A stretch of 64,000 bases of DNA, from the NCBI GenBank assembly GCA_034432935.1, contig DAOUBD010000012.1, positions 17,344 through 81,343 of the forward strand, given 5' to 3'. Under the pieces are notes generated by a model that made no database searches, had not been told where the DNA came from, and worked only from the letters and a program-made list of their open reading frames with translations. Below, piece after piece: positions 1 through 64,000 of the stretch (within the stretch, counting starts at the first letter, position 1; the number at the start of each line of letters is the position of its first letter). A program made the position numbers and the translations under genes. This DNA comes from Dehalococcoidia bacterium (lineage in GTDB: Bacteria > Chloroflexota > Dehalococcoidia > SM23-28-2 > RBG-16-64-32).

Positions 1-262
1 AGGTCCCCACCAGGCCCACGTTGCCTCTGAAGTCGGTCCGCGGGCCTATCCCCGCCCAGAGGGGCCATCGGGCCAGCTCTGCGCCTTCCACCTCATCGAG
101 GGGAAACTCGGCGTCAAACACCCGCCCGAAGTGGACGTGCAGCTTTCCATCGTGGAGCTGCGCGTAGGCCCGCTGCTGGGTAACCCCTAGGGGCCAGAGG
201 AAGGGCGCCCAGAGGGGGCTTGTAAGAATGCGGAACTCCTGAGCCTTCGTCTTGGGGGCCAT
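1..262 (-). CDS. Hypothetical protein, truncated at the left window edge (MAPKTKAQEFRILTSPLWAPFLWPLGVTQQRAYAQLHDGKLHVHFGRVFDAEFPLDEVEGAELARWPLWAGIGPRTDFRGNVGLVGT...)
   Basis: Not in the ORF track because no stop falls in the window. Translated by hand: ATG at 262-260, SD GAAGGAGGT 7 nt upstream, frame open to base 2. Resembles small actinobacterial conserved hypotheticals (from memory). Confidence 0.75.
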   Translation of the reverse strand, partial: MAPKTKAQEFRILTSPLWAPFLWPLGVTQQRAYAQLHDGKLHVHFGRVFDAEFPLDEVEGAELARWPLWAGIGPRTDFRGNVGLVGT

Positions 263-457
263 CGCGATCAACCTCCTTCGAGCCTTGTCTCGCTCCATCC
301 ACCAACGGTAGTTCGCAGATCACCCGCTGCCAAGTGCCATATGGACCGGTTCCCTCCTGCTGTCCGGCTCGCAGCGGAGCGGGATGGTACGTTCGCCGGG
401 CTGCGCGTACAATATGCCCATGCAGAAACGATCGTTTGCCTGCGGAGGCTCGGCGGC

Positions 458-1243
458 ATGAGCCTGCAAGGATCGGTAGCGGTCGTCACCGGCGCCTCGC
501 GGGGCATTGGGAAGGCCGTTGCCGTAGCCTTAGCAGCAGAGGGTGCGTCGGTCGTCTGCGCGGCGCGGTCTACCTCTGAGATGCCCTCCCGAGCGCCAGG
601 TACGATAGACGAGACCGCAAGGCAGATTCGGGCCGCGGGAGGAAGGGCGGTCGCTGTCCCCTGCGACCTCCTCGTCGACCAGCAAGTCGAGGCGCTGGCT
701 AAGGCTACCCTCGCGGAGTTCGGGCGGGTCGATGTTCTCGTGAACAACGCCGGCTACCTGTATCGTTCGCCTTTCGTCGAACTCCCGATGAAGCGGTGGG
801 ACGTGATGCTTGGCGTCAACTTGCGAGGTACGGCGCTCTGCACCAAGATCTTTCTCCCCCACATGCTGGCGCAAGGCAGCGGCCGCATCCTCAACGTGTC
901 CTCAGGTGCGGCGGCGTCTTCCCTGGCGATGGCAGAGGTCGACGCCAAGTTGGGCACCCTTGCTTACAGTATTGCCAAGGCTGGAGTAGAGCGGCTCACA
1001 GAAGGCCTGGCCCTGGAGCTCCAGGGCACAGGCGTCGCCGTGAACTGCCTGCGCGTGGACCTGCTGATTGCCGCTGAGGGCGCGATGGAAGGGAACGCTG
1101 ACATAGACTACGGTATCGCCGAACCGCCCGAACGGGCTGCGGAGGCCATGCTGTGGCTCTTGCGCCGGCCCGTCACCTACACCGGCAGGGTCGTCAGCAT
1201 GACCGACATCCGGCAGTGGAAGCACCTTAAGATCTTCGATTAG
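458..1243 (+). CDS. Short-chain dehydrogenase/reductase (SDR), HSDL2-like
   Basis: TGASRGIG, NNAG and YSIAK (YxxxK) motifs. Start moved from 341 to ATG 458, which has GGAGG upstream. Close paralog at 8223-8981. Confidence 0.9.
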   Translation: MSLQGSVAVVTGASRGIGKAVAVALAAEGASVVCAARSTSEMPSRAPGTIDETARQIRAAGGRAVAVPCDLLVDQQVEALAKATLAEFGRVDVLVNNAGYLYRSPFVELPMKRWDVMLGVNLRGTALCTKIFLPHMLAQGSGRILNVSSGAAASSLAMAEVDAKLGTLAYSIAKAGVERLTEGLALELQGTGVAVNCLRVDLLIAAEGAMEGNADIDYGIAEPPERAAEAMLWLLRRPVTYTGRVVSMTDIRQWKHLKIFD

Positions 1244-1257
1244 TGGGAGGTTGCCCC

Positions 1258-2760
1258 ATGGGGATCCGGATCGATGACGCCACCTGCATCGGCTGTGGCC
1301 TGTGCGAGTACTCCTGCGCGTACGACGCCATCCGGGTGCAGCTCAAGGCACGGGTCGATAACGCGCGATGCACGGATTGCAATGTGTGCGTGGACTACTG
1401 TCCTGTCCAGGCCATCAGCATGGAACGCCCGAGGCCAGTTGCTGAAACCTCCCCGGGACGGGCCAACTTCGATGTTACCGTCGTGGGCGGCGGTGTCGGT
1501 GGGCTATCCGCGGCGGCCCTCTTGTCCCATCGCGGCTACAGGGTCCTGGTTCTGGAACGCGCCCCCGCCGTGGGCGGCAGATACGGTTCGCTCAAGCACG
1601 ATGGCATCGTCTTCCCCAACGGCGGTTCCCTGATCCAGGTGGGTGGGCCCGTACAGGAAGTCTTCGACGAGACAGGCGCCGAGTTCGATGTGGTGGCGCC
1701 AGGGCTCATACGCTATTGGGTGCGAGGAAAGGGCTGGGTGGACCCAGGATCTGGCGGCGGTCAATTCCGCAGGGCCCTGAACATGATCTCGGAAGAGCCT
1801 GACACCGTGGACAAGGTTATGGCGTCGATGAAGGAGATCATGTCCACCGGCCGGTATCCCCCGGGGAGCATGTTGGACTGGCTGCACTCCATTACCCGGA
1901 ACGAAGGCATCCAGCGCGTATTCCAGGCGATTGTGGCTACCGCCTTCGGTCCGGAGGACGTGCCAGCCGCCAACTTCTTCGCTCTCCTCGCCCTCACCTC
2001 CGGCAAGGGTGCGGGCCTGGCCAGGGAAGGTGGCCACCGTCTGATGAGCCGCCTGGCGCGGGTCGTCCGGCGGAACCAGGGTGAAATCTGGACGCGCGCG
2101 GTGGTACAAAGGATCAGTCTCAGCGACGCGGGGGCGGAGGTAACCGCTCTTCGCTGTGGGCGGCCCTACACGATTTCGTCGCAAGTTGTCGTAAGCAACG
2201 TCGGGCCAAGGCAAACCGTTAGCCTGGTTGGGTCCGAACGATTCGATGCGGGGTACCTTCAGTACGTCGAGGCCAAGATCAAGCCGATGTACGTCCCATC
2301 CTTCCACCTGGTCAGCAATCGCAGCCTGACGGACAACTTTGCCGGCTTCGTTTACGCCATCGGGACCCGCAAGATCTGCACTCTGTTCGAGAGCAGCGCG
2401 ATAGCGGCCTGGGGCGGTCCTGAGAAACACCTAGTCGAGATTTACCCCTTCACGCTCCCAGACCCCGACCAAAAGGCCGACCCCGTAGTCTGGATTCAAG
2501 AGACCGAGAAGGACCTGGACGACATCTTCCCAGGTTGGCGCGGGCACGCTGAACTCAAGGCCATCTGTTTCAGCCCTGACTACCCAGGCAACCACACGTG
2601 GACGGGGCTGGGTGTCGATGTGGAGACCCCGTTCCCCAATCTGTTCCTTGTGGGCGACGGTTGTCATAGTCCCAAGGGCTACGCCGGGGGGACTGCGGCC
2701 GCGGAGTCTGGCCAGCGCGTCGCTGACCTCGTCAGCGAGCGGTTCGGGCGGGAGGCGTAG
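1258..2760 (+). CDS. 2x[4Fe-4S] ferredoxin fused to a phytoene-desaturase-like (CrtI-family) FAD oxidoreductase
   Basis: CIGCGLCEYSC and CTDCNVCVDYCP at the N-terminus, then VVGGGVGGLSAA...VLERAPAVGGR dinucleotide-binding fold and C-terminal NLFLVGD. ATG 1258 has GGAGG upstream. Confidence 0.8.
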   Translation: MGIRIDDATCIGCGLCEYSCAYDAIRVQLKARVDNARCTDCNVCVDYCPVQAISMERPRPVAETSPGRANFDVTVVGGGVGGLSAAALLSHRGYRVLVLERAPAVGGRYGSLKHDGIVFPNGGSLIQVGGPVQEVFDETGAEFDVVAPGLIRYWVRGKGWVDPGSGGGQFRRALNMISEEPDTVDKVMASMKEIMSTGRYPPGSMLDWLHSITRNEGIQRVFQAIVATAFGPEDVPAANFFALLALTSGKGAGLAREGGHRLMSRLARVVRRNQGEIWTRAVVQRISLSDAGAEVTALRCGRPYTISSQVVVSNVGPRQTVSLVGSERFDAGYLQYVEAKIKPMYVPSFHLVSNRSLTDNFAGFVYAIGTRKICTLFESSAIAAWGGPEKHLVEIYPFTLPDPDQKADPVVWIQETEKDLDDIFPGWRGHAELKAICFSPDYPGNHTWTGLGVDVETPFPNLFLVGDGCHSPKGYAGGTAAAESGQRVADLVSERFGREA

Positions 2761-2762
2761 GC

Positions 2763-3554
2763 GTGGATTTAGGGATTCGGGGCCGGGTCGCCTTGGTGAC
2801 CGGCGCGGGACGGGGGATCGGCGCCGGCATCTGCGAAGTGCTGGCGGAGGAAGGGGTGCGCCTGGCGGTCAACGATGTTGTGCCTGAGAGAGCCGAGGCC
2901 GTGGCCCGGCGCCTGCGCGAACTTGGGGCTGAGGCTCTTCCCGCGCCCGGCGACGTCGCAGATGAGGAGTCCGTAGTTAATCTATTGGAAAGGGTGAGGA
3001 GCGAACTGGCGCCAGTCGATATTTTGATCAACAACGCGGGTCCACCGCCGGGTTCGGGCTATGGCGCCGGTGCCTTCTTCGCTCCGTTCGATGAGACGGA
3101 TCGTCCCTTTTGGGAGCGCATGACAGGCACTATAATCACCGGAATGCTGAACTGCACCCGGCAGGTTCTGCCTGACATGATCGCCCGCCGCTGGGGGCGG
3201 ATCATCAACATAGGGTCCGATGCTGGCCGCGTGGGGCGCCCGCAACTGGCCCTTTACTCTTTGGCCAAAGGTGGCGTTGTCAGCTTCACCAAGGCGCTGG
3301 CCCAAGAGGTGGGCAAGTACTGCATAACTGTCAACTGTGTCTCCCCCGGGGCCACCGAGACCGAGTCTTCGCAAGCCTGGCTGAAGGATTACGGCAGCCA
3401 GCTCCTAACCCAGTTCCCCATGGCCCAGGGCCTCGGGCGTTTTGGTAGACCCAGGGATGTCGGCGTCGCCGTAGCCTTTCTGGCATCCGTCCACGCGGAG
3501 TGGATCACGGGCCAGGTGCTGAGCGTGAACGGTGGCCGCGACATGCCGGACTAG
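2763..3554 (+). CDS. SDR, 3-oxoacyl-reductase/BadH-like family
   Basis: TGAGRGIG, NNAG, SDAGRVG, YSLAK, TGQVLSVNGG. GTG start. Confidence 0.9.
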   Translation: MDLGIRGRVALVTGAGRGIGAGICEVLAEEGVRLAVNDVVPERAEAVARRLRELGAEALPAPGDVADEESVVNLLERVRSELAPVDILINNAGPPPGSGYGAGAFFAPFDETDRPFWERMTGTIITGMLNCTRQVLPDMIARRWGRIINIGSDAGRVGRPQLALYSLAKGGVVSFTKALAQEVGKYCITVNCVSPGATETESSQAWLKDYGSQLLTQFPMAQGLGRFGRPRDVGVAVAFLASVHAEWITGQVLSVNGGRDMPD

Positions 3555-3565
3555 GAGGAGACCGT

Positions 3566-5971
3566 GTGGGAGCGCTGACCGGCATCAGGGTGGTCGAGCT
3601 GGGCGAAATGGTCTCTGCGCCCTATTGTGCGCGCCTCTTTGCCGATTTTGGCGCCGAGGTCATCAAGGTAGAACCGCCGCAGGGAGACGTCGCGAGGCGC
3701 TGGGGGCCGTTCCCTGGTGACCAACCCCACCCTGAGAAGAGTGGACTGTTCTTCTTTCTCAATACGAACAAGCGCAGCATCACCCTCGACTTTCAAGACC
3801 AGAATGACCGGCAGCGGCTGCTCCGTCTGCTCGAGAGGGTAGATCTTTTTGTAGAGAACTATTCGCCTCAGCAGATGCAGGCATGGGGACTTGACTATCC
3901 GTCCCTTTCCAAAGTCAATCCGAACCTGGTGATGGTCTCCATTACCCCCTTTGGGCAGAGCGGCCCATATGCCTCTTGGCGCGGATATGACCTGAACGCC
4001 TTCCATCTCTCGGGCGCGGGCCACCGTTACTGCGGTCACCCTGATCGCGAACCGCTGGAATACGGCACCTTCGCCGCCGATTTCTTTGGGGCGATAGCCG
4101 GTGCTGCCTGGGGCCTGGCAGCCCTCTGGGGCCGCCAAAACGTGGGGGGAGGCCAACATGTCGATGTCTCCTGCGCTGAGGTGATCGCCGCCGTCTTTGT
4201 GGGCGGCCAGAACATTGGCGGATACGCGCAAGATGGAGTCTTCGAAAGGCGGCTGGGCACGGGCATGCCACTGGCTGCACCTGGAACCATCCTCCCCTGC
4301 AAGGACGGTTACGTCTGGGTCCTAGCCTTCGAGCCTGACCAATGGAAGGGGCTGGCCAGGGCCATGGGTGACCCGGAGTGGATGCACCTAGAGGAGTTCT
4401 TGGACCTCTTCTATCGCAAGCAGAACGAAGACGCTATCTATCCCCTCCTCAGGCAGTGGACGGCCGGCCTGACCAAACAGGAGATCATGGACCTCTGCCA
4501 GGCCAACGGCTGCCCTAGTACCGCAGTGCTCTCTGTGGAGGAGGCCGTTCAGCATCCTCACGTCCAGCACCGGCGCTACGTGGTCACCGTCGATCACCCC
4601 GTCCTCGGGCCAACACCGACGCTCGGCGCGCCGGCCAGGCTCTGGGGCGACCCCTCGGGGCCGGTTCGTGGCGCGCCGCTCTTGGGCCAGGATAACTCCA
4701 GTCTGCCCCGATATCTGGAGATGGCACCGCCAGCTCTTGCGCCGTCTTCCGACGGTGGCCGGTTGCCCCTCGAAGGCGTTCGCGTGCTGAACTTCGGTTG
4801 GGTATGGGCCGGACCCATAGTCGGCCAGACCCTGGGTTTTCTGGGCGCAGAGGTGTACAAGGTGGAATCACGCGCCAGAATCGACCTCAACCGGTTGTTC
4901 CCACCTTTTGCGGAAGGCATTGAGGATCCGAATAGGAGCCTCCAAAACCATGCGGGTTGGGCTGGGAACGGCAGCATCACCTTGGATCTGAGAAAACCGC
5001 AGGCGCAAGAGCTGGCAAAGAAGCTGGTAGCCAAGAGCGACGTGGTCATTGAGAACTTTGCGCCTGGAACGATGGAGCGCTTGCACCTGAGTTTTTCCGA
5101 GTTGCGTGCCGTCAACCCGCGCCTGGTGATGTTGTCCATGCCAGCTGCCGGTCTTTCTGGGCCGCTGAAGGACATCCGAACCTATGGCGTCACTCTTACG
5201 AGCCTCACTGGGTTGGACAGCATCACCGGATATCATGGCGGCCCGCCGGTGCCCATGGAGAACGCTTTTGCCGACCCCTACAATGGGATCTTGGGCGCGT
5301 TCCTCGTTCTAGCTGCCCTTCACTACCGTGACCAAACGGGGGAAGGTCAGCACATCGACTACTCTCAGTTGGAAGGGGTCATGCAGATGATGGGCCCCGC
5401 TGCCATGGACTTCTTCTCTAACGGGCGAGTAGCTGCTACCTTGGGCAACCGGCATCCTCTAGGTGTGGGGGCTCCCCATGGAGTTTTCCCTTGCGCCGGC
5501 GATGACCGGTGGATCAGCATAGCGGTGCTTCGGGAGGAAGAGTGGCTCGGCCTGGTCGAGGCGATGGGTCGTCCCGCCTGGGCCCTCTCGCAGCGCTTTG
5601 CCAGCGCCAGTGCCCGGATTGCCAACATCGAGGAGCTTCACGAGCGGCTCTCAGCTTGGACGAGACAGCAAGACAATCGCGACCTAGCTGACGCTTTACA
5701 GCGCTGCGGGGTGCCTGCCGCGCCGGTCTCCAACGTAGCGGACCTTTATCACGATCCCCACTTCAGGGCTCGCGGCACCTTTATCGAAGTACGCCACTCG
5801 TTGGGATTCAATGAGACCATCTACGGCCCCTACGTCAAGCTGAGCCGCACATCGCCGCGCATCCGTCCTGGGCCAGCCATTGGCCAGGACAACGAGGGCG
5901 TTTTCCTTGGCCTCCTGGGTCTCGACCGGGAGGAGTACCAGCGCCTGGTGCGCGACGAGGTGATCTACTAG
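3566..5971 (+). CDS. Tandem (two-domain) CaiB/BaiF class III CoA-transferase
   Basis: Two complete CoA-transferase III domains (LTGIRVVELG...; LPLEGVRVLNFG...). Both keep an Asp at the catalytic position (ADFFG, ADPYNG). GTG 3566 follows AGGAGGAG. Confidence 0.9.
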   Translation: MGALTGIRVVELGEMVSAPYCARLFADFGAEVIKVEPPQGDVARRWGPFPGDQPHPEKSGLFFFLNTNKRSITLDFQDQNDRQRLLRLLERVDLFVENYSPQQMQAWGLDYPSLSKVNPNLVMVSITPFGQSGPYASWRGYDLNAFHLSGAGHRYCGHPDREPLEYGTFAADFFGAIAGAAWGLAALWGRQNVGGGQHVDVSCAEVIAAVFVGGQNIGGYAQDGVFERRLGTGMPLAAPGTILPCKDGYVWVLAFEPDQWKGLARAMGDPEWMHLEEFLDLFYRKQNEDAIYPLLRQWTAGLTKQEIMDLCQANGCPSTAVLSVEEAVQHPHVQHRRYVVTVDHPVLGPTPTLGAPARLWGDPSGPVRGAPLLGQDNSSLPRYLEMAPPALAPSSDGGRLPLEGVRVLNFGWVWAGPIVGQTLGFLGAEVYKVESRARIDLNRLFPPFAEGIEDPNRSLQNHAGWAGNGSITLDLRKPQAQELAKKLVAKSDVVIENFAPGTMERLHLSFSELRAVNPRLVMLSMPAAGLSGPLKDIRTYGVTLTSLTGLDSITGYHGGPPVPMENAFADPYNGILGAFLVLAALHYRDQTGEGQHIDYSQLEGVMQMMGPAAMDFFSNGRVAATLGNRHPLGVGAPHGVFPCAGDDRWISIAVLREEEWLGLVEAMGRPAWALSQRFASASARIANIEELHERLSAWTRQQDNRDLADALQRCGVPAAPVSNVADLYHDPHFRARGTFIEVRHSLGFNETIYGPYVKLSRTSPRIRPGPAIGQDNEGVFLGLLGLDREEYQRLVRDEVIY

Positions 5972-5994
5972 GCTCCGTGATTTCGATGTGCTTC

Positions 5995-6062
5995 TGTGCG
6001 GTATTGCCCTACACAATATGGGGCGCTACCGGACAGACGGGTTTGCAAAATGGCAATAACGT
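5995..6062 (+). promoter_or_regulatory. Tandem palindromic operator plus -10 box (site 1 of 7), pointing into non-coding DNA
   Basis: TGTGCGG-tattg-CCCTACA / TATGGGG-cgcta-CCGGACA / 21 nt / TAACGT. Same architecture as six other intergenic sites. Confidence 0.65.
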
Positions 6063-6166
6063 GGTAGATGCGTGCGCTCCCGTGCGCCGCAGCCAGGTAG
6101 TCAATGTGTGCCCCCAACCCTTGGCTCAGCCCTCCGACGGAGCGGCCAGCGGGAGTTGCCTCGCGC

Positions 6167-6240
6167 CGGCGGCCGGCGGTCCCAGCGGCGCCAATCCTAG
6201 CGTGCCTGTCTCAATAACGGGCGCCCACTGCCGGCCGCCG
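6167..6240. repeat. Long inverted repeat (14-bp outer stem plus inner GGCGCC stem) between convergent genes
   Basis: 6167-6180 CGGCGGCCGGCGGT pairs with 6227-6240 ACTGCCGGCCGCCG (one G-T). GGCGCC at 6187-6192 and 6220-6225. No U-tract on either strand. Confidence 0.7.
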
Positions 6241-6250
6241 CAACACGCCC

Positions 6251-6706
6251 CTACGAGCCTTCTCTCGCTGACTTCCACCCTTCCGTGATGGGAACGAAGT
6301 GGGACATCCGTAATCGCCGGCGCGCGAACTTCCACCGGCCGTTCTCGCGTATGTATTCGTCCTCGTACGCCCCCGCCCCAATCATCGCCTTGCCGTCTAC
6401 CGTGGCCCTGAGGTCCAGGTAGCAGGTGCCCCTCGCCCGGTCGCCGTCAAGCTCGATGACGTGGTTGTGGACAAAGGGCATGAACTCGCCCTGCAGCAGG
6501 CCCTGGTAAGATTCCACTAGGGCCTCCCGGCCGACGATTGGAGGACGGTCGTCCAGCTCCATGCTAGCGTCTTCCGCGAAAAGCTCTATGGCTCCTTCTA
6601 CATCTCGCCGCCAAATGCAGTGGGCGTAACGGATCGCGAGGTCCCGTATTGCTTCCCGGTCCCTTAGCTCTTGGACGGCTTGCTGGAGATCCTCCGGGCG
6701 CATCAT
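6251..6706 (-). CDS. SnoaL/NTF2-like fold protein (LinA/BaiE-like family)
   Basis: DREAIRDL..RY, HNHVIELDGDRARG, Y.DEY.R.NGRWKF..R pattern. Start at ATG 6706 or 6703. Confidence 0.85.
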   Translation of the reverse strand: MMRPEDLQQAVQELRDREAIRDLAIRYAHCIWRRDVEGAIELFAEDASMELDDRPPIVGREALVESYQGLLQGEFMPFVHNHVIELDGDRARGTCYLDLRATVDGKAMIGAGAYEDEYIRENGRWKFARRRLRMSHFVPITEGWKSAREGS

Positions 6707-6754
6707 GAAACCCTTTGCCTCTGGCCGGTGCGGTTTTCGCATCGGCCGGGGCCG

Positions 6755-6783
6755 AATCTACCCCCGGACCGCCCTTGCGTCAA
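6755..6783 (-). promoter_or_regulatory. Sigma70-type promoter for the SnoaL gene
   Basis: Minus strand TTGACG-N17-TAGATT. Confidence 0.6.
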
Positions 6784-6832
6784 GCCCGCGTGACCCGCGG
6801 TCTGCTACACTGAGTCGCCAGGAGGGACGAAG

Positions 6833-7252
6833 GTGAACGAAGCCCGGCTGAACATGGTCCAGCAGTCGCCCGTTTGGCAGACCCTCGGTGCTCAAGTCAT
6901 CGAGGCGAAAGATGGCCACGCCGTGGTCAAATACCGGGCCGGGGAGGACTGGCTGATACCCTCGGGCCGTGTGCAGGGCGGCTTTCTCGCCGCGATGATC
7001 GACTCCTGCATGGCGGCCGCGATAGTTGCCAGCCTAGCGCCAGGTCAGTGGCATACTACCATTGAGATGAAGGTGAACTACTTCCGCCCAGCACCTCCCG
7101 GCGGCTTTACCGGTCAATCCGAGGTGGTCTGGAAGGGGAAGAACATCGTTTATGCGGAGGCCACCCTGTCTCATGAAAGCGCAGGGCTCGTGGCCAAAGG
7201 CGTCTCGACATGTATGGTGCTACAGGACCGGAGCCCAGGCAGAGGGGAGTAG
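6833..7252 (+). CDS. PaaI-family hot-dog thioesterase
   Basis: GRVQGGFLAAMIDS...TTIEMKVNYFRP. GTG start after AGGAGG. Extended -10 TGcTACACT at 6803-6811. Confidence 0.9.
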   Translation: MNEARLNMVQQSPVWQTLGAQVIEAKDGHAVVKYRAGEDWLIPSGRVQGGFLAAMIDSCMAAAIVASLAPGQWHTTIEMKVNYFRPAPPGGFTGQSEVVWKGKNIVYAEATLSHESAGLVAKGVSTCMVLQDRSPGRGE

Positions 7253-7270
7253 GCCTGGCGCGCTTCTAGC

Positions 7271-7690
7271 CTACGGCGTAACGGGTACCGGCATCTGTAC
7301 CGTGAGCCGAACTGCGGTTGTAGGGCCGTCCTCCGTAGAGAACGTCACGTCCGCGTCCACCAGCCGGCAGCCATTGGACTCTCTGACGCCTGTCACCACA
7401 CCTTCGGCGGTAAGGGTGCGGTTGATGTAGTTCGACCCGCGCATCGCCACCTCCAGACGTCGCAAGAAGGCATCGTTGCCGAACCAGTGGCAGGCCGCCC
7501 GGCCGGCAAACGCCTGGAGGAACATCGTGTTGAAGAAGATCGTCTCGGCTCCGTTCGCCCGGGCCGCCCGCTCGTCGTGGTGCACCGGGTAGTAGTCTCT
7601 CGTACCCGCCACGGCTTGGACAGCCCGCCTCAGGGTCAGGGGCAGGCTGATAGGAGGCAGCTTATCGCCCTCTTTCCACTCCTGGGTCAT
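7271..7690 (-). CDS. MaoC-family (R)-enoyl-CoA hydratase subunit (ChsH1-like)
   Basis: TRDYYPVHHD hydratase-2 motif (D-x4-H), EGDKLP N-terminus. Confidence 0.85.
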   Translation of the reverse strand: MTQEWKEGDKLPPISLPLTLRRAVQAVAGTRDYYPVHHDERAARANGAETIFFNTMFLQAFAGRAACHWFGNDAFLRRLEVAMRGSNYINRTLTAEGVVTGVRESNGCRLVDADVTFSTEDGPTTAVRLTVQMPVPVTP

Positions 7691-8196
7691 GCTGCGCCTC
7701 CGCTCGTTGCTGGCCGGTAGATGAATAGCGTGAAGGTGTGGGTCCCTACCACTTGCCCGTACTGGTTGCGGAACGTGTCCTTGGTGGACACGAAGTGCCC
7801 TGTGCCCAGGCGGGTGGTTTTCTCCTCGCTTATGGAGCTGATCTGAGTGGTAACGGTCAGGGTGTCGCCGTACCTTAGCGGGAGGAAGTACTCCTGGACG
7901 GAGTTGACAGCGATGGTCGCGGTGCAGCCCTCGATCTGGAGTTTGCCCACAGGGTTCTCGCGTTGGACCTCAGGCCACACGGGCGCCATACCCCATGTGA
8001 AGAGCATGGCGGGCGGCGCGAACTTCCCCTGGAGCCACGTTGTCCGGGCGTAGGCGTCGTCGAAGTAGATGGGGTTCGGGTCCTCTACCATCTCGCACCA
8101 GAACCGCGCCATCGCTTCGTTGACGGCATATGGGGCCGGGCGGGGTTCTGTCTCTTGTCCAATCAGGGCCCGTTGCTCGGGAGTGATGACCGGCAT
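7687..8196 (-). CDS. MaoC_dehydrat_N / FAS1-like dehydratase subunit (ChsH2 N-domain-like)
   Basis: VNEAMARFWCEMVEDPNPIYFD...APPAM...KTTRLGTGHFV. 4-bp overlap with the downstream partner gene. Confidence 0.85.
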   Translation of the reverse strand: MPVITPEQRALIGQETEPRPAPYAVNEAMARFWCEMVEDPNPIYFDDAYARTTWLQGKFAPPAMLFTWGMAPVWPEVQRENPVGKLQIEGCTATIAVNSVQEYFLPLRYGDTLTVTTQISSISEEKTTRLGTGHFVSTKDTFRNQYGQVVGTHTFTLFIYRPATSGGAA

Positions 8197-8222
8197 CCTA
8201 CCTCCTTTGCCCCAACCCTTGT

Positions 8223-8981
8223 CTACTGCGCCCCGGACATACTATCCCGCACTTCGGCGATAGTGGCTACTCGGCCCGTGTACGACGCTGGCTGACAGAG
8301 CACCCATGCCGCAGCTTTGGCCACCTCCTGCGGCGTCTCCCAACCCGAGAAGTCAGCGCCGGGGTTGAGGAACATGGCCCCTTCCGTGGCCACCGCCGTC
8401 TCGATGCGCAGCGCGTTGACGAAGATGCCGTAGTCCCGCAGTTCCAGGGACAATCCCCGGGTCAGCGTCTCCAGCGCAGCCTTGGACACAGAATAGGAGA
8501 CCATCTCCGGCAACACCATCACGGCGGCGCCGGAGGAGATGTTCAACACCCGGCCGCTACGCTGCTTCAGCATTTGAGGCAGGAGGGCCTCGATACAGAT
8601 GACGGGCCCCCGTAGGTTGACGTTGAGGACGAGGTCCCACCGTGACAGCGGTGTCCGGTAGAAGGGCGCCCGGTACATGTACGCTGCGTTATTGACCAGA
8701 ATGTCCACTCGCCCGAAATGCCGTAGGGCCCCCTCGACCATGGCCTGGACCCCTTCCACCGACGTGATGTCGGCCGCAACGGCCAGGGCCCGCCGGCCTG
8801 ACGCCTGAACTTGCCGGGCCGTCTCGTCGATGGTGCCGGGTACGCGCGACGGGGTAGAGTCCGTGGACCGGGCCACCGCCACGATGTCGGCTCCCAACCT
8901 GGCCAGCTCCAGCGCGATGGCGCGCCCAATGCCGCGGCTGGCTCCCGTGATCACGGCTACCTGGCCCTGAAGTGGCGGCAT
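8223..8981 (-). CDS. SDR, paralog of 458-1243
   Basis: TGASRGIG, PGTIDETARQ, YSVSK. Start probably ATG 8981 (alternative 9041). Confidence 0.88.
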   Translation of the reverse strand: MPPLQGQVAVITGASRGIGRAIALELARLGADIVAVARSTDSTPSRVPGTIDETARQVQASGRRALAVAADITSVEGVQAMVEGALRHFGRVDILVNNAAYMYRAPFYRTPLSRWDLVLNVNLRGPVICIEALLPQMLKQRSGRVLNISSGAAVMVLPEMVSYSVSKAALETLTRGLSLELRDYGIFVNALRIETAVATEGAMFLNPGADFSGWETPQEVAKAAAWVLCQPASYTGRVATIAEVRDSMSGAQ

Positions 8982-9181
8982 ATCATCCGCCTGCGTAGCA
9001 TCGCCAAGCAGGCGGCCCTCTTTCCACAGCTTGCGCGTCATATCCGGCCGCCACAAATGTCCCGTGTAACCGCTTCCTACGTCAAGCCGTCGGTGGTTGC
9101 GGCGTTGCCGTAGAATCCACTGTGCCGGCATAATAATCAGGGCGCTGGCCAAGGGCCCGGGGGCAACAGAATCGATAGCGC

Positions 9182-11575
9182 ATGACCAGTGACCTCAGGA
9201 GCGAGGGTCTCAGAATCCTCTCGGGCCTTCGGGTGGTGGAGATATCCGCGGATGGCAGCGCGGCCATGGCGGCGAAGCACTTCGCCGATTGGGGCGCCTC
9301 GGTAATCGTTTTGGAGCCGCCGGAGGGCACGCCCTTGCGTCAAGCCCCGCCCTATTATCCGACTAGCGATGGGGTCCGCAGTGCCACTTGGCAGTGGCTA
9401 TCCCGGGGCAAGACCTCTATCCGTGTTGGTCAGGGGATGCCGTTTTCGCCAGATGCTGCCGTGCGCCTCTGCCAATCCGTAGACGTGGTCCTATTCGAGA
9501 GCGGGATAGCAGCCGAGGTTCTCGGAGGCAACATCGACTCCATCCGATCCGCACTGGAGGGCAGGACTACCAGCGTCATCATCTCGCCAGCCGGGCTTGA
9601 CGGCCCATACGCGGGATATCGGGCCACTGATCTGGGCATCAACGCGCTGGGCGGTGTCATGAGCCTCCTGGGCGATCCCGGGCGGGAGCCTTTGCGGCCG
9701 GGGCCAGACCTGATGCCCCGGATCACGGGCGTCTTCGCCTTCGTCGCCGCCTTGATCGGGCTACGATACTGTCGCCAAGGGGGACCGCCGCAGTTCATCG
9801 AACTCTCGTCCCAGGCGGTCGCAGCCTCCGTCATCGTGCCTGCGTGGCTGGTCAAAAGCATGGCGGGGATCGAACACACGCGGCGAGGCAACACCTGGCC
9901 CATGGGGGTCTCCGAGTGCAAGGACGGCTGGATTGGCGTGCCGCCCCTGACCCCGACTCATTGGGATATGCTGTGCCACCTCATGGGGATCGCCGATGTG
10001 CTGGAACACCCTCAGGGCCGCGATATCAACTGGCGTATGCAGCATGCGCGGGAGCTGCATGAGCGCGTCCGCCCCTGGCTCATGGCGCGCACCCGGAGGG
10101 AGGTTCAGCAAGAGGCTCAGACGTACCGGCTGCCGGCGGCTCCGGTCCAGACTATAGACGAACGTCTCCAGTGCCCGCACCTGGCCGCCCGAGGCTTCTG
10201 GCGGGAGGCGGAGATAGACGGCAGGGTGGTGAAAGTCCCTCGTGTCACCTTCTCGGTGAAAGGCATCACGCCGATGGAGCGGGGCCCCCTCCGCGAGACG
10301 GGATACGTGGAAGTGGGGTCACCCCGGCGCGCTTCCGGCGCGGCGCCGGCCGGGCTTCCCTTCGCCGGACTGCGGGTCCTAGACCTAACATCCTTCTGGT
10401 CCGGCCCTTACGCCATGACCCTTCTCGCCGCGCTGGGCGCCGACGTGATCAAGATCGAATCGGCGCAACGGCCTGACCCATATCGGTACACCTGGGCCCC
10501 TTACGGGCGGGAGCGGTGGTTCGAGTTCGGCCCCCTGTGGGTCGATGCCAACTGCGGGAAACGGAACCTCGCCCTCGACCTCACCTCCGCCGAAGGCAAG
10601 TCAGTTTTTGAGCGCATGGTCACGCAAGCCGATATCGTCATCAGCAACTTCGCCAATCGCGTGATGCCGAACCTTGGCCTGACCAACGATCGCCTGCTGG
10701 AGATCAACCCCAGGCTCATCGCGGTGACGATGCCGGGCTACGGGCCTGGCGGCCCCTGGGAGGATTACGTTGGTTATGCCGTCGCCTTCGAGCAGCTGGT
10801 GTGCTCGTCCATGGTGGGCTATGCGGACGGGCCGCCTTCCTACGCTGGCGGCTTCTGTGATCCCCTGGTAGGCATGCACGCCGTCGCCGCCATAGAGCTC
10901 GCTCTGCGCTACCGGGAGACGACTGGTCGAGGCACCGAAGTTGAGGTTCCCCAGTGTGAAATCCTGGACAGCATATACGCGCCCGAACACATTGCGGTGC
11001 AGCACGGCGCTCCTGCGCCCTCCCGGTGCGGCAACCGTCATCCATCCATGGCCCCGCATAACGCCTACCAGGTGGCGGGCGACGACTGCTGGATCACCAT
11101 CTCGGTGGCCAGCGACGCCGAGTTCGCCGCACTGGCCCGTGTCCTTGGGCGTCCAGAGATGGCCGCCGATAGCAGGTTCGCTACAGCGGCGGCTCGCAAA
11201 GATAACGAGGCGGCGTTGGACGCTATCATCGCTGAAGCCGTGCGAAATCGCGACCAGGCGGAGTTAGAGAGGGAGCTACAGGCGGCCGGGGTGGCCGGCT
11301 GCCGCGTCAATAAGGCCTTTGCCTTGATGGATGACCCAGGTTTGCGCCATTTCGGTTTCTTTCAGGAGATCGAGCGGCCAGTCACCGGGCGCCATCCCCA
11401 GAAGACCTGGCCCTTCCGGTTTCCCTCGATTGACGCCAGCCACAAACGGCCGGCCCCCCTCTTGGGTGAGCATAATGCGGAAGTCCTCAAAGAGCTTGCC
11501 GGCCTGACGGAACCAGAGATACGTGGTCTGGCGGAGAAACGGATTATCGGCGAATCGCCACTGGCGGCGGTGTGA
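9182..11575 (+). CDS. Tandem CaiB/BaiF CoA-transferase, N-domain lacking the catalytic Asp
   Basis: Two domains. N-half reads DLMPRITG at the catalytic position; C-half reads GFCDPLVG. Confidence 0.9.
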   Translation: MTSDLRSEGLRILSGLRVVEISADGSAAMAAKHFADWGASVIVLEPPEGTPLRQAPPYYPTSDGVRSATWQWLSRGKTSIRVGQGMPFSPDAAVRLCQSVDVVLFESGIAAEVLGGNIDSIRSALEGRTTSVIISPAGLDGPYAGYRATDLGINALGGVMSLLGDPGREPLRPGPDLMPRITGVFAFVAALIGLRYCRQGGPPQFIELSSQAVAASVIVPAWLVKSMAGIEHTRRGNTWPMGVSECKDGWIGVPPLTPTHWDMLCHLMGIADVLEHPQGRDINWRMQHARELHERVRPWLMARTRREVQQEAQTYRLPAAPVQTIDERLQCPHLAARGFWREAEIDGRVVKVPRVTFSVKGITPMERGPLRETGYVEVGSPRRASGAAPAGLPFAGLRVLDLTSFWSGPYAMTLLAALGADVIKIESAQRPDPYRYTWAPYGRERWFEFGPLWVDANCGKRNLALDLTSAEGKSVFERMVTQADIVISNFANRVMPNLGLTNDRLLEINPRLIAVTMPGYGPGGPWEDYVGYAVAFEQLVCSSMVGYADGPPSYAGGFCDPLVGMHAVAAIELALRYRETTGRGTEVEVPQCEILDSIYAPEHIAVQHGAPAPSRCGNRHPSMAPHNAYQVAGDDCWITISVASDAEFAALARVLGRPEMAADSRFATAAARKDNEAALDAIIAEAVRNRDQAELERELQAAGVAGCRVNKAFALMDDPGLRHFGFFQEIERPVTGRHPQKTWPFRFPSIDASHKRPAPLLGEHNAEVLKELAGLTEPEIRGLAEKRIIGESPLAAV

Positions 11576-11614
11576 AGGCAGGGCCTAGCGCCGGGCTCGG
11601 GAGGACTGTTGGAC

Positions 11615-12778
11615 ATGGACTTTGAGTATCCGCAGGAGGTGGCTGAGTTCCGGAGGGAGTTTGCCCGCTATCTGGACCGCATCGTCACGCCAGAACTGGT
11701 CGAAGAGATCGCCTCGGGCTCGGCAGAGTCGCCTGGGCCCCTGACGCGGGCCTTCTGGAAACGTCTGGCAGCGGACGGCTATTTCGGGATGGGCTGGCCC
11801 GTCGAGTATGGCGGCGGGGGCAAGTCCATCCTCTACTTGCATGCCTTCAACTACGAGATGATGTACCGCCGCCTGCCCCTTCCCGTGGTCACCCTCAACA
11901 CCGTCGCCCCCACTCTGATGCGCATCGGCAGCGAGGAGCAGAAAAAAGAGTACCTGCCCAAGATCCTGCGCGCTGAGATAGAGTTCGCCATCGGCTACAC
12001 GGAGCCCGAAGCCGGCACAGACCTGGCATCCCTCAACACCCGCGCCGTCCGCGATGGTGACAACTACGTCATCAACGGACAGAAGATCTTCACTACCGGG
12101 GCGCATCAGGCGGACTATCTGTGGCTGGCTGTGCGCACAGACCCAAACGCGCCGAAACACCGCGGGATTTCGCTGCTCATCGTGCCGTTGGGGCTCGAAG
12201 GCATTGAGGTGCGGCCCTTGCCCATCATGCACGGCGGCCGCACCAACGTTGTTTTCTTCGATAACGTTAGGGTGCCCGTAACTGCGCTCGTCGGCGAAGA
12301 GAACCGCGGCTGGTACTACATGACCACCCAGCTCGATTTCGAACGCATCGCCATCAGCCCTGTGGCCGCCATCGAGCGCCTCTTCGATTCCCTCTGTCAC
12401 GGCTTCCAGTCGGGAGACATCGATGCTAATGATTGGGCGTTCAGCGCCATGGCCAATATGGCGGCAGACCTCTATGTCATGAAGGTGATGGACCTGAAGA
12501 CGGCCGCCATCGTGGACAACGGGGAGATCCCAGTGTACGAGGCGTCTCTCCTCAAGGTCCTCACCAACGAGGGGAGGGTCAAGCTCTTGAACGATGCCCT
12601 CCAGATGCTGGGGCCGCGCGGCCTCGTCCGCCGCGGCTCTCCCGGCGCCTGGCTCGACCTGGCCCGGGAGACCATCGAGCGGCAGCTCCGGGAGTCGCCC
12701 ATTACCCTCTTCGGCGGGGGCAGCAACGATATCCAACGCGATCTGATGGCCATTCACGGCCTAGGTCTGTCGAGGTGA
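11615..12778 (+). CDS. Acyl-CoA dehydrogenase, catalytic alpha subunit (FadE26/ChsE-like)
   Basis: IGYTEPEAGTDLASL, INGQKIFTT, LDFER (catalytic Glu), GGSNDIQR. ATG 11615 is 9 nt after GGAGGA. Confidence 0.92.
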   Translation: MDFEYPQEVAEFRREFARYLDRIVTPELVEEIASGSAESPGPLTRAFWKRLAADGYFGMGWPVEYGGGGKSILYLHAFNYEMMYRRLPLPVVTLNTVAPTLMRIGSEEQKKEYLPKILRAEIEFAIGYTEPEAGTDLASLNTRAVRDGDNYVINGQKIFTTGAHQADYLWLAVRTDPNAPKHRGISLLIVPLGLEGIEVRPLPIMHGGRTNVVFFDNVRVPVTALVGEENRGWYYMTTQLDFERIAISPVAAIERLFDSLCHGFQSGDIDANDWAFSAMANMAADLYVMKVMDLKTAAIVDNGEIPVYEASLLKVLTNEGRVKLLNDALQMLGPRGLVRRGSPGAWLDLARETIERQLRESPITLFGGGSNDIQRDLMAIHGLGLSR

Positions 12779-12783
12779 CTCCG

Positions 12784-13905
12784 ATGCGCTTCGCCGATTC
12801 CGAAACCCAGAAGCTCATCCGAAATAGCGCCCGCTCTTATCTCTCCGATAGGTTTCCCTGGGAACGGCTCTACGCCCTGGAGCGAGGCGACGCGCAGTTG
12901 ACGAAAGAGGAGCTCCAGGAGATAGCCGCTATGGGCTGGATGGCGCTGGTGGTTCCCGAGGCAGAGGGCGGCGGCGGCGTCTCCCTTCTCGAAGCGGCGG
13001 TCGTCATCGATGAGTGCGGATACGCCGCGGCGCCCCTACCCCTCGCCGTCAGCAACGTGGCCGCGGACCTCATCTCCCGCGCCACCGTGGGCCCGGCTGC
13101 CTCCCAACATCTCGCTGCCCTCGCCCAAGGCCGAGCCCTGTACACCGTCGCCGAGTCCGTGCGTAGGCGTGGGCCCGGCTCCAAGCTCCAGGTGTCCGAT
13201 GGCGTCCTATCGGGAACGGTGCCTCTCGTGCCCTTTGGGAGCCTGGCAGACTTCCTTCTGGCGCCCGTCAATATGGCTGGGGAGAGCGCCCTGGCCGTGG
13301 TGCCGCTTGCCGAAGCCCGGCGCGACCCCGTCCGCATGATTGACCGGGCGGCGTACTGCGATCTCCATCTGGATGGTATCTCGCTATCGGATTGCCTTCT
13401 TCTAGCCAAGGGGTGGGAAGCTGAACGTCTCCACGAACGATGCGACGCCCTGGTCACCGCCTTTGGGCTGATCGAGTTAGGCGGCATGATGCAGCGGGTG
13501 CTGGAGATGACCACCGAATACATCTCGAACCGGGTCCAGTTCGGCCAGCCCATCGCCAAGTTTCAGGCCGCGCGTCATCGCGCTGCCGAGCTGCTGATGC
13601 AGACGGAGACAACTCGGTGGGCGTCCTACTACGCCCTATGGGAGTTTCAGAAGGACCCGGACAACACCAGGGGGATCTGGCTTGCCAAGCACTGGGCCAT
13701 ACGGGCCGCCGATAGGGTGTTCCACGTCAGCCACCTGCTGACCGGTGGCGTTGGTGTGGGCAGTGAGTACCCGCTGCACCTCTTCACCCAGGCCATCGCA
13801 GCCTACGCTGTGCGGGGCGGCACGGCGAGCGAGATGGTGGATCGGACAGTAGGACTCCTGGCCCTCCGCGGTGGGCCTGGTAGTGGCGAGAAGGTACGGC
13901 TGTGA
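12784..13905 (+). CDS. Acyl-CoA dehydrogenase, partner beta subunit (FadE27-like)
   Basis: RVQFGQPIAKFQAARH and TGGVG motifs, degenerate FAD/N-terminal motifs. True start is ATG 12784, not 12433. Confidence 0.88.
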   Translation: MRFADSETQKLIRNSARSYLSDRFPWERLYALERGDAQLTKEELQEIAAMGWMALVVPEAEGGGGVSLLEAAVVIDECGYAAAPLPLAVSNVAADLISRATVGPAASQHLAALAQGRALYTVAESVRRRGPGSKLQVSDGVLSGTVPLVPFGSLADFLLAPVNMAGESALAVVPLAEARRDPVRMIDRAAYCDLHLDGISLSDCLLLAKGWEAERLHERCDALVTAFGLIELGGMMQRVLEMTTEYISNRVQFGQPIAKFQAARHRAAELLMQTETTRWASYYALWEFQKDPDNTRGIWLAKHWAIRAADRVFHVSHLLTGGVGVGSEYPLHLFTQAIAAYAVRGGTASEMVDRTVGLLALRGGPGSGEKVRL

Positions 13906-15065
13906 GCATCCGGAACAAGACCGCTATCGTTGGCATCGGCCAGACCGAGTTCTCGAAAGATTCGGGCCGCAGCACGCTGCGCATGGCTCTGGAGGTTATC
14001 CTGGAGGCTCTGGACGACGCTGGCCTCAAGCCCGAAGAGATCGATGGCATCGTCAAGATGCGGGCCAACGACGACATCTTCGAGATCGACCTGGCCCGCA
14101 ATCTGAACCTGCCTAACCTGCGCTTCTTCGCCGAGGTGCCACACGGAGGGGGCGCCGCCTGCGGGACCATCGCCGTCGCCGTTGCAGCTATCGTATCGGG
14201 CATGGCGGATGTCGTCGTTACCTTTCGCTCCCTGAACGAACGCTCCGAACGGCGCTTCGGCCAGTCGAGCGCCGGCGGCGGGTTGCCTCACTGGATGCAG
14301 TACAACATACCTCATGGCCTGGTTACTCCGGCCCAATGGATCGCCATCTTCGCTCAGAGGTATCTGTACGAATATGGTTACACCACCGAGGAGTTCGGGC
14401 GCGTATCGGTCCTGGCACGCAAACACGCCGCCACTAATCCCCACGCCATGATGTATGGCCGCCCCATCACCCTCGAGGATCACCAGGCCTCCCGCTGGAT
14501 CGCCGAGCCCCTGCGCCTGCTGGACTGCACTCTGGACACCGACGGAGCCTGCGCCGCCGTCGTGGTATCGGCCGAGAAAGCCAAGGGCCTGAAAGGGAAG
14601 CCGGTGTTCATAGCCGCTGCGGCCCAGGGCACAGGCAGTCGCGCCGAGATGATGACCAGCTATCAGCGGGTCGACATAACGCGCCTGGAGGAGGCTGAGG
14701 CGACTGCGCGGGAGCTGTATCGTGTCGCAGAGCTTGGGCCAGGGGAGATCGATGTGGCTGAAATCTACGACCACTTTACGCCGATGGTGCTGATGGCCTT
14801 GGAGGCCTATGGCTTCGCTGCGCGGGGCCGCGCGCCTGACCTCTTTCGCGAGGGAAGGCTCGAGATGGACGGCGCCATGCCCCTGAATACCCATGGCGGA
14901 CACCTTGGCGAAGGCTACTTGCACGGCTTCGGACACATCGTAGAGGCGGTGCGCCAGCTCCGCGGCACGGCCGCTAACCAGGTCTCCAAGGCCCGGACCT
15001 GTCTCGTCACGAGTGGCACGGGCGTTCCCACCAGCGGCCTCATTCTCTGCAAGGAGCCCTATTGA
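13902..15065 (+). CDS. Thiolase-like (SCP2-type) protein, Ltp2-like retro-aldolase
   Basis: AIVGIGQTEFSK, GGGAACG, EIYDHFT, NTHGGHLGEGYLHG. Confidence 0.88.
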   Translation: MSIRNKTAIVGIGQTEFSKDSGRSTLRMALEVILEALDDAGLKPEEIDGIVKMRANDDIFEIDLARNLNLPNLRFFAEVPHGGGAACGTIAVAVAAIVSGMADVVVTFRSLNERSERRFGQSSAGGGLPHWMQYNIPHGLVTPAQWIAIFAQRYLYEYGYTTEEFGRVSVLARKHAATNPHAMMYGRPITLEDHQASRWIAEPLRLLDCTLDTDGACAAVVVSAEKAKGLKGKPVFIAAAAQGTGSRAEMMTSYQRVDITRLEEAEATARELYRVAELGPGEIDVAEIYDHFTPMVLMALEAYGFAARGRAPDLFREGRLEMDGAMPLNTHGGHLGEGYLHGFGHIVEAVRQLRGTAANQVSKARTCLVTSGTGVPTSGLILCKEPY

Positions 15066-15481
15066 TGGCGGAAGTCCCCCGCCCGTTTCCGCAGCCCGAC
15101 CGCGACACGGGGCCCTTCTGGGACGCCCAGAACCACCATCGCCTCGTCTTCCAGCGCTGTTCGGACTGCGGATTCGTCCGTTACGTCGTCGGCCCCCTCT
15201 GTCCCAACTGCCGGTCCTTCGCCTTCCAGTGGATCGAGTCCAGCGGCCGCGGGCGGATCTACAGCCACACGACTGTCCACTATCAGGCGCACCCGGCGTT
15301 CCCCGTCCCGTACACGGTCCTGTTAGTGGAGATGGAGGAAGGGCCACGCGTCATCGCCCAACTAAGGAACCCGGAGGGGCGGCCCTTCGCCATCGGCACC
15401 CATGTGCGCGTGGAGTGGGAGGATCATCCCAATCAGTCGCTGCCCGTGTTCGTCATAGATGAGGAGCCAAAAGGGGGCTAA
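15065..15481 (+). CDS. DUF35 Zn-ribbon/OB-fold protein
   Basis: QRCSDCG...CPNC, GRGRIYSHT, VEMEEGPRV. Overlaps the thiolase-like stop codon. Confidence 0.9.
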   Translation: MAEVPRPFPQPDRDTGPFWDAQNHHRLVFQRCSDCGFVRYVVGPLCPNCRSFAFQWIESSGRGRIYSHTTVHYQAHPAFPVPYTVLLVEMEEGPRVIAQLRNPEGRPFAIGTHVRVEWEDHPNQSLPVFVIDEEPKGG

Positions 15482-16054
15482 ATGGGCATAAATCTTAGAG
15501 AGAGCTTTCGTGTTAACGCCCCCGTTCAGAAGGTGTGGGAGTTCCTCATGGATCCGCACCAGGTGGTGACCTGCATGCCTGGCGCGGCGCTGGATGAGGT
15601 CGTTGGCGATAATACCTTCCTGGGAAGCATAAGGGTGAAGGTGGGGCCCATCACGGCCACCTACAAGGGCCGCGCCCAGTTCGTAGAGGTCGATCCCCAG
15701 GGGTACACCATCCGCCTCACGGCCGAAGGCGCCGAAGCTGGCGGGGGCAACGCGCGGGGCACCATGTTCAGCCGTCTTCAGCCGTTGCCTGACGGCGGCA
15801 CGGAGGTTGTCGCCGAGGCCAGCGCGGAGGTAACCGGCCGCATCATGCAGTTCGGGCGCGGCATGATCCAGGGCGTCTCCCAGCAGCTCTTCCAGCAGTT
15901 CGCGGCCAACGTCGTTGAAAGGCTGGAGACGCCCGCTGAGGTGGGCGCCGCGGCTGCGGCCCAAACGCCTATCAACGCCCTGGCCCTGATCCTGGGCTAC
16001 GTTTGGTCCGTGCTAGTGCGGTTCTTCAGGCGTCTGTTTCGCCGCCGGGCCTAG
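15482..16054 (+). CDS. coxG: CoxG-like SRPBCC/START-fold protein with C-terminal membrane anchor
   Basis: VWEFLMDP..V..CMPGA, VKVGPI, VTGRIMQFGRGMI. Hydrophobic then basic C-terminal tail. Confidence 0.8.
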   Translation: MGINLRESFRVNAPVQKVWEFLMDPHQVVTCMPGAALDEVVGDNTFLGSIRVKVGPITATYKGRAQFVEVDPQGYTIRLTAEGAEAGGGNARGTMFSRLQPLPDGGTEVVAEASAEVTGRIMQFGRGMIQGVSQQLFQQFAANVVERLETPAEVGAAAAAQTPINALALILGYVWSVLVRFFRRLFRRRA

Positions 16055-16055
16055 T

Positions 16056-16862
16056 TTACTCCCCCGTAAAGTTCGGCTCGCGCTTCTCGAGGAACGCCTT
16101 CACGCCCTCCCTGGCGTCGTTGGTGTTGGAGGCGATGACCGAGGCCATGGTCTCGAAGTCGATGGCCCCCTCCAGATCGGATGTGAGACCTTTGTACACC
16201 ATCCGCCGGGCCATTTCGACCGCGGTGCTAGCGCCCCGGGCCAGTTCTTTGGCGTAGCTCAGCGCGGCAGGCAGCGCTTCTCCCGCCGGGCACAGCTCGT
16301 CGATGATCCCTGCCTCCTTGGCCTCCTGCGCATTGAGCCAGGCGCCGGTAGTCATCATCTTCAGCGCCATGGGGATGCCCGCGATCCGGGGCAGGAAGAA
16401 CGACATACCGCACTCCGGGACCACGCCCCGTTTGACGAAGATCGCAGAGATGCGAGTTGTCTCGTCGGCAAACCGGCGGTCGGTGGCGAGGGCGTACACG
16501 AGGCCCACGCCGGCTACGTGACCCTGGAGGGCCGAAATCACCGGTTTGTCTACTGCAATTAGAGCCCTGGTCACATCGGCAAAAGGGCCGAAGGGGTTCT
16601 TGCGCTGGAAACGGGGTATCTTTCGCTCCCCCAACAGTGAACCTTCGTCCACCCAGCCCAGGTCGCCTCCGGCGCAGAAGGAACGGCCCTCGCCCCGCAG
16701 CAGCACCGCCCGCACCTCGTCCCGGAAGCGGATCTCCGTAAGGAGGTCGGCAAGCCGCCTCGCCATCTCCCAGTCAATGGCGTTTAGCCTATCGCTGCGG
16801 TTCAGCGTCACTATCCCGACACCATCCTCCACGTCGAACTTGATGCGATTATCCTCTGACAT
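16056..16862 (-). CDS. Enoyl-CoA hydratase/isomerase (crotonase)
   Basis: LNR.DRLNA, FCAGGD, DKPVISA, GVVPECG, DAREGVKAFLEKREPNF. Confidence 0.92.
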   Translation of the reverse strand: MSEDNRIKFDVEDGVGIVTLNRSDRLNAIDWEMARRLADLLTEIRFRDEVRAVLLRGEGRSFCAGGDLGWVDEGSLLGERKIPRFQRKNPFGPFADVTRALIAVDKPVISALQGHVAGVGLVYALATDRRFADETTRISAIFVKRGVVPECGMSFFLPRIAGIPMALKMMTTGAWLNAQEAKEAGIIDELCPAGEALPAALSYAKELARGASTAVEMARRMVYKGLTSDLEGAIDFETMASVIASNTNDAREGVKAFLEKREPNFTGE

Positions 16863-16995
16863 CGCCCGGTGACCTCCTCGTGCCGAAAACTGGCTGGTCC
16901 GCCCTAGATTCTATCGAGCCAGGCAGCTGTGGGCCAGGTTTTCCGACTCGTTCGGGGCGTGGACCCCCTTGCGATACCCCAGACAGGAGCCAATA

Positions 16996-17115
16996 GGTTG
17001 TGGGGCACCTATGCCCCCGCCTTCAGGCGGGTGTGGTGCAACTGACGCCGACACGAAACGCTGATCAGCCGGTTGTGGGGCACCTATGCCCCCGCCTTCA
17101 GGTAGGGGTGGTGCA
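16996..17115 (+). repeat. Two 45-bp direct repeats (3 mismatches) separated by a 30-bp unique spacer; each copy carries internal hairpins
   Basis: GGTTGTGGGGCACCTATGCCCCCGCCTTCAGG identical at 16996-17027 and 17071-17102, followed by CGGGTGTGGTGCA vs TAGGGGTGGTGCA. Period 75 bp. Hairpins GGGGCA-ccta-TGCCCC and CCCGCC-ttca-GGCGGG. Confidence 0.9.
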
Positions 17116-17160
17116 GGGAGGCCGGAGAGCCGCAGGGTCCGCCACGTTTCCTTCTCCGCG

Positions 17161-17189
17161 TTGACTCCCTCTGCGAGCCACTGTATCTT
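17161..17189 (+). promoter_or_regulatory. Sigma70-type promoter for the DsrE-like/crotonase operon
   Basis: TTGACT-N17-TATCTT. Confidence 0.6.
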
Positions 17190-17209
17190 CGTGTTCGGCG
17201 CATCACGCC

Positions 17210-17659
17210 ATGGACACGCAGATGCCGCGGATAGACGTACTGCTAATCTTGAGGGACGCCATCGCCAGTTCGGTGGTGGGGACGGTTCAGGCGGCTATGG
17301 AAGCCCGCAGGGCGGGTAAGGAGGCCGCCGTCCTCATCACCCAGGAGGCGTTGGCAGCCGTCGTCCGAGGATCCTTCGCGTGGCCCAGGGACCTCTCCGG
17401 CCAAGAGATGCGTCTGGGCATAGCGTCGCGGGCTGCAACTCTCGGGCTGCCCATCATGGGCCGTGGCGAGGGCCGGCAGATAGACGCCAGAGCTATGATC
17501 CCTTTGGCCCTGGAGGCCGGCGTCCGCCTCTTTGCCTGTCCGTTGTGGACAGAGCTCCTAGGCCTAGAGAAAGACCTTCCCCCCGGCGTGGAACTGCTAG
17601 AGGCCACCCAGGCGCAGGAGCTCATCGCTAACGCGCGGACGGTAATCGGGACGCTATAA
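17210..17659 (+). CDS. DsrE/TusD-like (DsrE family) protein
   Basis: Small alpha/beta protein with GKEAAVLITQEA and GVRLFACPLW (single Cys), as in DsrE-family proteins. Start at 17210 or 17222. Confidence 0.6.
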   Translation: MDTQMPRIDVLLILRDAIASSVVGTVQAAMEARRAGKEAAVLITQEALAAVVRGSFAWPRDLSGQEMRLGIASRAATLGLPIMGRGEGRQIDARAMIPLALEAGVRLFACPLWTELLGLEKDLPPGVELLEATQAQELIANARTVIGTL

Positions 17660-17671
17660 GGAGGGGGAGCC

Positions 17672-18553
17672 ATGAGTTGGACCCAGTGGGAAGAGGTCAC
17701 CGGCGAAGGCATGCAGTTCGATGACATAATCTTCGAGAAGAAGTTCCATCGGGAGCTGGAGGGTGGTGTAGCCCGAATCACTATCAACCGGCCCGAAAAG
17801 TACAACGCCATGACCACCCACACCGTGGACGAGATGTTCCGAGCTTTCTATGACGCTAGCCACGACCCCATGATCGGAGTCATCGTCCTGGCTGGCGCTG
17901 GAGAACACTTCGGCACGGGCGGCGATGTGGAGTGGGAGCAGTGGGGGCTGCGGAGCGCTTTCTACTTTCGCTACCCTCCGAACCGCCTTGTCCGCCTCTC
18001 GCCAAAGCCCGTCATAGCTGCCGTACAAGGGTACTGCATCGGCGGGTCCAATCATCTGGCCTACTGCTGCGACTTCACCATCGCCGCCGACAACGCGATC
18101 TTCGGCCAGGCCGGGCCCCGCGTGTCCAGCCCCGCCGACGGCTACTTCGTGCCCTATCTGGTGCGGGTGGTAGGGGCCAAGAAGGCCCGTGAGATGTGGA
18201 TGCTGTGCCGCCGTTATACGGCTCACGAGGCTCTGGAGATGGGTCTCGTGAATACCGTCGTGCCCCTCCATCGTCTGGCCGATGAGACCGACCGCTGGTG
18301 CGAGGAGCTCCTTTCCGTTAGCCCCGGATGTCTCCAGATCTTGAAGGCCGCCTTCGATCGCGAGATCGATGCGATGCCTGAGATGGGGGTCATCTCTAGC
18401 GAGCTCTATCCGGACTGGTTCGATAGCCCCGAGGGCAAGGAAGGCGGAGCCGCTTTCCTGGAAAAGCGCCGCCCCCGTTTCTGGGCGTTGCGCCGGCAGG
18501 AGATGGAGGCGCGCAGACGGCCGGAGGAAGGGTCGAGCAGCCGCGGCGCCTGA
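17672..18553 (+). CDS. MenB/BadI/Oah-clade crotonase (C-C forming or cleaving; probable ring-opening beta-ketoacyl-CoA hydrolase)
   Basis: ITINRPEKYNA, FGTGGD, FGQAGPRVSSPADG, VVGAKKAREMW, EGKEG.AAFLEKR. Confidence 0.8.
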   Translation: MSWTQWEEVTGEGMQFDDIIFEKKFHRELEGGVARITINRPEKYNAMTTHTVDEMFRAFYDASHDPMIGVIVLAGAGEHFGTGGDVEWEQWGLRSAFYFRYPPNRLVRLSPKPVIAAVQGYCIGGSNHLAYCCDFTIAADNAIFGQAGPRVSSPADGYFVPYLVRVVGAKKAREMWMLCRRYTAHEALEMGLVNTVVPLHRLADETDRWCEELLSVSPGCLQILKAAFDREIDAMPEMGVISSELYPDWFDSPEGKEGGAAFLEKRRPRFWALRRQEMEARRRPEEGSSSRGA

Positions 18554-18559
18554 GGTGGG

Positions 18560-19726
18560 TTATTCGCGAGGCAGGCCCAGACCCCGCTGGGCGATGATAT
18601 TGCGCTGGATCTCGTTCGTCCCGGCGGAGATGCTCCAGTGCACTGTTAACAGATAGAAGAAGCTGAGGCGGCCCTCAACAGGTGCAAGATAGGAGAACTG
18701 TTCTAGGCAGCCACCCAGGCCGAGGATGTTGACGGCCGTGTTGGCAAATCGTTGCGCCAGCTCTGTCGCGTAGGCCTTGGAGAGGGACGCTTCGTACGAG
18801 GGCGTAGCGCCCTGATCCTGGAGCCAGGCAACGCGGTAAGCCAGCCAGCGCCCAACCTCGATCTCCACTGCGTGGCCTGCGAGGCGCATCCTCTGGGCGG
18901 GGCTGATGCTGCCGGGGTGCTCCTTCAAGTAGCCCAGCAGGTCGTCGAACCAGCGGCGGATCGCGCCGATGCGTACGATGCCCGAGCGCTCAAATCCCAG
19001 TGTCGTGGTGGTCACGTACCAGCCTCGGTTCTCCTCTCCCAGCAGGTTTTCCCGGGGCACCACAACGTCTTCGAAGAACGTCTCGTAGAAACCGGACCGG
19101 CCGGTCATTTCGGGGATCGGCCTATAAGTGATCCCCGGTGATCTCATATCGATGAGGAAGTAGGAGATGCCCTTATGCTTCGGCGCTGCGGGGTCCGTGC
19201 GGGCCAAGAGGTGGATCCAATCGGCGTAAGCCGCGCCCGATGTCCAGATCTTGTGGCCGTTGATGACATAACTATCGCCGCGGCGCTCCGCTCGCGTCTG
19301 CACTGATGCTAGGTCGGAGCCAGCGTTGGGTTCGGAGAAACCCTGGCACCAGTAGACCTCGCCGCGAGCAATGGGAGGGAGAAATCGGGCCTTCTGCTCC
19401 GGCGTTCCGTATTGCATGATAGCCGGCCCAACGAGGCTCGTGGCCTGGCCACCTGGCCCTCCGCCGATGGGGGCCCGGAAGTAGGTGCACTCTTCTTTCA
19501 TGATGGCCTGGCGGACGTTGCTGGCTCCCCGCCCCCCGTATTCCCGCGGCCAGGCCAGGGTCAGCCATCCCTTCTGCGCCAGCTTTCTCTCGAAGGCTCG
19601 CTCCGCTTCGTACTCTTCGGGGCTATCTACGCTGGCGTCGCCAGTGCCCCCAGGCCACTCAGCTCGGATAAACTCGCGGATTTCGCGCCGGAAGGCCTCG
19701 TCTTCGGGTGAGAACCGGAAGTCCAC
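18560..19726 (-). CDS. Acyl-CoA dehydrogenase (alpha-type, catalytic Glu present)
   Basis: CQGFSEPNAGSDLAS, INGHKIWTS, LGFER, AGTNEIQRNII. Confidence 0.92.
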   Translation of the reverse strand: MDFRFSPEDEAFRREIREFIRAEWPGGTGDASVDSPEEYEAERAFERKLAQKGWLTLAWPREYGGRGASNVRQAIMKEECTYFRAPIGGGPGGQATSLVGPAIMQYGTPEQKARFLPPIARGEVYWCQGFSEPNAGSDLASVQTRAERRGDSYVINGHKIWTSGAAYADWIHLLARTDPAAPKHKGISYFLIDMRSPGITYRPIPEMTGRSGFYETFFEDVVVPRENLLGEENRGWYVTTTTLGFERSGIVRIGAIRRWFDDLLGYLKEHPGSISPAQRMRLAGHAVEIEVGRWLAYRVAWLQDQGATPSYEASLSKAYATELAQRFANTAVNILGLGGCLEQFSYLAPVEGRLSFFYLLTVHWSISAGTNEIQRNIIAQRGLGLPRE

Positions 19727-19737
19727 GGGGCTGCGCT

Positions 19738-20532
19738 CTAGCGACCCTGGAACCTGGGCTCCCGCTTCTCGGCGAAGGCCTTGACCGCCTCCGCGTGGTC
19801 CCGGCTATATCCCGTGATGGCCTCTAACGCCAAGGATGTGTCCAGCGTGTCCAGCATGGCCCGCAGGACCGTTCGCTGGACCGAGAGCTTGGCCAAGCGG
19901 ATGGCGAGGGTCGCCCCCTTGGCCAGCCGGGCGGCAAAGGCCTGGGCCTCCGCGAGGACCCGGTCGGCGGGCACGACGTGGTTTACCAGTCCGATGCGCT
20001 CGGCCTCCTGGGCAGGCAGCAGATCACCCGTCATTAGGTACTCCTTGGCCCGGGCGGGCCCTATTAGGAGCGGCCAGATGACGGCGCCGCCATCGCCTGG
20101 CACGAGTCCCACCTTTACGTGGGGGTCGCCAATGCGGGCGGTGTCGGCCATGAACACGACGTCACACAGAAGGGCAAGGGTGGCGCCCAGTCCCACGGCG
20201 ACCCCGTTTACCGCCGCGATAACCGGCTTCTCTATGGAGACTAGGTTCATAGCCAACTGCCGCGCCCCGGAATCGAAGATGCCCGCGGGCCGGTCCTCCT
20301 TCCCCTCCGCCATATCCTTTACGTCGCCGCCCGCGCAGAAGGCACGGCCCGCGCCGGTCAGCACCACAGCCTTCACTTGGCGATCCTGCTGGACATTGAG
20401 GAACAGCTCCTCGAGCTCGTGGTGCATCGCCGTGTTGACAGCGTTAAGGGAGTCCGGGCGGTTGAGAGTGAGAGTGGCGACCCCTTCTTCAAGCTCGACC
20501 CGGACGAACTGATAATGACTGTAACCGGACAC
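19738..20532 (-). CDS. Enoyl-CoA hydratase/isomerase with DPH...PGDG motif
   Basis: FCAGGD, EKPVIAAVNG, GDPHVKVGLVPGDGGAVIWP. GTG 20532 follows AGGAGG. Confidence 0.9.
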   Translation of the reverse strand: MSGYSHYQFVRVELEEGVATLTLNRPDSLNAVNTAMHHELEELFLNVQQDRQVKAVVLTGAGRAFCAGGDVKDMAEGKEDRPAGIFDSGARQLAMNLVSIEKPVIAAVNGVAVGLGATLALLCDVVFMADTARIGDPHVKVGLVPGDGGAVIWPLLIGPARAKEYLMTGDLLPAQEAERIGLVNHVVPADRVLAEAQAFAARLAKGATLAIRLAKLSVQRTVLRAMLDTLDTSLALEAITGYSRDHAEAVKAFAEKREPRFQGR

Positions 20533-20560
20533 GTGCCGCACCTCCTGCTTGGAACGGACG

Positions 20561-21781
20561 TTAGATGACCCCATCAGCCCGGAGCTGGGATATCTCATCC
20601 CAGGAGTAGCCGTGCTCCATGAGGACCTCCTCGGTGTGTTGCCCGAACTCCGGGGCCTCGCGCTGGATGCGCATCGGGGTCTGGCTGAAACGGATAGGGT
20701 ATCCGATCACCCTGACACGCCCCGCCGTGGGGTGGTCGAACTCGACGACGTAGTCGTTGGCCAACACCTGGGGATCCTGAAGGACGTCGTAGTAGTCCTG
20801 GACGGGGCAGTAGGCGAAGGGCGCGCCCAGACTCTCGAACCTCTGGACCCACTCGTCCCTTGTCTTGGTCGCCATCTTGTCGTCCAGGATGCGGATCAGC
20901 TCCTCCGCGTGCTCGCGCCGGCCGCCCATGGCCGTGGCAAAACGCGGGTCATCTACCAAATGGTCCAGCTCCAACGCTCGGCAGAAGTCTGGCCAGAACC
21001 TGTCGGCCTGGATCTCCGAGAAGAGGATCCACTTGCCGTCAGCGCATCGGTAGTGGTTCGTTAGGGGGTTCTTCGTCCGGGTTCGGGAGTGCCGCGCCCA
21101 CGATTTTCCCCGGAAGGCCGTCACGCCGATTCCCATCGTTTGAAGGTGCAACATGCTACCCAAGAGGGACGTGTCCACCCTTTGGCTGATACCCAGGCGC
21201 TCCCGAGCCACCAAGGCCGCCAAAATGCCCATGGTGAGGATGGTGGCGCCCATGGTATCGGCGATCCCCGAAACCGTCTGCACCGGCTCTGGGAAATCGC
21301 GGTCTCCCATGCAGAACATGAGGCCGCTGCGGGCCTGGGCCGTCTGGTCGAATCCCCGGCGGTCTGCCCAGGGCCCTTCGGGGCCATAGGTGCTGGAAAC
21401 GGCGTATACCAGGCGCGGGTTCTCCCGTGACAGCGTCTCGTAGTCCACCCGTAGGGTCCGTTGCACCCGCGCCGAGTAGTTCGTGTAGAACACGTCGGCC
21501 TTCTTTACCAGCCGGTAGAGTACCTCCCGCCCGCGCTCGTTCTTGAGATCCAGGGTGACGCTTCGCTGATTGCGGTTGGCGGCCTCGAAGCCGGCGTGGC
21601 GGCCATCGGCGAAGGTCATGGCTTCACCATAGATGGCACCCATGCCGCGGTAGGCGTCCCCCTGGATGGGGTGTTCGATCTTTATGACGTCGGCGCCCAG
21701 GTCCCCCAGCATGTAGCCGGCGCTGGAAGGGGTGAACTGGGACCAGTTGATGACCCGGATGCCTTCTAGGGGACCAGCCAT
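20561..21781 (-). CDS. CaiB/BaiF CoA-transferase (single domain)
   Basis: PLEGIRV, GADVIKIE, NRNQRSVTLDL, GIADTMGA. Confidence 0.92.
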   Translation of the reverse strand: MAGPLEGIRVINWSQFTPSSAGYMLGDLGADVIKIEHPIQGDAYRGMGAIYGEAMTFADGRHAGFEAANRNQRSVTLDLKNERGREVLYRLVKKADVFYTNYSARVQRTLRVDYETLSRENPRLVYAVSSTYGPEGPWADRRGFDQTAQARSGLMFCMGDRDFPEPVQTVSGIADTMGATILTMGILAALVARERLGISQRVDTSLLGSMLHLQTMGIGVTAFRGKSWARHSRTRTKNPLTNHYRCADGKWILFSEIQADRFWPDFCRALELDHLVDDPRFATAMGGRREHAEELIRILDDKMATKTRDEWVQRFESLGAPFAYCPVQDYYDVLQDPQVLANDYVVEFDHPTAGRVRVIGYPIRFSQTPMRIQREAPEFGQHTEEVLMEHGYSWDEISQLRADGVI

Positions 21782-21815
21782 GGCGGCCTTCCCAGGCTCC
21801 CCATGCGCCGCTCCG

Positions 21816-22721
21816 CTACTTGAACCCCAGCTCAGCCCAGCGGGCTTCCCGCTCGGCGAAGGCTTTGGATACGCCCAGCTCTTGGCGGCGCTTCAGAAAG
21901 TTAAAGTCCTCGTCGTCCCACTTCAGGTTGGTGAACAAGGGGTAGGCCAGAGCGCCGGCGTTGAACTGGCCAGGGACGCCGAGGAAGTCTAGCATCAGCA
22001 GGGTGTGGGTCTTGGCGATCATCAGGCCATCGGCTGGGTTGAGGGCCACCGCCTTGGCGTAGCGCATGACCTCGTCTTCCAGCTTGTCATCCGGCACAAC
22101 CGCGTTGACCACACCCCATTCCAACGCCTGTTGGGCGTTGATGGTCTTGCCCGTCAGCTGCCATTCGCGCATTCGCTTGTATCCGAGGGTCATGAGCTGC
22201 ACGAACTGCCAGCCCATGGAGAGCCCCGAGAAGCCGACGCGCTGCTGCCGCTGGCTGAAGAGCGCGCTCTCCGCGGCGATGGCCATGTCGCAACACATGA
22301 GCATGGCCAGACCCACGCCGATGGTCCAGCCGTGGGCCTGACATATGATCGTCTTGGGGCAATACAGGATGGACCTGTACATGCCGTTGAGCCAGGTGAG
22401 GACTGCCCTGACCCTGACCCGCTGGGAAGGCCGGACCCCCGGCGCGCCGCCGTAGGTGTCGTACGGGGCAAGGTGCAGGTCGTCGCCAGAGCAGAAGGAC
22501 TTGCCGGCGCCCCGCAGTATGATGACCTTCACGTCATCGTCTTCCACCGCCATTGCGATCTTGCGGGACACCTCGTTGAACTGGTCCGGAGGGTAGAGGG
22601 CGTTGTGGACGTGGGGACGGTTAAGCGTTATGGCTACGATGTCCTTGGTGAGCTTCTCATATAGGACTGTCTCGTCCAGGGGCTTCTCCAGGACGTACTT
22701 GCTGGCCTCCTGTGTGGTCAC
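21816..22721 (-). CDS. Enoyl-CoA hydratase/isomerase
   Basis: ITLNRP, FCSGDD, PKTIICQAHGW, REWQLTG. GTG start with AGGAGGAG. Confidence 0.88.
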   Translation of the reverse strand: MTTQEASKYVLEKPLDETVLYEKLTKDIVAITLNRPHVHNALYPPDQFNEVSRKIAMAVEDDDVKVIILRGAGKSFCSGDDLHLAPYDTYGGAPGVRPSQRVRVRAVLTWLNGMYRSILYCPKTIICQAHGWTIGVGLAMLMCCDMAIAAESALFSQRQQRVGFSGLSMGWQFVQLMTLGYKRMREWQLTGKTINAQQALEWGVVNAVVPDDKLEDEVMRYAKAVALNPADGLMIAKTHTLLMLDFLGVPGQFNAGALAYPLFTNLKWDDEDFNFLKRRQELGVSKAFAEREARWAELGFK

Positions 22722-22778
22722 TTCTCCTCCTTCTGCGGGGTCTGTAGCGAAGGCGTTGTTGGCCTGGCCGCCTCAATC

Positions 22779-22847
22779 AGTGTGGGCCAGTTTTGCAGGC
22801 CTGTCTGTCGGGTATCACCAGTAGGGCGTGTAGGGCAATACCTTACT
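22779..22847 (-). promoter_or_regulatory. Tandem palindromic operator plus -10 box (site 2 of 7), upstream of the 22721 crotonase operon
   Basis: Minus strand: AGTAAGG-tattg-CCCTACA / CCTACTG-gtgata-CCCGACA / 21 nt / CACACT. Confidence 0.65.
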
Positions 22848-22855
22848 CCGGCGAT

Positions 22856-24139
22856 TCAATCACTGGTTGCATGGATCTGGTCCGCTATCACGCCTTCACG
22901 TTCTAGCTCCTCCACCGTCTCATCGCTCATGCCAAGGATACGCGTCAGGATCTCACGGTTGTGCTGCCCGAAGCACGGGGCGGGCCTCTCCAGGGGCGGC
23001 GCGAGCTGGCCCCGTTCCCAGAGGGATGCGCTCCGCACTTCCCAGCCGAAGACGGGGTGCTTGATCTCACGGAACATTCCCCGGGCGTTCAACTGGGGGT
23101 CACGGCGGAGCTGGCGGTAGTTCAGCACAGCGCCAGCCGGTACGCCTGCTTCTTGGAGCAGCACCTCAACGTCGCGGGCGCAGAGGCCTCGGGTCCATTC
23201 TTCTATGTGTGCATCAAGCTCGTCGTGGCGGCGCCAACGTCCGTCGGCAGTCTTCAGATCCGGGTCTCGGGCCCACTCAGGGCTTCCCATGGCCTCTACC
23301 AACGACTGCCACTCGCCATCGCTCCGGACGGTGATGGCCACCCACTCGTCCTCGCCTAGAGCCCGGTAGACCCCCTGCGGCGCGAAAACGGGGTGGCGAT
23401 TGCCCCGGTGGGGGCGCTCCCTCTGGTTCATCGACCAGTCCGTGAAGGCGGAGCCGATGCCAAAGGAGAGGGCATCCCTTAAGGCGATGTCCCAGTGTGT
23501 CCCCTGGCCCGTCTTTCGCCACCGGCGCACGGCCATCAGCGCAGCAGCCACCCCTGTCAAGGCGCCAACGGGGTCCCCGTAGCTGAAGCCCGTTTTGGCC
23601 GGAGTGGGGTCATTCAGGTACCCGTTCTGGGAGAAGAGCCCACTTGCTACCTCTACGGGGCTGCCCAGGGCCATGGCGTCCCGGTCCGGCAACGTCTGGC
23701 CGTAGCCGGAGAGCGAGATGTAGATGATGTCCGGCTTCACCGCCTTCAGGTCTTCGTACGTTATCCGCAGCTTCTCCTTCACGTGCGGGCGGTGGTTTTC
23801 GACAAAGATGTGAGATCTGGCCACCAGGTCGAGGAGGATCTGGCGGCCCCGAGGATCTCGCAACTCTACCGCAAGACTGAGCTTCCCGCGGTTCCACTCG
23901 TTGAAATGCTGGCTCCTGTTGGAGCGCTCTTGGGGCGTCGCCGCCTGCTGGCGTCCCCTTACACCGCGGTTGACGTCGATCACCGTGCGCATCGGGTCCC
24001 AACTGGAGGGCGATTCTACCTTGATCACCTCGGCTCCCAGATCGTGGAGCATCATGGCCATGTAGGGCCCTGCCCAGTACACGGTCCAGTCCACGACCCG
24101 CAGCCCTGCGAGCGGGAGGTGGCCTGAGCGCCAGTCCAT
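22856..24139 (-). CDS. CaiB/BaiF CoA-transferase, catalytic subunit (BbsF-like)
   Basis: LPLAGLRVVDWT, SYGDPVGA. ATG 24139 overlaps the TGA of the upstream partner (TGATG). Confidence 0.9.
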   Translation of the reverse strand: MDWRSGHLPLAGLRVVDWTVYWAGPYMAMMLHDLGAEVIKVESPSSWDPMRTVIDVNRGVRGRQQAATPQERSNRSQHFNEWNRGKLSLAVELRDPRGRQILLDLVARSHIFVENHRPHVKEKLRITYEDLKAVKPDIIYISLSGYGQTLPDRDAMALGSPVEVASGLFSQNGYLNDPTPAKTGFSYGDPVGALTGVAAALMAVRRWRKTGQGTHWDIALRDALSFGIGSAFTDWSMNQRERPHRGNRHPVFAPQGVYRALGEDEWVAITVRSDGEWQSLVEAMGSPEWARDPDLKTADGRWRRHDELDAHIEEWTRGLCARDVEVLLQEAGVPAGAVLNYRQLRRDPQLNARGMFREIKHPVFGWEVRSASLWERGQLAPPLERPAPCFGQHNREILTRILGMSDETVEELEREGVIADQIHATSD

Positions 24140-25269
24140 CAGCCCGCGGCCTCCCTCACCTGGCCCAAGATCTCGGCGTTGGCCTCCCCGAGAAGTGGCG
24201 CTGGCCTCTGAGGACCAGGGATGTCGGCCTGCCGCCAGAGCGGCCCCAGTATCGACACGTTTCCGGCTGTGGGATGGCGTATCTCCTTTACGAAGCCCCG
24301 GTTCGCCCACTGCTGGCAGCGCAATAGCTCTTGCGGCGTCTCGGCGACGGTAAGAGGATAGCCCTTCTGGGAAAGGGAACGGAGTTCATCGCTGGTCTTG
24401 GAAAGGGTCCAGGCGGTGAGGATCGCCTGGAGCTCGTCGTTGTTCTCCAGACGGCTCGCCTGCGTGGAGAAGCGCTCCTCCTCCAGCTCTGGGATCTGGA
24501 CAGCCTCTTTGAACTGCTCCCAGAGTGCTGGAGCGAAGGCGGATAGGAACACCCATCCATCGGCGCAGGGATATACCCCGTATACCGCCGAAACGTTGAG
24601 CCCAGACCGCTCCGCCATCACGCCGAGGTTGAAGGTGAGGCTTCGGCCCTCCAGGTTGTTGGCCACCACGTCCTGGATGGAAAGGTCGAGATACTCCCCG
24701 CGGGTTGACTCGTCTCGCAATAGGAGGTTCGCCAAGGTGCCGGCGAAAGCCGCCAACCCCGCCTGGTACTCGGTCTGGGCGCCAAAGTTCGAGAGGGGCG
24801 GCCGGCCTGGATCGCCGGTGATCTTGAGCTGGCCTCCCAGCGCTAGGCAGACTAGGTTCGAGCCTTGGTAGTGGCGGTACGGCCCCGTCTGCCCAAACGG
24901 GGTCACCTGCGTCATGAGTAGCGAAGGGAAGCGCTGCCGGAGCGCGTCCCAATCCAGCCCCGCGGGTTCCAGCTCTTCAGACGATAGATCCGTAAGGAAA
25001 ACGTCGGCGGTCTGCAGAAGGGAGAGCACTAGGGAAGCTTCGCTTGGCCAGGGCAGCGTGACCGAGCGCTTGCCGGCGTTGACGTGGATGTGGGCCGCTG
25101 AGGTCTCGAGGTCCGGTCTGTCATCCAAAAAGGGCCCTTCGTGACGCAGGGGGTGCCCCTCCGGCGGTTCCACTAAGATGACCTGGGCCCCGGCGTCGGC
25201 GAAGAGGCGGCCAGCAAACGCCGCCGCCGAGGTACGGGAGAGCTCGACGACTCGAATGTCCTCAAGCAC
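24139..25269 (-). CDS. CaiB/BaiF CoA-transferase, Asp-less partner subunit (BbsE-like)
   Basis: LEDIRVVEL, NAGKRSVTL. AQTEYQAG has Glu in place of the catalytic Asp. Confidence 0.88.
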   Translation of the reverse strand: MLEDIRVVELSRTSAAAFAGRLFADAGAQVILVEPPEGHPLRHEGPFLDDRPDLETSAAHIHVNAGKRSVTLPWPSEASLVLSLLQTADVFLTDLSSEELEPAGLDWDALRQRFPSLLMTQVTPFGQTGPYRHYQGSNLVCLALGGQLKITGDPGRPPLSNFGAQTEYQAGLAAFAGTLANLLLRDESTRGEYLDLSIQDVVANNLEGRSLTFNLGVMAERSGLNVSAVYGVYPCADGWVFLSAFAPALWEQFKEAVQIPELEEERFSTQASRLENNDELQAILTAWTLSKTSDELRSLSQKGYPLTVAETPQELLRCQQWANRGFVKEIRHPTAGNVSILGPLWRQADIPGPQRPAPLLGEANAEILGQVREAAG

Positions 25270-25307
25270 GGTTGGCGATCAAGAGCTGGGGCAACACGGC
25301 ACATCAG

Positions 25308-25336
25308 AATATAGGGGGAAGGCGGCGGCCCGTCAA
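25308..25336 (-). promoter_or_regulatory. Sigma70-type promoter for the leftward CoA-transferase pair
   Basis: Minus strand TTGACG-N17-TATATT. Confidence 0.6.
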
Positions 25337-25375
25337 CGGCTAGGATGTGGGGCTTTGCACGATTTTTCATGCCTC

Positions 25376-25444
25376 TGTAGGGCAAAGCCCTACACGGCTT
25401 GGGGCAGATACCCGACAGCACCCCCTACAAAACGCACATATAAT
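25376..25444 (+). promoter_or_regulatory. Tandem palindromic operator plus -10 box (site 3 of 7), upstream of the 25630 operon
   Basis: TGTAGGG-caaag-CCCTACA / CTTGGGG-cagata-CCCGACA / 21 nt / TATAAT. Confidence 0.8.
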
Positions 25445-25629
25445 CCTCTGTGGGCCTGGCGTGTCCCGATCTCAGGCTCCGGGAGCGGACCAACGCGCAG
25501 CGCTGAGTCCTGCCACCGAACTGTAGAGGATAGAAGTGCAGAATAGCCGCCAACGCCACCTCGGCCAACCCCCAGCGTCGCATGGAGCCGTACGCGAGGT
25601 TCTTGTTTTCCGTCTTCAGGAGGTAACGG

Positions 25630-26805
25630 ATGAACTTTAGGTTCAGCGAAGAGGAAGAGGCGTTCCGCCAGGAGGTGCGTGAGTTCATAGCTAAGGAGAT
25701 GACCGACGAAGTGCGCTCCACCTGGCTGGGAGGCCTCCTCGATACCCCGGCTCGCGTCGACTTCGTGACCAAGATGGCCAGGAAGGGCTGGCTGTCCCAG
25801 GGGTTTCCGGAAGAGTACGGGGGCACCAAGCAGACCATGCCTCTGGCCCAGTACATCCTCAACACAGAGCTCCACATGGCCCAGGCGCCCATAGTCGGCA
25901 AGAATTTGGGTGTCATAGTGAACACCCTCCTGCGCCACGGCAGTGAGAAGCTGAAGAAGGAGTTCATCCCCCGCATCCTACGCAACGAGATCCAGTGGGC
26001 ATTGGCCTATACGGAGCCTGAGGCTGGGTCGGATCTGGCCAACATGCAGTGCCGGGCCGTCCTCGATGGCGATGAGTTCGTCGTCAACGGCATGAAACGG
26101 TTCATTACGTCCGCTCACTTCTGCGATTATCTTTGGACTGGCGTGCGTACAGATCCCAACGCCAAGCCCAAGCAGAAAGGCATCAGCCTCCTAATAATCG
26201 ATGTGAAGACCCCCGGCATAACCATCACGCCCCTCTGGACCATCATCGGCGAGCGCACCAACGACGTCTACTTCGACAACGTTCGCGTTCCCAAAGACAT
26301 GCTCGTGGGAGAGCTGAACGAAGGGTGGCGCTACATAACTGAGGCCCTCACTTATGAACGTTTCACCATGGCCTCCGTCATCCCGACTATCCGCAAGTTC
26401 CAACAGTTCGTCGAATGGGTGAAGACCGCCGAAATCGACGGCAAACGGCTGAAGGATGACCCCGTCGTCCGCCGCAAGATCGCCCATGTCGCGGTGCTGG
26501 TGGAGATGGCCCGCATGCTAGACCTGCGTTGCATCTGCACCGCGGTCAAGCCGGGCTATGTCCCCTACATCGAGGCCATGATGAACAAGATGTGGGGCGG
26601 AATCGTCGAGACCGTGCTGAGCGACACCTTCCTGGATATCCTCGGTCCTTACGGCTACCTGTGGAAAGATAGGGAGCACGCTCCGCTCGACGGCAGTGTC
26701 GTAGACGACTACCTCTGGGCCGGTCACCAGCGCGTCGCAGCTGCTGGCGTCGACCTCTCGAAAAATACCATCGCCCGCCGCTACCTGGGGCTTCCCAGCG
26801 GTTAG
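25630..26805 (+). CDS. Acyl-CoA dehydrogenase, catalytic alpha subunit
   Basis: LAYTEPEAGSDLA, VNGMKRFIT, LTYER. Confidence 0.92.
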   Translation: MNFRFSEEEEAFRQEVREFIAKEMTDEVRSTWLGGLLDTPARVDFVTKMARKGWLSQGFPEEYGGTKQTMPLAQYILNTELHMAQAPIVGKNLGVIVNTLLRHGSEKLKKEFIPRILRNEIQWALAYTEPEAGSDLANMQCRAVLDGDEFVVNGMKRFITSAHFCDYLWTGVRTDPNAKPKQKGISLLIIDVKTPGITITPLWTIIGERTNDVYFDNVRVPKDMLVGELNEGWRYITEALTYERFTMASVIPTIRKFQQFVEWVKTAEIDGKRLKDDPVVRRKIAHVAVLVEMARMLDLRCICTAVKPGYVPYIEAMMNKMWGGIVETVLSDTFLDILGPYGYLWKDREHAPLDGSVVDDYLWAGHQRVAAAGVDLSKNTIARRYLGLPSG

Positions 26806-26846
26806 GTGAACTGCTGGAACCCATGCTGAGATAGGGGTCAACCGTT

Positions 26847-27983
26847 ATGGACATGGAATTTAGCGAAGAGCAGCTCAAGCTTATAGACACTGCCCGGCGC
26901 TTTCTGGAGAAGGAATCGCCCCTTTCTGCCGCCCGGGAGCACGAGAGTACGGAAACTGGGTTCTCTCTCGATCTGTGGCAGAAGATGGCCTCGCTGGGAT
27001 GGCTGGGGCTGCCCTTTCCGGAGGAGTTCGGTGGCTACGGGATGGGAAATGTGGACCTGGTCTGCCTGACCAAAGAGCTGGGCCGTGTGCTGTGCCCCAG
27101 CCCTTATATCCCGACCGTCGTCTTGGCCGGGGGAGCGATCCTGGCGGCGGGCAACGAAGACCAGAAGAGGGAATATCTGCCCCGCATCGCTGGCGGACAG
27201 CTCATCATCGCCTTCGCCCTTCAGGAAGCTAGCCGCTACTACGATCCGCGCGGCATCTCCACTCGCGCTACAGAGGTCGACGGCGGCTATGTCCTTAACG
27301 GCACCAAGATGTTCGTGGAGTTCGCCAACGCCGCAGACCGAATGCTGGTTGTTGCCCGCACCGCCGGCGCGCCTCCCTCGGCGGAGGGCGTCACCATGTT
27401 CCTCGTGGACGCCAAGACGCCTGGCATAACGATGCGCCCCTTGGGCACGATGGCCCGGGACAAGCAGTTTGAGCTGCGACTGGAGGACGTCAGGGTGTCG
27501 AAGGCCGACGTCCTCGGGCCCAGCGGCGGCGCCTGGCCGATACTGGAGGGTGTCATACAGCGGGGCGTCGTAGCCTTTGCCGGATACATGATTGGCGCCT
27601 CCGAGAAGATCCACTCTATGGCGGTCGACTTCGCCAAGCAGAGAGTACAGTTCGATAGGCCCATCGGCAGCTTTCAAGCCATCCAGCATTACTTGGCCCA
27701 GTCCATCACCGAGATCATCGGTGCCGACACCATGACCTTCTACTCCGCCTGGAGCCTGGACGAGGGGCTGCCCTCTCGCGAGATCGTGGCCAAGGTCAAG
27801 AGTCTGGCGGGCGATACCTACAAGAACGTATCGGCTCTGGGAGCGCAGATCTACGGCGGCATCGGCTTCAACGAGGATGTAGACACCACCCTGTTCCTGC
27901 GCCGTGGCAAGCAAGCTCAGCTCGCCATGGGTGACACGGGGTACTGGGAAGATATCATCGCCGAGGAGCTTCTCGACAAGTAG
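26847..27983 (+). CDS. Acyl-CoA dehydrogenase, partner beta subunit
   Basis: RVQFDRPIGSFQAIQH, QIYGGIGF. Adjacent to the alpha subunit. Confidence 0.9.
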   Translation: MDMEFSEEQLKLIDTARRFLEKESPLSAAREHESTETGFSLDLWQKMASLGWLGLPFPEEFGGYGMGNVDLVCLTKELGRVLCPSPYIPTVVLAGGAILAAGNEDQKREYLPRIAGGQLIIAFALQEASRYYDPRGISTRATEVDGGYVLNGTKMFVEFANAADRMLVVARTAGAPPSAEGVTMFLVDAKTPGITMRPLGTMARDKQFELRLEDVRVSKADVLGPSGGAWPILEGVIQRGVVAFAGYMIGASEKIHSMAVDFAKQRVQFDRPIGSFQAIQHYLAQSITEIIGADTMTFYSAWSLDEGLPSREIVAKVKSLAGDTYKNVSALGAQIYGGIGFNEDVDTTLFLRRGKQAQLAMGDTGYWEDIIAEELLDK

Positions 27984-27985
27984 CT

Positions 27986-29077
27986 ATGGAAACGGAAGGC
28001 GGCCTCGATTACGTCCCGGAATACCTCTCTCCGGAGGCTAGGCAGCGCCTTCTCGCCCTTACTAGGGAAACGGAGCCCCAGGAAGCTCCCCTCGAGGTGA
28101 ACGAATACCTGATTCGTCACTGGTGTGAGACTCTGGAGGACGGAAACCCCCTTTACCTCGATGAGGAGTATGCCCGTTCCCGGGGGTTTCGTGGCCTCGT
28201 AGCCCCGCCTGGCACCGTGATGACCACCTTCGCCCAGTTCTTCCGCTGGCCCTGGCCGCCGGGCGGCCGCGAACCCCAACGTCATCTTCACTACGATGTC
28301 AAGGAGGCCCTCGGGCTTCCCGTGGCTATCATCCAGGGTCTGGAGATCGAGTACGGCGTCCCCCTTCAGGTAGGCGACCGCCTGAACATCACCCAGCGTC
28401 TCACCTCCGTCTCCCCCTGGAAGAAGACCCGCCTAGGCGAGGGCCACTTCTGGACCATCGAGCGCACCTACCGTAACCAGCATGGCCAGGTGGTGGCCCG
28501 GGAGCGGCTCACGGCGTTCGGCTATGGGAGGGATGCAGGCCCCTCGGGCAGCGGGGCCGGCAACAAGGGCGGCTGGAGCCCCGCAGTGGAGGAAGCGATC
28601 CAAGGTGACAAGACAGGCTACCAGCCGCCGCCATCCAGAACGGTGTTCTGGGAAGATGTTGTGGAAGGACAGGCGCTGCCGGAACTACGAATGCCCATAA
28701 CCTTCACCCGATGCGTGTACCTGGCGTCCGCCACGCGCGACTTTTCGCCCCAACACTCCAACCGTGACTATGCGCAGCAGCGCTCCAAGACCAGGGACGT
28801 CTTCGTTAACACCCCCTTCAACATGGGGATGGTTAGTCGCTTCATGACCGATTGGGCTGGACCCTTGAGTGCAGTCAGGAAGATGAAGATCTCCATGCGG
28901 GGCAACGTCTGCGCGGGCGACGAGATGATCATCAATGGGTCGGTGCAACGGAAATATGTCGAGGACGGGGAGCACAGGGTGGATATAGACATAACGATAT
29001 CGACGCAAGATGGGCCTGTGACACCCTGTTCCGCCACCTTGGCCTTGCCTGTCCGGAGCGGCACGGGCGCAACCTGA
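27986..29077 (+). CDS. Fused double hot-dog MaoC hydratase (MaoC_dehydrat_N + MaoC)
   Basis: N-domain VNEYLIRHWCETLEDGNPLY matches 7687-8196. C-domain TRDFSPQH matches 7271-7690. Confidence 0.85.
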   Translation: METEGGLDYVPEYLSPEARQRLLALTRETEPQEAPLEVNEYLIRHWCETLEDGNPLYLDEEYARSRGFRGLVAPPGTVMTTFAQFFRWPWPPGGREPQRHLHYDVKEALGLPVAIIQGLEIEYGVPLQVGDRLNITQRLTSVSPWKKTRLGEGHFWTIERTYRNQHGQVVARERLTAFGYGRDAGPSGSGAGNKGGWSPAVEEAIQGDKTGYQPPPSRTVFWEDVVEGQALPELRMPITFTRCVYLASATRDFSPQHSNRDYAQQRSKTRDVFVNTPFNMGMVSRFMTDWAGPLSAVRKMKISMRGNVCAGDEMIINGSVQRKYVEDGEHRVDIDITISTQDGPVTPCSATLALPVRSGTGAT

Positions 29078-29089
29078 GCCGGAGATCCC

Positions 29090-31678
29090 GTGGCTGGCCT
29101 ATCGTCCTCGCCGACCCCCTCTGGTCAGCCGGCGGCTGTATGCGCCGGGCTCCGGGTGCTGGACTTCAGCTCCTGGATGGCAGGGCCTCTGGCGACTGGG
29201 GTGCTTAGCGACTACGGCGCGGAGGTCATCAAGGTGGAACCGCCCGCTGGCGATCCGGCGCGGCGTCTCCCCGCGTTCCAGACCTGGAACCGAGGCAAAC
29301 GGAGCTTGGTTTTGGATTTAAGGAGCCCTGGGGGCCGGAAGACTGCCTTGGGGTTGGCGGAAGCTGCCGATGTGGTCGTCACGTCCTGGCGCCCTGGCGT
29401 CGCTGAACGCTTGGGTCTGGGCTATGACGACGTTCAGCGGATCAACCGCGGTGCCATCTACGTCTCCATCACCGGGTATGGGGAGAGTGGCCAGCGGGCT
29501 CGGCTGAAGGGCTACGAGGGACTGGTGGCGGCCAAATCTGGACGGATGATGATGTTTGAAGGGGTGGCGCCTCGCCCCGGCCCGGCCTTTCCTGCTGTGC
29601 CTTGTGCCTCCTACTCGGCAGGGATGCTGGCCCTGCAGGGCATTCTCGCTGGCCTGCACATGCGTCGGCGGACTGGCCGGGGCCAAAAGGTCAGCGTATC
29701 GCTCCTTGCCGCCCTCATGCCCTTTGATATCGTCATGTGGATCGGCTGGCAGCTTCGGGGCAAAGAGTTGGAGACGGAGGGCCAGACCGCGCCCATGATC
29801 CTCCAGAAGCTCTTGGGCGAGCGCAAGCCACCGGCTGGGCCTGGCACGTACGATCCCACCCAGTTGTACCGGCCGGGCGTCCGCATCCCACGGCCCAACT
29901 ACCTCGTGGCCGTCACGAAGGACGGCGTGTGGCTTCAGTTCGCCAACACGACGGACCGCTTGTGCCTGGCGCAGATGCAAGCCCTCGATCTGCTGGAGCT
30001 GTATGGCGACGAGCGTTTCGCCAAACTTCCCGCCGTGTTCACGGAGGACGCCGCGGACGAGCTGTGGGGCTTGGTGCTAGAGACGGTACGTTCCAAGACG
30101 TACGAAGAGTGGGCTGCCCGCTTTACGGAGTACGAGGACTTGGCCGTCGAGCGGTTGCGTTGGCCTGCCGAGGCCCTGGATCACCCCCAGGTCAGGCACA
30201 ACCGGCATGTAATAGAGGTGCCCGGGCTCGACGGCAAGCCTACTTTCCAGCCGGGACCCATCGTCAGGGTCAATGGCGTTTTCCCGACCGTGGCGCGGAG
30301 GGCGCCGCGGCTGGGAGAACATTCCCAGGAAATCTTGAGCGATCGCGGTGGCTGGGCTCGGCATTCGTCACCCGTCGATCGCCCGGACGCCCCAAATGAC
30401 AGCAGAGCACCCCTGGATGGCATAACGATTGTCGATTTCTCGACTTGGATCGCTGCTCCCTATTCAACAAGCCTCCTCGCCTCGCTGGGGGCTCGTGTCA
30501 TCAAGGTCGAACAGGTGGGCGGTGACACGAGCCGCTACTCTACGGGCGGGCTATTGTCCTTCCCCATGACCCAGGGCAAGGAGAGCATCGCTCTCAATCT
30601 CAAGGACCCCCGTGGTCTGGAAGTCGTCCAGCGGCTTATCGCTCGGGCGGATGCCGTGGTTCACAACTTCAGGCCGGGAGTCCCGGAGCGCCTGGGCATC
30701 GACTACGACTCCTGCCGCCGTCTGAACCCCCGGGTGATCTATCTGAACGAAGCCTCCTATGGTGACACAGGGCCCGATGCGAGGCGTCCGGCTTTTTTCG
30801 CCTCCATCGCTGCCGTTGGGGGCAACACATTCCGTCAGGCGGGGGCGGGACACCCGCGGCCGGATGCCCAGCGGCTTCCGCTGCACGAGCTGAAGGAGGA
30901 GGCGTGGCGCCTGCTGAAAGCGGCCGAAGGCAACGCCGACCCCATCGCTTCCTTGGCCGCGGCCGCGGCCTTCCTTCTGGGCCTTCACGCCCGAGAGGAG
31001 ACGGGCCAAAGCCAAGACTTGATGACAACCATGGTGTGCTCTGATATGTGGGCCAACTCCGACGAGTGCATCGCCTACGCCGGATGCCCAGCGCCGGCCT
31101 CCGTGGACGAGGAGCTGATGGGTCTATCGCCAGTATACCGGCTTTACCGGGCACGAGAGGGCTGGGTCTTCCTGGCCTGCCTGGAGCGGAGCGAATGGGA
31201 AAGTTTCTGCCGCCTCACGGGCAAACAGGACTGGAAATCTCGCTGGGAGGGCGGCTGGCAGCCGGGGTCCGCCGGCGCCAGGATTCTGGCGGACGACCTG
31301 GCCCGCCTCTTCCGAGAGCGCGATGCCTCAGAGTGGGAGTCGCTGGCGACTCGCGAAGAGGTCCCCCTCGTGGCTGTCGAGCAGCGCGACCCCGGCAGGT
31401 TCAATATTCAAGATGCCGGCATGAGAGAGCTAGGGCATGCGGTGCAGGTGGAGAGTTCCATCCACGGTTCTTACTGGCGCCATGGCGCCCTTCAGCAGTT
31501 TTCAGATGCAGGGCAGGTCTTCCGGGGCTGGGAGCCTTTGGGCGGGCACACCAAGCCCATCCTCCGAGAGCTGGGGTACAGCGACGATGCTATCGAAATG
31601 CTGATTCGTGATGGCGTGGCGGAAGCCTGGCCGGGTGAGGCCCCGGGCGAACCCACGCCGGTGCAGAGGAGGACATGA
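29090..31678 (+). CDS. Tandem CaiB/BaiF CoA-transferase, N-domain lacking the catalytic Asp
   Basis: GLRVLDFS...WNRGKRSLVLDL (N-domain, PCASYSAG) and PLDGITIVDFS (C-domain, GNADPIA). Confidence 0.88.
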   Translation: MAGLSSSPTPSGQPAAVCAGLRVLDFSSWMAGPLATGVLSDYGAEVIKVEPPAGDPARRLPAFQTWNRGKRSLVLDLRSPGGRKTALGLAEAADVVVTSWRPGVAERLGLGYDDVQRINRGAIYVSITGYGESGQRARLKGYEGLVAAKSGRMMMFEGVAPRPGPAFPAVPCASYSAGMLALQGILAGLHMRRRTGRGQKVSVSLLAALMPFDIVMWIGWQLRGKELETEGQTAPMILQKLLGERKPPAGPGTYDPTQLYRPGVRIPRPNYLVAVTKDGVWLQFANTTDRLCLAQMQALDLLELYGDERFAKLPAVFTEDAADELWGLVLETVRSKTYEEWAARFTEYEDLAVERLRWPAEALDHPQVRHNRHVIEVPGLDGKPTFQPGPIVRVNGVFPTVARRAPRLGEHSQEILSDRGGWARHSSPVDRPDAPNDSRAPLDGITIVDFSTWIAAPYSTSLLASLGARVIKVEQVGGDTSRYSTGGLLSFPMTQGKESIALNLKDPRGLEVVQRLIARADAVVHNFRPGVPERLGIDYDSCRRLNPRVIYLNEASYGDTGPDARRPAFFASIAAVGGNTFRQAGAGHPRPDAQRLPLHELKEEAWRLLKAAEGNADPIASLAAAAAFLLGLHAREETGQSQDLMTTMVCSDMWANSDECIAYAGCPAPASVDEELMGLSPVYRLYRAREGWVFLACLERSEWESFCRLTGKQDWKSRWEGGWQPGSAGARILADDLARLFRERDASEWESLATREEVPLVAVEQRDPGRFNIQDAGMRELGHAVQVESSIHGSYWRHGALQQFSDAGQVFRGWEPLGGHTKPILRELGYSDDAIEMLIRDGVAEAWPGEAPGEPTPVQRRT

Positions 31679-32832
31679 TTCGGGACAAGACGGCGATAGT
31701 AGGGATCGGCACTACGGAGTATGTGAGGAATATCGGGCGCTCCGAGCTGGAGACGGCACTCCAGGTGATTCGTGAGGCCCTGGAGGAGGCTGGCCTTACG
31801 CCTCGGGACGTGGACGCCATCTTCAAGGTGGAGACGCCGGGCGAGGATTCGAATAACGAGATAGAGTTGGCCCGCAACCTCGGCATCCCGAACCTCAGGG
31901 CTTGGGGCGGCATGGGCTTCGGAGGTGGTGCGGCTTGTGGCCCCGTCGTCCACGCCGCTATGGCCGTCGCAACCGGCTTGGCCACGGTGGCCGTCGCCGT
32001 GAGGGCCAGGAACCGGGGCTCGGGAGGCCGACCCTGGGCGCGTACCGGCAACCGCGTGCCAGGCGTCGGTGCCTTCGAGATCCCCTATGGCCTCGTCAGC
32101 CCTCCTCAACAGATCGCCATTGTGGCTCGCCGCTATATGTATGAATACGGAGCGCGCCCAGAGGATTTCGCTCGCGTGGCCGTCATGCAGAGGGCCAACG
32201 CCTCCCGTAACCCCCGGGCCTTCTTCCGCGATCCCATCACCGTGGAAGACGTTCTCTCCTCCCGAATGATCGCCGATCCGTTGCACCTGTTGGACTGTTC
32301 TCTGGAGACGGATGGCGCCTGCGCCCTCGTCATCACCAGCGCTGAACGGGCCCGTGACCTGAAGCAGCGGCCGGTGTACATCTCTGGGGCCGCCCAGGGC
32401 ATGGGGCCGAGGCACTACATGATGAGCGGTCTCCTCTATCAGGACGACCCCTTCGATCTGCCATCGTATTACGCCGCTCGCGACGTCTACGCCATGGCTG
32501 GACTTGGGCCCGAGGATGTTGACGTAGCCGAGTTTTACGATGTCTTCAGCCCCATGGTGCTGTGGCAACTGGAGGCCTACGGATTCTGCCGGCGTGGCGA
32601 GGCCGCCGCCTTTGTCCAGGCCGGCAAGGCCGATTGGCCCGGTGGAGACCTCCCCGTTAACACCCACGGCGGCAGCCTCTCGGAGGCCTACGTCCATGGC
32701 TTCAATCATGTGCTGGAGGCGGTTAGGCAGATCCGCGGAACATCCACTTGCCAGGTCGAAGGGGCGCGGGTGGCGCTAGTTGCGGCGGCGGCAGTGGTGC
32801 CGACCAGCGCGCTGATCCTGAGGAGGGATTAG
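31675..32832 (+). CDS. Thiolase-like Ltp2-type protein
   Basis: AIVGIG, GGGAACG, EFYDVF, NTHGGSLSEAYVHG. Confidence 0.88.
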   Translation: MIRDKTAIVGIGTTEYVRNIGRSELETALQVIREALEEAGLTPRDVDAIFKVETPGEDSNNEIELARNLGIPNLRAWGGMGFGGGAACGPVVHAAMAVATGLATVAVAVRARNRGSGGRPWARTGNRVPGVGAFEIPYGLVSPPQQIAIVARRYMYEYGARPEDFARVAVMQRANASRNPRAFFRDPITVEDVLSSRMIADPLHLLDCSLETDGACALVITSAERARDLKQRPVYISGAAQGMGPRHYMMSGLLYQDDPFDLPSYYAARDVYAMAGLGPEDVDVAEFYDVFSPMVLWQLEAYGFCRRGEAAAFVQAGKADWPGGDLPVNTHGGSLSEAYVHGFNHVLEAVRQIRGTSTCQVEGARVALVAAAAVVPTSALILRRD

Positions 32833-32836
32833 AAGC

Positions 32837-33253
32837 ATGGCCCAAGAGATGGTGAGCGATCGCCCCCTGCCTCTGATAACGCCTCTCACGGAGCCCTTTT
32901 GGAAGGCAGCCCGTCAGCACCGCTTGCTGGTCCAGCGCTGCGCTGCCTGCGGCAGATTCCGATGGCCCCCTGAGATCGGCTGCTTTTACTGTGGCTCGAT
33001 GGAGTCGGCCTGGACGCCAGTGAGCGGGAGGGCCTCCCTCTATAGTTGGACCGTAGCTCACCCGCCGCTCTTGCCCTACTTCCAGCAGCGCGCGCCTTGG
33101 CCAGTGGTGGTGGTTCAACTGGAAGAAGGGCCCCGCATGGTATCCAACCTGGTAGGCGTGCCGCCGGAGGAGTACACATTCGGCATGCGCCTTGTGGCGG
33201 GTTTCGAGGACCTCCACGATGAGGTGACGCTGGTAGTGTTTAGGCGTCCGTAG
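32837..33253 (+). CDS. DUF35 Zn-ribbon/OB-fold protein
   Basis: QRCAACG...CFYCG, SGRASLYSWT, VQLEEGPRM. Confidence 0.9.
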   Translation: MAQEMVSDRPLPLITPLTEPFWKAARQHRLLVQRCAACGRFRWPPEIGCFYCGSMESAWTPVSGRASLYSWTVAHPPLLPYFQQRAPWPVVVVQLEEGPRMVSNLVGVPPEEYTFGMRLVAGFEDLHDEVTLVVFRRP

Positions 33254-33290
33254 GGCGTGGCCCTCGCAGGCGCAGAGGAGAAGGTAGGAA

Positions 33291-34457
33291 GTGGAGTTCA
33301 GGGAAACGCCGGAGATGGCCAAGATCCGGAGCGAGATCCGGGAAGTTCTGGCCGAAGCTTTACCCTCTGACTGGCAGGGCAGCGGTTTTCTGCCTATGGA
33401 CGTGCGGCCAGAGCACATGGAGATCGCGCGCAACCTTGACCGCAAGCTCGCCTCTCGCCGGCTCCTGGCTCCCGCCTGGCCCGTCGAATACGGTGGGCGC
33501 GGCCTGACCCCCCTGGAGCAGTTCGCCCTCTTCGAAGAGCTGGGCTACGGGTTGGCGCCTCGTCTGACTACGGTCTCGGTGGACCTCGTGGGGCCAGTGC
33601 TCATCCACTACGGCAGCGATGAGCAGCGCCGGCGGCATCTTCCCGCCATCGCCAATGACGCCCAGGTGTGGTGCCAGGGTTTCAGCGAGCCAGAGGCTGG
33701 CTCGGACCTCACCAGCCTACGCACCAGGGCTGAGCGCCAGGGCGACGTCTACGTCATCAACGGCCACAAGATCTGGACGAGCATGGCCCACGTCTCTCAG
33801 TGGTGTATCCTTCTGGCCCGCACCGGCCCCCAGGAGTCGAAGAGCCGCGGCCTCAGCCTGTTCCTCGTCCCATTGGACGCGCCGGGCATCGAGGTCAGGC
33901 CCATCTGGGACGCTAGCGACGAGCACATGCTCAACGAAACCTTCTTCGATAACGTGCAAGTCCCCGTAGAAAACCTGGTGGGCGCCGAGAATGAGGGCTG
34001 GAAGTACGCCACAACCCTCCTGCAATACGAAAGGGGCGACGCGTTGCTGGTGGGCCAGTTCCGCCGCCTCCTGGACGATGTCGAGGCCCTTATCCGCCAG
34101 CAGGGGCGTTCACGGGCTGACGCCAGGGCTCTCCTGGCCCAGTGCGAGGTCGAGTGGCAGATCGGCCGGCTCTTCACCCTCCAGATCGTCACTATGCACC
34201 TGCGCGGCCAGATGCCGGACATGGAAGCCTCTGCCGTCAAGCTGTTCATGACCGAGGCGTACCAAAGGCTCGGTCATGTCTGCCTGCACCTCACAGGCCT
34301 CGCCGGCCTCCTACGCACTGGCGAACCGCGGGCGCTCCTGGGTGGCCGCATCGACCAGGCTGTCGTCGCCTCCACCGTAGGTACCATCATGGGTGGCACC
34401 TCGGAGATCCAACGGACCATCATCGCTACCCGGGGGCTCGGGCTTCCCAGGGGCTAG
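33291..34457 (+). CDS. Acyl-CoA dehydrogenase (alpha-type)
   Basis: CQGFSEPEAGSDLTSL, INGHKIWTS, LQYER, GGTSEIQRTII. Confidence 0.92.
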   Translation: MEFRETPEMAKIRSEIREVLAEALPSDWQGSGFLPMDVRPEHMEIARNLDRKLASRRLLAPAWPVEYGGRGLTPLEQFALFEELGYGLAPRLTTVSVDLVGPVLIHYGSDEQRRRHLPAIANDAQVWCQGFSEPEAGSDLTSLRTRAERQGDVYVINGHKIWTSMAHVSQWCILLARTGPQESKSRGLSLFLVPLDAPGIEVRPIWDASDEHMLNETFFDNVQVPVENLVGAENEGWKYATTLLQYERGDALLVGQFRRLLDDVEALIRQQGRSRADARALLAQCEVEWQIGRLFTLQIVTMHLRGQMPDMEASAVKLFMTEAYQRLGHVCLHLTGLAGLLRTGEPRALLGGRIDQAVVASTVGTIMGGTSEIQRTIIATRGLGLPRG

Positions 34458-34459
34458 GC

Positions 34460-35215
34460 GTGGAGATCCGTTTCGACGGCAAAGTGGCCCTAGTGACAGG
34501 GGCCGCCAGCGGCATCGGCCTTGAGGTCGCGCATGGCCTCGCCCGGGCCGGGGCGACCTTGGCCCTATTGGACCTTCCGGGCCCTGGCCTCGAGGGGGCA
34601 GCGCGTGGTCTGGAGGGCCCTAGCGGTGTTATTGTTCTGCGGGCCGATGTCACCGATCTGGCCGCTGTGCAGGCTTCAGCGGAAAAGGCTGCCGCGGAGG
34701 CCGGCGGCCTCGACATCGTGATAACCTGCGCTGGCCGGGCGATAACGGGTCCCTTTGCCGAAAGCGACCCCTCCTCGTGGCGCGATCTCTTGGAGGTGAA
34801 TCTGCTGGGCACTATGAACGTGTGTTACGCTGCCATCCCTTATTTGCTGGAGCGCGGCCGAGGGCGGATCATCACCATCGCCTCCGATGCGGCTCGCGTA
34901 GGGTCGGCCGGGGAGGCCGCCTACTCCGCCGCAAAAGGCGGCGTCATCTCCTTTACCAAGTCGCTTGCCCGCGAATTAGCCCGCCATAACGTGACAGTCA
35001 ACTGCGTCTCCCCAGGCCCCACGGACACGCCAATGCTCCGAACGGTGATGTCTGGTGACGAGGACTTGCTCCAAAAGCTAGTGCGGGCCACTCCTCTGCG
35101 CCGTTTGGGCACAGCCAAGGACGTCGCCTCAGCCGTCCTGTTCTTGGCCTCCGACGATGCCTCCCATATCACTGGGCAGGTGCTCAGTGTCAGTGGTGGC
35201 ATCACCATGGTGTGA
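34460..35215 (+). CDS. badH: SDR, BadH-like (2-hydroxycyclohexanecarboxyl-CoA dehydrogenase family)
   Basis: IASDAARVGSAGEAAYSAAKGG...SPGPTDTP...ITGQVLSVSGGITM closely follows R. palustris BadH as I recall it. GTG 34460. Confidence 0.7.
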   Translation: MEIRFDGKVALVTGAASGIGLEVAHGLARAGATLALLDLPGPGLEGAARGLEGPSGVIVLRADVTDLAAVQASAEKAAAEAGGLDIVITCAGRAITGPFAESDPSSWRDLLEVNLLGTMNVCYAAIPYLLERGRGRIITIASDAARVGSAGEAAYSAAKGGVISFTKSLARELARHNVTVNCVSPGPTDTPMLRTVMSGDEDLLQKLVRATPLRRLGTAKDVASAVLFLASDDASHITGQVLSVSGGITMV

Positions 35216-36013
35216 AACATCCTGGGCCGCAGAGGCGAGGAAGTCGAGCCGCCCTCTGAAGAAGGCGCCGCCATCGGCAACCAGCGTCTGCCCCGTAACA
35301 AAGCTGGCCAAGGGCGACGCTAGGAAGGCCACGATGTTGGCGACGTCCTCCGGTTGGCCCAAGCGGCCCATGGGTATCAGCCTGGAGATGCGCTCTCGGT
35401 CTGCCTCGGCCATCAGCCGGCTGGTGCCCTCGGTCAGAATGAAGTCCGGCGCCACGCAGTTCACCCGTATGCGGGGTGCCCACTCCAGCGCCAGGGTCCG
35501 CGTTAGGTTGATGAGGCCCGCCTTCGCCGCCCCGTAGTGGGCAGCGTTCGGGCTCGCCGTTAGCCCCGCCACCGAGGCGATATTTACGATGGACCCGCCA
35601 TCCCCTTTCAGCATCGCCGGTGCTGCCGCCTGGGCGAAGAAGAAGGCCGAGTCCAGATTCAGGCGGATCACGGCGGTCCATCCGCCGGGCGTGATTGCAG
35701 ATGCGGGGGCAAAGAACATTCCCCCGGCGTTGTTCACCAGGATATCGAGCCGCCCCAGGTCGCCCACGGTCTTTTCCACTGTCGCCAGGGCTACAGCCGG
35801 ATCGCGCGCATCCCCGACTATCACGATCCCGCGCCGGCCGAGGGACGTTAGCAGATCCTGGGTTCCCTTGGCCCCGCTGGCGTCGCGATCCACAAGGCAA
35901 ACATCGACGCCCAGGCGGCCGAGAAGGAGCGCGCAGGCCCGGCCGATGCCCGCGCCGGCGCCCGTCACCACCGCCACACGGCCCTCAAGGCCGAAGAGTT
36001 TTCCGGAGTCCAT
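35129..36013 (-). CDS. SDR with C-terminal tail overlapping the convergent gene by 87 nt
   Basis: TGAGAGIG, NNAGG, YGAAK, TGQTLVADGG. ATG 36013 is coupled to the upstream TGA. Confidence 0.88.
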   Translation of the reverse strand: MDSGKLFGLEGRVAVVTGAGAGIGRACALLLGRLGVDVCLVDRDASGAKGTQDLLTSLGRRGIVIVGDARDPAVALATVEKTVGDLGRLDILVNNAGGMFFAPASAITPGGWTAVIRLNLDSAFFFAQAAAPAMLKGDGGSIVNIASVAGLTASPNAAHYGAAKAGLINLTRTLALEWAPRIRVNCVAPDFILTEGTSRLMAEADRERISRLIPMGRLGQPEDVANIVAFLASPLASFVTGQTLVADGGAFFRGRLDFLASAAQDVSHHGDATTDTEHLPSDMGGIVGGQEQDG

Positions 36014-37224
36014 CACGCCGGGTCCGGAGCCAAGACAACGCCTTCCCGCGCTAAGGACGTAATATCGGCGTGAGAGAACCCCAGCTCCAACAACACCTCT
36101 CTGGTGTGCTGCCCCAGGACGGGGGGAGGCCGACGCACACTGCCTGGCGTGCGGTCCAGCCGCAGGGGCACGCCCGTGACCTTGAGAGGGCCAAGGGTGG
36201 GGTGAGGCACTTCGACGACCATGCGGTTGTGCAGCACTTGCGGGTCCCGTACCACCTCCGGAATCGTATTGACTGGGGCAGCCATGGCATCGGCGTCCAC
36301 CAGTCTCCGCAGTAACTCATCCCTGGTTTCAGTCCTGCAGCGCGCCGCCAGCAAGCTGTCCAGGGCGTCTTCGTTGGCCAGGCGAGATTCCGATGTGAGA
36401 AAGCGCGGGTCTTGTGCCCAGGCAGGGTTGAGGGCCTGGCAGAGGTTGCGCCAGAACTTCTCTGTCGGGCACGTTATGAAGACCAGTCCCCCGTCACGGC
36501 ATTCGTATATCCCCGATGGGGCGAAGTAAGGGCTGCGGTTCCCTGTGCGAGGAACGACCCAGCCCGAGATGAAGTAATTCCCCAAGGCGTTGCCTAGGGC
36601 GTGGACCAGCGCATCGACTAGCGCTACCTCCACCCGTTGGCCTAGGCCGCTGCGGAACCGCTCGTACAGGGCGCTAACCACGCCGTTGGCAGCGAGAAGA
36701 GACGACATAACGTCAGCGATGGGCATGTTCAGCCGTGTGGGCGGCTGTCCTGCCGTGCCGTTCAGCATGGGTACGCCGCACAGCGCCTGGGCAAGGGCGT
36801 CGACGCCCGGCCGCCCAGCGTATGGGCCATCAGCGCCGAAGGCGGAGACGCTGACCCAGATGATGTCTGGCCTGCAGGCGCGCACTTGGTCGTAGCTCAA
36901 CCCCAACTGGCTCAGCGCGGGCTCCCTCATGTTTGTGATGAGGACGTCGGCGGTGGAAACGAGTCGAACGAAGACCTCGCGGCCCCTGGCGGATGCTAGG
37001 TCCAAGCAAATGCCCCGCTTGTTCCGGTTGACGCCTATGAATGAGCCGGTCTCTCCGTTGCGCTCCTGGCCCAGCCGGCGCATATCGTCGCCTGCGGGCG
37101 ACTCGACCTTTATCACATCGGCGCCCAGATCGCCTAGGAGAGTCGCAGCATATGGCCCCGCGATCATAGTCGAGCAGTCCAGCACCCGTACGTCGCGGAG
37201 GGGCCCGGCATTTCCGGTATTCAC
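36013..37224 (-). CDS. CaiB/BaiF CoA-transferase (paralog of 49699-50925)
   Basis: GPLRDVRV, NRNKRG, PIADVMSS. Confidence 0.92.
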   Translation of the reverse strand: MNTGNAGPLRDVRVLDCSTMIAGPYAATLLGDLGADVIKVESPAGDDMRRLGQERNGETGSFIGVNRNKRGICLDLASARGREVFVRLVSTADVLITNMREPALSQLGLSYDQVRACRPDIIWVSVSAFGADGPYAGRPGVDALAQALCGVPMLNGTAGQPPTRLNMPIADVMSSLLAANGVVSALYERFRSGLGQRVEVALVDALVHALGNALGNYFISGWVVPRTGNRSPYFAPSGIYECRDGGLVFITCPTEKFWRNLCQALNPAWAQDPRFLTSESRLANEDALDSLLAARCRTETRDELLRRLVDADAMAAPVNTIPEVVRDPQVLHNRMVVEVPHPTLGPLKVTGVPLRLDRTPGSVRRPPPVLGQHTREVLLELGFSHADITSLAREGVVLAPDPA

Positions 37225-37228
37225 TCGC

Positions 37229-39649
37229 CTAGGACGCCCCCTGCGCCGGGTGGATCAGGTTCCACAGCCGGTTGGGCGAGGCGGGGACCTCGGTGGCCCG
37301 GACGCCCAGGGGAGCCAAGGCGTCGTTGATGGCGGCCATGATCGCCGCCGGCGCCGTGTTCATAGCCCCCTCACCCATGCCCTTAGTCCCCAGCGGCGTG
37401 AGCGGCGACGGAGTGACGATCACTGCTTTCTGCGTCATTGGCACCTCATGGATGGTGGGGATCAGGTAGTCCATGAAGGTCGATGTTAGTATCTGGCCAT
37501 CCTCGTCATATACGTACTCTTCGAGAAGCGTGGCGCCCACGCCTTGTGCTATGCCACCCTGAGTCATGCCCTCCACCACCGCCGGATTCAGGCGGGTGCC
37601 GCAATCATCGGCCACGTAGTACTTCAAGATGTCCACCTTGCCGGTGTCGGGGTCGATCTCCACCATCACCAGATGGCAGGCGTTGGCAGCGGTGAGGTAG
37701 CTCTTGGCACGCCCCTCCTCGTCCGGCATGTCGCGGTCAGGCGCCGTCCAGACGTAGGTGGCCTCGACCGATGGCTCCGTGCCGGGCGGCACGAGGTCGC
37801 TGCGGAAGAGTATGGTCCCCACAACGTCCCGAAGGGGCATCTGGTACTCGAGGTTGTTCTTCATACGCAGGACGCCGTCCATAAGTTCGACGTTGTCCTC
37901 CGTGGTCCTCAGGAGGAAGGCGGCGACCCGCACGAGCTTCTGGCGGATGATGTCCGCGGCCCCCAGCACTGCGCCGCTGAGGGCGACGGCCAACCGGCTG
38001 CCTCCCGGCCCGTAGTGCGGCGGCGCCGAGAGGGTGTCCTGGCAAACCACCTGCACGTCTTCCGGCCGAACCCCAAAGTAGTCTGCCAATATCTGGGCTA
38101 CGAAGGTATACTGCCCCTGACCTTCCAGGGCGAAGCCCACCCGCGCCACTATCTTCCCGAAGGCGTCAATGCTGACGGTGACGCCCTCCGGCAGGGCGGT
38201 GCCTCCCTGTTGACCGATGATATTGTATACGTTGTTGTTGAATACGCCCGGCTCTATGCTGTTGACGATGCCGATGCCCACCAGGCGGCCCTGCTTTCGT
38301 GCCTCGGCCTGCTCCTGACGCAGCCGCTGGTAGTCCGACATCTCCAGCACCTTGTTCAGGGCGGCCTCATAGTTCCCGCTATCGTACTCGTTACCGCTAG
38401 GGATCCTGTACGGGAACTTGTCGGGCGGTATGTAGTTCCGGCGCCGGAATTCGGCGGGGTCAAGGCCCAGTCCGCGGGCGGCTATGTCCATCATCTGCTC
38501 CAGGACAAAGTTGTGGGGCGGGGGACCCATCCCGCGGTACGGACTGGCCGGAGCCTTGTTGGTGCAGACGATGGTCAGATCGTAGGAGGCGCAGGGAATG
38601 GTGTAGCTGCCGGTGAAGGCGGCTAACGGCTTGGCCGCTCCGATGGCAGCGTAGCCCTCGGCTGTAGCGCCGATGTCGTCGACCAGCTTGACCTTGAAGC
38701 CGGTAACAATCCCCTCCGCGTTCACCGCCAGGGACGCCTCGTAGTGGCGGTCCCAAGCCTGGCTTCCGCCTGCTATGAGGTACTCCATCCGGTCCTCGAT
38801 CCACTTCACCGGCCGTCCGCCGGCCTTCCGTGAGAGAAGGGCCGCGATCTGTGTGCCACGCCCGCCGCCCTTGCCGCCGAAGCTGCCGCCATGGGGATGC
38901 GGGATTACCCGTACCTTGTTGGGGGCCAGGCCCAGCCCTATGGCCGCACCCAGGGCCATCAGCGATGGCGCTTGGAACGTGCCCCGGAGGGTGAGGCCTT
39001 CCTCCACGGGGTCCCATTGGGCGATAACTCCAAAAGTCTCCATCGGGTTGGCCCCCACCCTATGCCAGCGGAACTTCTCGGTGAAGACGTGGGCCGCTTC
39101 AGCGAAGGCCTTCTCCGTGTCCCCCCAATTGAAGACCCGGTGCAACATGACGTTGGTGCCGTTTTCCTCGAAGATGAGAGGGGCGCCTGGCTCCAGCGCC
39201 TTGAACGCGTCCATCACAACGGGCAGGGGCTCATACTCCACCCGTATGTGCTCCAGGGCATCCTCGGCGATGTACCTGCTGGTTGCCGCCACAGCGGCCA
39301 CTGGCTCGCCCACGAACCGCACCTTCTCTTCCGCCAGGCAGCGTGTGCCCCAGCCGGGCGGCGCCGTGCCGATGGGGCGAGCCCATCGCTTGGCGTCTTC
39401 GCCGGTAACTATGGCCACGACGCCGGGCAGGCGCGCGGCCTCCGCGATATCTATGCTGTTGATCCGCGCGTGGGCGTGGGGGCTGCGCAGGATGGCGCAG
39501 TGCAGCATCCCCGGCATCTGCACGTTATCGATGAACTCGGTGCGCCCCGTCAGAAGACTCGGGTCTTCCACCCGCTTCACCGGCTGGCCCACGTACCGCG
39601 GCTGGCTGGTGGGCAGCTCTTGCAGAGATCTCGGGATATTGATTGTCAC
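37229..39649 (-). CDS. Xanthine-oxidase-family molybdopterin-binding large subunit (not CO dehydrogenase)
   Basis: YVGQPVKRVEDP, RSPHAHARI, GGSFGGK, GTKGMGE (catalytic Glu). Active-site loop is PYRGMGPPP. GTG 39649 overlaps the upstream TGA. Confidence 0.92.
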   Translation of the reverse strand: MTINIPRSLQELPTSQPRYVGQPVKRVEDPSLLTGRTEFIDNVQMPGMLHCAILRSPHAHARINSIDIAEAARLPGVVAIVTGEDAKRWARPIGTAPPGWGTRCLAEEKVRFVGEPVAAVAATSRYIAEDALEHIRVEYEPLPVVMDAFKALEPGAPLIFEENGTNVMLHRVFNWGDTEKAFAEAAHVFTEKFRWHRVGANPMETFGVIAQWDPVEEGLTLRGTFQAPSLMALGAAIGLGLAPNKVRVIPHPHGGSFGGKGGGRGTQIAALLSRKAGGRPVKWIEDRMEYLIAGGSQAWDRHYEASLAVNAEGIVTGFKVKLVDDIGATAEGYAAIGAAKPLAAFTGSYTIPCASYDLTIVCTNKAPASPYRGMGPPPHNFVLEQMMDIAARGLGLDPAEFRRRNYIPPDKFPYRIPSGNEYDSGNYEAALNKVLEMSDYQRLRQEQAEARKQGRLVGIGIVNSIEPGVFNNNVYNIIGQQGGTALPEGVTVSIDAFGKIVARVGFALEGQGQYTFVAQILADYFGVRPEDVQVVCQDTLSAPPHYGPGGSRLAVALSGAVLGAADIIRQKLVRVAAFLLRTTEDNVELMDGVLRMKNNLEYQMPLRDVVGTILFRSDLVPPGTEPSVEATYVWTAPDRDMPDEEGRAKSYLTAANACHLVMVEIDPDTGKVDILKYYVADDCGTRLNPAVVEGMTQGGIAQGVGATLLEEYVYDEDGQILTSTFMDYLIPTIHEVPMTQKAVIVTPSPLTPLGTKGMGEGAMNTAPAAIMAAINDALAPLGVRATEVPASPNRLWNLIHPAQGAS

Positions 39650-40149
39650 GACGCCTCTCCTCCGGCCCGCGCCGAGCCCTGCATTTTGGCGGCCGCCAGG
39701 CGCACCGACTCCATGATGTCCTGGTAGCCAGTACAACGGCAAAGGTTGCCCCCTAGCATTTCGCGAATGTCATCGTCCGAGGGCCGAGGGTTCTCGTCCA
39801 AAAGCTCCACCACCGACATGATGAAGCCCGGTGTGCAGAACCCGCACTGAAGCCCATGGGCCTCCATGAAGGCCTCCTGGATCGGGTGTAGATGGCCGTC
39901 CGAGCTCAGTCCTTCCACCGTCATCACCTCTGCGCCGTCCGCCTGAACGGCCAGCATGATGCAGGAGCGCACCGCCCTGCCGTTCAGGATGACGGTGCAA
40001 GCACCGCAGACCCCGTGTTCGCAGCCAACGTGCACACCCCCAAGGCCGAGCTCGCTCCGCAGGAAGTCCGCCAGCGTGGTCCTCGGTTCCACGGACGCCT
40101 CGTGTGTGACGCCGTTCACGGTTAGCCGTATCTTTTGCGGTTCTACCAT
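39646..40149 (-). CDS. (2Fe-2S) small subunit (CoxS/CutS-like)
   Basis: GCEHGVCGACT, LQCGFCTPG, GNLCRCTGY. Confidence 0.95.
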   Translation of the reverse strand: MVEPQKIRLTVNGVTHEASVEPRTTLADFLRSELGLGGVHVGCEHGVCGACTVILNGRAVRSCIMLAVQADGAEVMTVEGLSSDGHLHPIQEAFMEAHGLQCGFCTPGFIMSVVELLDENPRPSDDDIREMLGGNLCRCTGYQDIMESVRLAAAKMQGSARAGGEAS

Positions 40150-40154
40150 TGCTC

Positions 40155-41039
40155 TCAGCCTCCGCTGGCCTGTGTTGCCCGCTGCGCCGCATCGGCCAGG
40201 GCCCGGCCAGCCATGGTCTTCGCTAGGTGGCGCCTGAAGGCCGCAGAGGCGTGGATATCTGAGATCGGCTCCTCGATCTCTCTTCCTACTTCCTCGGCGG
40301 CCGCTGCCAGGGCCTCTGGGCTGGGCTGCTGCCCCTTCAGCAGGGTCTCCGCTCTGGCGGCTCGGACCGGCGTCGGCCCGGCGCCGAAGATTACGAGCCG
40401 TGCGTCACTGCATCTGCCCCCTGGATCCAAGGTTAGGGCTGCAGCGGCGCCCGCCAGGGCGAAGTCGCCGTGCCGGCGGGATACCTCCCGGAACCCCCAT
40501 CCTGTCCGGGGCGGCAGGACTGGGAAACGTACTTCCGTCAGAATCTCGTCCGGCTCCAGGGCGGTCGTCAGGTAGGTTACGAAGAAGTCGGAGGCTTCGA
40601 TTAAGCGCTGCCCTTCATTGCTGACAGCGGTCATCTCTGCTCCCAGGGCTACGCAGACCGCTGGGAGCTCCGCCGCCGGGTCGGCGTGGGCGATGGAGCC
40701 GCACACCGTCCCGCGGTTCCTGATTTGCGGGTGTGCGATGAAGCGTACGGCTTCGGCCAGAAGTGGCTGGAGACGGCGCACGTCGGCAGATCGCTCCACC
40801 GCCCTGTGGCGCGCGCCTGCTCCGATGGCTATGCTACCGTTCTCGGGCCGTATGTAATCCAGCTCGCTGATGCGGTTGATGTCCACCAGGGCGGCCGGGC
40901 GAGCTAAACGCATGTTCAGAAGTGGCAGTAAGCTCTGGCCTCCAGCGAGTACTTTGGCCTCGCCTCCGTACTTCTCGAGGATCTCCGCCGCTTCTCGCAA
41001 TGAGGTAGGGGCGAAGAACTCGAAGGGCGGCGGTTTCAC
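40155..41039 (-). CDS. FAD-binding medium subunit (CoxM/CutM-like)
   Basis: MKPPPFEF, LAGGQSLLPLLNMRLARP, IRNRGTVCGS, DIHASAAFR. Confidence 0.95.
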   Translation of the reverse strand: MKPPPFEFFAPTSLREAAEILEKYGGEAKVLAGGQSLLPLLNMRLARPAALVDINRISELDYIRPENGSIAIGAGARHRAVERSADVRRLQPLLAEAVRFIAHPQIRNRGTVCGSIAHADPAAELPAVCVALGAEMTAVSNEGQRLIEASDFFVTYLTTALEPDEILTEVRFPVLPPRTGWGFREVSRRHGDFALAGAAAALTLDPGGRCSDARLVIFGAGPTPVRAARAETLLKGQQPSPEALAAAAEEVGREIEEPISDIHASAAFRRHLAKTMAGRALADAAQRATQASGG

Positions 41040-41209
41040 GGACGCACCTCCAACACCGTACCCGACACTATTGACCTTCTGATGTTCCTGTTCGCAGATA
41101 CCCTAGGTTATAGTCCAGTATGCGCCACCGGCGTGGCTAGGAGAACGGCCCGCCAGCCCCGCATGTCCGCGGCTCGGATCTGCCGGCTGTAGTCGCGGCA
41201 GAGAGCTAC

Positions 41210-41243
41210 CGGGGAAGGCGCCCTGCGCAGGGTGCCTTCCCCG
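41210..41243 (-). terminator. GC-rich hairpin 35 nt downstream of the substrate-binding-protein stop (terminator or mRNA-stabilising stem)
   Basis: CGGGGAAGGCGCCCTG-cg-CAGGGTGCCTTCCCCG, near-perfect inverted repeat with one G-T. No U-tract. Confidence 0.55.
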
Positions 41244-41277
41244 TCTGTCTCTTCTTCCCAGACAAGGCTCAGCAACA

Positions 41278-42741
41278 TCATTCCTTCCAGGGGCAGGTAG
41301 TGGGTTTGCACTCAATCCCCGGGAAGTTGCCGCGCAGCCCCTTCCCTTCACTGGTCTCGGTGTTCACCACACCGAGCTGCTTCCACTTGCCATCGGCCTG
41401 GACCCACTGGACAGTGGCCCAGTGCTCGTTGACCCAGTGGTCTTGGGGGCTCAGGATCGTGGGTCCAAGGCACATGTTACAGGTCCAGTCGCCCGTAAAG
41501 CCTGTGTTCAGCGCCTCTAGGAGACCTTCCCGCGTCAGGTCAGGCCCCGCCAGCTCCAGCGCTCTCACCAGGTGCTCCAGCGCGTTGACGGCGATGGTAG
41601 TGGCGACTGGGAAGTAGGTAGTGTTGGTCTCCTTGCCGAAGGCAGCGAGCTTGGCCCAGATGGGCTTGGTTGTGTTGTAGTATGGGTCGTCCTGGTAACG
41701 CACGGTCAGCACGCCATCCAGGGCGGTGTCGGTCTTGGGGTCGCCCGTAGGCAGCGCTCCCCATCCCGCAAGGGGGATGTTGCTACCGAAGTTCTCCCGG
41801 AGGGCCTTGATCAGCGAATACTCTTGGGTGGCTGCACCGTGATAGATCACGAAGTCTGCGCCGGAATTCACGACCTGCTGCGCCTGGGAGGTTAGATCCG
41901 TTTGGGTCGAATCGTGGGAGAAGATGCCGGCGATCTCCATGCCTAGTTTCTCAGCCTCGTACTTGATGCCCTGAAGGCCGGCCTGACTAGCCGGGAAGTC
42001 CAGATAGACCACGGCGATCTTCGCCTTCGGGTTCACCTTGGCTACAGCATCTACCAGTCCCGCGCCGGACAGAATGTCCGAGGCCTGGCCGTTGAACTCA
42101 TACGGGGACGTCTCGGGCTCCTGGCCCACATTGGAGCCATCGAGGTAGAAGAGGTTAGGGACCTTCTTCTGGACCAGGTAGTCGTGCACCGCATTGTGGG
42201 TTGGCGAGCCGATGTTGTAGAAAAGGGCGAACACCTTATCGCTTTCAACCAGCTCCTTCGTGGCCTGCACGCCTTCAGGACCTCCGGAGGCGTCATCCTT
42301 TATGAGGAGCTTGATCTTGCGTCCGTGGATCCCGCCTGCCTCGTTGATGCGGTCAATCATGGCCTGGAGGTATGGCCCCCAGACGACCTCGTAACTGGCC
42401 AGGAAGCCGGTCAGCGGGGCTGTGCGGCCTATCAGGATCTCCGTGTCCGTCACGCCGGTTCGGTCCTCGCTGGCGGGACGGGTTTTCCACATGGCCAGGC
42501 CGTCGTCCAACTGGAAGAGCCCCTCGAGCCCTCTGGCGTCACGGGGTTTGCTGGGGATGCCAGCGTCACCGGGCTTGGCGACCTTCGGGCTGGGGCTTGC
42601 GGCCGTTGTGGCCGCCCCGGTCGTGGCCGCTGGTGTTGGACTAGCCTTTTCTTCACCGCCGCCACAGGCCGCGGCGATCATTCCCGCTAAAGCCAAGAGG
42701 GTTACCAGCGCGGCCATCCGCCATATCGCTTGCCTCCGCAT
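41278..42741 (-). CDS. ABC transporter substrate-binding lipoprotein (LivJ/K-type)
   Basis: Lipobox IAAAC, Pro/Thr/Ala linker, INEAGGIHGRKIKL..DD. Confidence 0.88.
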   Translation of the reverse strand: MRRQAIWRMAALVTLLALAGMIAAACGGGEEKASPTPAATTGAATTAASPSPKVAKPGDAGIPSKPRDARGLEGLFQLDDGLAMWKTRPASEDRTGVTDTEILIGRTAPLTGFLASYEVVWGPYLQAMIDRINEAGGIHGRKIKLLIKDDASGGPEGVQATKELVESDKVFALFYNIGSPTHNAVHDYLVQKKVPNLFYLDGSNVGQEPETSPYEFNGQASDILSGAGLVDAVAKVNPKAKIAVVYLDFPASQAGLQGIKYEAEKLGMEIAGIFSHDSTQTDLTSQAQQVVNSGADFVIYHGAATQEYSLIKALRENFGSNIPLAGWGALPTGDPKTDTALDGVLTVRYQDDPYYNTTKPIWAKLAAFGKETNTTYFPVATTIAVNALEHLVRALELAGPDLTREGLLEALNTGFTGDWTCNMCLGPTILSPQDHWVNEHWATVQWVQADGKWKQLGVVNTETSEGKGLRGNFPGIECKPTTCPWKE

Positions 42742-42778
42742 GGGTGCGCTCCTTTCGTAACGTTACTTGCTGCTTGAC

Positions 42779-44245
42779 CTACTGTTTCCAGGGGCAGGTA
42801 TCGGGCTTGCACTCGTATCCTGGTATGTTGCCGCGGATGCCCTTGCCCTGGCTGGTCTCGAAACTCACGATGGGCGTAATGGTGTCGTAGGCGCCCTTGG
42901 CGTTGTTCCAGCGCACGGCCTGGGCTGCCTCGAAGCTCCAGTGGTCTTGGGGGCCCAAGATGGTAGGGGCGATGCAGACCGAGCAGGTCCACGATCCGTC
43001 AAAGCCGGTTTCGATGGCTTGGATCAGCCCCTCTCTAGTGAGGTCCGGCCCTGCCAGCTCCAGCGCTCTCACCAGGTGCTCGAACTCCCGAAGGACCAGG
43101 AGGCTGAGGGTCTCGTTGTAAGGAATTCCTTCTTCCTTGGCGAAGGTCTGAAGCTTCTGCCACACGGGGTCATTGGGGTCGCTATATGGGCTCTTGGTGT
43201 TACGGGTGTTCTCCACGCCATCCAGCGCCTGATTGACCTGGGGGTTGGGCAGCGCGCCGCGCTGGTACAAGGGGACGGTGCTGCCGAAGGTCTGCCGCAT
43301 GGCGGTGATCGTGCCCAGGGCTGTCGTGAAGCTACCGTAGAATGTGATGGCGTCCGGCTTGGCGTCTAACGCCTGCTGGACATACGATGTCATATCGCTG
43401 GCGGTAACATCGAAGGGTACGTCGGCCACCAGTTGGCCTCCTCCCTTCTCCAGGGACGGCTTGAATCCCTCCATAAAGGGCTGGCCCAAAGCGTCGTTCT
43501 GGTAGATGGCCGCCACCTTCGCCCCAGGATGCTCCGCGAGGATCGCCTGGGCCTGCATGACGCCTTCCAGGATGTCCGGGAAGAGGCCCGGAAACTCGGT
43601 CGGGGTAGTCTCCGGCTCGGCCCATTTCACGTTCCCATCAAAGGTCCAGAGCTCTGGGACCTTCTTGGAGATGACGTACTCCCCTATGGCCTGATGGGGG
43701 GCGTTACCAACCCCGAAGAAGAGGGCGAATACCTTGTCCTTCTCCACCAGCTCCTGGACCACCTGGACCGTCACCGCAGGGTTGTACTGGTCGTCCCGCG
43801 TGACGACCTCTAGCTTGCGACCGTGGATGCCGCCCGCCTCGTTGATGCGCTTTACCAGCGCCTGAATGGTCGGTCCCCATACCGCTTCGTACGTGGCGAT
43901 AGCGGGGTTGCTAGCCCCCGCGTATCGCCCCAACAGGATCTTGTCCTGGGTGACCCCGGTGCGGTCTTCGCTGGCGGGTCGTTCCTTGAAGATGGCTAGG
44001 CCGTCATCGAGGGTCAAAATACCTTCGAGTCCAGCCACCGGTCGGGGGTTGCTGGGGATGCCGGCGGCTCCGGGGCCCTTCGGCGAGGGGCTGGCTGCCG
44101 CAGTGATGACTGGGCTTGCCTTGGATGGCGTGGACGTTGCCTTTTCTTCATCATCGCCGCCGCAGCCACCGGCTACGCCAGCCGCCGCGGCCAACACGAT
44201 GAAAAAATACATTATGCCGCGTATGCGCGTCAGGATGAACCTCAT
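42779..44245 (-). CDS. ABC transporter substrate-binding lipoprotein, tandem paralog
   Basis: Lipobox VAGGC, INEAGGIHGRKLEV..RDDQY. Confidence 0.88.
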   Translation of the reverse strand: MRFILTRIRGIMYFFIVLAAAAGVAGGCGGDDEEKATSTPSKASPVITAAASPSPKGPGAAGIPSNPRPVAGLEGILTLDDGLAIFKERPASEDRTGVTQDKILLGRYAGASNPAIATYEAVWGPTIQALVKRINEAGGIHGRKLEVVTRDDQYNPAVTVQVVQELVEKDKVFALFFGVGNAPHQAIGEYVISKKVPELWTFDGNVKWAEPETTPTEFPGLFPDILEGVMQAQAILAEHPGAKVAAIYQNDALGQPFMEGFKPSLEKGGGQLVADVPFDVTASDMTSYVQQALDAKPDAITFYGSFTTALGTITAMRQTFGSTVPLYQRGALPNPQVNQALDGVENTRNTKSPYSDPNDPVWQKLQTFAKEEGIPYNETLSLLVLREFEHLVRALELAGPDLTREGLIQAIETGFDGSWTCSVCIAPTILGPQDHWSFEAAQAVRWNNAKGAYDTITPIVSFETSQGKGIRGNIPGYECKPDTCPWKQ

Positions 44246-44392
44246 GGCCTTCTCCTTTGGAAGCCTTCTCCCTGCTTCTGAGCGCGGGTCTCCGCTGCCA
44301 TCAGATGCGATTCATCCTCGGCCCCCCTTTGAGTGCTGGGCTTGACTCGCCATCAACGCCAACCGATCCGGACTGGTAGCGAAGTTTGTCCC

Positions 44393-44461
44393 AGTGTAAG
44401 CGCGTTTTTCCATGGCGTCTGTCGGGCAGTTGCCCCACCACCTGTAGGGATTTACCCGACA
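44393..44461 (-). promoter_or_regulatory. Tandem palindromic operator plus -10 box (site 4 of 7), upstream of the SBP genes
   Basis: Minus strand: TGTCGGG-taaat-CCCTACA / GGTGGGG-caactg-CCCGACA / 21 nt / TACACT. The distal palindrome overlaps the 3' end of the upstream CDS. Confidence 0.75.
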
Positions 44462-45039
44462 TCGGCGCGGGAAGACGGCCGATCCCGACCCCCATCTTTC
44501 CGACCTATCGCCCGCCGTAGGCCCCGAACGAGAGCCCGGAAGGCTTTGCCCATCCAGATGAAAGGTATGAAGAGGACGAACGGCCTCCGCGGAGGCGCCT
44601 CTCCGACGATGGCGATGATGATCTTGGTGACCAGCTCATCGGCGCCGGATTTTATGAACGGCCCGATGAGGTGATTCACCACTGGCCCGATGCTGCCGCC
44701 AAAGTTAAGGGTGGCCTCTCCTCGGATCTCCGTCCGGCTGTCCTCGGCCGCATCGCTCAGCTGAATCGCGCCTGCTCCCGTGATCGGCTCGTTGAGGCCC
44801 CGCACCGTGAACCCTACTCGCTCCCCCTCCACCCATTCGGTAATCGTGATGTGAAACTTCGTCACGCGGGAGATCGGCCCGAGGTCCCCCTTTACGGTCC
44901 AGATGGACTCCCTCTCGTTGATGATCTCGTGGGACTGGTAACCCCGTGTGAAGGGCGCCCAGTTGTTCATATCACGAACGAACTCCCAGACCACTGCCCG
45001 GGGGGCCGCCATAGTCGTCGTATAGTTCACCGTTGGCAT
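44452..45039 (-). CDS. SRPBCC/CoxG-like protein with C-terminal hydrophobic/basic tail
   Basis: VWEFVRDMNNWAP...G...WT. ATG 45039 has GGAGGA upstream; the ORF-track start at 45510 is too long. Confidence 0.8.
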   Translation of the reverse strand: MPTVNYTTTMAAPRAVVWEFVRDMNNWAPFTRGYQSHEIINERESIWTVKGDLGPISRVTKFHITITEWVEGERVGFTVRGLNEPITGAGAIQLSDAAEDSRTEIRGEATLNFGGSIGPVVNHLIGPFIKSGADELVTKIIIAIVGEAPPRRPFVLFIPFIWMGKAFRALVRGLRRAIGRKDGGRDRPSSRADVG

Positions 45040-45062
45040 CGATATCCTCCGCCGCCGGCTGG

Positions 45063-46697
45063 CTATGCGCCCTTCGCGGCCTGGGCCGCATTGATGCCGC
45101 AGATATAGCCCCAGGTCATGCCCAGGCCTATCGTGCCTCCCCCGCCGTAGTACCCGGGGCCCGATATGCCCGCCATGGTGTTGCCTGCCGCATAAAGCCC
45201 GGGGATCACCTGTCCTCGCACGTCCAGGACCTGGCCCTTGGCGTTGGTTCTCGGCCCGCCTTTCGTTCCTGCGGCTGCTACATGGATGGGCAGCGCGTAG
45301 AACGGCGGCTCCTCGATGGTGCCGAGGTTGGGGTGCGGCGAATTGGGGTCGCCCATCCAGCGCTCGTAAGCGCTTTCGCCGCGGCCGAAGTCCTCGTCCT
45401 TGCCTCTGCGGGCAAACTCGTTGAACCGCTGGATAGCGGCTTCCAGTCCCTCCGGGTCGATGCCCAACTGTTGGGCGAGATCCCGGAGGCTGCCGGCCTT
45501 GGGCAGCCACTCAGGGTCCGGGTCCGTGGGCATCACGGTGAGGATGGGATAGCGGCGCCGGAACTGGCTGTCCATGATGGACCAGCAGGGAAGGTTCCGA
45601 AACTCCAGGCGGTTGGGATCAAAGGTGTAGAGGGCCTTGGCCATATCGTTGTAGTTGGCCCCTTCGTTGGTGAACCTCTGTCCGTAACGGTTGACGACCG
45701 TACAATGCGGCAACGTCCGCTCCCCGATGACCCAGCGGCTCACGGGCAGCCCTTCGTGTTCCTCCCCCGGTATCGTCGCGCCGGGATACAGCCAGGCTTC
45801 GCTCATGTTTCCCAGGTCAGCCCCCAGCTCCATCGCCATGATTAGCCCGTCGCCTTCGTTTTGGGGCGGGCTGCAATGGTGGGTGATGGCCGTGGGTTGG
45901 AAGCGAGACCACAGCGCTTGATTCCACTCGAACCCGCCGCAGGCCAGGATCACGCCGCCCCGGGCCTTGATGGCTACCTCTCGCCCCCCTTGTTCAGCCA
46001 CTAGGCCCGCTACCCGGCCATCCTCGCGTACTAGCCGGCGTGCGCGGGTCTCGAGAAGGATCGTAATACCCCGGTCCAAACAGCCTTTGAGGAGCCGGCC
46101 GATAAGGGCGTTGCCCGAGCCCACTAGCCCCCCTTCCATCCTCTCTACCACCCTTTCCATCGGCACGCTGGCCGGGTTGCCCATGGACTTGAGTGCCTCC
46201 TCCATGGTTAGGGGGACAAACATAAGGGGCGAAGGCCGTAGTTTCTCTGCCCACTCTCCCAGCTCAGCCTTGGCGAAAAACTCTTGATCCAGGCTGCGGC
46301 CGGCCAGCTTGCCTCCCTGGAACTCCGCTTGATAGTCGGGCAACGTCGTGGCTACGAAGCGAACCGGCGTCTTTTCCTCGAGATAGCGGGCCATCTGGTG
46401 CGCTGTATCGACGAACGTCTCCACGAGCTCATCGGGAGCCCTGCCTGCCGTCAAGCGTTTGCAGTATGCGAGCGCTTCTTCCCGGGAGTCCGTAGCGCCG
46501 ACATCCTTCATGTGGTGATTCATCGGTACCCAGACCCCGCCGCCTGAGACAGCCGTCGTGCCGCCGACCTTGTCGGCCTTCTCCAACACCAGGACCTTTG
46601 CTCCGTGGTCATGGGCCAGGATGGCCGCAGTGAGGGCAGATCCCCCGGAGCCTACCACCACCACATCCACCTCTTGTTCCCACTTCACATTCGCCAT
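45063..46697 (-). CDS. kstD: 3-ketosteroid dehydrogenase-like (KstD/FAD_binding_2) flavoprotein
   Basis: GSGGSA, GGTTAVSGGGVWVP, PDY, GGFEWN, RFTNEGANY, GTKGGPRTN, YYGGGGTIG. ATG 46697. Confidence 0.75.
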   Translation of the reverse strand: MANVKWEQEVDVVVVGSGGSALTAAILAHDHGAKVLVLEKADKVGGTTAVSGGGVWVPMNHHMKDVGATDSREEALAYCKRLTAGRAPDELVETFVDTAHQMARYLEEKTPVRFVATTLPDYQAEFQGGKLAGRSLDQEFFAKAELGEWAEKLRPSPLMFVPLTMEEALKSMGNPASVPMERVVERMEGGLVGSGNALIGRLLKGCLDRGITILLETRARRLVREDGRVAGLVAEQGGREVAIKARGGVILACGGFEWNQALWSRFQPTAITHHCSPPQNEGDGLIMAMELGADLGNMSEAWLYPGATIPGEEHEGLPVSRWVIGERTLPHCTVVNRYGQRFTNEGANYNDMAKALYTFDPNRLEFRNLPCWSIMDSQFRRRYPILTVMPTDPDPEWLPKAGSLRDLAQQLGIDPEGLEAAIQRFNEFARRGKDEDFGRGESAYERWMGDPNSPHPNLGTIEEPPFYALPIHVAAAGTKGGPRTNAKGQVLDVRGQVIPGLYAAGNTMAGISGPGYYGGGGTIGLGMTWGYICGINAAQAAKGA

Positions 46698-46731
46698 AGC
46701 TATCCTCCTCTCGGCGGTGCCATCGAAGCGG

Positions 46732-48384
46732 CTAGGGAGCGCCATCCTTTGACGCCAGGGCCGCGTTGATCCCGCACAGGTATCCCCAGGTCATGGCCGG
46801 GCCTATGGTGCCGCCGCCGCTATAGTAGGCGACGCCCGTGGGGCTGCCGGCAGCGTTGCCGGCAGCGTATAGCCCCGGTATCACCTGGCCCCGCACGTCC
46901 AGCACCTCGCCCTTGGTGTTGATGCGCGGGCCACCGCTGGTGCCCAGGGCCCCGGGGTATACGGGCAGCGCGTAGAAGGGCGGTTTCTCGACGGTGCCGA
47001 GGTTCGGGTTCGGCAGCCGCGGGTCTCCGGAATGCCGCTCGAAGCTCGTCTCGCCCCGGCGAAACTCCGCATCGCGCCCCTCTCCCACCATGCGGTTCCA
47101 GCGGGCCACCGTCTCCGCCAGGCCGCCGGGGTCTATGCCCACCTTGCGGGCCAGACCTTCGATGGTCTCGTCCTTCGGCAACCACTCCGGGTCGGGATCG
47201 CCCGGAAGCACCGTGAGCACGGGGTATTTGCCGCGGTACTGACTATCGAAGATCGCCCAGCAGGGCAAATTACGGAAGCCATACTGAGAGGGATCGAAGT
47301 GGTGGAAAACCCGCCCGATATCGTTGTACGGCGCCCCCTCATTCACGAATCGGCGGCCCTGCCGGTTAACCATGATGGTGTGCGGCGCAATGCGTTCCGA
47401 GCTGAGAAAGCGGCCGAGAGGCCGACCCTCGTACTCTTCCCCTGGGATGGCGCCCGAAGGTTGCCACCAGGCGCAGGTCATGTTCGCCAGGTCGGCACCC
47501 ACCTCCATGGCCATGATCAGGGCATCGCCTTCGTTGAAGGGCGGGCTGTTGGGATGGGTCAGAGGCCCTGGCAAGAACTTCCGCACCAGGTCCGCGTTCC
47601 ACTCGAAACCGCCCGAAGCCAAGATGACGCCACCACGGGCGCGTAGCCATACATCCCGGCCCTCCTGCTCCGCCCGCAGCCCAGTAACACGGCGCCCTTC
47701 GCGGACCAGTTGCACGGCTCTCGTCTCGAGCATGATGGTAACGCCGCGGTCCAGGCAGCCCTTGAGCAGGGCGCCGGCCAAAGCGTTGCCGCAGCCCACT
47801 AACCCTTCACCCATGCGCTGTACCAGCATGTCCATGGGGAGGCTGGACACATCTGTAATGAGGCGGAACTTGGTCAACATCTCTTCTAGGGTAAGAGGTA
47901 GCATGAAGATGGGTGCGGGGCGCAGCTTGTCCTCCCACGCTCCCAGCTGCCGCTTACAGAACAAGACTGGCTCCAAAGCTCGCCCGCATTGCTTTCCGCC
48001 GACGCCATCGGCATAGTAATCGGGCGCGGTCCACACCGAGAAGCGCAACGGGGTGTGCTCCTCCAGGTAGCGCACCATCTGATGCGCCGTATCCACATAC
48101 GTCTCTACCATCTCATCCGGAACGCTGCCGGCGGCCAGCCTCTTGCAGTAGGCCAGTGCCTCCTCGCGAGTGTCCTCCGCCCCCACCTCCTGCATGTGGT
48201 GATTGAGGGGCACCCACACCACTCCTCCGGAGACCGCGGTCGTGCCGCCGACCTTATCCGAGCGTTCGAGCACGGCTACCCTGGCGCCATGATCATGCGC
48301 CAGGATGGCCGCCGTTAGGCCTGCGCCACCGGAACCGGCTATTACGACATCGAACTCCTGGTCCCAGCGCCTGTCAACAACCAT
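46732..48384 (-). CDS. kstD: 3-ketosteroid dehydrogenase-like flavoprotein, tandem paralog
   Basis: GSGGAG, GGTTAVSGG, PDYY, RFVNEGAPY, GTSGGP, YYSGGGTIGPAM. Confidence 0.75.
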   Translation of the reverse strand: MVVDRRWDQEFDVVIAGSGGAGLTAAILAHDHGARVAVLERSDKVGGTTAVSGGVVWVPLNHHMQEVGAEDTREEALAYCKRLAAGSVPDEMVETYVDTAHQMVRYLEEHTPLRFSVWTAPDYYADGVGGKQCGRALEPVLFCKRQLGAWEDKLRPAPIFMLPLTLEEMLTKFRLITDVSSLPMDMLVQRMGEGLVGCGNALAGALLKGCLDRGVTIMLETRAVQLVREGRRVTGLRAEQEGRDVWLRARGGVILASGGFEWNADLVRKFLPGPLTHPNSPPFNEGDALIMAMEVGADLANMTCAWWQPSGAIPGEEYEGRPLGRFLSSERIAPHTIMVNRQGRRFVNEGAPYNDIGRVFHHFDPSQYGFRNLPCWAIFDSQYRGKYPVLTVLPGDPDPEWLPKDETIEGLARKVGIDPGGLAETVARWNRMVGEGRDAEFRRGETSFERHSGDPRLPNPNLGTVEKPPFYALPVYPGALGTSGGPRINTKGEVLDVRGQVIPGLYAAGNAAGSPTGVAYYSGGGTIGPAMTWGYLCGINAALASKDGAP

Positions 48385-48405
48385 AGGTGAGCCTCCGGGT
48401 GGTTC

Positions 48406-49467
48406 CTACCCTTGGAGGGGGGTGATGATTTCCCGGACGATGGAATCATCGGCCAGTACATGGCCCGGTAGGTCCAGGTGGATAGCATCAAACAAACCGG
48501 CCCAGCGTTGGCGAAGTTGCGCGCCGATCTCGTCGTATGTCCCCACAGCCGCAAACTCGCGGACGATCTCGTCACTGATGAGGCGCGGCATCTCGCCCCA
48601 CTTCCCCTCCAACGACATCTTGTGCAGCGTCAAGCCGATCTCCCCCCATCCGTTGTGCTCCAGGACGGGGTGATAGGTTCGTGTCGAGGCATAAAACGAG
48701 ATGCGCTGTTTGACATCCTGGACCGCACGTCGTACCTCCTCAGCGCTGCCCCCCGTGGCGATGAACGGCATCCCTACTACATGGATGTCCTTCCGGGTCC
48801 GGCCGGCCTTGCGGGCGCCGCTTTCGATGGCATCCAGGACGACATCTCGGGTATACCGTTCGCCTGTGAGTGGATGCAGGCGAACTCCCTCGCACAGTTC
48901 GCCCGCTAGGCGGCAGTTGTACGGGTTTACAGCGGCCAAATGGATGGGTACTCCCGGATTCGGGTTGGGCCCAGGGTTGAAGAAGGGCGAGATGAGAGTG
49001 AACTGGTAATGCTGCCCGGTGAAGAACTGAGGGGCATGTCCATTTTGGAAGGTCTGGAAGATGGCCCGGAGACAAAGGAGGTACTCCCGCAGCCGTGGGC
49101 CGGGCGGCGATGGCCACGGGGTTGAGTAGCGCCGCTCATTGTGGCCTTTGACCTGCGTCCCCAGGCCCAACAGGAACCGCCCGCCGGAAAAACGTTGAAG
49201 GTCCCAGGAGATCTGGGCCGTCACCATCGGGCTGCGAGGAAAGGCGATGGCAACGTTTGTGCCCAGGTGAACGCGCCGCGTGTGCTCGGCGGCGACCATC
49301 AGGGGCAGAAAAGGGTCGTGGCCAGCTTCGGGCATCATCAGGGCGTCGAACCCCAAGGCCTCGAAGCGACGGGCGTTCTCCGCTATCAGGCCGATGGCTG
49401 CTGTTGGATGGCCCGTGCCGGCGTACTGTCCAGCCTCAACGCCGAGGAGGTTAACTTCGACTCTCAT
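48406..49467 (-). CDS. LLM-class probable F420-dependent oxidoreductase (TIGR03617-like)
   Basis: EAGHDPFL, IAFPRSPM, GLGTQVKGHNERRY, GPRLREY, FYASTRTY. Confidence 0.85.
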   Translation of the reverse strand: MRVEVNLLGVEAGQYAGTGHPTAAIGLIAENARRFEALGFDALMMPEAGHDPFLPLMVAAEHTRRVHLGTNVAIAFPRSPMVTAQISWDLQRFSGGRFLLGLGTQVKGHNERRYSTPWPSPPGPRLREYLLCLRAIFQTFQNGHAPQFFTGQHYQFTLISPFFNPGPNPNPGVPIHLAAVNPYNCRLAGELCEGVRLHPLTGERYTRDVVLDAIESGARKAGRTRKDIHVVGMPFIATGGSAEEVRRAVQDVKQRISFYASTRTYHPVLEHNGWGEIGLTLHKMSLEGKWGEMPRLISDEIVREFAAVGTYDEIGAQLRQRWAGLFDAIHLDLPGHVLADDSIVREIITPLQG

Positions 49468-49526
49468 AGTCTGCGCTGATGGCTTTGCCCTGGCCGGCTC
49501 GTAGCAACGACATGGTGACAGCCCTC

Positions 49527-49596
49527 AGTGTAGGGATCGGTTTTGCGGTCTGTCTGTCGGGCATCTGCCCGACAACGCGTGGGGCTTTGTATTACA
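49527..49596 (-). promoter_or_regulatory. Tandem palindromic operator plus -10 box (site 5 of 7), upstream of the LLM/KstD/CoxG operon
   Basis: Minus strand: TGTAATA-caaag-CCCCACG / TGTCGGG-cagatg-CCCGACA / 22 nt / TACACT. Confidence 0.75.
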
Positions 49597-49635
49597 AGCT
49601 CCTCTGGCTCGAAGCTTGCGCTGCGGTCGCGGGCA

Positions 49636-49665
49636 TTGACCGCTTGGCCAAACCCCTGCTAGCCT
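49636..49665 (+). promoter_or_regulatory. Sigma70-type promoter for the 49699 CoA-transferase
   Basis: TTGACC-N18-TAGCCT with extended TG. Confidence 0.5.
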
Positions 49666-49698
49666 GCCCATCCGGTAGGAGGATGATAGGAGGATGAG

Positions 49699-50925
49699 AT
49701 GACGGACCCGCCCGCACCTTCGACGGCTGGCCCGCTCAGTGGCCTCAGGGTGGTGGAGGTAGCCACCATGTTAGCGGGCCCTTATGCCGCGACGCTCTTG
49801 GGTGACCTGGGAGCCGACGTGATCAAGATCGAGTCGCCGCGTGGAGACGACAGCCGCCATCTCGGCCCGGAGAAACAGGGCGAACGCGGGCCATTCCTCA
49901 GCCTTAACCGCAACAAGCGTGGCGTCGTCCTGCGCCTCGACGACCCCAAAGGACAAGAGGCCTTCGCCCGCCTTCTGCGCACCGCCGACGTCCTGATCAC
50001 CAACGTTCGGGAGCCCGCCCTCACCAACATGGGCCTCTCCTACGAAGCGGCCTCCCGCCACCGGCCGGACATCATCTGGGCCGGCGTGACAGCCTTCGGG
50101 CCGGACGGCCCCTATGCGGGCCGTCCGGGGATCGACTTCCTAGCCCAAGGGTACGCCGGCCTCGTGTCTCTCAACGGTACGGGCGAAGGGCCCCCCGTGC
50201 GGGTCACCGTGCCCCTAGTGGACGTGATGACGTCTCTTCTGGTCTGCTCCGCCGTGCTGGCAGCCCTGCACGAACGCGCGGCCAGCGGCAAAGGGCAGCG
50301 TATAGACGCCTCCCTCTTAGATGCCCTCCTCCATGCCCAAGGCACAGGGCTGACCAACTACTTCCTCACAGGGTACGTCACCCCCAGAGTGGGCAACCGC
50401 AGCCCCTACTTCGCCCCTTCGGGGGTGTACGAATGCGCAGACGGCAAGAGCCTCTGCATCACTTGCCCCGGCGAAAAGTTCTTCCGCAATCTCTGCCGGG
50501 CACTAGAAGTGGACTGGGATCGCGATCATCGTTTCGAGTCCATCGAGTCTCGTTTGGAACACGAGGACGAACTAGACGCTCTCTTGGCCCAGCGCTGCCG
50601 CCAATACGCCAGAGACCAACTTCTGGCGCGCCTGATCGCCGCCGACGCCATGGCCGCCCCGGTGAACGAAATCCCAGACGTCGCGCGGGACCCTCAGGTC
50701 TTGCACAACCAGATGGTCGTGGATGTACCCCACGCGGCGCTGGGCACCGTGCGTATCACCAACGTGCCCGTGCGACTTAGCCGCACGCCTGGCAGCGTTC
50801 GTCGTGGTCCGCCGGTCCTTGGGGAACACACAGTTGAGGTGCTTGCCGAGATCGGTTATTCAGCCGACGAAATAGACGCCCTGTGCGCCCAAGGAGTGGC
50901 TCTCCGGCCGAGTCAGGCGCTCTGA
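49699..50925 (+). CDS. CaiB/BaiF CoA-transferase (paralog of 36013-37224)
   Basis: GPLSGLRV, NRNKRG, PLVDVMTS. Confidence 0.92.
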   Translation: MTDPPAPSTAGPLSGLRVVEVATMLAGPYAATLLGDLGADVIKIESPRGDDSRHLGPEKQGERGPFLSLNRNKRGVVLRLDDPKGQEAFARLLRTADVLITNVREPALTNMGLSYEAASRHRPDIIWAGVTAFGPDGPYAGRPGIDFLAQGYAGLVSLNGTGEGPPVRVTVPLVDVMTSLLVCSAVLAALHERAASGKGQRIDASLLDALLHAQGTGLTNYFLTGYVTPRVGNRSPYFAPSGVYECADGKSLCITCPGEKFFRNLCRALEVDWDRDHRFESIESRLEHEDELDALLAQRCRQYARDQLLARLIAADAMAAPVNEIPDVARDPQVLHNQMVVDVPHAALGTVRITNVPVRLSRTPGSVRRGPPVLGEHTVEVLAEIGYSADEIDALCAQGVALRPSQAL

Positions 50926-51563
50926 CGACCGCCCGCCCGAGCTGCCAGGTCCACTGGTTCCACAAAACCGGCCCGCAGGGCCTCGATAAGGTCTCGTTCT
51001 CCAGTCACCGGCCGCAAGAACCTTGTCGCGCAGCGGCCCAGGGCGGCCTTGGAGTGCGCGTCGCTGCCGCCTATGGCCGGCATCTCCAAGGAGCGGGCGA
51101 TGGCCCGCAGCAACTCGGCTGACCCCAGGTCGTCGCCGTTAAGCACCTCCAGCGCGTGGTACAGGCGGTGAGCGTCGGACCACGGCGCCTGGCCCTGCCG
51201 ATGCCGCGTCGGGTGGGCCAAGGCCATGGCCCCACCCTCCTCCTCGACGATGCGCCGGAGCCGGTATACGTCGTACATCTCTGGGTGAAAAACCTCGAGT
51301 CCGAAGACCAGCACGTGCCCTGCCTGCGTGCCCACCTCCATGCCGCGCAAGACGGGGATACCGTGCCGTTCTGACAGCTCCCGCGCAGGGCCAGCGCCCC
51401 AGACCTGGTTGTGCTCCGTAAGGCAGAGGGCTGCCATGCCCAGCGCAATGCTGAGCCGCGCTGCATCGTCGGGCGTCAGGGCGCTATCGGAGGAGAGGGG
51501 GCAGGTGTGGACGTGAAGATCGATCAGATACTCTTCGGACCCCGCGCCGGCTCCAGACGTCAT
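50913..51563 (-). CDS. PHP-domain metallohydrolase
   Basis: DLHVHT, TEHN, GMEV, AHP, EVLNG, GGSDAH. ATG 51563 overlaps the etfA stop. Confidence 0.88.
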   Translation of the reverse strand: MTSGAGAGSEEYLIDLHVHTCPLSSDSALTPDDAARLSIALGMAALCLTEHNQVWGAGPARELSERHGIPVLRGMEVGTQAGHVLVFGLEVFHPEMYDVYRLRRIVEEEGGAMALAHPTRHRQGQAPWSDAHRLYHALEVLNGDDLGSAELLRAIARSLEMPAIGGSDAHSKAALGRCATRFLRPVTGERDLIEALRAGFVEPVDLAARAGGRQSA

Positions 51564-52531
51564 CTGGCGCGGACGGCTCTTGTAATCTCTGGCAGAATCT
51601 CCAAGCAGTCCCCGACGATGCCATACCGGGCGTAACGGAAAATGGCTGCTCCGGGGTCCTTGTTGATGGCCACGATGGTCTTGGCGGCAGAGCAACCAGC
51701 CATGTGCTGGCTGGCACCCGATATCCCGGCAGCGATGTACAGGGCGGGCCGGACGATCTTTCCCGTAAGCCCGACCTGGCGCGAGGCGTCCACCCAGCCG
51801 TCGTCCACGATGGGACGCGAGGCCCCAGCCATGCCTCCTAGGGCCTGCGCCAGCTCCTCTACCAAACGAAAGTTGGCCGCGTTGCCAAGCCCTCGTCCGC
51901 CAGCGACTATCACGCTGGCTTCCTCCAGCCGCGGTCCCTCGGCCTTGGCCGGCGAAAGCACCCGGATCCGTTCCTGAACGTCGCTCACGTCTAAATCGAC
52001 CGTTCGCACCTCAACGTTGGCCTCCTCGCGGGGTTCTGCCAATACGGCGTTAGGGAGGAGGGACAGAATGTGCGGCTCAGGGCCCTCTAGACGGTACACG
52101 ACCCTGGTATCCCCCCCATAGGCGGCGGCACTGGCTAACAGCTTACCGCCCTCCATCTCCAGGCCCGTGCAGTTCATGACGACGGCGCTGCCCAAACGTC
52201 CGGCCAATCGCGGAGCCACTAATCGGGTCTCTTGGTTCTGGGCGAACAGTAGGAGCCGCGGGCTCTTCTGCTGGCAGTAGCGGCGGATGCACTCGACATA
52301 ACGATCAGCCGAGAATTCTGCTAGCACTGACGCGGAAGCGTGGTAGATGGCCTGCGCGCCGAAGCGAGAGCCCAGCCGAAGGTCGGCCTCGGGAATTGGG
52401 CCGAGTATCAGCCAGTGGAGGGGCGACGCGAGGAGGGACGCGGCATGTCGGCCAAAGGTGAGGGCCTCCTCCGTGTCACTAGCGGGGGCAGCGCCCAGAG
52501 TCCACGTGCATACAACTACTGCTGAAGGCAT
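51560..52531 (-). CDS. etfA: Electron transfer flavoprotein alpha subunit
   Basis: VAGGRG, GASRPIVD.GW, QVGLTGKIV.P.LYIAAGISGASQH. ATG 52531. Confidence 0.95.
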   Translation of the reverse strand: MPSAVVVCTWTLGAAPASDTEEALTFGRHAASLLASPLHWLILGPIPEADLRLGSRFGAQAIYHASASVLAEFSADRYVECIRRYCQQKSPRLLLFAQNQETRLVAPRLAGRLGSAVVMNCTGLEMEGGKLLASAAAYGGDTRVVYRLEGPEPHILSLLPNAVLAEPREEANVEVRTVDLDVSDVQERIRVLSPAKAEGPRLEEASVIVAGGRGLGNAANFRLVEELAQALGGMAGASRPIVDDGWVDASRQVGLTGKIVRPALYIAAGISGASQHMAGCSAAKTIVAINKDPGAAIFRYARYGIVGDCLEILPEITRAVRAR

Positions 52532-52541
52532 TGCTGATCTC

Positions 52542-53357
52542 CTATTGTATGACTCGCTCAGCGCGCAGACGCTGCACCAGCTTGGCGGCGATGTCAGCCG
52601 GCGAGGCGCCATCGATGAACTCGCAACTCCCCTGGACGGCGGGCACGTACTGCCGGACGAGGACAGCCCGCGGCCGCACAGCTTCGGCGGTTAGTTCGAG
52701 GGAGTCCAGGGTAAAGATCTCGGGTTGCATCCTTCGCGCTTGGATGCTGCGTGCCGCTGTCGGATACCTGGGCTGGCCCAGCTCGCTGCTAACGGTGACA
52801 ACGGCCGGCAAGTCGGCCTCCACCGTCTCGTCCCCGTTGGGCGTGACCCTCGTCACCCGCACCCTGGCCGCTCCGTTCTCGGGATGGACTGACACCTCCC
52901 GGGCCACCGTGATTACCGGCATGTCAAGTATTTCGCCCAAGACCGCCGGCACCACCCCCTGGTCATCGTCAGATGCCTGCCGGCCGCAGAGGATGAGATC
53001 CGCGCCACCCGTCTGGCGCACATAGGCTGCTAGAATCTGGGCTATCGCCGGGCAATCGAGGAGCGTTGCGTCGGCCGATATGGCAGCGATGGCATCGGCG
53101 CCCAGCGCCGCGGCGTGGCGCAGCACCTGCGCCGGGTCGGGGCCCACGGAGACCGCCGTGATGGTGCACTCCAGGCCCGCATCACGTAGGCGCAGTGCGG
53201 CCTCCACCGCCTGCTCGTCGTAGGCGTTGATCAGCGCCGGCACGGCCGCCTGGGTGATGCTCTTGCCGTCGTCGCCGATGGTCAGCTTGCCGGCCAAGGC
53301 GTAGTTGTTGACGGCATCGGGGTCCAGCACTTCCTTCACGCAAACGACTATCCGCAT
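52542..53357 (-). CDS. etfB: Electron transfer flavoprotein beta subunit
   Basis: MRIVVCVKEV.DP, NAYDEQAVE, CGRQASDDDQG, PRYP. Confidence 0.95.
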   Translation of the reverse strand: MRIVVCVKEVLDPDAVNNYALAGKLTIGDDGKSITQAAVPALINAYDEQAVEAALRLRDAGLECTITAVSVGPDPAQVLRHAAALGADAIAAISADATLLDCPAIAQILAAYVRQTGGADLILCGRQASDDDQGVVPAVLGEILDMPVITVAREVSVHPENGAARVRVTRVTPNGDETVEADLPAVVTVSSELGQPRYPTAARSIQARRMQPEIFTLDSLELTAEAVRPRAVLVRQYVPAVQGSCEFIDGASPADIAAKLVQRLRAERVIQ

Positions 53358-53360
53358 CTG

Positions 53361-53663
53361 TCACCTCTCGTCTTGCCGGCGGACTGGCCGCGGATGGTTA
53401 GGCTCCGTGCCGTCCTTGAGCCACAGGTTGCCGGATTCGCACCACACCGCATCGTGCTCGTATCCTTCGGGCTTGCGGGTCAGGTTGACCATGAGATACC
53501 AGCGCCAAGGCGGGTCGCCATGGTCGATGAATTCACCGGTAAGCGTTCCGGTGAACTCCTGGCGGCTTGCCATGTGGGTGCCGGGCACGGCCTGGCCCCC
53601 GTCGCATTCGGCGATCTTGCCGGCCATCTCATGGTCGAAGCCGGGCCGGACAGGGTAGCTCAC
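53361..53663 (-). CDS. Small hypothetical protein (100 aa)
   Basis: Fills the gap between the NMO-family gene and etfB (14- and 3-nt spacers). GGAG upstream of GTG, ordinary protein composition, no family recognised. Confidence 0.7.
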   Translation of the reverse strand: MSYPVRPGFDHEMAGKIAECDGGQAVPGTHMASRQEFTGTLTGEFIDHGDPPWRWYLMVNLTRKPEGYEHDAVWCESGNLWLKDGTEPNHPRPVRRQDER

Positions 53664-53677
53664 GTTGGTGCTCCGGG

Positions 53678-54793
53678 TCAGCCGGCGGCGCCTACGGCAG
53701 GATCACCCAATAGGCTTTCGAAGGCCTCCTGGGCCTCGCCCACCATGTCGAAGATGATCTGGCGCACGGGCTTCATCGAGTTCACGAAGTGGACCCCTTG
53801 GCCCGCCGCCTCCGTCATGAAAGAGGTGATGTTGTTCTCCATGACGGACTGTTGGACCTCGGCGAACAGGAGAAGCTGGTATGGCGCCGGCAACGGCTCC
53901 GGCGCCCCCGGCGCCTCCCACTCTTCGTGCCATTGGCTCCTGGTGGTGCGCATCGTGAACCCCGATATGCAGCGCGACCAGACGGCGTCCTCGGTGTCGG
54001 CGTTGAGAATGATCTCCTTGATGGGCATCTCCTTGTCCGACTCACGGGATGCCAGCCACACGGTCCCGCACCAGACCCCATCGGCACCCAGGGCCAAGGC
54101 TCCGGCCAGATGCCTGCCCGTGGTCACCCCGCCAGCCGCGATCACCAGCTTGTCGCCCGCCAACTCCCGTACCAGCGGCACTATGGAGAAGGTGCCGATG
54201 TTGCCGGTGTGGCCGCCGGCATCGAAGCCCTGGGCCACGATGGCGTCGACACCGGCGTCGAGTTCCCGTTTGGCTTGGCGGGGCTTGCCCACCATGCCCC
54301 ATAGCATTACGCCACGCGAGTGAGCGGCCTCGATGATGAAGTTGGGGCTGCCCAATCCGAAGGCCAGCACTGGCACCCGCTCCTCCAGGACCACATCTAC
54401 CTGCTTGCGAGGCACATCTTGGGTCATCCATCCGAGCTGGTAAAGCTGAGGCGGGTTCCGAGGTTCTGGAATGTTGTGCCGGCGCTTCATGTCCTCGATG
54501 AACTTGCGGTGCGTCTCGGGAATCTGCGCCCGGAGGTCGTCGATGGTGCCCGAGGGAGGCACCGAAGCTGGTAACACCAGGTCGATGCCGAAGGGCTTGC
54601 TGCCTATGCGCTCTCGGATCCATTTGATATCGGCAGCGATCTCATCGGGCGACCGGTGGGTCTCGCCCAGGACGGCAAAGCCGCCGGCGTTTATGGCCGC
54701 CACCGCGACGTCTTTGCAGTGGGTGAAGGCGACTATGGGGAACTCGATCCCCAGGGTGTCGCATAGCCTTGTGTGAAGCGGGTCTTTCGCCAC
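53678..54793 (-). CDS. Nitronate monooxygenase-family FMN protein (FabK/IpdC-like enoyl reductase possible)
   Basis: LCDTLGIEFPIVAFTHC, GFDAGGHTG, AAGG...G, GVWCGT. Confidence 0.88.
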   Translation of the reverse strand: MAKDPLHTRLCDTLGIEFPIVAFTHCKDVAVAAINAGGFAVLGETHRSPDEIAADIKWIRERIGSKPFGIDLVLPASVPPSGTIDDLRAQIPETHRKFIEDMKRRHNIPEPRNPPQLYQLGWMTQDVPRKQVDVVLEERVPVLAFGLGSPNFIIEAAHSRGVMLWGMVGKPRQAKRELDAGVDAIVAQGFDAGGHTGNIGTFSIVPLVRELAGDKLVIAAGGVTTGRHLAGALALGADGVWCGTVWLASRESDKEMPIKEIILNADTEDAVWSRCISGFTMRTTRSQWHEEWEAPGAPEPLPAPYQLLLFAEVQQSVMENNITSFMTEAAGQGVHFVNSMKPVRQIIFDMVGEAQEAFESLLGDPAVGAAG

Positions 54794-54861
54794 GGCGGGC
54801 CTCCTACATTTGATCGTTTCCAGATGCCGGCCCGAGGTTCCCCTGGGGCAGCGCCGAGGCC

Positions 54862-54930
54862 ATTATCCGTCGCAGAAAACTGTCCTGTCAGTCGGGCAGC
54901 GCCCCACAATGGGTGGGGCCTAACCCGACG
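54862..54930 (-). promoter_or_regulatory. Tandem palindromic operator plus -10 box (site 6 of 7), upstream of the NMO-etfBA operon
   Basis: Minus strand: CGTCGGG-ttagg-CCCCACC / TGTGGGG-cgctg-CCCGACT / 22 nt / GATAAT. Confidence 0.7.
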
Positions 54931-55021
54931 GCCGGCGGCCACGGGCGCTTCGGTAATCTGGAACGCTGCAGCCCTTATACCAGCCGGATGCAAGATCGCA
55001 TAGGCAAACGGTCATCACCTG

Positions 55022-55090
55022 TGTAGGGGAAAGCCTGACACGACATACCGGGAACGCCCGACAGACACGACGCCAGGCTGGCAAAACAAT
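55022..55090 (+). promoter_or_regulatory. Tandem palindromic operator plus -10 box (site 7 of 7), upstream of the 55139 operon
   Basis: TGTAGGG-gaaag-CCTGACA / degenerate left arm-CCCGACA / 21 nt / AACAAT. Confidence 0.65.
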
Positions 55091-55138
55091 GTGGCAAGAA
55101 CGGTGAGCCTCGCTAGCTCCCAGCCAGAGAGGAGACGT

Positions 55139-56347
55139 ATGATAGGCGCTCTCGATGGCATACGAGTCGTTGAACTCGGGCAAATGATCTCGGCGCCCTT
55201 CTGCGCCAAGATCATGGCCGACTATGGCGCCGACGTCATCAAGGTGGAGCCGCCCGCCGGCGATGTCGCCCGCGCCTGGGGGCCGTTCCCTGGCGATATC
55301 CCGGACCCGGAGAAAAGCGGGCTGTTTTTCTTCCTTAACACCAATAAGCGCGGCGTGACCCTAGACCTGGAGAACCCGGAAGGCCGCGGCCTTTTCCTGG
55401 AGCTCCTGCGCCGCGCGGACATCCTCGTCGAGAACCAGCGGCCGCAACAGATGCGGGCTTGGGGACTCGACTATGAGAGCATCGGCGCCATCAACCCCGA
55501 TCTGGTCATGATTTCCATCACTCCGTTCGGCCAGACCGGGCCCTACAGCGACTGGAACGGCTACGATATCAACGCCTTTCACCTGACGGCCTCCGGACAC
55601 CGCTACCTGGGTCGCCCGGGCCAGGCGCCGTTGGAGCCCGGCACCTTCACGGCCGACTTCTTCGGCGCCTATGCGGCCGCGGCCTGGGGCCTGGCGGCCC
55701 TTTTCGGGCGGCCCCTGGTGGGCGGGGGCCAGCAGATCGACGTGTCATGTGCGGAGGTGATCGCAGCCCTGTTCACGGGCGCCGAGAACATCGGGGGCTA
55801 CTATCAAGACGGGGTTTTCGAGCGCCGCACCGGCGTTGGGATGCCTCTGGGTGCCCCGGCCACCATACTTCCTTGCAAGGACGGCTACGTCTGGATGCTG
55901 GCCCTCGAGCCCGGTCAGTGGCGTGGCCTGGCCAGGGCTATGGGCGACCCCGATTGGACGCAGCTCGAAATGTTCCTGGACATGTTCACCCGCGCTCAGA
56001 ACGCCGAAGCCATGTACCCACTCATCACAGAGTGGACGATGCAGCACACTAAGCAGGAGATCATGGACCTCTGCCAGGCCAACGGCTGCCCCACCACTGC
56101 CGTCTATAACGTCCAGGAGGTCGCCGAGCATCCGCACCTGAGGGCCCGGGAGTTCATCCGGGAGCTGGAACACCCAGCTCTCGGGAGGGTGAAGGACATC
56201 GGCGCACCCATCCGATTAGCCGAAGGGGTCCTGGGGCCCGTGCAGCCAGCGCCTCTTTTGGGCCAGCATAACCAGGAGGTGTACGGCACTCTAATTGGCA
56301 GGAGCAGCGAAGAGTTGGAGGAGCTGCGCCGGAAAGGAGTCATCTGA
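55139..56347 (+). CDS. CaiB/BaiF CoA-transferase, subunit matching the N-half of 3566-5971
   Basis: PEKSGLFFFLNTNKR, ADFFG and KQEIMDLCQANGCP are shared with the fused gene. ATG 55139. Confidence 0.92.
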   Translation: MIGALDGIRVVELGQMISAPFCAKIMADYGADVIKVEPPAGDVARAWGPFPGDIPDPEKSGLFFFLNTNKRGVTLDLENPEGRGLFLELLRRADILVENQRPQQMRAWGLDYESIGAINPDLVMISITPFGQTGPYSDWNGYDINAFHLTASGHRYLGRPGQAPLEPGTFTADFFGAYAAAAWGLAALFGRPLVGGGQQIDVSCAEVIAALFTGAENIGGYYQDGVFERRTGVGMPLGAPATILPCKDGYVWMLALEPGQWRGLARAMGDPDWTQLEMFLDMFTRAQNAEAMYPLITEWTMQHTKQEIMDLCQANGCPTTAVYNVQEVAEHPHLRAREFIRELEHPALGRVKDIGAPIRLAEGVLGPVQPAPLLGQHNQEVYGTLIGRSSEELEELRRKGVI

Positions 56348-56349
56348 GG

Positions 56350-57570
56350 ATGCCTGGCAAGCTGCCTCTGGAAGGTGTGCGCGTTGCGAACTTCGGCTGG
56401 GGTTGGCTTGGGCCCGTCTTCGGCCAAACCCTGAGCTTCCTCGGCGCCGAGGTCTACAAGATCGAGTCGCGCGCGCGCATCGATATCAATCGCATGCTGC
56501 CTCCCTTCGCCGAAGGCATCCGGGACCCAGACCGCAGTCTTCAAAATCACGCCTGCTGGGCGGGCAACGGCAGCATAACCCTCAATCTCAAGAAGCCCGA
56601 AGCCCAGGAGCTGGCCCGCCGGCTGGTGGCCATCTCTGACATAGCGGGGGAAAACTTTGGCCCAGGCGTCATGGCCAAATTCGGCCTGGGATACGAGGAC
56701 CTGCGCAGAGTGAACGAGACCATCATCCTGGTGTCCATGCCGGCCGCTGGCCTCTTCGGGACCCTCAAGGACGTTCGGACGTATGGCATGAGCCTGAGCA
56801 GCCTTGCGGGCCTCGATAGCACCACCGGATATGATGACGGGGTGCCGGTTCCTTTCGAGAACGCCTTCGCCGACCCCCTGGGTGGCGTCGTTGGCGCGCT
56901 GGCCGCCGTCTTGGCGCTTTTCCACCGCCAGCGCACGGGTCGCGGCCAGCACATCGACTACTCTCAGCAGGAAGGGGTCATGCAGATGATGGGGCCCCAC
57001 TTCATGGACTACTTCTTCAACGGCCGCGTGGCCGGGCCCATCAGCAACAAACATCCTTTGCGAGCTGCGGCACCCCATGGGGTCTTCCCTTGCGCCGGAG
57101 ACGACCGCTGGATAAGCATCGCCGTTTTCACCGACCACGAATGGCTAGGACTCGTTCGCGCCATGGGGACGCCAGGCTGGGCAGCCGCCGCCGAGTTCAG
57201 CACCAGGGAAGCGCGAATTCGTAACATCGATGCCCTTCACGAGAGAATCGCCGCCTGGACTCGTGATCAGGATGATTACGAGCTGGCGGCCTTGCTTCAA
57301 AGACATGGCGTGGCCGCGGCGCCCGTCGCCAATATCGCCGACCTTCTCGACGATCCCCACTACAAGGCCCGGGGCACATTTATCGAGGTCCAACACCCCC
57401 TGGGGTTCAAGGAGATGATCTACGGCTCCTACGTCAAGATGAGCCGTAGCCAGCCTCGCGTAAGGCCGGGGCCCTACATGGGGCAGGACAACGACTACGT
57501 CTTCCGGGAGCTCCTTGGCCTCTCGGAGGAACGGTACCGGCAGCTCAAGGAGGAAGAAGTCATATTTTGA
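56350..57570 (+). CDS. CaiB/BaiF CoA-transferase, subunit matching the C-half of 3566-5971
   Basis: LPLEGVRV, RSLQNHA.WAGNGSITL, ENAFADP and HGVFPCAGDDRWISIAV are shared. Confidence 0.92.
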   Translation: MPGKLPLEGVRVANFGWGWLGPVFGQTLSFLGAEVYKIESRARIDINRMLPPFAEGIRDPDRSLQNHACWAGNGSITLNLKKPEAQELARRLVAISDIAGENFGPGVMAKFGLGYEDLRRVNETIILVSMPAAGLFGTLKDVRTYGMSLSSLAGLDSTTGYDDGVPVPFENAFADPLGGVVGALAAVLALFHRQRTGRGQHIDYSQQEGVMQMMGPHFMDYFFNGRVAGPISNKHPLRAAAPHGVFPCAGDDRWISIAVFTDHEWLGLVRAMGTPGWAAAAEFSTREARIRNIDALHERIAAWTRDQDDYELAALLQRHGVAAAPVANIADLLDDPHYKARGTFIEVQHPLGFKEMIYGSYVKMSRSQPRVRPGPYMGQDNDYVFRELLGLSEERYRQLKEEEVIF

Positions 57571-57616
57571 GCGCCGCCTTGCGCCGCTTGGAGGCGCATC
57601 GCGCGGGGAGGCCATC

Positions 57617-58375
57617 GTGACCACTCGCTTTCAAGATTACGCTAACAAGTACCAGAACATTCGAATGGAGCGTCGCAATGGCGTGCTTCAGATGACCTTC
57701 CACACGGACGGCGGCCCCATGGTCTGGAACGAGGTCACCCACCGGGAATTCGGCTACGCCTTCACTGATGTAGGGGCGGACCCCGAAAATCGGGTGGTGA
57801 TCATCACGGGTGCTGGGGATGACTTTTGCACGCAGATCGTGGCCGACGACTGGGACCTTACGGCCCCCCGCAAGTGGGACAAGGTGTACTGGGAGGGCAA
57901 GAGGCTGATCCAAAACCTGCTGGACATCGAGGTGCCCGTCATCGCTGCTGTCAACGGCCCTTGCACCATCCACTCGGAGCTCGCCGTGCTGAACGACATC
58001 GTCCTCTGCTCTGATACCGCCTATTTTCAGGACGCCGCCCACTTCGCGACCTTCAACGCCGTACCCGGCGATGGCGTCCACGTCATCTGGCCTCTCCTTT
58101 TGGGCATGAACCGCGGCCGCTACTTTCTACTTACGGGCCAGAAGATCTCTGCCCAGGAGGCCAAAAACCTGGGTGTCGTGGCAGAGGTGCTGCCCAAGGA
58201 GAAGCTCTTGCCGAGGGCCTGGGAGCTGGCCGAAGAGATGGCCCAGAAACCGATCCTCGCCCTCCGTTACACCAGGGTCGCCCTCACCATCCGCCTCAAG
58301 CGCCTCATGCAAGAGGCGACCGGCTACGGCCTCGCGCTGGAGGGTCATGGGCTGGTGGACTTCTCCTGCCCGTAA
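57617..58375 (+). CDS. camK: 6-oxocamphor hydrolase-like beta-diketone hydrolase (crotonase fold)
   Basis: Follows Rhodococcus CamK as I recall it along its length (FQDYANKYQNIRMER, IEVPVIAAVNGP, PGDGVHVIWP..LGMNRGRYFLLTGQ, LLPRAWELA). Equivalents of W40, H45, H122, H145, D154 and E244 all appear present. GTG 57617. Confidence 0.85.
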   Translation: MTTRFQDYANKYQNIRMERRNGVLQMTFHTDGGPMVWNEVTHREFGYAFTDVGADPENRVVIITGAGDDFCTQIVADDWDLTAPRKWDKVYWEGKRLIQNLLDIEVPVIAAVNGPCTIHSELAVLNDIVLCSDTAYFQDAAHFATFNAVPGDGVHVIWPLLLGMNRGRYFLLTGQKISAQEAKNLGVVAEVLPKEKLLPRAWELAEEMAQKPILALRYTRVALTIRLKRLMQEATGYGLALEGHGLVDFSCP

Positions 58376-58380
58376 TCCAG

Positions 58381-59574
58381 ATGCCGTTCCTGAAAAACTA
58401 CCGCCTCCTGGACCTGGCCTGGTTCGGGCCGGGGCCCTTCTGCGCCCGCCTCTTGGGCGACCTGGGCTTCGACGTCATCAAGATCGTCGAGGTCAACGCT
58501 GGCGCCGGTCGCCGCGGCGGGCGGCGTTTCCAGGTACCGCAGATCTTCCACCGGCCGACCCCCGACGCCAGGTTTCTCGGGATACGTAACGCGCGCAGCA
58601 TAGCCCTGAACCTGAAGTCCGAAAGGGGCCTCGCCGTCTTCCAGCGGCTGGTTCGAGGGGCCGACGCCCTTCAGGAAGGCTTCCGGCCCGGGGTCGCAGA
58701 CCGTCTGGGCATAGGCTACAAAGCGGTGAAAGCCATCAAGCCTGACATCGTGTACGCCTCCATCACTGGCTATGGCCAGGACGGGCCCTACGCCCAAAAG
58801 CCGGGCCACGACCTTAATTATCTGTCCATCGCCGGTTTCATAGATATGAACGGCCGCGCCGCAGGACCGCCGGCCATACCGGGCACCGTCATAGCTGACT
58901 ATGCGGCCGGCGGGATGTCGGCGGCTGTTCACATACTTGCCGCCCTCCTACGGCGCGAAGCCACAGGCCAGGGCGCCTACTGCGATGTCTCCATGACGGA
59001 CGCCGCCTTTGAGATCAACAGCATCCTGGTCGATACGTACCTGGCGTCAGGGCTCGAGCCGCGCCGCGGCCAGACCCTCACTTCCGGGTTCTGGCCATGG
59101 TACGACGTCTACGAGACGAAGGATGGGAGATACATATCTTTGGCCTGCGTCGAGCCCTGGTTCTACGAGTCCCTCTGCAAGGCGATTGGCCGGGAGGACC
59201 TCCTGGGCGGCCAGTGGGACCTGGAGCGCCGTGAACAGACCAAGCGGGAGTTCACCGACCTCTTCAAGAGCGAGACCCGCGACCACTGGGTGAAAGTCTT
59301 CGCCAACGCCGATGTCTGCTTCGCGCCAGTGAACTCCATCGCCGAGGCGGTGGAGGACCCCCAAATCCAGGCCAGAGGCATGGTGCGGCAGGTTGTGCAT
59401 CCGCTCCATGGCAGGGCACGAGCCCTGGGCTCCATGCTCAAGTTCGATGGACAAGAGATCGAGTATCGGCAATGGATAACGGAGCCCGGGCAGCACACCA
59501 CCGAGGTGCTTCTAGAGGCTGGCCTCTCTCAGGAAGAGATCGACGACCTGCGGGCCGCGGGCGATATCGGCTAG
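58381..59574 (+). CDS. CaiB-fold protein, alpha-methylacyl-CoA racemase (AMACR/Mcr)-like
   Basis: GHDLNY and ADYAAGG correspond to the Mcr His/Asp pair motifs (GHDINY, GDFGGG). GFRPGVADRLG. Confidence 0.75.
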   Translation: MPFLKNYRLLDLAWFGPGPFCARLLGDLGFDVIKIVEVNAGAGRRGGRRFQVPQIFHRPTPDARFLGIRNARSIALNLKSERGLAVFQRLVRGADALQEGFRPGVADRLGIGYKAVKAIKPDIVYASITGYGQDGPYAQKPGHDLNYLSIAGFIDMNGRAAGPPAIPGTVIADYAAGGMSAAVHILAALLRREATGQGAYCDVSMTDAAFEINSILVDTYLASGLEPRRGQTLTSGFWPWYDVYETKDGRYISLACVEPWFYESLCKAIGREDLLGGQWDLERREQTKREFTDLFKSETRDHWVKVFANADVCFAPVNSIAEAVEDPQIQARGMVRQVVHPLHGRARALGSMLKFDGQEIEYRQWITEPGQHTTEVLLEAGLSQEEIDDLRAAGDIG

Positions 59575-59996
59575 CCCTCTGCCTCTGGTATCCGCCGGAA
59601 CTTGGGCAGCGTTACCTCCTCGGTCACCTTTTCGAACACCACCTCCACCGGCATGTCCATCTGAATTTCGTCCGGTGGGCAATCCACCAGTGTCGTCACC
59701 AAGCGCACCCCCTCCTCCGTCTCCACCACCACCGCCGCGTACGGCACTTCGTTCATGAAGGCGGGGTGCATCGGCCGGGCCGCCACCGTCCAAGTGAAGA
59801 CGCGGCCGCGTCCGCTGGACCTTGCCCATTCCCAGTTCCAGGAGCCGCATGAAGCGCACATCTCTCGCGGGACGTGCCGCCACTGGCCGCAGTCCTTGCA
59901 TCGCTGGAATCGCAGCTCCCCATGCTTGCAATACTCGTAGAACTGCTTCGTCATGCCCACCATGGCGGGTAGAGGCTTGCTGTATCCCGTGTCCAT
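59571..59996 (-). CDS. DUF35 Zn-ribbon/OB-fold protein
   Basis: QRCKDCG...CASCGS, SGRGRVFTWT, VETEEGVR. Confidence 0.9.
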   Translation of the reverse strand: MDTGYSKPLPAMVGMTKQFYEYCKHGELRFQRCKDCGQWRHVPREMCASCGSWNWEWARSSGRGRVFTWTVAARPMHPAFMNEVPYAAVVVETEEGVRLVTTLVDCPPDEIQMDMPVEVVFEKVTEEVTLPKFRRIPEAEG

Positions 59997-60014
59997 AGGG
60001 TCCCCTCGCGGAAA

Positions 60015-61184
60015 CTAACGCCTCAGTATGGCGATGCTGCCATCGCCGAAGTCGCCCCAACCAGTAACCACGCCGATCTTAGCGTCAGGCACCTGCCGCT
60101 CGCCTGCCTGGCCCCGAAGCTGCCTCACGGCCTCCACCACATGGCTCATGCCCAGTACGTGGGCCTCTGACAGTAATCCACCGTGGGTATTCACCGGCAG
60201 CTCGCCGCCCAGCTCGATGCGGCCCCCCTCTACAAAGGGCCCCCCCTCGCCCCGCTTGCAGAACCCCGCCTCCTCCAACTGCTGGATGACTTCGAACGTG
60301 AAGCAGTCGTAGATCTCGGCGAAGTCGACGTCCGCAGGCGTGACCCCCGCCATGCGAAACGCCAGTGGCGCAGCGTACGTCAGGCCGACGGTGAAGATGT
60401 CACGCCGGTTGGTGATGTCGTCGGCGGGGTACGGGTGCCCTTCAGCGATTCCCATGATGTACACCGGCGGCTGCCGGAGGTCTCGCGCCCTTTCGGCGGT
60501 GGTAACGACCACAGCCGCGCCGCCATCCGATTCCAAACAGCAGTCGAACAGCCGGTAGGGGTCCGAGATGATGGGCGAGGCCATGTAGTCCTCCAACGTC
60601 ATGGGCCGCCCGTACATGATGGCCTTCGGGTTTAGCTGGGCGTGCTTGCGCATGGCCACCGCCACGGCACCGAGGTGCTCCGGCTTGGTTCCGAACTCGT
60701 GCATGTGCCGTCGAGCCATGAGGGAAAACCATTGAAGCGGCGCCGTCAGCCCATACGGGATGTAGTAATCACGCGCTACTAGGCCTCCTGACATCGCCGC
60801 TTGATCCGTGGTTACGATCTCCCGCACGCGGCGGCCCGAGTAACCGTTCCAGCCGGCTGGCAGGAGGACGTAGTTGGCGATGCCCAGGACCACGGCCATG
60901 GCCGCCGACTGCAAGGCCGCCACCGAGGCCGCGCCGCCCATCTGGGAGGTCGCTGCGTAGCGAAGGTTCTCGATACCAAGGTTGACGGCGAAGTCCTCCG
61001 CTGTGTTGAGGTTGGGGAAGGGCAGCACGCCGTCTATGTCCTTCGGGGTCAACCCGGCATCCTCGATCGCCCGTATCGAGGCTTGTAGCTGGACCCCGAG
61101 TTGGCTGAGCCCGGAGCCCGGGCCGCGGGTGTACTCCGTCTCGCCGATGCCTACGATGCACGCCCTATCCCGTAGGGACTCCAT
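60015..61184 (-). CDS. Thiolase-like (SCP2-type) protein, divergent Ltp2 relative
   Basis: CIVGIGET, EIYDCFT, NTHGGLLSEAH. No Cys in GGAASV. Confidence 0.88.
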   Translation of the reverse strand: MESLRDRACIVGIGETEYTRGPGSGLSQLGVQLQASIRAIEDAGLTPKDIDGVLPFPNLNTAEDFAVNLGIENLRYAATSQMGGAASVAALQSAAMAVVLGIANYVLLPAGWNGYSGRRVREIVTTDQAAMSGGLVARDYYIPYGLTAPLQWFSLMARRHMHEFGTKPEHLGAVAVAMRKHAQLNPKAIMYGRPMTLEDYMASPIISDPYRLFDCCLESDGGAAVVVTTAERARDLRQPPVYIMGIAEGHPYPADDITNRRDIFTVGLTYAAPLAFRMAGVTPADVDFAEIYDCFTFEVIQQLEEAGFCKRGEGGPFVEGGRIELGGELPVNTHGGLLSEAHVLGMSHVVEAVRQLRGQAGERQVPDAKIGVVTGWGDFGDGSIAILRR

Positions 61185-61204
61185 CTTCTTCGCCTCCGGC
61201 TACC

Positions 61205-62185
61205 TCAAGCAGCCTTCTTAACGCGTTTAGTGGGTTCGATGCCCGTGAGCTTTGCCAGGTTGAGGCCCAGTATCTTGGCCCGTATCTCGTCGGTGATCTT
61301 GGGGTAGCCCCAGTTCTGTACTAGTTCCTCCGGGATATCAAAGTTCCGAATGTAGTCCACCACACGCTTGATGTCGTTGAAGGGAAGGTCAAGCCCCATC
61401 ACGATCTTGTCAGGCCCGCACCACTCCAAGGCCTCGCCGATGATGTGGTAACCGCGGTAGGGGGCCCGCGCGAACCAACCGACGATGCCGGATATGCTCA
61501 GGTAAAGGTTGGGGTGCTTCGCGGCCAGGCCGATGAGCTCCTCGTGGTAGGGCCAGCCCATGTGGTAAGCGATGATCTTCAGGTCCGGGAAATCCAGCAA
61601 GATGTCGTCCAACTGGATCGGAAGGGTGTACTTCCCGGGTTGGGGGACAACGTATGACTGGCCCGTGTGGATGGTCAAGGGGATCCCCAGCTCTGAGGCC
61701 TTGGCGTAGAAGGGCCACATGCGCTCGTCATTGAGGGGGCCGATGTCCTCCGGCTGGTACACCTTGCAGAGCTTGGCGTTTCGCTCTTTGACCAGGTACT
61801 CGAGTTCCCAGATGGCGTGTTTCACGCCACGGCGCAGCACCGGGCCCACGTTGCACTCCAGGTACATGCGGTCTGGATACGGTTCGATCTCCTTGAGGAT
61901 GAAGCCGTTGGTGGACATGCAGGCGGCGCCCCCGAAGACGTCCATCATGGGCTCTCGAAGGGCAAAGGCCACGTCCACGCCCGCCTCATCCATGTACTTG
62001 ATGAGGTTCTCCGCGCGGGGCGCTGGGAACTCTCCGTGCAACAGGCTGCGCCCGGACCAGGCCCGCATGACGCCCTCGACACTCTCCCACCACCGGCGCA
62101 CATCCGGATAGTACATGAGCTCCGAGATGTCGCCGAACATGTGGCATTCGCTGATGGCCACGAAAAAATCGTTCCGGTCCGCCAT
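61205..62185 (-). CDS. Amidohydrolase_2-family protein (decarboxylase/hydratase type)
   Basis: WPFYAKASELGIPLTIHTG, DFPDLKIIAYHMGWP, KHPNLYLSISG, MGLDLP, KILGLN. Confidence 0.85.
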   Translation of the reverse strand: MADRNDFFVAISECHMFGDISELMYYPDVRRWWESVEGVMRAWSGRSLLHGEFPAPRAENLIKYMDEAGVDVAFALREPMMDVFGGAACMSTNGFILKEIEPYPDRMYLECNVGPVLRRGVKHAIWELEYLVKERNAKLCKVYQPEDIGPLNDERMWPFYAKASELGIPLTIHTGQSYVVPQPGKYTLPIQLDDILLDFPDLKIIAYHMGWPYHEELIGLAAKHPNLYLSISGIVGWFARAPYRGYHIIGEALEWCGPDKIVMGLDLPFNDIKRVVDYIRNFDIPEELVQNWGYPKITDEIRAKILGLNLAKLTGIEPTKRVKKAA

Positions 62186-62232
62186 GTTAGACCTCCTTAG
62201 CTTCTGTGGTCGTTCATTGCTTACCTGTGAAC

Positions 62233-63768
62233 CTATTGGCTAGTCGTCGCAACCACCTCCACCTCCTCGGTGGTCTCCCTCCCTTCGGACGCCACCAGGG
62301 CGCTACTGACAAGGCCTAACAGACCCCGCCATGTCAACGCCCTAAGCATCCCAACGAAGCCGATGAGCCCGGTGGGGAGGAAGAGCACGATAAGTATTAG
62401 GAACGCCCCGGCCATGGCGCCTCGCAGCGTCACCAACTGAAGGTCTGCTGTTACGGCGCGAAAGGCCCAGGCGAAGACGAACGCCAACACCACGACGCCG
62501 GCTGGCCGCGCGAGGCTCAGGACCGCTGGCCCCAGGCGCGGGTGTAGCAGTGACCCGACGCGGCGAATCTGGGCGTTCAACCAGCCGTTACGCAACAGCA
62601 CAACCGCTGCTAGCAACAGGCCCACCATCACCAGGTACGTGTCGGAGCCCTGCTCGGTATCCACCGACACCGTTTCCAGCCCCTCCCTGTACACGTAGAC
62701 CAGAAAGAAGGCGCCGATTAGAGAACCGGGAATGGACGCCATCCCGCCGATGACCATGGCCAGCAAGAGTTCTATGGACATGAGCACCGAAAACGAGTCC
62801 GGGGACACGAACCGGTTGCCAATGATGAACAGAAAGGCCCCGGCAAATCCGGCGTAGGCTGAGCTGATGGCGAATGCTGCCAGTTTTGTAGCCGGCACAT
62901 TGACGCCTGTCGCCGCCGCAGCCAGCTCGTTATCCCGGACCGCCCGGAAGGCGCGTCCCACTGCTGAGCCCAAGAGGTTGTTCAGGAGCAAGACGCCGGC
63001 GCCCAGAGACAGCATCGTCAGCAGGTAGTACCAGCGTGCGTCCGATAGCCATCCCCAGTCCACCGGCGGCCCGAAGGACCTGGTGAAGAGGTTGATGCCG
63101 CCGCGCCCGCCCGTGATGCTGGCCAACTCCTCTAGCTTCATCACGGGAGTGAAGACCACCGCCAGGCCCAGGGTAGCGATGGCGAGATAGGGTCCGCTGA
63201 GCCGCAACGCTGGTATGCCTATAAGCAGTCCCGCCAAGGCAGCAGCGAGGGTAGCGATTATGACGGCGAGGGTGATGTTGACGTCCCATTCATGCACCAA
63301 AATGGCGGTGCCGTAGCCACCGATGCCCATGAACGCCGAGTGACCGATCGACCCTTGGCCTGTGTACCCAGTCAAGAGGTTTAGGCCCAGAAGAGAAACG
63401 GCGGTGTAGGCGGCCACCGCCATCTGGCTAGTGCGAAAATCGTCTTCCGCTATGAAGGGCGCGACTACAGCGAGGCCCACGATGACCAGCAGCCAGGCCA
63501 CCTGCCCGCCATGCCCCCCTTTGAGTGCCAGCAACCGGCTCAGGACCATTCCCGCCAGAACGCCACCGGCAGCCGCGGCCACCGCAGCCACACCGTGGGG
63601 CGCGTTCGTCAGCTCGCTCAAGGCAGGAGAGAGCTCTCCTCGCGCCAGATGAGAAACAAGCTTGGGAACGCTGACCCCGCCCAGAAACGCGAAGAAGTAC
63701 AGCGCGAAGACGAGGCCAGCGACCTCCGCGGGGGTCGGCGCCAGCGAACGGGCAGAGCGGGCCATCAT
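62233..63768 (-). CDS. livM: Branched-chain-amino-acid-type ABC permease, extended
   Basis: GLNLLTGYTGQ.SIGHSAFMGIGGY, ALRLSGPYLAIATL, GRAFRAVRDNE.AA...GVN, K..AF.ISS, GG..S..G. Confidence 0.88.
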   Translation of the reverse strand: MMARSARSLAPTPAEVAGLVFALYFFAFLGGVSVPKLVSHLARGELSPALSELTNAPHGVAAVAAAAGGVLAGMVLSRLLALKGGHGGQVAWLLVIVGLAVVAPFIAEDDFRTSQMAVAAYTAVSLLGLNLLTGYTGQGSIGHSAFMGIGGYGTAILVHEWDVNITLAVIIATLAAALAGLLIGIPALRLSGPYLAIATLGLAVVFTPVMKLEELASITGGRGGINLFTRSFGPPVDWGWLSDARWYYLLTMLSLGAGVLLLNNLLGSAVGRAFRAVRDNELAAAATGVNVPATKLAAFAISSAYAGFAGAFLFIIGNRFVSPDSFSVLMSIELLLAMVIGGMASIPGSLIGAFFLVYVYREGLETVSVDTEQGSDTYLVMVGLLLAAVVLLRNGWLNAQIRRVGSLLHPRLGPAVLSLARPAGVVVLAFVFAWAFRAVTADLQLVTLRGAMAGAFLILIVLFLPTGLIGFVGMLRALTWRGLLGLVSSALVASEGRETTEEVEVVATTSQ

Positions 63769-64000
63769 ACTCGCTGCACCGCCGGCCGGCCAAAGATGCC
63801 CCTTGGGCGTATCGCCAGTACACCCAAAATAAGGGCCATAGCGACGATATCTCGGTATTGATTCGCTTCTTTGATGTCAAAGGGCATGTGCAGGAAGTCC
63901 ACCCAGTCGTCCAGGTAAACGCCGACGAGGTTCTGTGTGACTCCCACTATGAGACCGCCGATGACTGCCCCCGGCGCGCTATCTAGGCCTCCCAGCACCG
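63765..64000 (-). CDS. livH: Branched-chain-amino-acid-type ABC permease, C-terminal fragment truncated by the window
   Basis: VLGGLDS..GAVIGGLIVG...L.IRP.GIFG. 4-bp overlap with livM. Confidence 0.85.
   Translation of the reverse strand, partial: VLGGLDSAPGAVIGGLIVGVTQNLVGVYLDDWVDFLHMPFDIKEANQYRDIVAMALILGVLAIRPRGIFGRPAVQRV

Follow-up and report, generated by a model that had tools for sequence, protein, structure and literature searches.

Seven intergenic segments of the window, the 64-kb stretch of DNA analysed here, carry the same composite element, in which two tandem palindromes (dyads) precede a -10-like hexamer in fixed register. The segments form a statistically significant motif family that occurs in promoter context and is conserved in relatives. 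We infer that a single regulator, whose gene lies outside the window, probably turns on the entire island as a unit. Two dimers of this protein would bind the tandem operator cooperatively at about -66 and -43 and activate transcription, presumably in response to an inducer, a reading to which we assign a probability of roughly 0.6. The regulon is new, and its kind is already known.

All seven segments share a 19-bp distal dyad with the pattern nGTnnnG-N5-CCnnACn, whose outer TGT/ACA triplets are 13 bp apart, a second (proximal) dyad typically ending in CCCGACA, a further 21 or 22 nt, and then the -10-like hexamer. The end of the proximal dyad lies 22 bp (sites 1 and 6) or 23 bp (sites 2, 3, 4, 5, and 7) beyond that of the distal dyad. 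The initial annotation had proposed this layout, and we recovered every segment at its coordinates and strand and reproduced its distances (palindromes 22-23 bp apart, then 21-22 nt to the -10). Its description of a nearly invariant CCCGACA followed by GAC held in part, with CCCGACA present in 5/7 sites and GAC directly after it in 6/7. Symmetry of the distal dyad averages 4.8 of 7 complementary pairs, and perfect palindromes occur at sites 3 and 5. The sites and their neighbouring genes are listed below.

5995-6062, plus strand: site 1, with distal dyad TGTGCGGTATTGCCCTACA (5995-6013), proximal dyad TATGGGGCGCTACCGGACA (6017-6035), GAC, an A-tract, and -10-like TAACGT (6057-6062); it lies in a convergent gap between a fused CoA-transferase gene (plus strand) ending at 5971 and a SnoaL-like gene (6251-6706, minus strand)
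6063-6250, plus strand: conserved non-coding stretch 3' of site 1, including a 37-codon ORF (6104-6217)
22779-22847, minus strand: site 2, with distal dyad AGTAAGGTATTGCCCTACA (22829-22847), proximal dyad CTACTGGTGATACCCGACA (22806-22824), -35-like CAGACA, and -10 CACACT (22784-22779)
22721 to 18560, minus strand: site 2 target operon, encoding enoyl-CoA hydratase (22721-21816), CoA-transferase, enoyl-CoA hydratase, and acyl-CoA dehydrogenase
25346-25364, minus strand: extra single palindrome AATCGTGCAAAGCCCCACA (PWM score 15.6), ending 9 nt upstream of the -35 of a canonical promoter
25336-25308, minus strand: that canonical promoter, TTGACG-17-TATATT (promoter scan), serving divergent CoA-transferase genes (25269-22856)
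25376-25444, plus strand: site 3, with perfect distal palindrome TGTAGGGCAAAGCCCTACA (25376-25394), proximal dyad TTGGGGCAGATACCCGACA (25399-25417), and -10 TATAAT (25439-25444)
25630-35215, plus strand: site 3 target operon, encoding two acyl-CoA dehydrogenases, MaoC-type hydratase, fused CoA-transferase, thiolase-like protein and DUF35, acyl-CoA dehydrogenase, and SDR
44393-44461, minus strand: site 4, with distal dyad TGTCGGGTAAATCCCTACA (44443-44461), proximal dyad GGTGGGGCAACTGCCCGACA (44420-44439), -35-like CAGACG, and -10 TACACT (44398-44393)
44245-41278, minus strand: site 4 target, two Peripla_BP_6 solute-binding protein genes
49527-49596, minus strand: site 5, with distal dyad TGTAATACAAAGCCCCACG (49578-49596), perfect proximal palindrome TGTCGGGCAGATGCCCGACA (49555-49574), -35-like CAGACA, and -10 TACACT (49532-49527)
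49467 to 44452, minus strand: site 5 target operon, encoding F420-type luciferase-like oxidoreductase (49467-48406), two KstD-like flavoproteins, and an SRPBCC protein
54862-54930, minus strand: site 6, with distal dyad CGTCGGGTTAGGCCCCACC (54912-54930), proximal dyad TGTGGGGCGCTGCCCGACT (54890-54908), -35 CTGACA (54891-54886), an 18-nt spacer, and -10 GATAAT (54867-54862)
54793-50913, minus strand: site 6 target operon, encoding NMO-like reductase, a 100-aa protein, ETF beta, ETF alpha, and a PHP protein
55022-55090, plus strand: site 7, with distal dyad TGTAGGGGAAAGCCTGACA (55022-55040), proximal dyad ATACCGGGAACGCCCGACA (55045-55063), -35-like CAGACA, and -10 AACAAT (55085-55090)
55139-59574, plus strand: site 7 target operon, encoding two CoA-transferases, enoyl-CoA hydratase, and CoA-transferase

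A tandem-PWM scan of the window returned exactly the seven loci, plus site 4 read in reverse, and none of 200 dinucleotide-preserving shuffles of the window gave a match. When leave-one-out PWMs were used, every held-out site ranked between 1 and 13 among ~256,000 strand/spacing positions. The exact 10-mer CCCGACAGAC occurs four times versus 0.225 expected, and the tandem-PWM scan found no match in 1.30 Mb of homologous loci of other taxa. Single palindromes matched loosely (≤3 mismatches) showed no excess over chance, and the signal therefore resides in the composite layout. All seven sites are intergenic; six are sense-oriented 40-190 nt before a start codon, with Shine-Dalgarno sequences at the start codons downstream of these gene-linked sites, and site 1 is the only one in a convergent gap. 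These results support the seven sites as one cis-regulatory family tied to promoters rather than random palindromes.

The initial annotation had named six operons for the seven sites. Gene targets were found at six sites. Site 1 lacks one that encodes a protein, which counts against a shared activator. The name "CamK operon" found no support, as the operon in question consists of three family III CoA-transferase genes and an enoyl-CoA hydratase gene. The host is an uncultured Dehalococcoidia bacterium, with the window lying on a 195-kb MAG contig (GCA_964428025.1), and the 64-kb island is a gene set for fatty-acyl-CoA/steroid-like breakdown.

Sites 1, 4, 5, 6, and 7 have orthologous copies in four or five metagenome-derived relatives, whose LLM protein is 74-89% identical. 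We compiled 21 sites, comprising the seven window sites and 14 orthologous ones (from L005, L085, L086, L087, and L116). Invariant among them are GT (positions 2-3), CC (13-14), and AC (17-18) of the distal dyad and CC.GAC.G of the proximal dyad, and dyad-to-dyad spacing is 22-24 bp. The distance from the proximal end to the -10 is 21-22 nt in 19/21 sites; the two exceptions are site 1 and its ortholog, for which the automated pick was AATAAC at 19 nt and the earlier-chosen TAACGT lies at 21. The dyad spacers and the linker drift, but half-sites, spacing, and -10 persist, which constitutes a phylogenetic footprint. Orthologs of site 4 were found in L085, L086, and L087, and those of site 5 in the same three genomes and L005; site 6 orthologs were aligned in alignment A1. 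At site 7, GCAAAACAATGTGGCAAGA is unchanged in four genomes, and the distal dyad of the site 1 ortholog in L116 is a perfect palindrome. Across the divergent NMO/CoA-transferase gap, the alignment of four genomes shows conservation confined to the two operator-promoter blocks, and the middle is unalignable.

Short G+C-rich extragenic palindromes with GTAG/CTAC are also typical of REP/REPIN elements, and the GTAGGG...CCCTAC core looks like GTAG-headed REPs. Together with the convergent gap at site 1 and the start of sites 2 and 4 within ~10 bp of an upstream stop codon, this could suggest REP/REPIN-like or MITE-like selfish repeats lying by chance in intergenic DNA. However, REP/REPIN elements have no fixed relation to promoters and favour 3' ends and convergent gaps, whereas polarity and register to the -10 hexamer are fixed at 7/7 sites here and 6/7 are sense-oriented upstream of genes. 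The copies have only functional positions in common and differ in their flanks, and the orthologs stay in place though third codon positions are only ~59% identical, being retained without presence/absence polymorphism down to an LLM identity of 74%. No Y1-transposase (RAYT) domain was found in the window and no further motif copies within 17 kb of flanks. Selfish repeats are extremely improbable, and the earlier argument that the fixed -10 distance speaks against REP insertion is borne out, with rejection resting on position, orientation, and orthologous conservation.

The placement of sites 2 and 4 directly 3' of same-strand genes, and the 7-bp stem possible for each dyad, could also suit RNA hairpins acting in termination, processing, or stability of read-through transcripts. 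This reading is scarcely credible. At the divergent gaps (sites 3, 5, 6, and 7), the dyads lie upstream of both predicted starts and would be untranscribed. Moreover, the oriented sequences show no T-run after the dyads, terminator scans of two gaps placed no terminator at a dyad, and an Rfam search gave no match.

The -10 hexamers across the sites are of the types TAsACT, GATAAT, or TATAAT. The initial annotation had reported no -35 box, but a weak -35-like hexamer exists, whose core is the invariant GAC: cAGACa (4/6 matches) stands 17-18 nt before the -10 at sites 2 and 4-7, with CTGACA (5/6) at site 6. The -35 positions of sites 1 and 3 offer only poorer candidates, GGACAG/GACAGA (paired with AATAAC, 2 nt upstream of TAACGT) and ACAGCA/CAGCAC, respectively. 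Among the 21 compiled sites, the operator overlaps the -35 by at most 2 bp and never the -10. Class II activator sites are centred at about -41 to -44 and abut or overlap the -35. This geometry, suggested earlier, is compatible with the dyad centres, which would fall at about -43 and -66 for a predicted start 6-8 nt beyond the hexamer. In four metagenome loci with the same layout (L095, L097, L106, and L109), the ATG of a membrane-fusion protein gene lies exactly 6 nt after the hexamer. Such spacing implies that the mRNA is leaderless and lends support to both the -10 call and the predicted start.

The most invariant parts of the element are CCCGACAGAC and the hexamer, a fixed distance apart, and an alternative sigma factor might recognise CCCGACAGAC and TAsACT without a separate regulator, the dyads being incidental. 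We consider this very unlikely. The twofold symmetry of both dyads points to dimeric proteins, the distal dyad at -66 is beyond any sigma footprint, and the hexamers and their 17-18 nt gap to cAGACa are of the sigma-70 type.

A possible, though doubtful, alternative is a repressor (e.g., of the TetR, MarR, GntR, or IclR type) that would bind the operator, block sigma region 4 or alpha-CTD at the -35 region, and be released by a pathway CoA-thioester, so that the regulon is de-repressed. Repressors such as TetR classically use tandem 19-bp operators, and CoA-thioester catabolic pathways are often controlled by TetR, GntR, MarR, or IclR repressors. The 2-bp overlap of the proximal dyad with the -35-like hexamer would suit repression, and a TetR gene adjoins the homologous LLM cluster in a gammaproteobacterium. 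Site 6 (CTGACA-18-GATAAT, 10/12 consensus, which an independent scan identified as a sigma-70-type promoter) and site 3 with its perfect TATAAT could fire unaided, which counts against activation and suits repression too. The fixed register also counts against activation in that it could partly reflect descent of a duplicated promoter cassette. However, the operator ends at the -35 edge in 21/21 sites, never over the -10 or start region, and its distance to the -10 varies by no more than 1 bp, although repression needs no such constancy. Consensus matches number only 7-8/12 for the promoters at sites 2, 3, 4, 5, and 7, versus 9-10/12 by scan for motif-free promoters of the same lineage (TTGACG-17-TATATT and TTGACG-17-TAGATT) and, by eye, a consensus TTGACA -35 with a TATA-rich -10 for the motif-free PadR-operon promoter.

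Under the preferred reading of a shared activator, each segment would be a sigma-70-type promoter, mostly with a weak cAGACa -35, fused to a tandem operator whose two 19-20-bp dyads, 22-23 bp apart, would face the same side of the helix. A putative helix-turn-helix regulator, encoded beyond the window and its 7-10 kb flanks, would bind as two cooperating dimers (a tetramer). The proximal dimer would abut the -35 hexamer with a 2-bp overlap and most likely aid RNA polymerase binding, by class II-type or lambda cI/PRM-type activation. The predicted outcome is co-induction of uptake proteins, the F420-LLM/KstD-like operon, ETF, two beta-oxidation-like modules, the CoA-transferase operon, and a conserved non-coding transcript.

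This last product would come from the stretch behind site 1, which shares ~92% identity over 155 nt with L116, compared with 59% at third codon positions in the genes on either side. An Rfam search of the stretch gave no match, its predicted fold is no better than that of shuffles (z = -0.89), and the few substitutions preserve predicted pairs in the two sequences compared. The stretch is a candidate small RNA, or a carrier of the 37-codon ORF.

Pfam searches of all ORFs in the window found no transcription-factor domain, confirming the initial annotation on this point, and no HTH_1/LysR_substrate match. GerE/LuxR genes were absent from the window, the 7 kb left flank, and the 10 kb right flank, and from 10 kb on either side in relatives; no cI/Xre-type gene was found here. 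A GerE response regulator gene lies 4 kb from a look-alike site only in the unrelated contig L106. The sole nearby transcription-factor gene, PadR, 2.2 kb left of the window, was rejected as the regulator: its ortholog in GCA_040960315.1 keeps its own 71-aa/DUF35/YbaK/thiolase/PHP operon beside nuo genes, and its own promoter (TTGACA-17-TATAAT-like, with A/T-rich dyads) is without the tandem motif.

By analogy, the geometry would also fit several known systems: lambda cI at OR1/OR2, DosR-type tandem boxes, LysR-type RBS/ABS, or a repressor. Lambda cI activates PRM from OR1/OR2 as two cooperative dimers on dyads ~23-24 bp apart, with the proximal operator near -42 abutting a weak -35 and cI contacting sigma region 4. 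The two dyad operators here have similar spacing, and the proximal one likewise abuts a weak -35; the lambda operators differ in being 17 bp long, unrelated in sequence, and embedded in a phage switch that includes a third operator. DevR/DosR, a NarL/LuxR-family response regulator of Mycobacterium tuberculosis, activates multiple operons by cooperative binding to tandem Dev boxes, the proximal box overlapping the -35. Like the sites here, Dev boxes are 20-bp palindromes with a G/C core (GGG...CCC), arranged in tandem at a spacing of about two helical turns. However, their consensus TTSGGGACTWWAGTCCCSAA is GGG-N8-CCC, compared with GGG-N5/6-CCC with TGT/ACA ends here, and no GerE-domain gene is present in the window or flanks.

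LysR-type regulators (e.g., BenM/CatM and OxyR) activate catabolic operons from an RBS near -65 and an ABS near -35 to -45. The sites here, at about -66 and -43 as judged from the -10, fit these positions, and their four half-sites recur at ~11.5-bp intervals, as for an LTTR tetramer. However, the T-N11-A core is missing (positions 4 and 16 are M and K, giving M-N11-K, with T/A pairs at N13 and N17), the most invariant element is the proximal right half rather than the distal RBS, and there is no divergently transcribed LTTR gene, which is usual but not obligatory. The ~20-bp dyad centred near -42.5 and the poor -35 are LuxR/TraR-like. In contrast, the lux-box signature CTG-N10-CAG is absent from the dyads, lux boxes are usually single rather than tandem, and no LuxR-family gene or autoinducer synthase is nearby. 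Nor do the dyads resemble MalT boxes, which are asymmetric repeats of short length. The LuxR/MalT-like regulator guessed in the initial annotation thus found no support here.

The layout of the seven sites, with palindromic left halves that were unforced, also occurs in metagenome contigs that differ widely in G+C content, where the look-alike sites precede leaderless CusB-type membrane-fusion/RND efflux operons. It is conceivable, though we regard it as unlikely, that the composite element (two dyads, cAGACa -35, and TAsACT -10) is the signature of a widely distributed, undescribed activator system, through which Dehalococcoidia would additionally control a conserved small non-coding RNA. If so, the composite element would be more than one lineage's quirk.

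Inspection of all seven places and a tandem matrix scan bore out the seven segments of one layout described in the initial annotation. Read in the claimed orientation, each site has a 19-bp distal dyad, TGTMGGG-N5-CCCKACA, followed by a second, proximal dyad, and the distance between the two right halves is 22 bp at sites 1 and 6 and 23 bp at the other five. The proximal right half is CCCGACA in five of the seven sites, GAC follows directly in six, and 21-22 nt, often including GCAAAA or a T-tract, separate the proximal dyad from a -10-like hexamer. The sites are as follows:

Site 1, 5995, plus strand, TAACGT: convergent gap, no protein-coding gene downstream
Site 2, 22847, minus strand, CACACT: co-directional gap, enoyl-CoA hydratase/CoA-transferase operon downstream
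Site 3, 25376, plus strand, TATAAT: divergent gap, acyl-CoA dehydrogenase operon downstream
Site 4, 44461, minus strand, TACACT: co-directional gap, two binding-protein genes downstream
Site 5, 49596, minus strand, TACACT: divergent gap, operon of the luciferase-like oxidoreductase (LLM) and KstD-like genes downstream
Site 6, 54930, minus strand, GATAAT: divergent gap, NMO/ETF operon downstream
Site 7, 55022, plus strand, AACAAT: divergent gap, CoA-transferase operon downstream

At sites 2-7, start codons with Shine-Dalgarno sequences lie ~40-190 nt downstream. A position-weight matrix built from the 14 dyads and run on the window as a tandem pair returned exactly these seven sites, and no match was found in 200 dinucleotide-preserving shuffles. 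With leave-one-out matrices, every omitted site ranked within the best 1-13 of ~256,000 positions. The exact 10-mer CCCGACAGAC occurred four times (0.225 expected). Single palindromes with up to three mismatches were not more frequent than expected by chance, so that the evidence lies in the composite layout. An eighth palindrome, a single one, is found at 25346-25364 (minus strand), 9 nt ahead of the -35 element of a canonical TTGACG-17-TATATT promoter.

The proximal dyad is followed by an invariant GAC, at the place expected for the core of a -35 hexamer. The initial annotation had reported no -35 box; however, weak -35-like hexamers (CAGACA or CAGACG, 3-4 of 6 matches) are present 17-18 nt upstream of the -10 at sites 2, 4, 5, and 7, where the proximal dyad overlaps them by only 2 bp, and the variant CCCGACTGAC gives site 6 a CTGACA-18-GATAAT promoter (10/12 matches), which an independent promoter scan also reported. 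Hexamers at this position are poorer at site 1 (GGACAG/GACAGA) and site 3 (ACAGCA/CAGCAC). The match to consensus is 7-8/12 at sites 2, 3, 4, 5, and 7, which together with the poor hexamer of site 1 makes all promoters but that of site 6 sub-optimal. Promoters of the same DNA that lack the motif are canonical (TTGACG-17-TATATT, TTGACG-17-TAGATT, and, read by eye, TTGACA with a TATA-rich -10 at an operon containing a PadR-family gene), indicating that the housekeeping sigma factor of this lineage uses standard elements. A reading of the site motif as the target of an alternative sigma factor was considered and set aside.

The window corresponds to bases 70977-134976, reversed, of the 195-kb contig CAYRWL010000001.1 (assembly GCA_964428025.1). 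The closest species representative with the luciferase-like gene is a Dehalococcoidia MAG (87% identity), the next relatives reaching at most 64%, so that the DNA very probably belongs to an uncultured member of the Dehalococcoidia (Chloroflexota). Homologs at 89, 85, and 74% identity and the 87% representative all lie on syntenic contigs, in which the tandem element recurs at the orthologs of sites 4, 5, 6, and 7. When the divergent NMO/CoA-transferase gap was aligned across four genomes, two blocks stood out as conserved, namely the two operator-promoter units, and the sequence between them is unalignable. Site 1 is kept in an 86%-identical relative (locus L116), where its distal dyad is the perfect palindrome TGTGGGG-TATTC-CCCCACA. 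Over the 21 sites compiled from the window and five orthologous loci, distal GT, CC, and AC and proximal CC.GAC.G are invariant, while the central spacers of the dyads and the linker vary freely. Dyad-to-dyad spacing is 22-24 bp, and the proximal end lies 21-22 nt from the -10 at 19 of the 21 sites; for site 1 and its ortholog the automated choice of -10 was AATAAC at 19 nt, the initial annotation having chosen TAACGT at 21. LLM loci of other taxa, more distant Dehalococcoidia included, gave no tandem match at a relaxed threshold over 1.30 Mb. Examples of Dehalococcoidia that carry the LLM cluster but not the motif are loci L018, L031, and L074. Judged by this comparison, the tandem element is functional and, within these data, lineage-specific.

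A Logan contig (SRR24079482, 1-4262) represents a near-identical strain or assembly, its PadR protein being 99% identical. Here only 488 aa of the fused CoA-transferase remain, site 1 is absent, and the truncated gene abuts acetone-carboxylase-like and CoA-transferase genes that the reference contig carries beyond the right end of the window. Either the island has undergone a large deletion or rearrangement, or the assembly is chimeric.

Site 1 is flanked by a fused CoA-transferase gene (plus strand) and a SnoaL-like gene (minus strand), and no protein-coding sequence of any length was recognized downstream of it. What follows the promoter is conserved:

6063-6250 in the window and 12501-12688 in L116, plus strand: conserved non-coding stretch, convergent with the SnoaL-like gene

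Over the 155 nt that follow the site-1 hexamer (6063-6217), the window and L116 share ~92% identity, compared with only 59% at the third codon positions of the three adjoining genes. A 37-codon ORF (6104-6217) is present in both, and its third positions are 89% identical, which implies constraint on the nucleotides and not only on a peptide. Rfam gave no match for the window or the site-1 region, and the predicted fold of the stretch was no better than those of shuffled sequences; a few substitutions retain predicted pairs (G-U to G-C, and one GC to UA), which carry little weight with two sequences only. The stretch is probably a small RNA driven by the site-1 promoter and, lying in a catabolic island, a candidate regulatory RNA. 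Such a transcript would leave the set with no REP-like feature, and the REP-like reading of the palindromes, already doubted in the initial annotation, was rejected. Readings of the palindromes as RNA hairpins, terminators or other RNA-level elements were likewise rejected.

The seven operator-promoter units form a real, conserved, and lineage-specific regulon signature of a kind already known, namely putative transcription-factor operators in a class II-like position. If transcription starts 6-8 nt beyond the hexamer, the centers of the dyads would lie at about -43 and -66. The two dyads are on one helical face, their four half-sites recur at ~11.5-bp intervals, and the operator, in strict register to the -10, extends no further than the edge of the -35, which is mostly weak. 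Such features fit a mechanism in which two dimers would bind the tandem dyads cooperatively and the proximal dimer would aid RNA polymerase. Lambda cI at OR2/OR1-PRM, the DosR tandem boxes, and the RBS/ABS pairs of LysR-type regulators have matching geometry. We favor a role in activation, with a probability of roughly 0.6. Repression, in which the operator would silence the promoters, is less likely but has points in its favor: sites 6 and 3 have good core elements, the operator reaches the -35, repressors often control CoA-thioester pathways, and in a gammaproteobacterium the homologous cluster has a TetR gene 6 kb away. It should be noted that this last case is not informative for the Dehalococcoidia lineage.

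The initial annotation recognized no transcription-factor gene in the 64 kb, and Pfam scans of all substantial ORFs agreed, finding no DNA-binding regulator domain in the window. The uncharacterized 100-aa, 149-aa, 68-aa, 143-aa, and 327-aa proteins gave no DNA-binding domain match, and no plausible small regulator ORF was found in intergenic gaps and long 5' leaders (16863-17209, 25445-25629, 5972-6250). Apart from PadR, the window, the 7.2 kb to its left (L003) and the ~9.8 kb to its right (L001) contained no candidate. The PadR-family gene (L003 4382-5059) lies 2.2 kb left of the window. Its orthologs always occur with their own small operon (68-71-aa protein, PadR, DUF35, YbaK-like, thiolase, and PHP protein), which in a 72%-identical relative adjoins nuo genes and not the island. 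The operon begins with the conserved 68-71-aa ORF (L003 5060-5460; 9610-10000 in a second fetched locus, L091), and its TTGACA-17-TATAAT-type promoter has A/T-rich dyads (ATGTTATATAATAC...), probably the autoregulatory operator of PadR, and no tandem motif. PadR was therefore rejected as the island regulator. The dyads show neither the lux-box signature CTG-N10-CAG nor the LTTR core T-N11-A, and no GerE or LysR gene is nearby, so the earlier guess of a LuxR/MalT-like activator gains no support, although it may still hold. A literature search with the half-site strings returned primer and aptamer noise only.

We also searched with a strict pattern (distal right half, proximal right half with GAC, and ASACTG at fixed gaps). 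It matched three window sites and their orthologs, and had no match in 80 unrelated loci. In JGI metagenomes it matched 23 loci, ~20 of them independent, mostly by chance or in low-G+C tandem-repeat arrays; none came from the Dehalococcoidia lineage, the collection evidently being without the contig of the orthologous locus L085. The arrays in L093 (1533-1897) and L098 (2754-3049), with a unit of ~23-24 bp, CCTGACAGACTGTCC(G/T)CCCACCA, are chance matches unrelated to the tandem operator. At six JGI loci the distal left half, which the pattern did not force, fits the family (p ≤ 0.012; 0.25 such loci expected by chance). Four of these (L095, L097, L106, L109; G+C 0.47-0.56) precede genes for a CusB-type membrane-fusion lipoprotein and an RND pump, and in each the hexamer is followed by the ATG at a distance of exactly 6 nt. 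Such spacing implies that the mRNA is leaderless and speaks for the chosen -10. In L106, genes for a histidine kinase and a NarL/GerE response regulator lie 4 kb away, the response regulator being suggestive at most. The tandem-dyad architecture may thus exist outside the Dehalococcoidia lineage, which we treat as a lead from pattern matches; if it truly recurs across phyla, an unrecognized regulator family would be indicated.

The window contains other repeats. The gap that separates an enoyl-CoA hydratase gene from a divergent 149-aa DsrE-like ORF contains two copies of a 45-nt unit, GGTTGTGGGGCACCTATGCCCCCGCCTTCAGGCGGGTGTGGTGCA (plus strand; 16996-17040 and 17071-17115), which are 75 bp apart and 93% identical, with no further copy in the window or any fetched locus. 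Each unit contains the overlapping palindromes GGGGCA-N4-TGCCCC and CCCGCC-N4-GGCGGG; its left part, TGTGGGG, resembles an operator half-site, and the unit fails to score with the operator model. The word GTCAAGCC is found at 6770-6815, ahead of a 4HBT thioesterase gene, the -10 of which likewise reads TACACTGAG, and again at ~9070-9090, ahead of the fused CoA-transferase gene that begins at 9182. It takes the form of the dyad CTTGCGTCAAG at 6775-6786. L116 has kept both copies, and the word may be a second regulatory motif.

Pfam scans identified 16 family III CoA-transferase genes in the window, together with acyl-CoA dehydrogenases, enoyl-CoA hydratases, thiolase-like and DUF35 pairs, MaoC-type hydratases, SDRs, two KstD-like flavoproteins, a TIGR03617-type F420-dependent luciferase-like oxidoreductase, ETF, an NMO-like reductase, two Peripla_BP_6 binding proteins, and a Liv-type permease. 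Three of the CoA-transferase genes are fused doubles of ~800-860 aa with two CoA_transf_3 stretches each, and some sources name their homologs 'BbsF-like' or 'CaiB-like':

3566-5971, plus strand: fused double family III CoA-transferase gene
9182-11575, plus strand: fused double family III CoA-transferase gene
29090-31678, plus strand: fused double family III CoA-transferase gene

Directly downstream of the two binding-protein genes, in a synteny kept in all relatives, are the genes of a three-subunit molybdoenzyme of the xanthine dehydrogenase family (37229-41039, minus strand; FAD subunit, 2Fe-2S subunit at 39646-40149, and large subunit), which may resemble AtcABC, a steroid hydratase/dehydrogenase known from anaerobic degraders of steroids. 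A G+C-rich hairpin without a T-run (41195-41245, GGGGAAGGCGCCCTGCGCAGGGTGCCTTCCCC) just after the second binding-protein gene may be a stabilizer or a terminator between these genes and the molybdoenzyme operon.

One operator type linking seven transcription units over 50 kb defines the genes of one pathway, comprising uptake, F420-dependent and flavin oxidoreductases, ETF, and beta-oxidation-like modules rich in family III CoA-transferases. With the tandem operator as a ready bait, DNA pull-down or DAP-seq could lead to the regulator and its inducer, and the operator also offers a compact inducible promoter design, in uncultured Dehalococcoidia of a kind whose transcription regulation is almost undescribed.

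Follow-up and report, generated by a model that had tools for sequence, protein, structure and literature searches.

Several trans-acting small RNAs (sRNAs) are embedded in a regulon and made under the control of the regulon's own factor, as is the case for RyhB with Fur, SgrS with SgrR, GcvB with GcvA and Spot 42 with CRP. Type I 3'-UTR-derived sRNAs such as DapZ and MicL start from a promoter of their own, located where an upstream gene ends, and use a terminator common to both transcripts, while a further group, the C-rich-loop sRNAs of Gram-positive bacteria, is represented by RsaE/RoxS in Bacillota and 6C RNA in Actinomycetota. Riboregulation in Chloroflexota, and in Dehalococcoidia especially, is almost unexplored, and a search of the literature (full text) found nothing on Dehalococcoidia sRNAs or on sRNAs in steroid-degradation clusters. 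Here, we analysed a gap between two convergent genes in 64 kb of Dehalococcoidia DNA (the window, i.e. the whole 64,000-nt stretch) and, on balance, consider it probable that this gap harbours a plus-strand gene for a small non-coding RNA of ~175 nt, a reading in which we include its mode of action and a hydratase mRNA as target. What we infer from sequence is that the RNA is transcribed, from which strand and between which ends, what it targets and in which direction the effect goes.

The gap comprises 279 nt (5972-6250) and is bordered on its left by a plus-strand gene for a fused double family-III CoA-transferase, which has its stop at 5971, and on its right by a minus-strand gene for a SnoaL_4 protein, which ends at 6251. 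On the plus strand, the next gene encodes a 4HBT thioesterase; it begins at 6833, on the far side of the antisense SnoaL gene, and comes with a TACACT -10 box and a Shine-Dalgarno (SD) sequence of its own. Gene and ORF maps thereby confirm how the original prediction had described the gap, its borders and the distance to the next plus-strand gene. Its additional claim, that other convergent junctions here are shorter than 20 bp or overlap, applies to most of them (6-19 nt or overlapping in the ORF map) but not to a second long junction of 145 nt (50926-51070), at which a CoA-transferase-like gene (49699-50925, plus strand) meets an ORF (51071-51466, minus strand) without any Pfam match. As for the SnoaL gene (6251-6742), its close homologues are all 150-152 aa long, and for this reason its true start probably is the Met at 6706, not the longest-ORF start at 6742.

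What sets the gap in relation to known regulon-embedded sRNAs is an operator/promoter unit at 5995-6062 on the plus strand. Words from the gap that recur in several intergenic regions (GGTATTGCCCTACAC and CCSGACAG) led to an alignment, column for column over ~70 columns, of the gap unit with the intergenic units 22847-, 25376+, 44461-, 49596-, 54930- and 55022+. The seven have a common layout (GTAGGG-N5-CCCTACAC, ~15 nt, CCCGACAGAC, CAAAA, 6 nt and the -10 hexamer) and positions A2 and T6 of the hexamer are invariant among them. In the gap unit, the distal palindrome is found at ~5996-6014 (GTGCGG-TATTG-CCCTACAC) and the proximal site at ~6016-6038 (..TGGGGC-GCTA-CCGGACAGAC), followed by CAAAA at 6046-6050 and the -10 box TAACGT at 6057-6062; it thus possesses palindrome, CCCGACAGAC site, CAAAA, A2/T6 hexamer and fixed spacing like the rest of the family. 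With a position weight matrix (PWM) trained on the six other units only, i.e. with the gap unit left out, the latter scores 50 bits and nothing else on both strands of the 64 kb exceeds 26 bits, the 26-bit match being the palindromic mirror of the gap unit itself, so that the window holds exactly seven such units including that in the gap. With 0.7 bits, its -10 box is weaker than those of the six other units (9-12 bits), and the spacing of its proximal site is 1 nt shorter, likewise in unit 54930-. Another guess at the operator, TTGC-N6-GCAA, was not enriched (18 matches vs 20.7 expected) and was rejected. Since the gap promoter aligns with six operon promoters and scores 50 bits against a background of at most 26, it is, as judged from its motifs, demonstrably a genuine and full member of the family. 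The operator sites are centred near -65 and -44 with the -10 box at a fixed distance and no recognisable -35 hexamer; two upstream sites without a -35 would correspond to the geometry of an activator-dependent promoter. Because the -10 box lies at 6057-6062, the spacing puts the putative transcription start site (TSS) at ~6068-6070. Both the rightward-facing operator/-10 unit and this start position had been proposed in the original prediction, and the seven-unit alignment together with the leave-one-out matrix upholds them.

The six other units precede catabolic operons, whose first genes code for an enoyl-CoA hydratase, an acyl-CoA dehydrogenase, a solute-binding protein, a luciferase-like monooxygenase and a CoA-transferase or, in the sixth case, correspond to gene 53678-54793; the gap unit alone faces gene-free DNA. 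Among the six, units 25376+ and 44461- are followed by long leaders of ~185 nt (25445-25629) and ~145 nt (44246-44392), measured to the longest possible start codons of the first genes, and these could contain cis-regulatory RNA or unannotated small ORFs. Elsewhere in the window, 692 nt between the ETF-alpha gene and the next genes (52613-53304) are free of any ORF of at least 80 codons.

To look at relatives, we gathered contigs via close homologues of the SnoaL protein and the CoA-transferase and found five further distinct sequences that carry the element: L008, L010/L007, L001, L002 and L003. Of these, L001 is an NCBI MAG (GCA_034433815.1, Dehalococcoidia bacterium), L002, L008 and L003/L004 are Logan assemblies and L010 and L007 are JGI metagenomes. 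In all six sequences, the window included, promoter, a body of ~180 nt and a GC hairpin occur as one unit, with nhmmer E values between 1e-53 and 1e-59 for the close relatives and of 2e-16 for L003, and the gap between the same two converging genes measures 280 nt in L001, 259 nt in L002 and 279 nt in L010. The RNA body (6063-6240) is 86-92% identical to the window in L010, L001 and L002 and 98% in L008, the closest relative in this comparison, and the promoter (5995-6062) is 78-88% identical in the former three and 90% in the latter. For the whole flanking genes the corresponding values are 74-84% and 92%, and for their third codon positions 48-64% and 83-87%. The -10 region (ATAACGTG) is invariant in 6/6 sequences, and near-invariance spans operator, body and hairpin, with conservation stopping at the hairpin base (6240). 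Poorly conserved are the 23-nt spacer from the CoA-transferase stop codon to the operator (5972-5994; 50-71% identity in L010, L001 and L002, 58% in L008), in which a consensus terminator scan found no terminator-like site, and the 10 nt past the hairpin (6241-6250; 50-70% in the three, 90% in L008), which is why we regard the region as a constrained block with sharp edges, operator on the left and hairpin on the right. These comparisons among six aligned sequences show promoter and body to be under strong purifying selection.

L003 is informative in that a divergent NuoF-like gene replaces the CoA-transferase upstream, and still it retains operator unit and body in their place beside the SnoaL stop codon. 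When scored with the window-trained matrix, the RNA promoters of L010, L001, L002 and L003 reach 39-50 bits and are the only matches in these loci (22 kb in L010). In L003, the RNA promoter and the NuoF-like gene lie in a common divergent region of 140 nt (5640-5780), and the promoter of the NuoF-like gene shows GCAAAA-N6-TACAAT; the palindromic operators may hence serve both directions there. Outside the six sequences, the element is absent at L009 (68%) and L011 (71%), which are relatives by SnoaL and CoA-transferase, respectively, and a search with the SnoaL protein of L003 yielded no new close relatives. Scanning genome contigs for conserved 20-28-mers retrieved only L006 (= L001) and a chance match in Streptomyces (L005), and the same scan of metagenome contigs gave one chance match inside an ORF (L012); both scans missed known carrier contigs, the JGI ones evidently being absent from the metagenome collection. 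Neither blastn nor nhmmer detected a paralogue of the RNA elsewhere in the window.

These data bear on whether the promoter is a relic of a rearrangement or of a deleted gene that has no present function, as the original prediction had envisaged among its options. True, it is the only unit of seven without a downstream gene and has the weakest -10 box. But the length of the gap (259-280 nt) and its sequence are kept among relatives that are ~40-50% diverged at synonymous sites, no gene is found there, and neutral DNA would not remain 86-92% identical at such divergence; a single, recently spread horizontal segment is argued against by the divergence of the flanking genes. With promoter and body conserved above the flanking genes and the relatives' gaps gene-free, we consider the relic or lost-gene reading refuted and give it hardly any credence; the synteny check instead favours an sRNA.

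Is the element coding? Six-frame translation of the six sequences identified no reading frame on either strand that is open with a start codon in 6/6. The ATG at 6068 and its 10-codon frame (MRALPCAAAR*) are present in the window, as is the 37-codon frame from the ATG at 6104, and a leaderless mRNA for the former, or for another micro-ORF, possibly as part of a dual-function RNA, had been among the suggestions made from the window alone. In its favour, the ATG coincides with the predicted TSS, and the frame (MRALPxAAAR) is kept in five sequences with synonymous changes at two codons (CGT/CGC and GCA/GCG/GCT) and one variable residue (C/H/R). Against this, L002 has GTG as its start codon, in L003 the stop is lost to a 1-nt insertion, the bases of the micro-ORF also form the 5' hairpin, whose pairing is preserved by the substitutions, and 150 conserved nt downstream would be left unexplained. 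The other micro-ORFs fare no better: the 37-codon frame has AAG for ATG and no other start in L002 and ends early in L001, and a 103-codon frame, whose product finds nothing in Pfam, is interrupted by stops in L001, L002 and L003. So to our minds a micropeptide is very improbable, and the alignment shows the element, at the level of its reading frames, to be non-coding with no conserved ORF. Taken together, promoter, non-coding body and terminator-like hairpin are conserved as one unit in six sequences, and to a degree that exceeds the neutral rate of the flanking genes, which lends support to the co-regulated sRNA of ~170 nt that the original prediction had listed.

The predicted sRNA would span 6068-6245 on the plus strand (~175 nt), with the 5' end taken from the -10 spacing and the 3' end from the hairpin base and the limit of conservation. 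It would begin with a stem-loop, SL1 (6070-6087, plus strand; GCGUGCG-CUCC-CGUGCGC), that starts at the predicted TSS and carries CUCC(C) in its loop; 41/42 alignment cells are paired, 5/7 pairs vary, and one pair appears as U-A, C-G or U-G. RNAalifold, run on the six sequences, also predicts a long-range helix on the plus strand between GCUCCCGU (6076-6083) and GCGGGAGU (6149-6156), with 47/48 cells paired and one pair seen as C-G, U-G or U-A. The two are mutually exclusive and both are compatible with the alignment. SL2 (6096-6131, plus strand), again from RNAalifold, is formed by GGUAGUCAA and UUGGCUCAGCC (6096-6104 with 6121-6131) and exposes a C-rich apical loop (UGUGUGCCCCCAACCC); it contains the stretch most conserved across the six sequences, GUGUGCCCCCARCCCUUGGCU, and two invariant U-G pairs specific to the plus strand. 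Within its loop, we propose 6112-6123 (CCCCAACCCUUG) as a putative seed. SL3 (6167-6240, plus strand) is a branched, terminator-like hairpin with an 11-bp G+C stem (6167-6177 with 6230-6240), an inner GGCGCC/GGCGCC stem and an invariant unpaired motif, CGUGCCUGUCUCA, at 6201-6213. Its inverted repeat, with arms of 14 nt (6167-6180 and 6227-6240) that are 93% complementary, agrees with the hairpin first noticed in the window, and the stem is kept in 6/6 sequences with one G-U.

As to how far these folds are supported, pairing reaches 97-98% in the helices and some double changes occur, but covariation in SL1 and the long-range helix did not stand out among six fairly similar sequences, in that 168-244 of 500 shuffles do as well. 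Folding of the single sequence (6063-6260) is no better than that of its shuffles (z -0.86), and the other strand does not beat its shuffles either. A cmscan of 5800-6900 on both strands against Rfam 15 (E<=10) assigned no family to the region, the sole match being noise outside the element (SNORD105, 15 bits vs a cut-off of 45), and neither the window nor the relatives have a downstream gene on this strand that a riboswitch or cis-regulatory leader might control.

Which strand is used is pertinent to the notion that the functional strand is the minus one, where the element would form a structured 3' UTR in the SnoaL mRNA, with the plus-strand promoter unrelated or otherwise used. Such a role would fit the constant linkage of the element to the SnoaL 3' end, and the consensus fold is slightly more stable on the minus strand (-72 kcal/mol vs -67 on the plus strand). 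It conflicts, though, with a hairpin right after the SnoaL stop, which should end that transcript and leave 6063-6166 unexplained, and with an operator/-10 unit that points into the element from a conserved, fixed distance. In addition, ~27 cells in the plus-strand helices are G-U and become A-C mismatches on the minus strand, a count that is biased in so far as the helices were predicted on the plus strand. We therefore hold the 3'-UTR reading to be quite improbable. Promoter orientation and distance, the extent of the constrained block from promoter to hairpin and the G-U cells are, in our view, the reasons why the plus strand is favoured.

Either strand lacks a U tract 3' of SL3, which is followed by GCAACACGCCCC, and the terminator consensus scan makes no call; SL3 thus has the G+C hairpin of an intrinsic terminator without its U tract. 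Hairpins without U tracts are reported to terminate in high-G+C bacteria, and SL3, at a distance of 10 nt from the stop of SnoaL, may act as terminator for the transcripts from both sides. The missing U tract is also of relevance for a purely local function, in which the RNA would be a cis-acting antisense or termination module for SnoaL that operates by duplex formation, RNase cleavage or transcriptional interference, since read-through into SnoaL is conceivable. Antisense action on SnoaL had likewise been among the options of the original prediction. Consistent with such a function, the RNA and the SnoaL stop codon are 10 nt apart in 6/6 sequences and the linkage to SnoaL is kept in L003 despite the changed other neighbour. 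Nonetheless, any overlap with SnoaL would leave out the best-conserved part (6063-6166, with the invariant C-rich loop), which would be needless for antisense action only, and conservation breaks off at the foot of the hairpin without extending into the gene. We therefore rate a SnoaL-directed cis module as unlikely and favour an sRNA that most likely acts by base-pairing in trans, a mode suggested by its conserved loop and the candidate target described below.

When the RNA was compared with the window and the relatives' loci by short-word BLAST, one match outside the RNA locus recurred. The 12-mer CCCCAACCCTTG (6112-6123), which is part of the invariant loop, is found again in the same orientation at 8210-8221, and because the genes at this site are on the minus strand, the hydratase mRNA carries a perfect 12-nt complement, CAAGGGUUGGGG (8210-8221, minus strand). 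This candidate target site is at -25 to -14 relative to the start codon of a gene for the N-subunit of a MaoC-type hydratase (7687-8196, minus strand; 169 aa, PF13452 in the relatives' gene tables). It directly precedes, on the 5' side, the hydratase SD (AAAGGAGG) and falls within the 26 nt that separate the SDR gene from the hydratase N-subunit gene in an SDR-hydratase operon. The orthologous site is kept over 12 nt in L010/L007, 13 nt in L002 and 15 nt in L001, with variation in the adjacent intergenic bases, so that the complementarity is conserved in four lineages, window included. Among matches of at least 11 nt, only the hydratase site both involves the C-rich loop and has a counterpart at the orthologous place in relatives; the others are mostly G+C-rich stem sequence and recur nowhere. 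Of dinucleotide-shuffled RNAs, 5.7% match one or another of the window's 52 start regions over 12 nt or more, so that the hydratase match is marginally significant within the window. A duplex-energy scan of four RNA segments against the 52 start regions revealed no enrichment over background, full-length duplexfold returned unrealistically long duplexes, and L003 lacks the site in its 8 kb, though the RNA is kept with a CCCCCAGCCC loop. All in all, we propose the hydratase start region as the sRNA target tentatively, at clearly less than an even chance.

The absence from L003 of a candidate site is one of the points that would suit an RNA that binds a protein or a small molecule, be it as sponge, decoy or sensor, and pairs with no mRNA. 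The ~175 nt are highly conserved, with invariant motifs predicted to be unpaired (CUCCC, GCCCCCAACCC and CGUGCCUGUCUCA), and this exceeds what a single seed needs; moreover, the two mutually exclusive 5' structures both fit the alignment. On the other hand, the RNA matches no Rfam family, riboswitch or protein-binding RNA, a switch would have no downstream gene to control, and the conserved complement in the hydratase mRNA would have to be a coincidence. To us, a ligand-binding role is about as improbable as the SnoaL-directed module, and we retain base-pairing in trans as the preferred mode.

Based on our analysis, the sRNA would be made when the regulator of the steroid-type catabolic regulon is active, since its promoter belongs to the operator family of the cluster. 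The transcript would start at ~6068-6070 directly with the 5' hairpin, present the invariant C-rich apical loop (GUGUGCCCCCAACCC) and end at the strong G+C hairpin (6167-6240), which probably also ends the converging SnoaL transcript as well as read-through from the upstream CoA-transferase operon. Its loop would then pair over 12-15 nt next to the SD of the hydratase gene 2 kb away. In the divergent promoter region of the SDR-hydratase operon (8982-9181), there are ordinary TATAAT-like boxes and no operator, and pairing would tie this operator-less operon to the regulon after transcription.

Compared with the known systems, the gap RNA resembles RyhB, SgrS, GcvB and Spot 42 in being a short non-coding gene whose promoter contains the operator of the regulon and in having a conserved, probably single-stranded seed as well as a terminal hairpin. 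Like Spot 42 on galK, it has its candidate target where an internal cistron of a polycistronic mRNA starts. It differs from the four in that it has no sequence or Rfam relationship to them and no U-rich tail, and in that its host is an uncultured member of the Dehalococcoidia (Chloroflexota). With type I 3'-UTR-derived sRNAs it has in common a promoter ~23 nt past a co-directional stop codon with no terminator between the two, an arrangement seen in the window, L010, L001, L002 and perhaps L008 but not in L003; in addition, the region of the gap RNA would also be the 3' UTR of the CoA-transferase operon, with the hairpin as common terminator. In contrast to the DapZ/MicL type, the promoter is past the stop codon and not inside the ORF, and the 3'-UTR position seems not to be essential, as the RNA is free-standing in L003, where the neighbour is divergent. 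Similar to RsaE/RoxS and 6C RNA, the gap RNA has conserved C-rich motifs in predicted loops (CUCCC, GCCCCCAACCC) and a high-G+C host, and these motifs could pair with G-rich ribosome-binding regions. Different from them, it has no Rfam match, three stem-loops in ~175 nt and a candidate site that adjoins the SD instead of being on it. Given the lack of an Rfam match and the loss of the 3'-UTR position in L003, the gap RNA is, by these comparisons, a member of none of these sRNA families.

Further context comes from the left part of the window (341 to ~17,000), where the RNA promoter is the only operator unit found with the matrix; nor does the syntenic 22-kb counterpart in L010 (1-22409) contain another. 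The genes of this part code for SDRs, a ferredoxin-FAD enzyme, CoA-transferases, SnoaL, a thioesterase, a MaoC pair and ACADs, and include an Ltp2-like gene. A coupling role for the sRNA is attractive because this part is devoid of other operator units. It may be speculated that the sRNA is the post-transcriptional arm of a steroid-responsive regulon and couples operator-less side-chain beta-oxidation operons to its regulator by pairing next to the hydratase ribosome-binding site; in this extended form, we think the idea rather unlikely. Ten small or unassigned ORFs of the window include no regulator gene by Pfam. In L010, the first SDR gene of the syntenic cluster is preceded, at a distance of ~2.7 kb, by a PadR-family regulator gene (3570-4199; PF03551 + PF10400). 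This gene is located immediately beyond the stretch matching the window, has no adjoining operator unit and is a candidate for the regulator.

Were the coupling role to be true, steroid-type catabolism would have its first riboregulator in the gap RNA, and Dehalococcoidia their first trans-acting sRNA with a defined regulator and target. Even as an ordinary sRNA, it would be a clean new family for Rfam-type curation. Since these organisms are uncultured, their regulatory logic must be read from sequence, and a regulon promoter, a conserved body with sharp limits and a candidate target that is likewise conserved and lies in the same cluster are a combination rarely obtained from metagenomes. 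With all three at hand, the candidate is directly testable in a heterologous reporter. For the biology of these bacteria, the locus offers a handle on the control of an anaerobic-type steroid degradation cluster and suggests that operator-less operons of the cluster may be tied to its regulon through RNA.

Follow-up and report, generated by a model that had tools for sequence, protein, structure and literature searches.

Oxygen-independent ring opening by the 2,3-seco pathway of Sterolibacterium, Steroidobacter, and Thauera involves AtcABC (1-testosterone hydratase/dehydrogenase, 1-TDH) and the ring-A hydrolase SRAH. SRAH (WP_154715975.1) has been purified and expressed, is an Amidohydrolase_2 enzyme, and is encoded in a cluster with the 1-TDH genes (Jacoby et al., 2025; PMC11780191). 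The published distribution of this system is limited to beta- and gamma-proteobacteria. The same progression from ketone to enone to 1,3-dione occurs in the anaerobic cyclohexanol pathway of Alicycliphilus denitrificans, which relies on cyclohexanone dehydrogenase and MhyADH, and for which we know of no gene encoding the cyclohexane-1,3-dione hydrolase. The large subunit MhyADHL is 57% identical to a homolog from the Chloroflexi (Sphaerobacter) (PMC3044224), and doubt has been raised over whether MhyADH has hydratase activity (PMC4052635). Two further systems bear on the present locus: the crotonase-fold enzymes 6-oxocamphor hydrolase (CamK, Rhodococcus NCIMB 9784) and Anabaena Alr4455, and the 2-furoyl-CoA dehydrogenase HmfABC of Cupriavidus basilensis, an XO-family heterotrimer in a CoA-dependent catabolic cluster.

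The window analyzed here is a stretch of 64,000 nucleotides from a Dehalococcoidia bacterium (Table 1). Its region at ~35-62 kb is probably, though far from certainly, a Dehalococcoidia (Chloroflexota) version of the O2-independent AtcABC/SRAH "2,3-seco type" ring-opening pathway. The original prediction had placed a molybdoenzyme at 37229-41039, two KstDs at 45063-48384, and a CamK-like hydrolase at 57617-58375, all of which were confirmed, and had read them as a ketone-to-enone-to-1,3-dione sequence ending in hydrolysis, a logic upheld by the grouping of the large subunit with AtcA. It had also recognized no Rieske, P450, or HsaA/C oxygenase, and Pfam scans of ORFs picked by coding signature likewise contained no domains of these types. 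Genes that it did not mention include those for the LLM oxidoreductase, the NMO/FabK-like flavoenzyme, ETF (51560-53357), and an Amidohydro_2 protein, the last lying just outside the range it covered.

Table 1. Features of the window, in order of position.
Feature	Coordinates	Strand	Basis and remarks
SDR, last gene of Mo operon	35129-36016	-	adh_short_C2 1.7e-62; 4-nt overlap with CoA-transferase
Class III CoA-transferase	36013-37224	-	CoA_transf_3 4.7e-125; translationally coupled to MoL
MoL, large (Moco) subunit, putative AtcA/1-TDH-like enone hydratase/dehydrogenase	37229-39649	-	Ald_Xan_dh_C + MoCoBD_1/2; 806 aa
MoS, small (2x[2Fe-2S]) subunit, AtcC-like	39646-40149	-	Fer2_2 3.8e-34 + Fer2
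MoM, medium (FAD) subunit, AtcB-like	40155-41039	-	FAD_binding_5 3e-50 + CO_deh_flav_C
Peripla_BP_6 (Liv-type) ABC substrate-binding protein, second	41278-42741	-	Pfam; pair E 6.8e-42 and 1.5e-46
Peripla_BP_6 (Liv-type) ABC substrate-binding protein	42779-44245	-	Pfam; pair E 6.8e-42 and 1.5e-46
SRPBCC/CoxG-like ligand-binding protein	44452-45039	-	Polyketide_cyc2 9e-11, COXG 1e-5; hydrophobic-basic C-terminal tail
KstD2, KstD-family flavoprotein	45063-46745	-	FAD_binding_2 1.3e-78
KstD1, KstD-family flavoprotein, putative ring ketone-to-enone desaturase	46732-48384	-	FAD_binding_2 8.5e-76
LLM (luciferase-like) oxidoreductase, F420-type subgroup TIGR03617	48406-49467	-	Bac_luciferase 1.7e-56
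Operator-like perfect palindrome TGTCGGGCATCTGCCCGACA	49555-49574	.	Pattern search
Class III CoA-transferase, divergent from kstD operon across palindrome	49699-50925	+	CoA_transf_3 1.4e-119
ETF alpha	51560-52612	-	Pfam
ETF beta	52542-53357	-	Pfam
Conserved 100-aa ORF (orf100)	53361-53663	-	Recurs with NMO and ETF
NMO/FabK-like flavoenzyme	53678-54793	-	Pfam
Class III CoA-transferase CoAT_55091	55091-56347	+	Pfam
Class III CoA-transferase CoAT_56350	56350-57570	+	Pfam
OCH/ABDH-type (CamK-like) crotonase-fold beta-diketone hydrolase	57617-58375	+	3e-85 to 1o8u
Class III CoA-transferase, co-transcribed with OCH-like gene	58381-59574	+	CoA_transf_3 3.1e-93; 5-nt gap
DUF35/ChsH2 OB-fold protein	59571-59996	-	OB_ChsH2_C + zf-ChsH2
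SCP-x-type thiolase-like protein	60015-61184	-	Thiolase_C_1 5.6e-51
Amidohydrolase_2 protein, SRAH-like	61205-62185	-	Amidohydro_2 9.5e-33

Like the AtcABC system, the window encodes an XO-family M-S-L molybdoenzyme (MoMSL). The ORF of its large subunit spans 37229-39742, and the real start is a GTG at 39649, which has a GGAGGAG ribosome-binding site ahead of it and shares bases with the MoS stop (GTGA). The M-S-L order, the overlap of the L start with the S stop, and the nearby KstD-family desaturase gene all resemble the MhyADH locus as described (PMC3044224). MoL shares 60% full-length identity (1117 phmmer bits) with a Thauera-type AtcA from atc locus L042, which was recovered with the atcA primer and is 96% identical to a published atcA amplicon, versus 466 and 461 bits for CoxL and QorL in the PDB and 38-41% identity to outgroups (CoxL, generic XDH-family); identity of MoL to the amplicon is 61%. 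MoM and MoS are 48% and 63% identical to their L042 counterparts, and MoL and AtcA have in common the active-site loop PYRG[MY]GPPPHN and both atcA primer peptides. In a neighbor-joining tree, AtcA and the window-type MoL form one clade in 200/200 bootstraps relative to CoxL-type outgroups, the outcome that the original prediction had named as support. The window-type MoL sequences form a clade separate from bona fide AtcA (194/200 bootstraps, ~60% identity), which counts against the AtcABC/SRAH reading; the substrate, and even the reaction type, of MoMSL could differ from those of AtcA. Homologs of MoL at 70-71% identity carry the JGI label "3-oxo-Delta1-steroid hydratase/dehydrogenase large subunit." N-terminal fragments to which JGI gives the label HmfA show 44-50% identity to MoL, which places CoA-ester-acting relatives at no great distance and also counts against this reading, but AtcA reaches 61% over the same N-terminal domain, and the neighborhood of KstD, Amidohydro_2, and SCPx/DUF35 genes differs from that of the hmf cluster. 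Homologs of the CoA-transferase coupled to MoL (55-64%) follow or neighbor MoL in L032, L035, L036, L046, and L056, and the SDR is syntenic in L032.

Both KstD1 and KstD2, which are ~61% identical and whose genes overlap by 14 nt, find their best PDB match in the AcmB-type 7p18 (340 and 313 bits), far above the 170-186 bits for the chains of 8am3, 8am6, and 8am8, which we take to be cyclohexanone dehydrogenase. In this respect the window differs from the cyclohexanol pathway and resembles the steroid systems, where KstD/AcmB-type desaturases are also present. The nearest NCBIfam models of the pair are KstD and ChcC1, with scores below their equivalog cut-offs. KstD1 keeps the equivalents of the catalytic Tyr118, Tyr363, Tyr536, and Gly540, and a protein from a Dehalococcoidia MAG shares 91% identity with it. 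The tandem KstD pair, the Liv-type ABC importer, the SRPBCC protein, and the extra OCH-type hydrolase are features of the window in which it departs from AtcABC/SRAH clusters. A further difference is that acetone-carboxylase-like genes adjoin the cluster in relatives.

The kstD operon begins with the LLM gene (376.5 bits to TIGR03617, cut-off 278), whose synteny is kept in L001 and L032 and of which a 57%-identical copy follows an AtcA-like gene in Rhodocyclaceae locus L037; its product is a candidate ene-reductase or redox helper. The KstD pair is likewise conserved in L001 and L032. The SRPBCC gene (ATG start at 45039), a possible carrier of hydrophobic substrate, follows KstD in L032 and L057, and one copy of the Liv-type binding-protein pair is found in L032. 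Together, LLM-KstD-KstD-SRPBCC-SBP-MoMSL-CoAT-SDR forms one minus-strand gene string conserved in the relative L032, in keeping with the earlier observation that the KstD and molybdoenzyme genes lie in one cluster. Across the divergent region, the CoA-transferase at 49699-50925 has 68-69% orthologs beside MoMSL in L035, L036, and L056.

A palindromic operator (TGTCGGGCA-N2-TGCCCGACA) is perfect in the LLM-kstD/CoAT divergent region, and L001 carries it at the matching position. A copy with one mismatch lies upstream of the SBP gene (44420-44439), a variant whose spacer is shorter by one base lies in the NMO/camK-operon divergent region (54890-54908), touching or overlapping the -35 element of the sole match that resembles a promoter, and a weak related site is found at 25398-25417. 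The motif is statistically real, with six matches against 0.18 expected by shuffling, and its sharing by the kstD and camK operons, proposed previously, was borne out. No operator site was found before the Mo operon or for the Amidohydro_2 gene.

The best candidate for the hydrolase that would open the cyclic 1,3-dione is the Amidohydro_2 protein. Genes for 71-78% orthologs immediately follow MoL in the Binatia and metagenome loci L035, L036, L056, and L058, while remoter Amidohydro_2 genes (41-42%) follow it in L038 and in L051, the latter with MoL, Amidohydro_2, and KstD in a row. In atcABC locus L046, a 70%-identical copy lies ~7 kb from atcA. Genetic linkage of such a hydrolase to the molybdoenzyme is also a trait of AtcABC/SRAH clusters; in the window the two genes are ~20 kb apart in different operons, which counts against this reading. 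Predicted orthology to SRAH rests on family, neighborhood, and the 70% identity to the Amidohydro_2 protein of the atc locus. Amidohydro_2, SCPx, and DUF35 form an invariant trio in L035, L036, L054, L056, and L057; the SCPx and DUF35 proteins probably form a retro-aldolase or thiolase releasing acetyl-CoA.

CoA-dependent downstream steps are a further likeness to the 2,3-seco system. The pair CoAT_55091 and CoAT_56350 has 64% and 62% orthologs, respectively, in the Thauera-type atc locus L042, and orthologs at 65-71% in Binatia locus L035 (both), JGI locus L036 (CoAT_56350 only), and L057, which has both counterparts fused into a single 800-aa protein. The pair is the probable activator of the ring-opened acid, which agrees with the role first proposed for the CoA-transferases accompanying camK. 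The CoA-transferase downstream of the OCH-like gene has 43-46%-identical homologs divergently beside KstD in L004, L005, and L015. On the opposite strand, NMO, orf100, and ETF make up a module that is found again next to MoMSL or atc-like genes in L035, L037, and L054.

The original prediction had instead assigned the opening of the molybdoenzyme's 1,3-dione to the OCH/CamK-like crotonase, with the flanking class III CoA-transferases activating the product, and had stated that the cleavage step in the 2,3-seco pathway had not been firmly assigned. That statement is out of date, since SRAH was assigned in 2025 and is not a crotonase (PMC11780191). We consider the assignment unlikely, although several observations favor it. 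The protein is a clear member of the only structurally characterized family of retro-Claisen hydrolases acting on non-CoA cyclic beta-diketones, with strong full-length similarity to 6-oxocamphor hydrolase (1o8u, 3e-85) and the Anabaena beta-diketone hydrolase (2j5g, 4e-85) and all of the catalytic residues His122, His145, Asp154, and Glu244 (OCH numbering). Its gene is co-transcribed with CoA-transferases, two of which have orthologs in a real atc locus, its operon's promoter region has the operator in common with the kstD operon, and its synteny is kept in the closest relative with enough contig; in GCA_040960375.1 the whole 45-kb arrangement is syntenic, OCH included. However, the hydrolase partner of AtcABC in the characterized pathway is an Amidohydro_2 enzyme (PMC11780191), and the window encodes one. 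Co-occurrence also argues against the crotonase: among the related clusters examined, its only ortholog in context is in L054 (85-87% identical), and it is absent from all the others, including the remoter ones that keep MoMSL, the CoAT pair, NMO-ETF, and Amidohydro_2-SCPx-DUF35 (L035, L036, L056, L057, L042, and L046). Another OCH-like gene (57%) lies in an unrelated ABC-cyclase-LLM-Rieske context. For these reasons the CamK-like protein is not the best ring-opening candidate. Its identity as a beta-diketone hydrolase stands: the conserved residues predict a genuine enzyme of retro-Claisen type, as expected from CamK and Alr4455, and its distribution marks it as a lineage-specific second hydrolase whose gene was added to the CoA-transferase operon in this lineage only. 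Whereas camK belongs to a camphor (P450/dehydrogenase) pathway, this gene sits among class III CoA-transferase genes in an operon of a 2,3-seco-like cluster.

Genes of CoA-ester catabolism are densely packed throughout the window. Pfam scans found at least 14 CoA_transf_3 genes, seven ACAD genes, four SCPx/DUF35 pairs, and five crotonase genes (four canonical and the OCH-like one). In such an island, closeness by itself says little for a common pathway, and with so many paralogs, CoA_transf_3 genes among them, some associations may be coincidental. That no single pathway exists, with the kstD, Mo, and camK operons of a paralog-rich island typical of heterotrophic Dehalococcoidia/SAR202-like genomes serving different substrates and the molybdoenzyme possibly acting as an HmfA-like hydroxylase of a CoA thioester or of some other compound, is very doubtful: this paralog load, the KstD-centered loci L004 and L015 with neither Mo enzyme nor OCH within 10 kb, L034 with MoMSL and neither KstD nor Amidohydro_2, the HmfA-labeled fragments, and the Mo operon's missing operator favor it, but the same gene set (MoMSL, Amidohydro_2-SCPx-DUF35, CoAT pair, CoAT_49699-type, ECH_17672-type, and NMO-orf100-ETF) recurs, mostly compactly, in Binatia, JGI metagenome, and Dehalococcoidia loci and in part in Thauera- and Rhodocyclaceae-type atc loci, and the single string from LLM to SDR and the gene order of L051 also speak against it.

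For the 2,3-seco type pathway, homology and conserved neighborhood suggest the following course. An alicyclic or steroid-like ketone would enter via the Liv-type ABC system, perhaps to be held by the SRPBCC protein; steroid uptake by Liv-type binding proteins would be unusual, which counts against this explanation. One or both KstD-like flavoproteins would desaturate the ketone to a conjugated enone, with the LLM and NMO flavoenzymes as candidates for adjusting other double bonds. The AtcABC-like molybdoenzyme would hydrate the enone and oxidize the resulting alcohol, yielding a cyclic 1,3-dione, which the SRAH-like Amidohydro_2 protein would hydrolyze to a seco keto-acid. After formation of the CoA ester by the CoAT_55091/CoAT_56350 pair, C2 units could be removed by acyl-CoA dehydrogenase, enoyl-CoA hydratase, and the SCPx/DUF35 aldolase-thiolase, with ETF accepting the electrons. 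The OCH/CamK-like enzyme would most likely open a second non-CoA beta-diketone, in another ring or an acetyl-bearing intermediate, and the adjacent CoA-transferase at 58381-59574 would activate its product. The palindromic operator would co-regulate the kstD, SBP, and NMO/camK promoters. The known counterpart of the cluster is the oxygen-independent 2,3-seco ring opening of steroid-degrading denitrifiers, of which the window probably encodes a close relative.

The window (G+C ~64%) is a dense island of CoA-ester catabolism. Pfam scans of open reading frames (ORFs) picked by coding signature counted no fewer than 14 genes for family III CoA-transferases (three are double-length), together with seven acyl-CoA dehydrogenase (ACAD) genes, four SCP-x-thiolase/DUF35 pairs, five crotonase genes (four canonical and one OCH-like), several SDRs, MaoC-type hydratases, ETF, and a Liv-type ABC importer. 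The double-length proteins (~800–860 aa) carry two family III CoA-transferase domains, as does a protein of the homologous locus L057. Because of this density, proximity alone is weak evidence for a common pathway, and we therefore used conserved neighbourhoods in other genomes as evidence. The closest match to the window KstD is a protein from a Dehalococcoidia metagenome-assembled genome (MAG; 91% identity), and the next relatives also come from Dehalococcoidia/Chloroflexota MAGs.

The original prediction drew an oxygen-independent ring-opening route from two KstD-family flavoproteins, a xanthine oxidase (XO)-family Mo enzyme, and a CamK-like hydrolase. All three elements are correctly placed, with the Mo enzyme in M-S-L order on the minus strand. 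It passed over the luciferase-like gene (LLM) heading the kstD operon, the NMO/FabK-like gene, ETF, and an Amidohydrolase_2 gene (Amidohydro_2) just past its range (see table). It also reported no recognisable oxygenase, and our Pfam scans of the coding-signature ORFs likewise found no Rieske, P450, HsaA, or HsaC domain. The LLM protein scores above the cut-off for the F420-oxidoreductase subgroup TIGR03617, outside known oxygenase subgroups. Judged from domain content, oxygen independence of the pathway is plausible. Elsewhere in the window, a gene with SDRs on either side encodes a protein that joins a 2x[4Fe-4S] ferredoxin domain, at the N-terminus, to a flavin domain resembling amine oxidases and FAD_binding_2, and this product may be an oxygen-independent ene-reductase or desaturase.

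Positions of features in the window and in homologous loci (L-numbers)
Feature	Position	Strand	Description
KstD1	46732-48384	-	FAD_binding_2
KstD2	45063-46745	-	FAD_binding_2
MoM	40155-41039	-	FAD subunit (Pfam)
MoS	39646-40149	-	2x[2Fe-2S] subunit (Pfam)
MoL	37229-39649 (ORF to 39742)	-	Moco subunit (Pfam)
Amidohydro_2	61205-62185		SRAH-like protein
OCH-like	57617-58375		CamK-like protein
LLM	48406-49467		luciferase-like gene
CoAT_55091	55091-56347		class III CoA-transferase
CoAT_56350	56350-57570		class III CoA-transferase
CoA-transferase	58381-59574		next to OCH-like gene
NMO	53678-54793		NMO/FabK-like
orf100	53361-53663	-	no Pfam match
Crotonase	17672-18553	+	
Ferredoxin-flavin fusion	1243-2760	+	
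Double-length CoA-transferases	3500-5971, 9182-11575, 29090-31678		
Spurious ORF	44452-45510	-	352 aa, overlaps kstD2
Hairpin	41210-41243		
Operator, perfect palindrome	49555-49574		
Operator, one mismatch	44420-44439		
Operator, shorter spacer	54890-54908		
Operator-like site	25398-25417		
L001, operator	2416-2435		
L054, carboxylase-like region	1-1641		
L035, carboxylase-like region	1-3746		
L036, carboxylase-like region	1-3499		
L056, carboxylase-like region	1-1436		
L057, carboxylase-like region	1037-5940		
L057, double-length CoA-transferase	14326-16728		
L059, operon with OCH-like gene	4956-9698		

The large subunit of the Mo enzyme, MoL, starts at a GTG that is preceded by GGAGGAG and overlaps the MoS stop codon as GTGA. 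Both the M-S-L layout and the overlap between the S stop and the L start recall the MhyADH locus, in which a KstD-like gene lies downstream (PMC3044224). Searches of the PDB and NCBIfam with MoL revealed no more than generic similarity: CoxL scored 466 bits and QorL 461 bits, and all curated NCBIfam models fell below their cut-offs. As a reference for AtcA, the large subunit of the AtcABC enzyme (1-TDH), we used 132 aa encoded by the atcA amplicons published for Thauera sp. GDN1 (PMC5554518, Table S2). MoL is 61% identical to this reference, and contains both TEFIDN and PSGNEYDSG, the peptides encoded by the atcA-specific primers. A protein database search with the 132-aa fragment brought up short pieces of the N-terminus only, the best of them from locus L037, and no AtcA of full length. 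Full-length sequences came instead from a scan of metagenome contigs for the degenerate forward primer published for atcA, which located AtcA-like genes in 7 of 16 loci, the remainder being chance matches. With 96% identity to the GDN1 amplicon, the AtcA of locus L042 is a bona fide Thauera-type AtcA; that of the atcABC locus L046 is 86% identical to L042. MoL shares 60% identity with each over the full length (phmmer, 1117–1123 bits), as against 38–41% with Thermomicrobium CoxL and with generic XDH-family large subunits of plasmids, whose tblastn matches (≤41%) served as outgroups. N-terminal fragments labelled HmfA are 44–50% identical to MoL.

Grouping of the large subunit with AtcA was the decisive test named in the original prediction, and MoL does group there. 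A neighbour-joining tree with CoxL as root (803 columns, 200 bootstraps; AtcA, metagenomic, window-type, and plasmid XDH-family large subunits) unites AtcA, a metagenomic group from L038 and L051, and the window-type group in a single clade in all replicates (200/200). Support for the window-type group by itself is 194/200, and the tree gives the three groups no resolved branching order. All clade members share the loop PYRG[MY]GPPPHN and a G-x-GEG motif with the catalytic Glu. The window MoL belongs to a sister clade of AtcA rather than to AtcA proper. MoMSL, the complete Mo enzyme, is predicted to be AtcABC-like and would hydrate and dehydrogenate a 3-oxo-delta1 steroid or other cyclic enone to a 1,3-dione. 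Homologues of MoL number in the thousands; the best 120 are 67–96% identical, two of which (70–71%) carry the JGI name "3-oxo-Delta1-steroid hydratase/dehydrogenase large subunit." Between the second gene for a Liv-type binding protein (SBP) and the Mo operon lies a strong 15-bp GC-rich hairpin. Because its T-rich tail is on the plus strand alone and the coding strand is minus, an mRNA-stabilising or attenuating role is more likely for it than termination.

The original prediction assigned the ring cleavage to the CamK-like protein, on the premise that the 2,3-seco pathway had no enzyme assigned to ring-A hydrolysis. That was still the case in 2019 (PMC7264893), but the premise is outdated: the 2,3-seco ring-A hydrolase (SRAH) has since been purified from Sterolibacterium, expressed in E. 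coli, and found to cleave androsta-1,3,17-trione (Jacoby et al., 2025; PMC11780191). SRAH is an Amidohydrolase_2 enzyme, and the window encodes a member of that family. Amidohydro_2 (326 aa) matches PF04909, the Amidohydrolase_2 family of metal-dependent TIM barrels, at 9.5e-33, has a mass of 37.3 kDa against the 38.6 kDa reported for SRAH, and is co-transcribed with SCP-x-type thiolase-like (SCPx) and DUF35 genes. The termini of SRAH (WP_154715975.1), read from the cloning primers, are MAKTAK... and ...HGHGH; family members begin MA(K/D)xD..F, and none of the 120 best matches ends in HGHGH. None of these 120 is ≥90% identical to the L046 copy, and a tblastn search of plasmids with Amidohydro_2 gave no match.

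In the window, Amidohydro_2 lies on the same contig as MoL at a distance of ~20 kb. Its orthologues directly adjoin MoL in a Binatia locus (L035) and three JGI contigs (L036, L056, and L058), all of which share the gene order CoA-transferases, enoyl-CoA hydratase (ECH), MoM-MoS-MoL, Amidohydro_2, SCPx, DUF35. Compared with the window proteins, MoL is 70–71% identical, Amidohydro_2 71–78%, SCPx 73–76%, and DUF35 64–68%. More distant Amidohydro_2 proteins (41–42%) follow MoL in L038 and L051, in the latter case with a KstD-like gene behind, and the atcABC locus L046 carries an Amidohydro_2 70% identical to the window's ~7 kb away. Because these neighbourhoods are conserved and the OCH-like gene is, among related clusters, confined to the window and one relative, Amidohydro_2 is the conserved partner of the Mo enzyme and takes the place of the CamK-like protein as prime candidate for ring opening.

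Further genes recur in these neighbourhoods. In GCA_040960375.1 (85% identical; L032 and L054) the whole 45 kb is syntenic with the window. L035 has orthologues of CoAT_55091, CoAT_56350, NMO, orf100, and ETF nearby, L036 has an orthologue of CoAT_56350, and L042 has one for each member of the CoA-transferase pair (64% and 62%) as well as an ECH. In L037, a frameshifted Rhodocyclaceae locus, NMO, orf100, ETF, LLM, and a CoA-transferase surround an AtcA-like gene. The orthologues of CoAT_55091 and CoAT_56350 are fused into one protein in L057; the fusion points to a heterodimer as the working form of the pair. The conserved orf100, which encodes 100 aa, always occupies the interval between the NMO/FabK-like and ETF-beta genes (61% identity in L035, 79% in L054, and 45% in L037). 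Orthologues (76–80%) of a crotonase encoded 20 kb away in the window directly adjoin MoM in L034, L035, L036, and L056, and this crotonase probably belongs to the Mo-enzyme pathway. The steps that follow SRAH are a CoA ligase or CoA-transferase, an acyl-CoA dehydrogenase, an acetate-releasing hydrolase with no assigned enzyme, an enoyl-CoA hydratase, and an aldolase (Jacoby et al., 2025; PMC11780191); the crotonase is a CoA-binding-type candidate for the acetate-releasing hydrolase. In five loci, acetone/acetophenone-carboxylase-like genes (Hydantoinase A and B, Acetone_carb_G), then two or three class III CoA-transferases, adjoin the MoMSL/Amidohydro_2 module; the window's counterpart would fall past position 64000. 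Since opening of a 1,3-dione ring yields a methyl ketone, carboxylation of that ketone could replace acetate-releasing hydrolysis.

The CamK-like (OCH-like) protein is, as predicted, a genuine member of the OCH/ABDH subfamily. It matches 6-oxocamphor hydrolase (1o8u, 3e-85) and Anabaena beta-diketone hydrolase (2j5g, 4e-85) with 289 bits each, as against ≤92 bits and nothing better than 6e-25 for enoyl-CoA hydratases, and its own Pfam match is ECH_1 (1.1e-29). An exact-match look-up of the protein in a contig index gave no record. A HMMER alignment to 1o8u shows that His122, His145, Asp154, and Glu244 are all kept; we take His145/Asp154 to be the OCH catalytic dyad, with His122 and Glu244 in addition. 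The subfamily comprises ~300 clusters at 50% identity in a library of 1.84 billion proteins, and some OCH-like representatives (P0361, P0363, and P0372; 517–765 aa) contain two or three tandem OCH-like domains. What sets this protein apart from Amidohydro_2 is its distribution: among related clusters, the gene occurs only in the window and in GCA_040960375.1 (87% identical), the fused CoA-transferase pair of L057 has no OCH gene after it, and an unrelated gene follows the pair in L035. A 57%-identical OCH-like gene in L059 lies, after a Liv-type ABC transporter, in one operon with a cyclase, an LLM, a Meth_synt_2-like gene, and a Rieske/VanA-type oxygenase. Such a context shows that the subfamily serves unrelated, probably aerobic, pathways. 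The OCH-like gene and the CoA-transferase next to it look like a lineage-specific insertion into the CoA-transferase operon.

The OCH-like enzyme probably cleaves a second, non-CoA beta-diketone and is a candidate for a second C–C hydrolysis to which no enzyme has been assigned. Acetate-releasing hydrolysis and ring-B opening are both unassigned in the pathway (Jacoby et al., 2025; PMC11780191), and giving either to the OCH-like enzyme is speculative. A fuller version, in which the logic of desaturation, hydration/oxidation, and hydrolysis runs twice, with Amidohydro_2 opening the first ring, the OCH-like enzyme performing the second C–C hydrolysis, and the tandem KstDs supplying the two enones, we consider unlikely. 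If true, it would name a candidate for a step of anaerobic steroid or alicyclic degradation that lacks an enzyme and extend the pathway to Chloroflexota and Binatia.

The KstD-like pair are, by sequence, members of the KstD family. Their NCBIfam scores are 460 and 464 bits against the PRK12844 (KstD) cut-off of 789, below the equivalog level, and are about equal for ChcC1 (4-oxocyclohexanecarboxylate 2-dehydrogenase; 459 and 435 bits, cut-off 1000). The best PDB match of KstD1 and KstD2 is 7p18 (340 and 313 bits), presumably AcmB, the delta1-dehydrogenase of Sterolibacterium denitrificans, with Rhodococcus KstD1 far behind (199 and 233 bits). Chains of 8am3, 8am6, and 8am8, which we take to be the Alicycliphilus cyclohexanone dehydrogenase, score 170–186 bits. 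Aligned to 7p18, KstD1 (the one protein aligned) retains the equivalents of Tyr118, Tyr363, Tyr536, and Gly540 in AcmB numbering, presumably the catalytic Tyr/Tyr/Tyr/Gly set. A constant linkage of KstD and Mo enzyme was ruled out by a KstD-anchored genome scan, in which KstD-centred Chloroflexota loci were often without the Mo enzyme. The 352-aa ORF that overlaps kstD2 is an artefact; the real gene starts at an ATG at 45039 and encodes a 195-aa SRPBCC/CoxG-like protein, whose hydrophobic-basic C-terminal tail could anchor it to the membrane.

The operator that the kstD and camK operons were said to share is real: the pattern TGTCGGGCA-N2-TGCCCGACA has six matches against 0.18 expected. The region that separates the LLM-kstD operon from the divergent CoA-transferase contains a perfect palindrome, TGTCGGGCATCTGCCCGACA; a copy with one mismatch is found upstream of the SBP genes, and the stretch between the NMO-ETF and camK operons holds a variant whose spacer is one base shorter. 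The wider consensus across intergenic sites is TGTCGGGCA-N(1-2)-TGCCC(G/C)ACA. The operator is kept at the matching place in the 91%-identical relative L001 but is not conserved in the 85% relative. No operator site stands in front of the Mo operon, and Pfam scans of the coding-signature ORFs found no transcription-factor domain in the window that could mark a regulator for the palindrome. A further operator-like site occurs far upstream, between a CoA-transferase and an ACAD gene.

Homology and conserved neighbourhood are the basis of every enzymatic step in the pathway we propose. An ABC system would take up the substrate, KstD1 and/or KstD2 would desaturate a ring ketone, and the AtcABC-like enzyme would hydrate and oxidise the product to a cyclic 1,3-dione. 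The SRAH-like Amidohydro_2 would then open the ring hydrolytically, and the CoAT_55091/CoAT_56350 pair would activate the product with CoA. ACAD, ECH, and SCPx/DUF35 may dehydrogenate and hydrate the CoA ester and split off C2 units in a retro-aldol or thiolytic reaction, with ETF as electron sink. The substrate could be a hydrophobic polycyclic compound, to judge from the AcmB-like KstDs and the SRPBCC protein, or a smaller, carboxylated alicyclic one, to judge from the Liv-type binding proteins and the nearly equal ChcC1 scores. In its likeness to AtcABC/SRAH the window represents that system in a new phylum, whereas it differs in its tandem KstDs, ABC importer, class III CoA-transferases, and extra OCH-type hydrolase, and its relatives differ in the acetone-carboxylase-like genes beside the cluster.

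With SRAH already assigned (PMC11780191), the novelty once seen in proposing a candidate for the ring-cleaving enzyme is obsolete; what remains new here is that this type of pathway is more widely distributed, together with a candidate for a second hydrolase. Jacoby et al. (2025; PMC11780191) found SRAH/1-TDH gene pairs, on the basis of RefSeq, only in denitrifying beta- and gamma-proteobacteria, and asked how other bacteria open steroid rings without oxygen. Our full-text literature search returned no paper tying the 2,3-seco pathway to Chloroflexota or Binatia. The enzyme pair, with CoA-transferases and aldolase, occurs with identities of 60–78% in uncultured Dehalococcoidia and Binatia as well as in many metagenome contigs (at least 120 large-subunit homologues at ≥67%). 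Because of this spread, oxygen-independent hydrolytic ring opening of alicyclic ketones may be far commoner than culture work suggests, and may bear on the turnover of steroids, terpenoids, or carboxyl-rich alicyclic matter.
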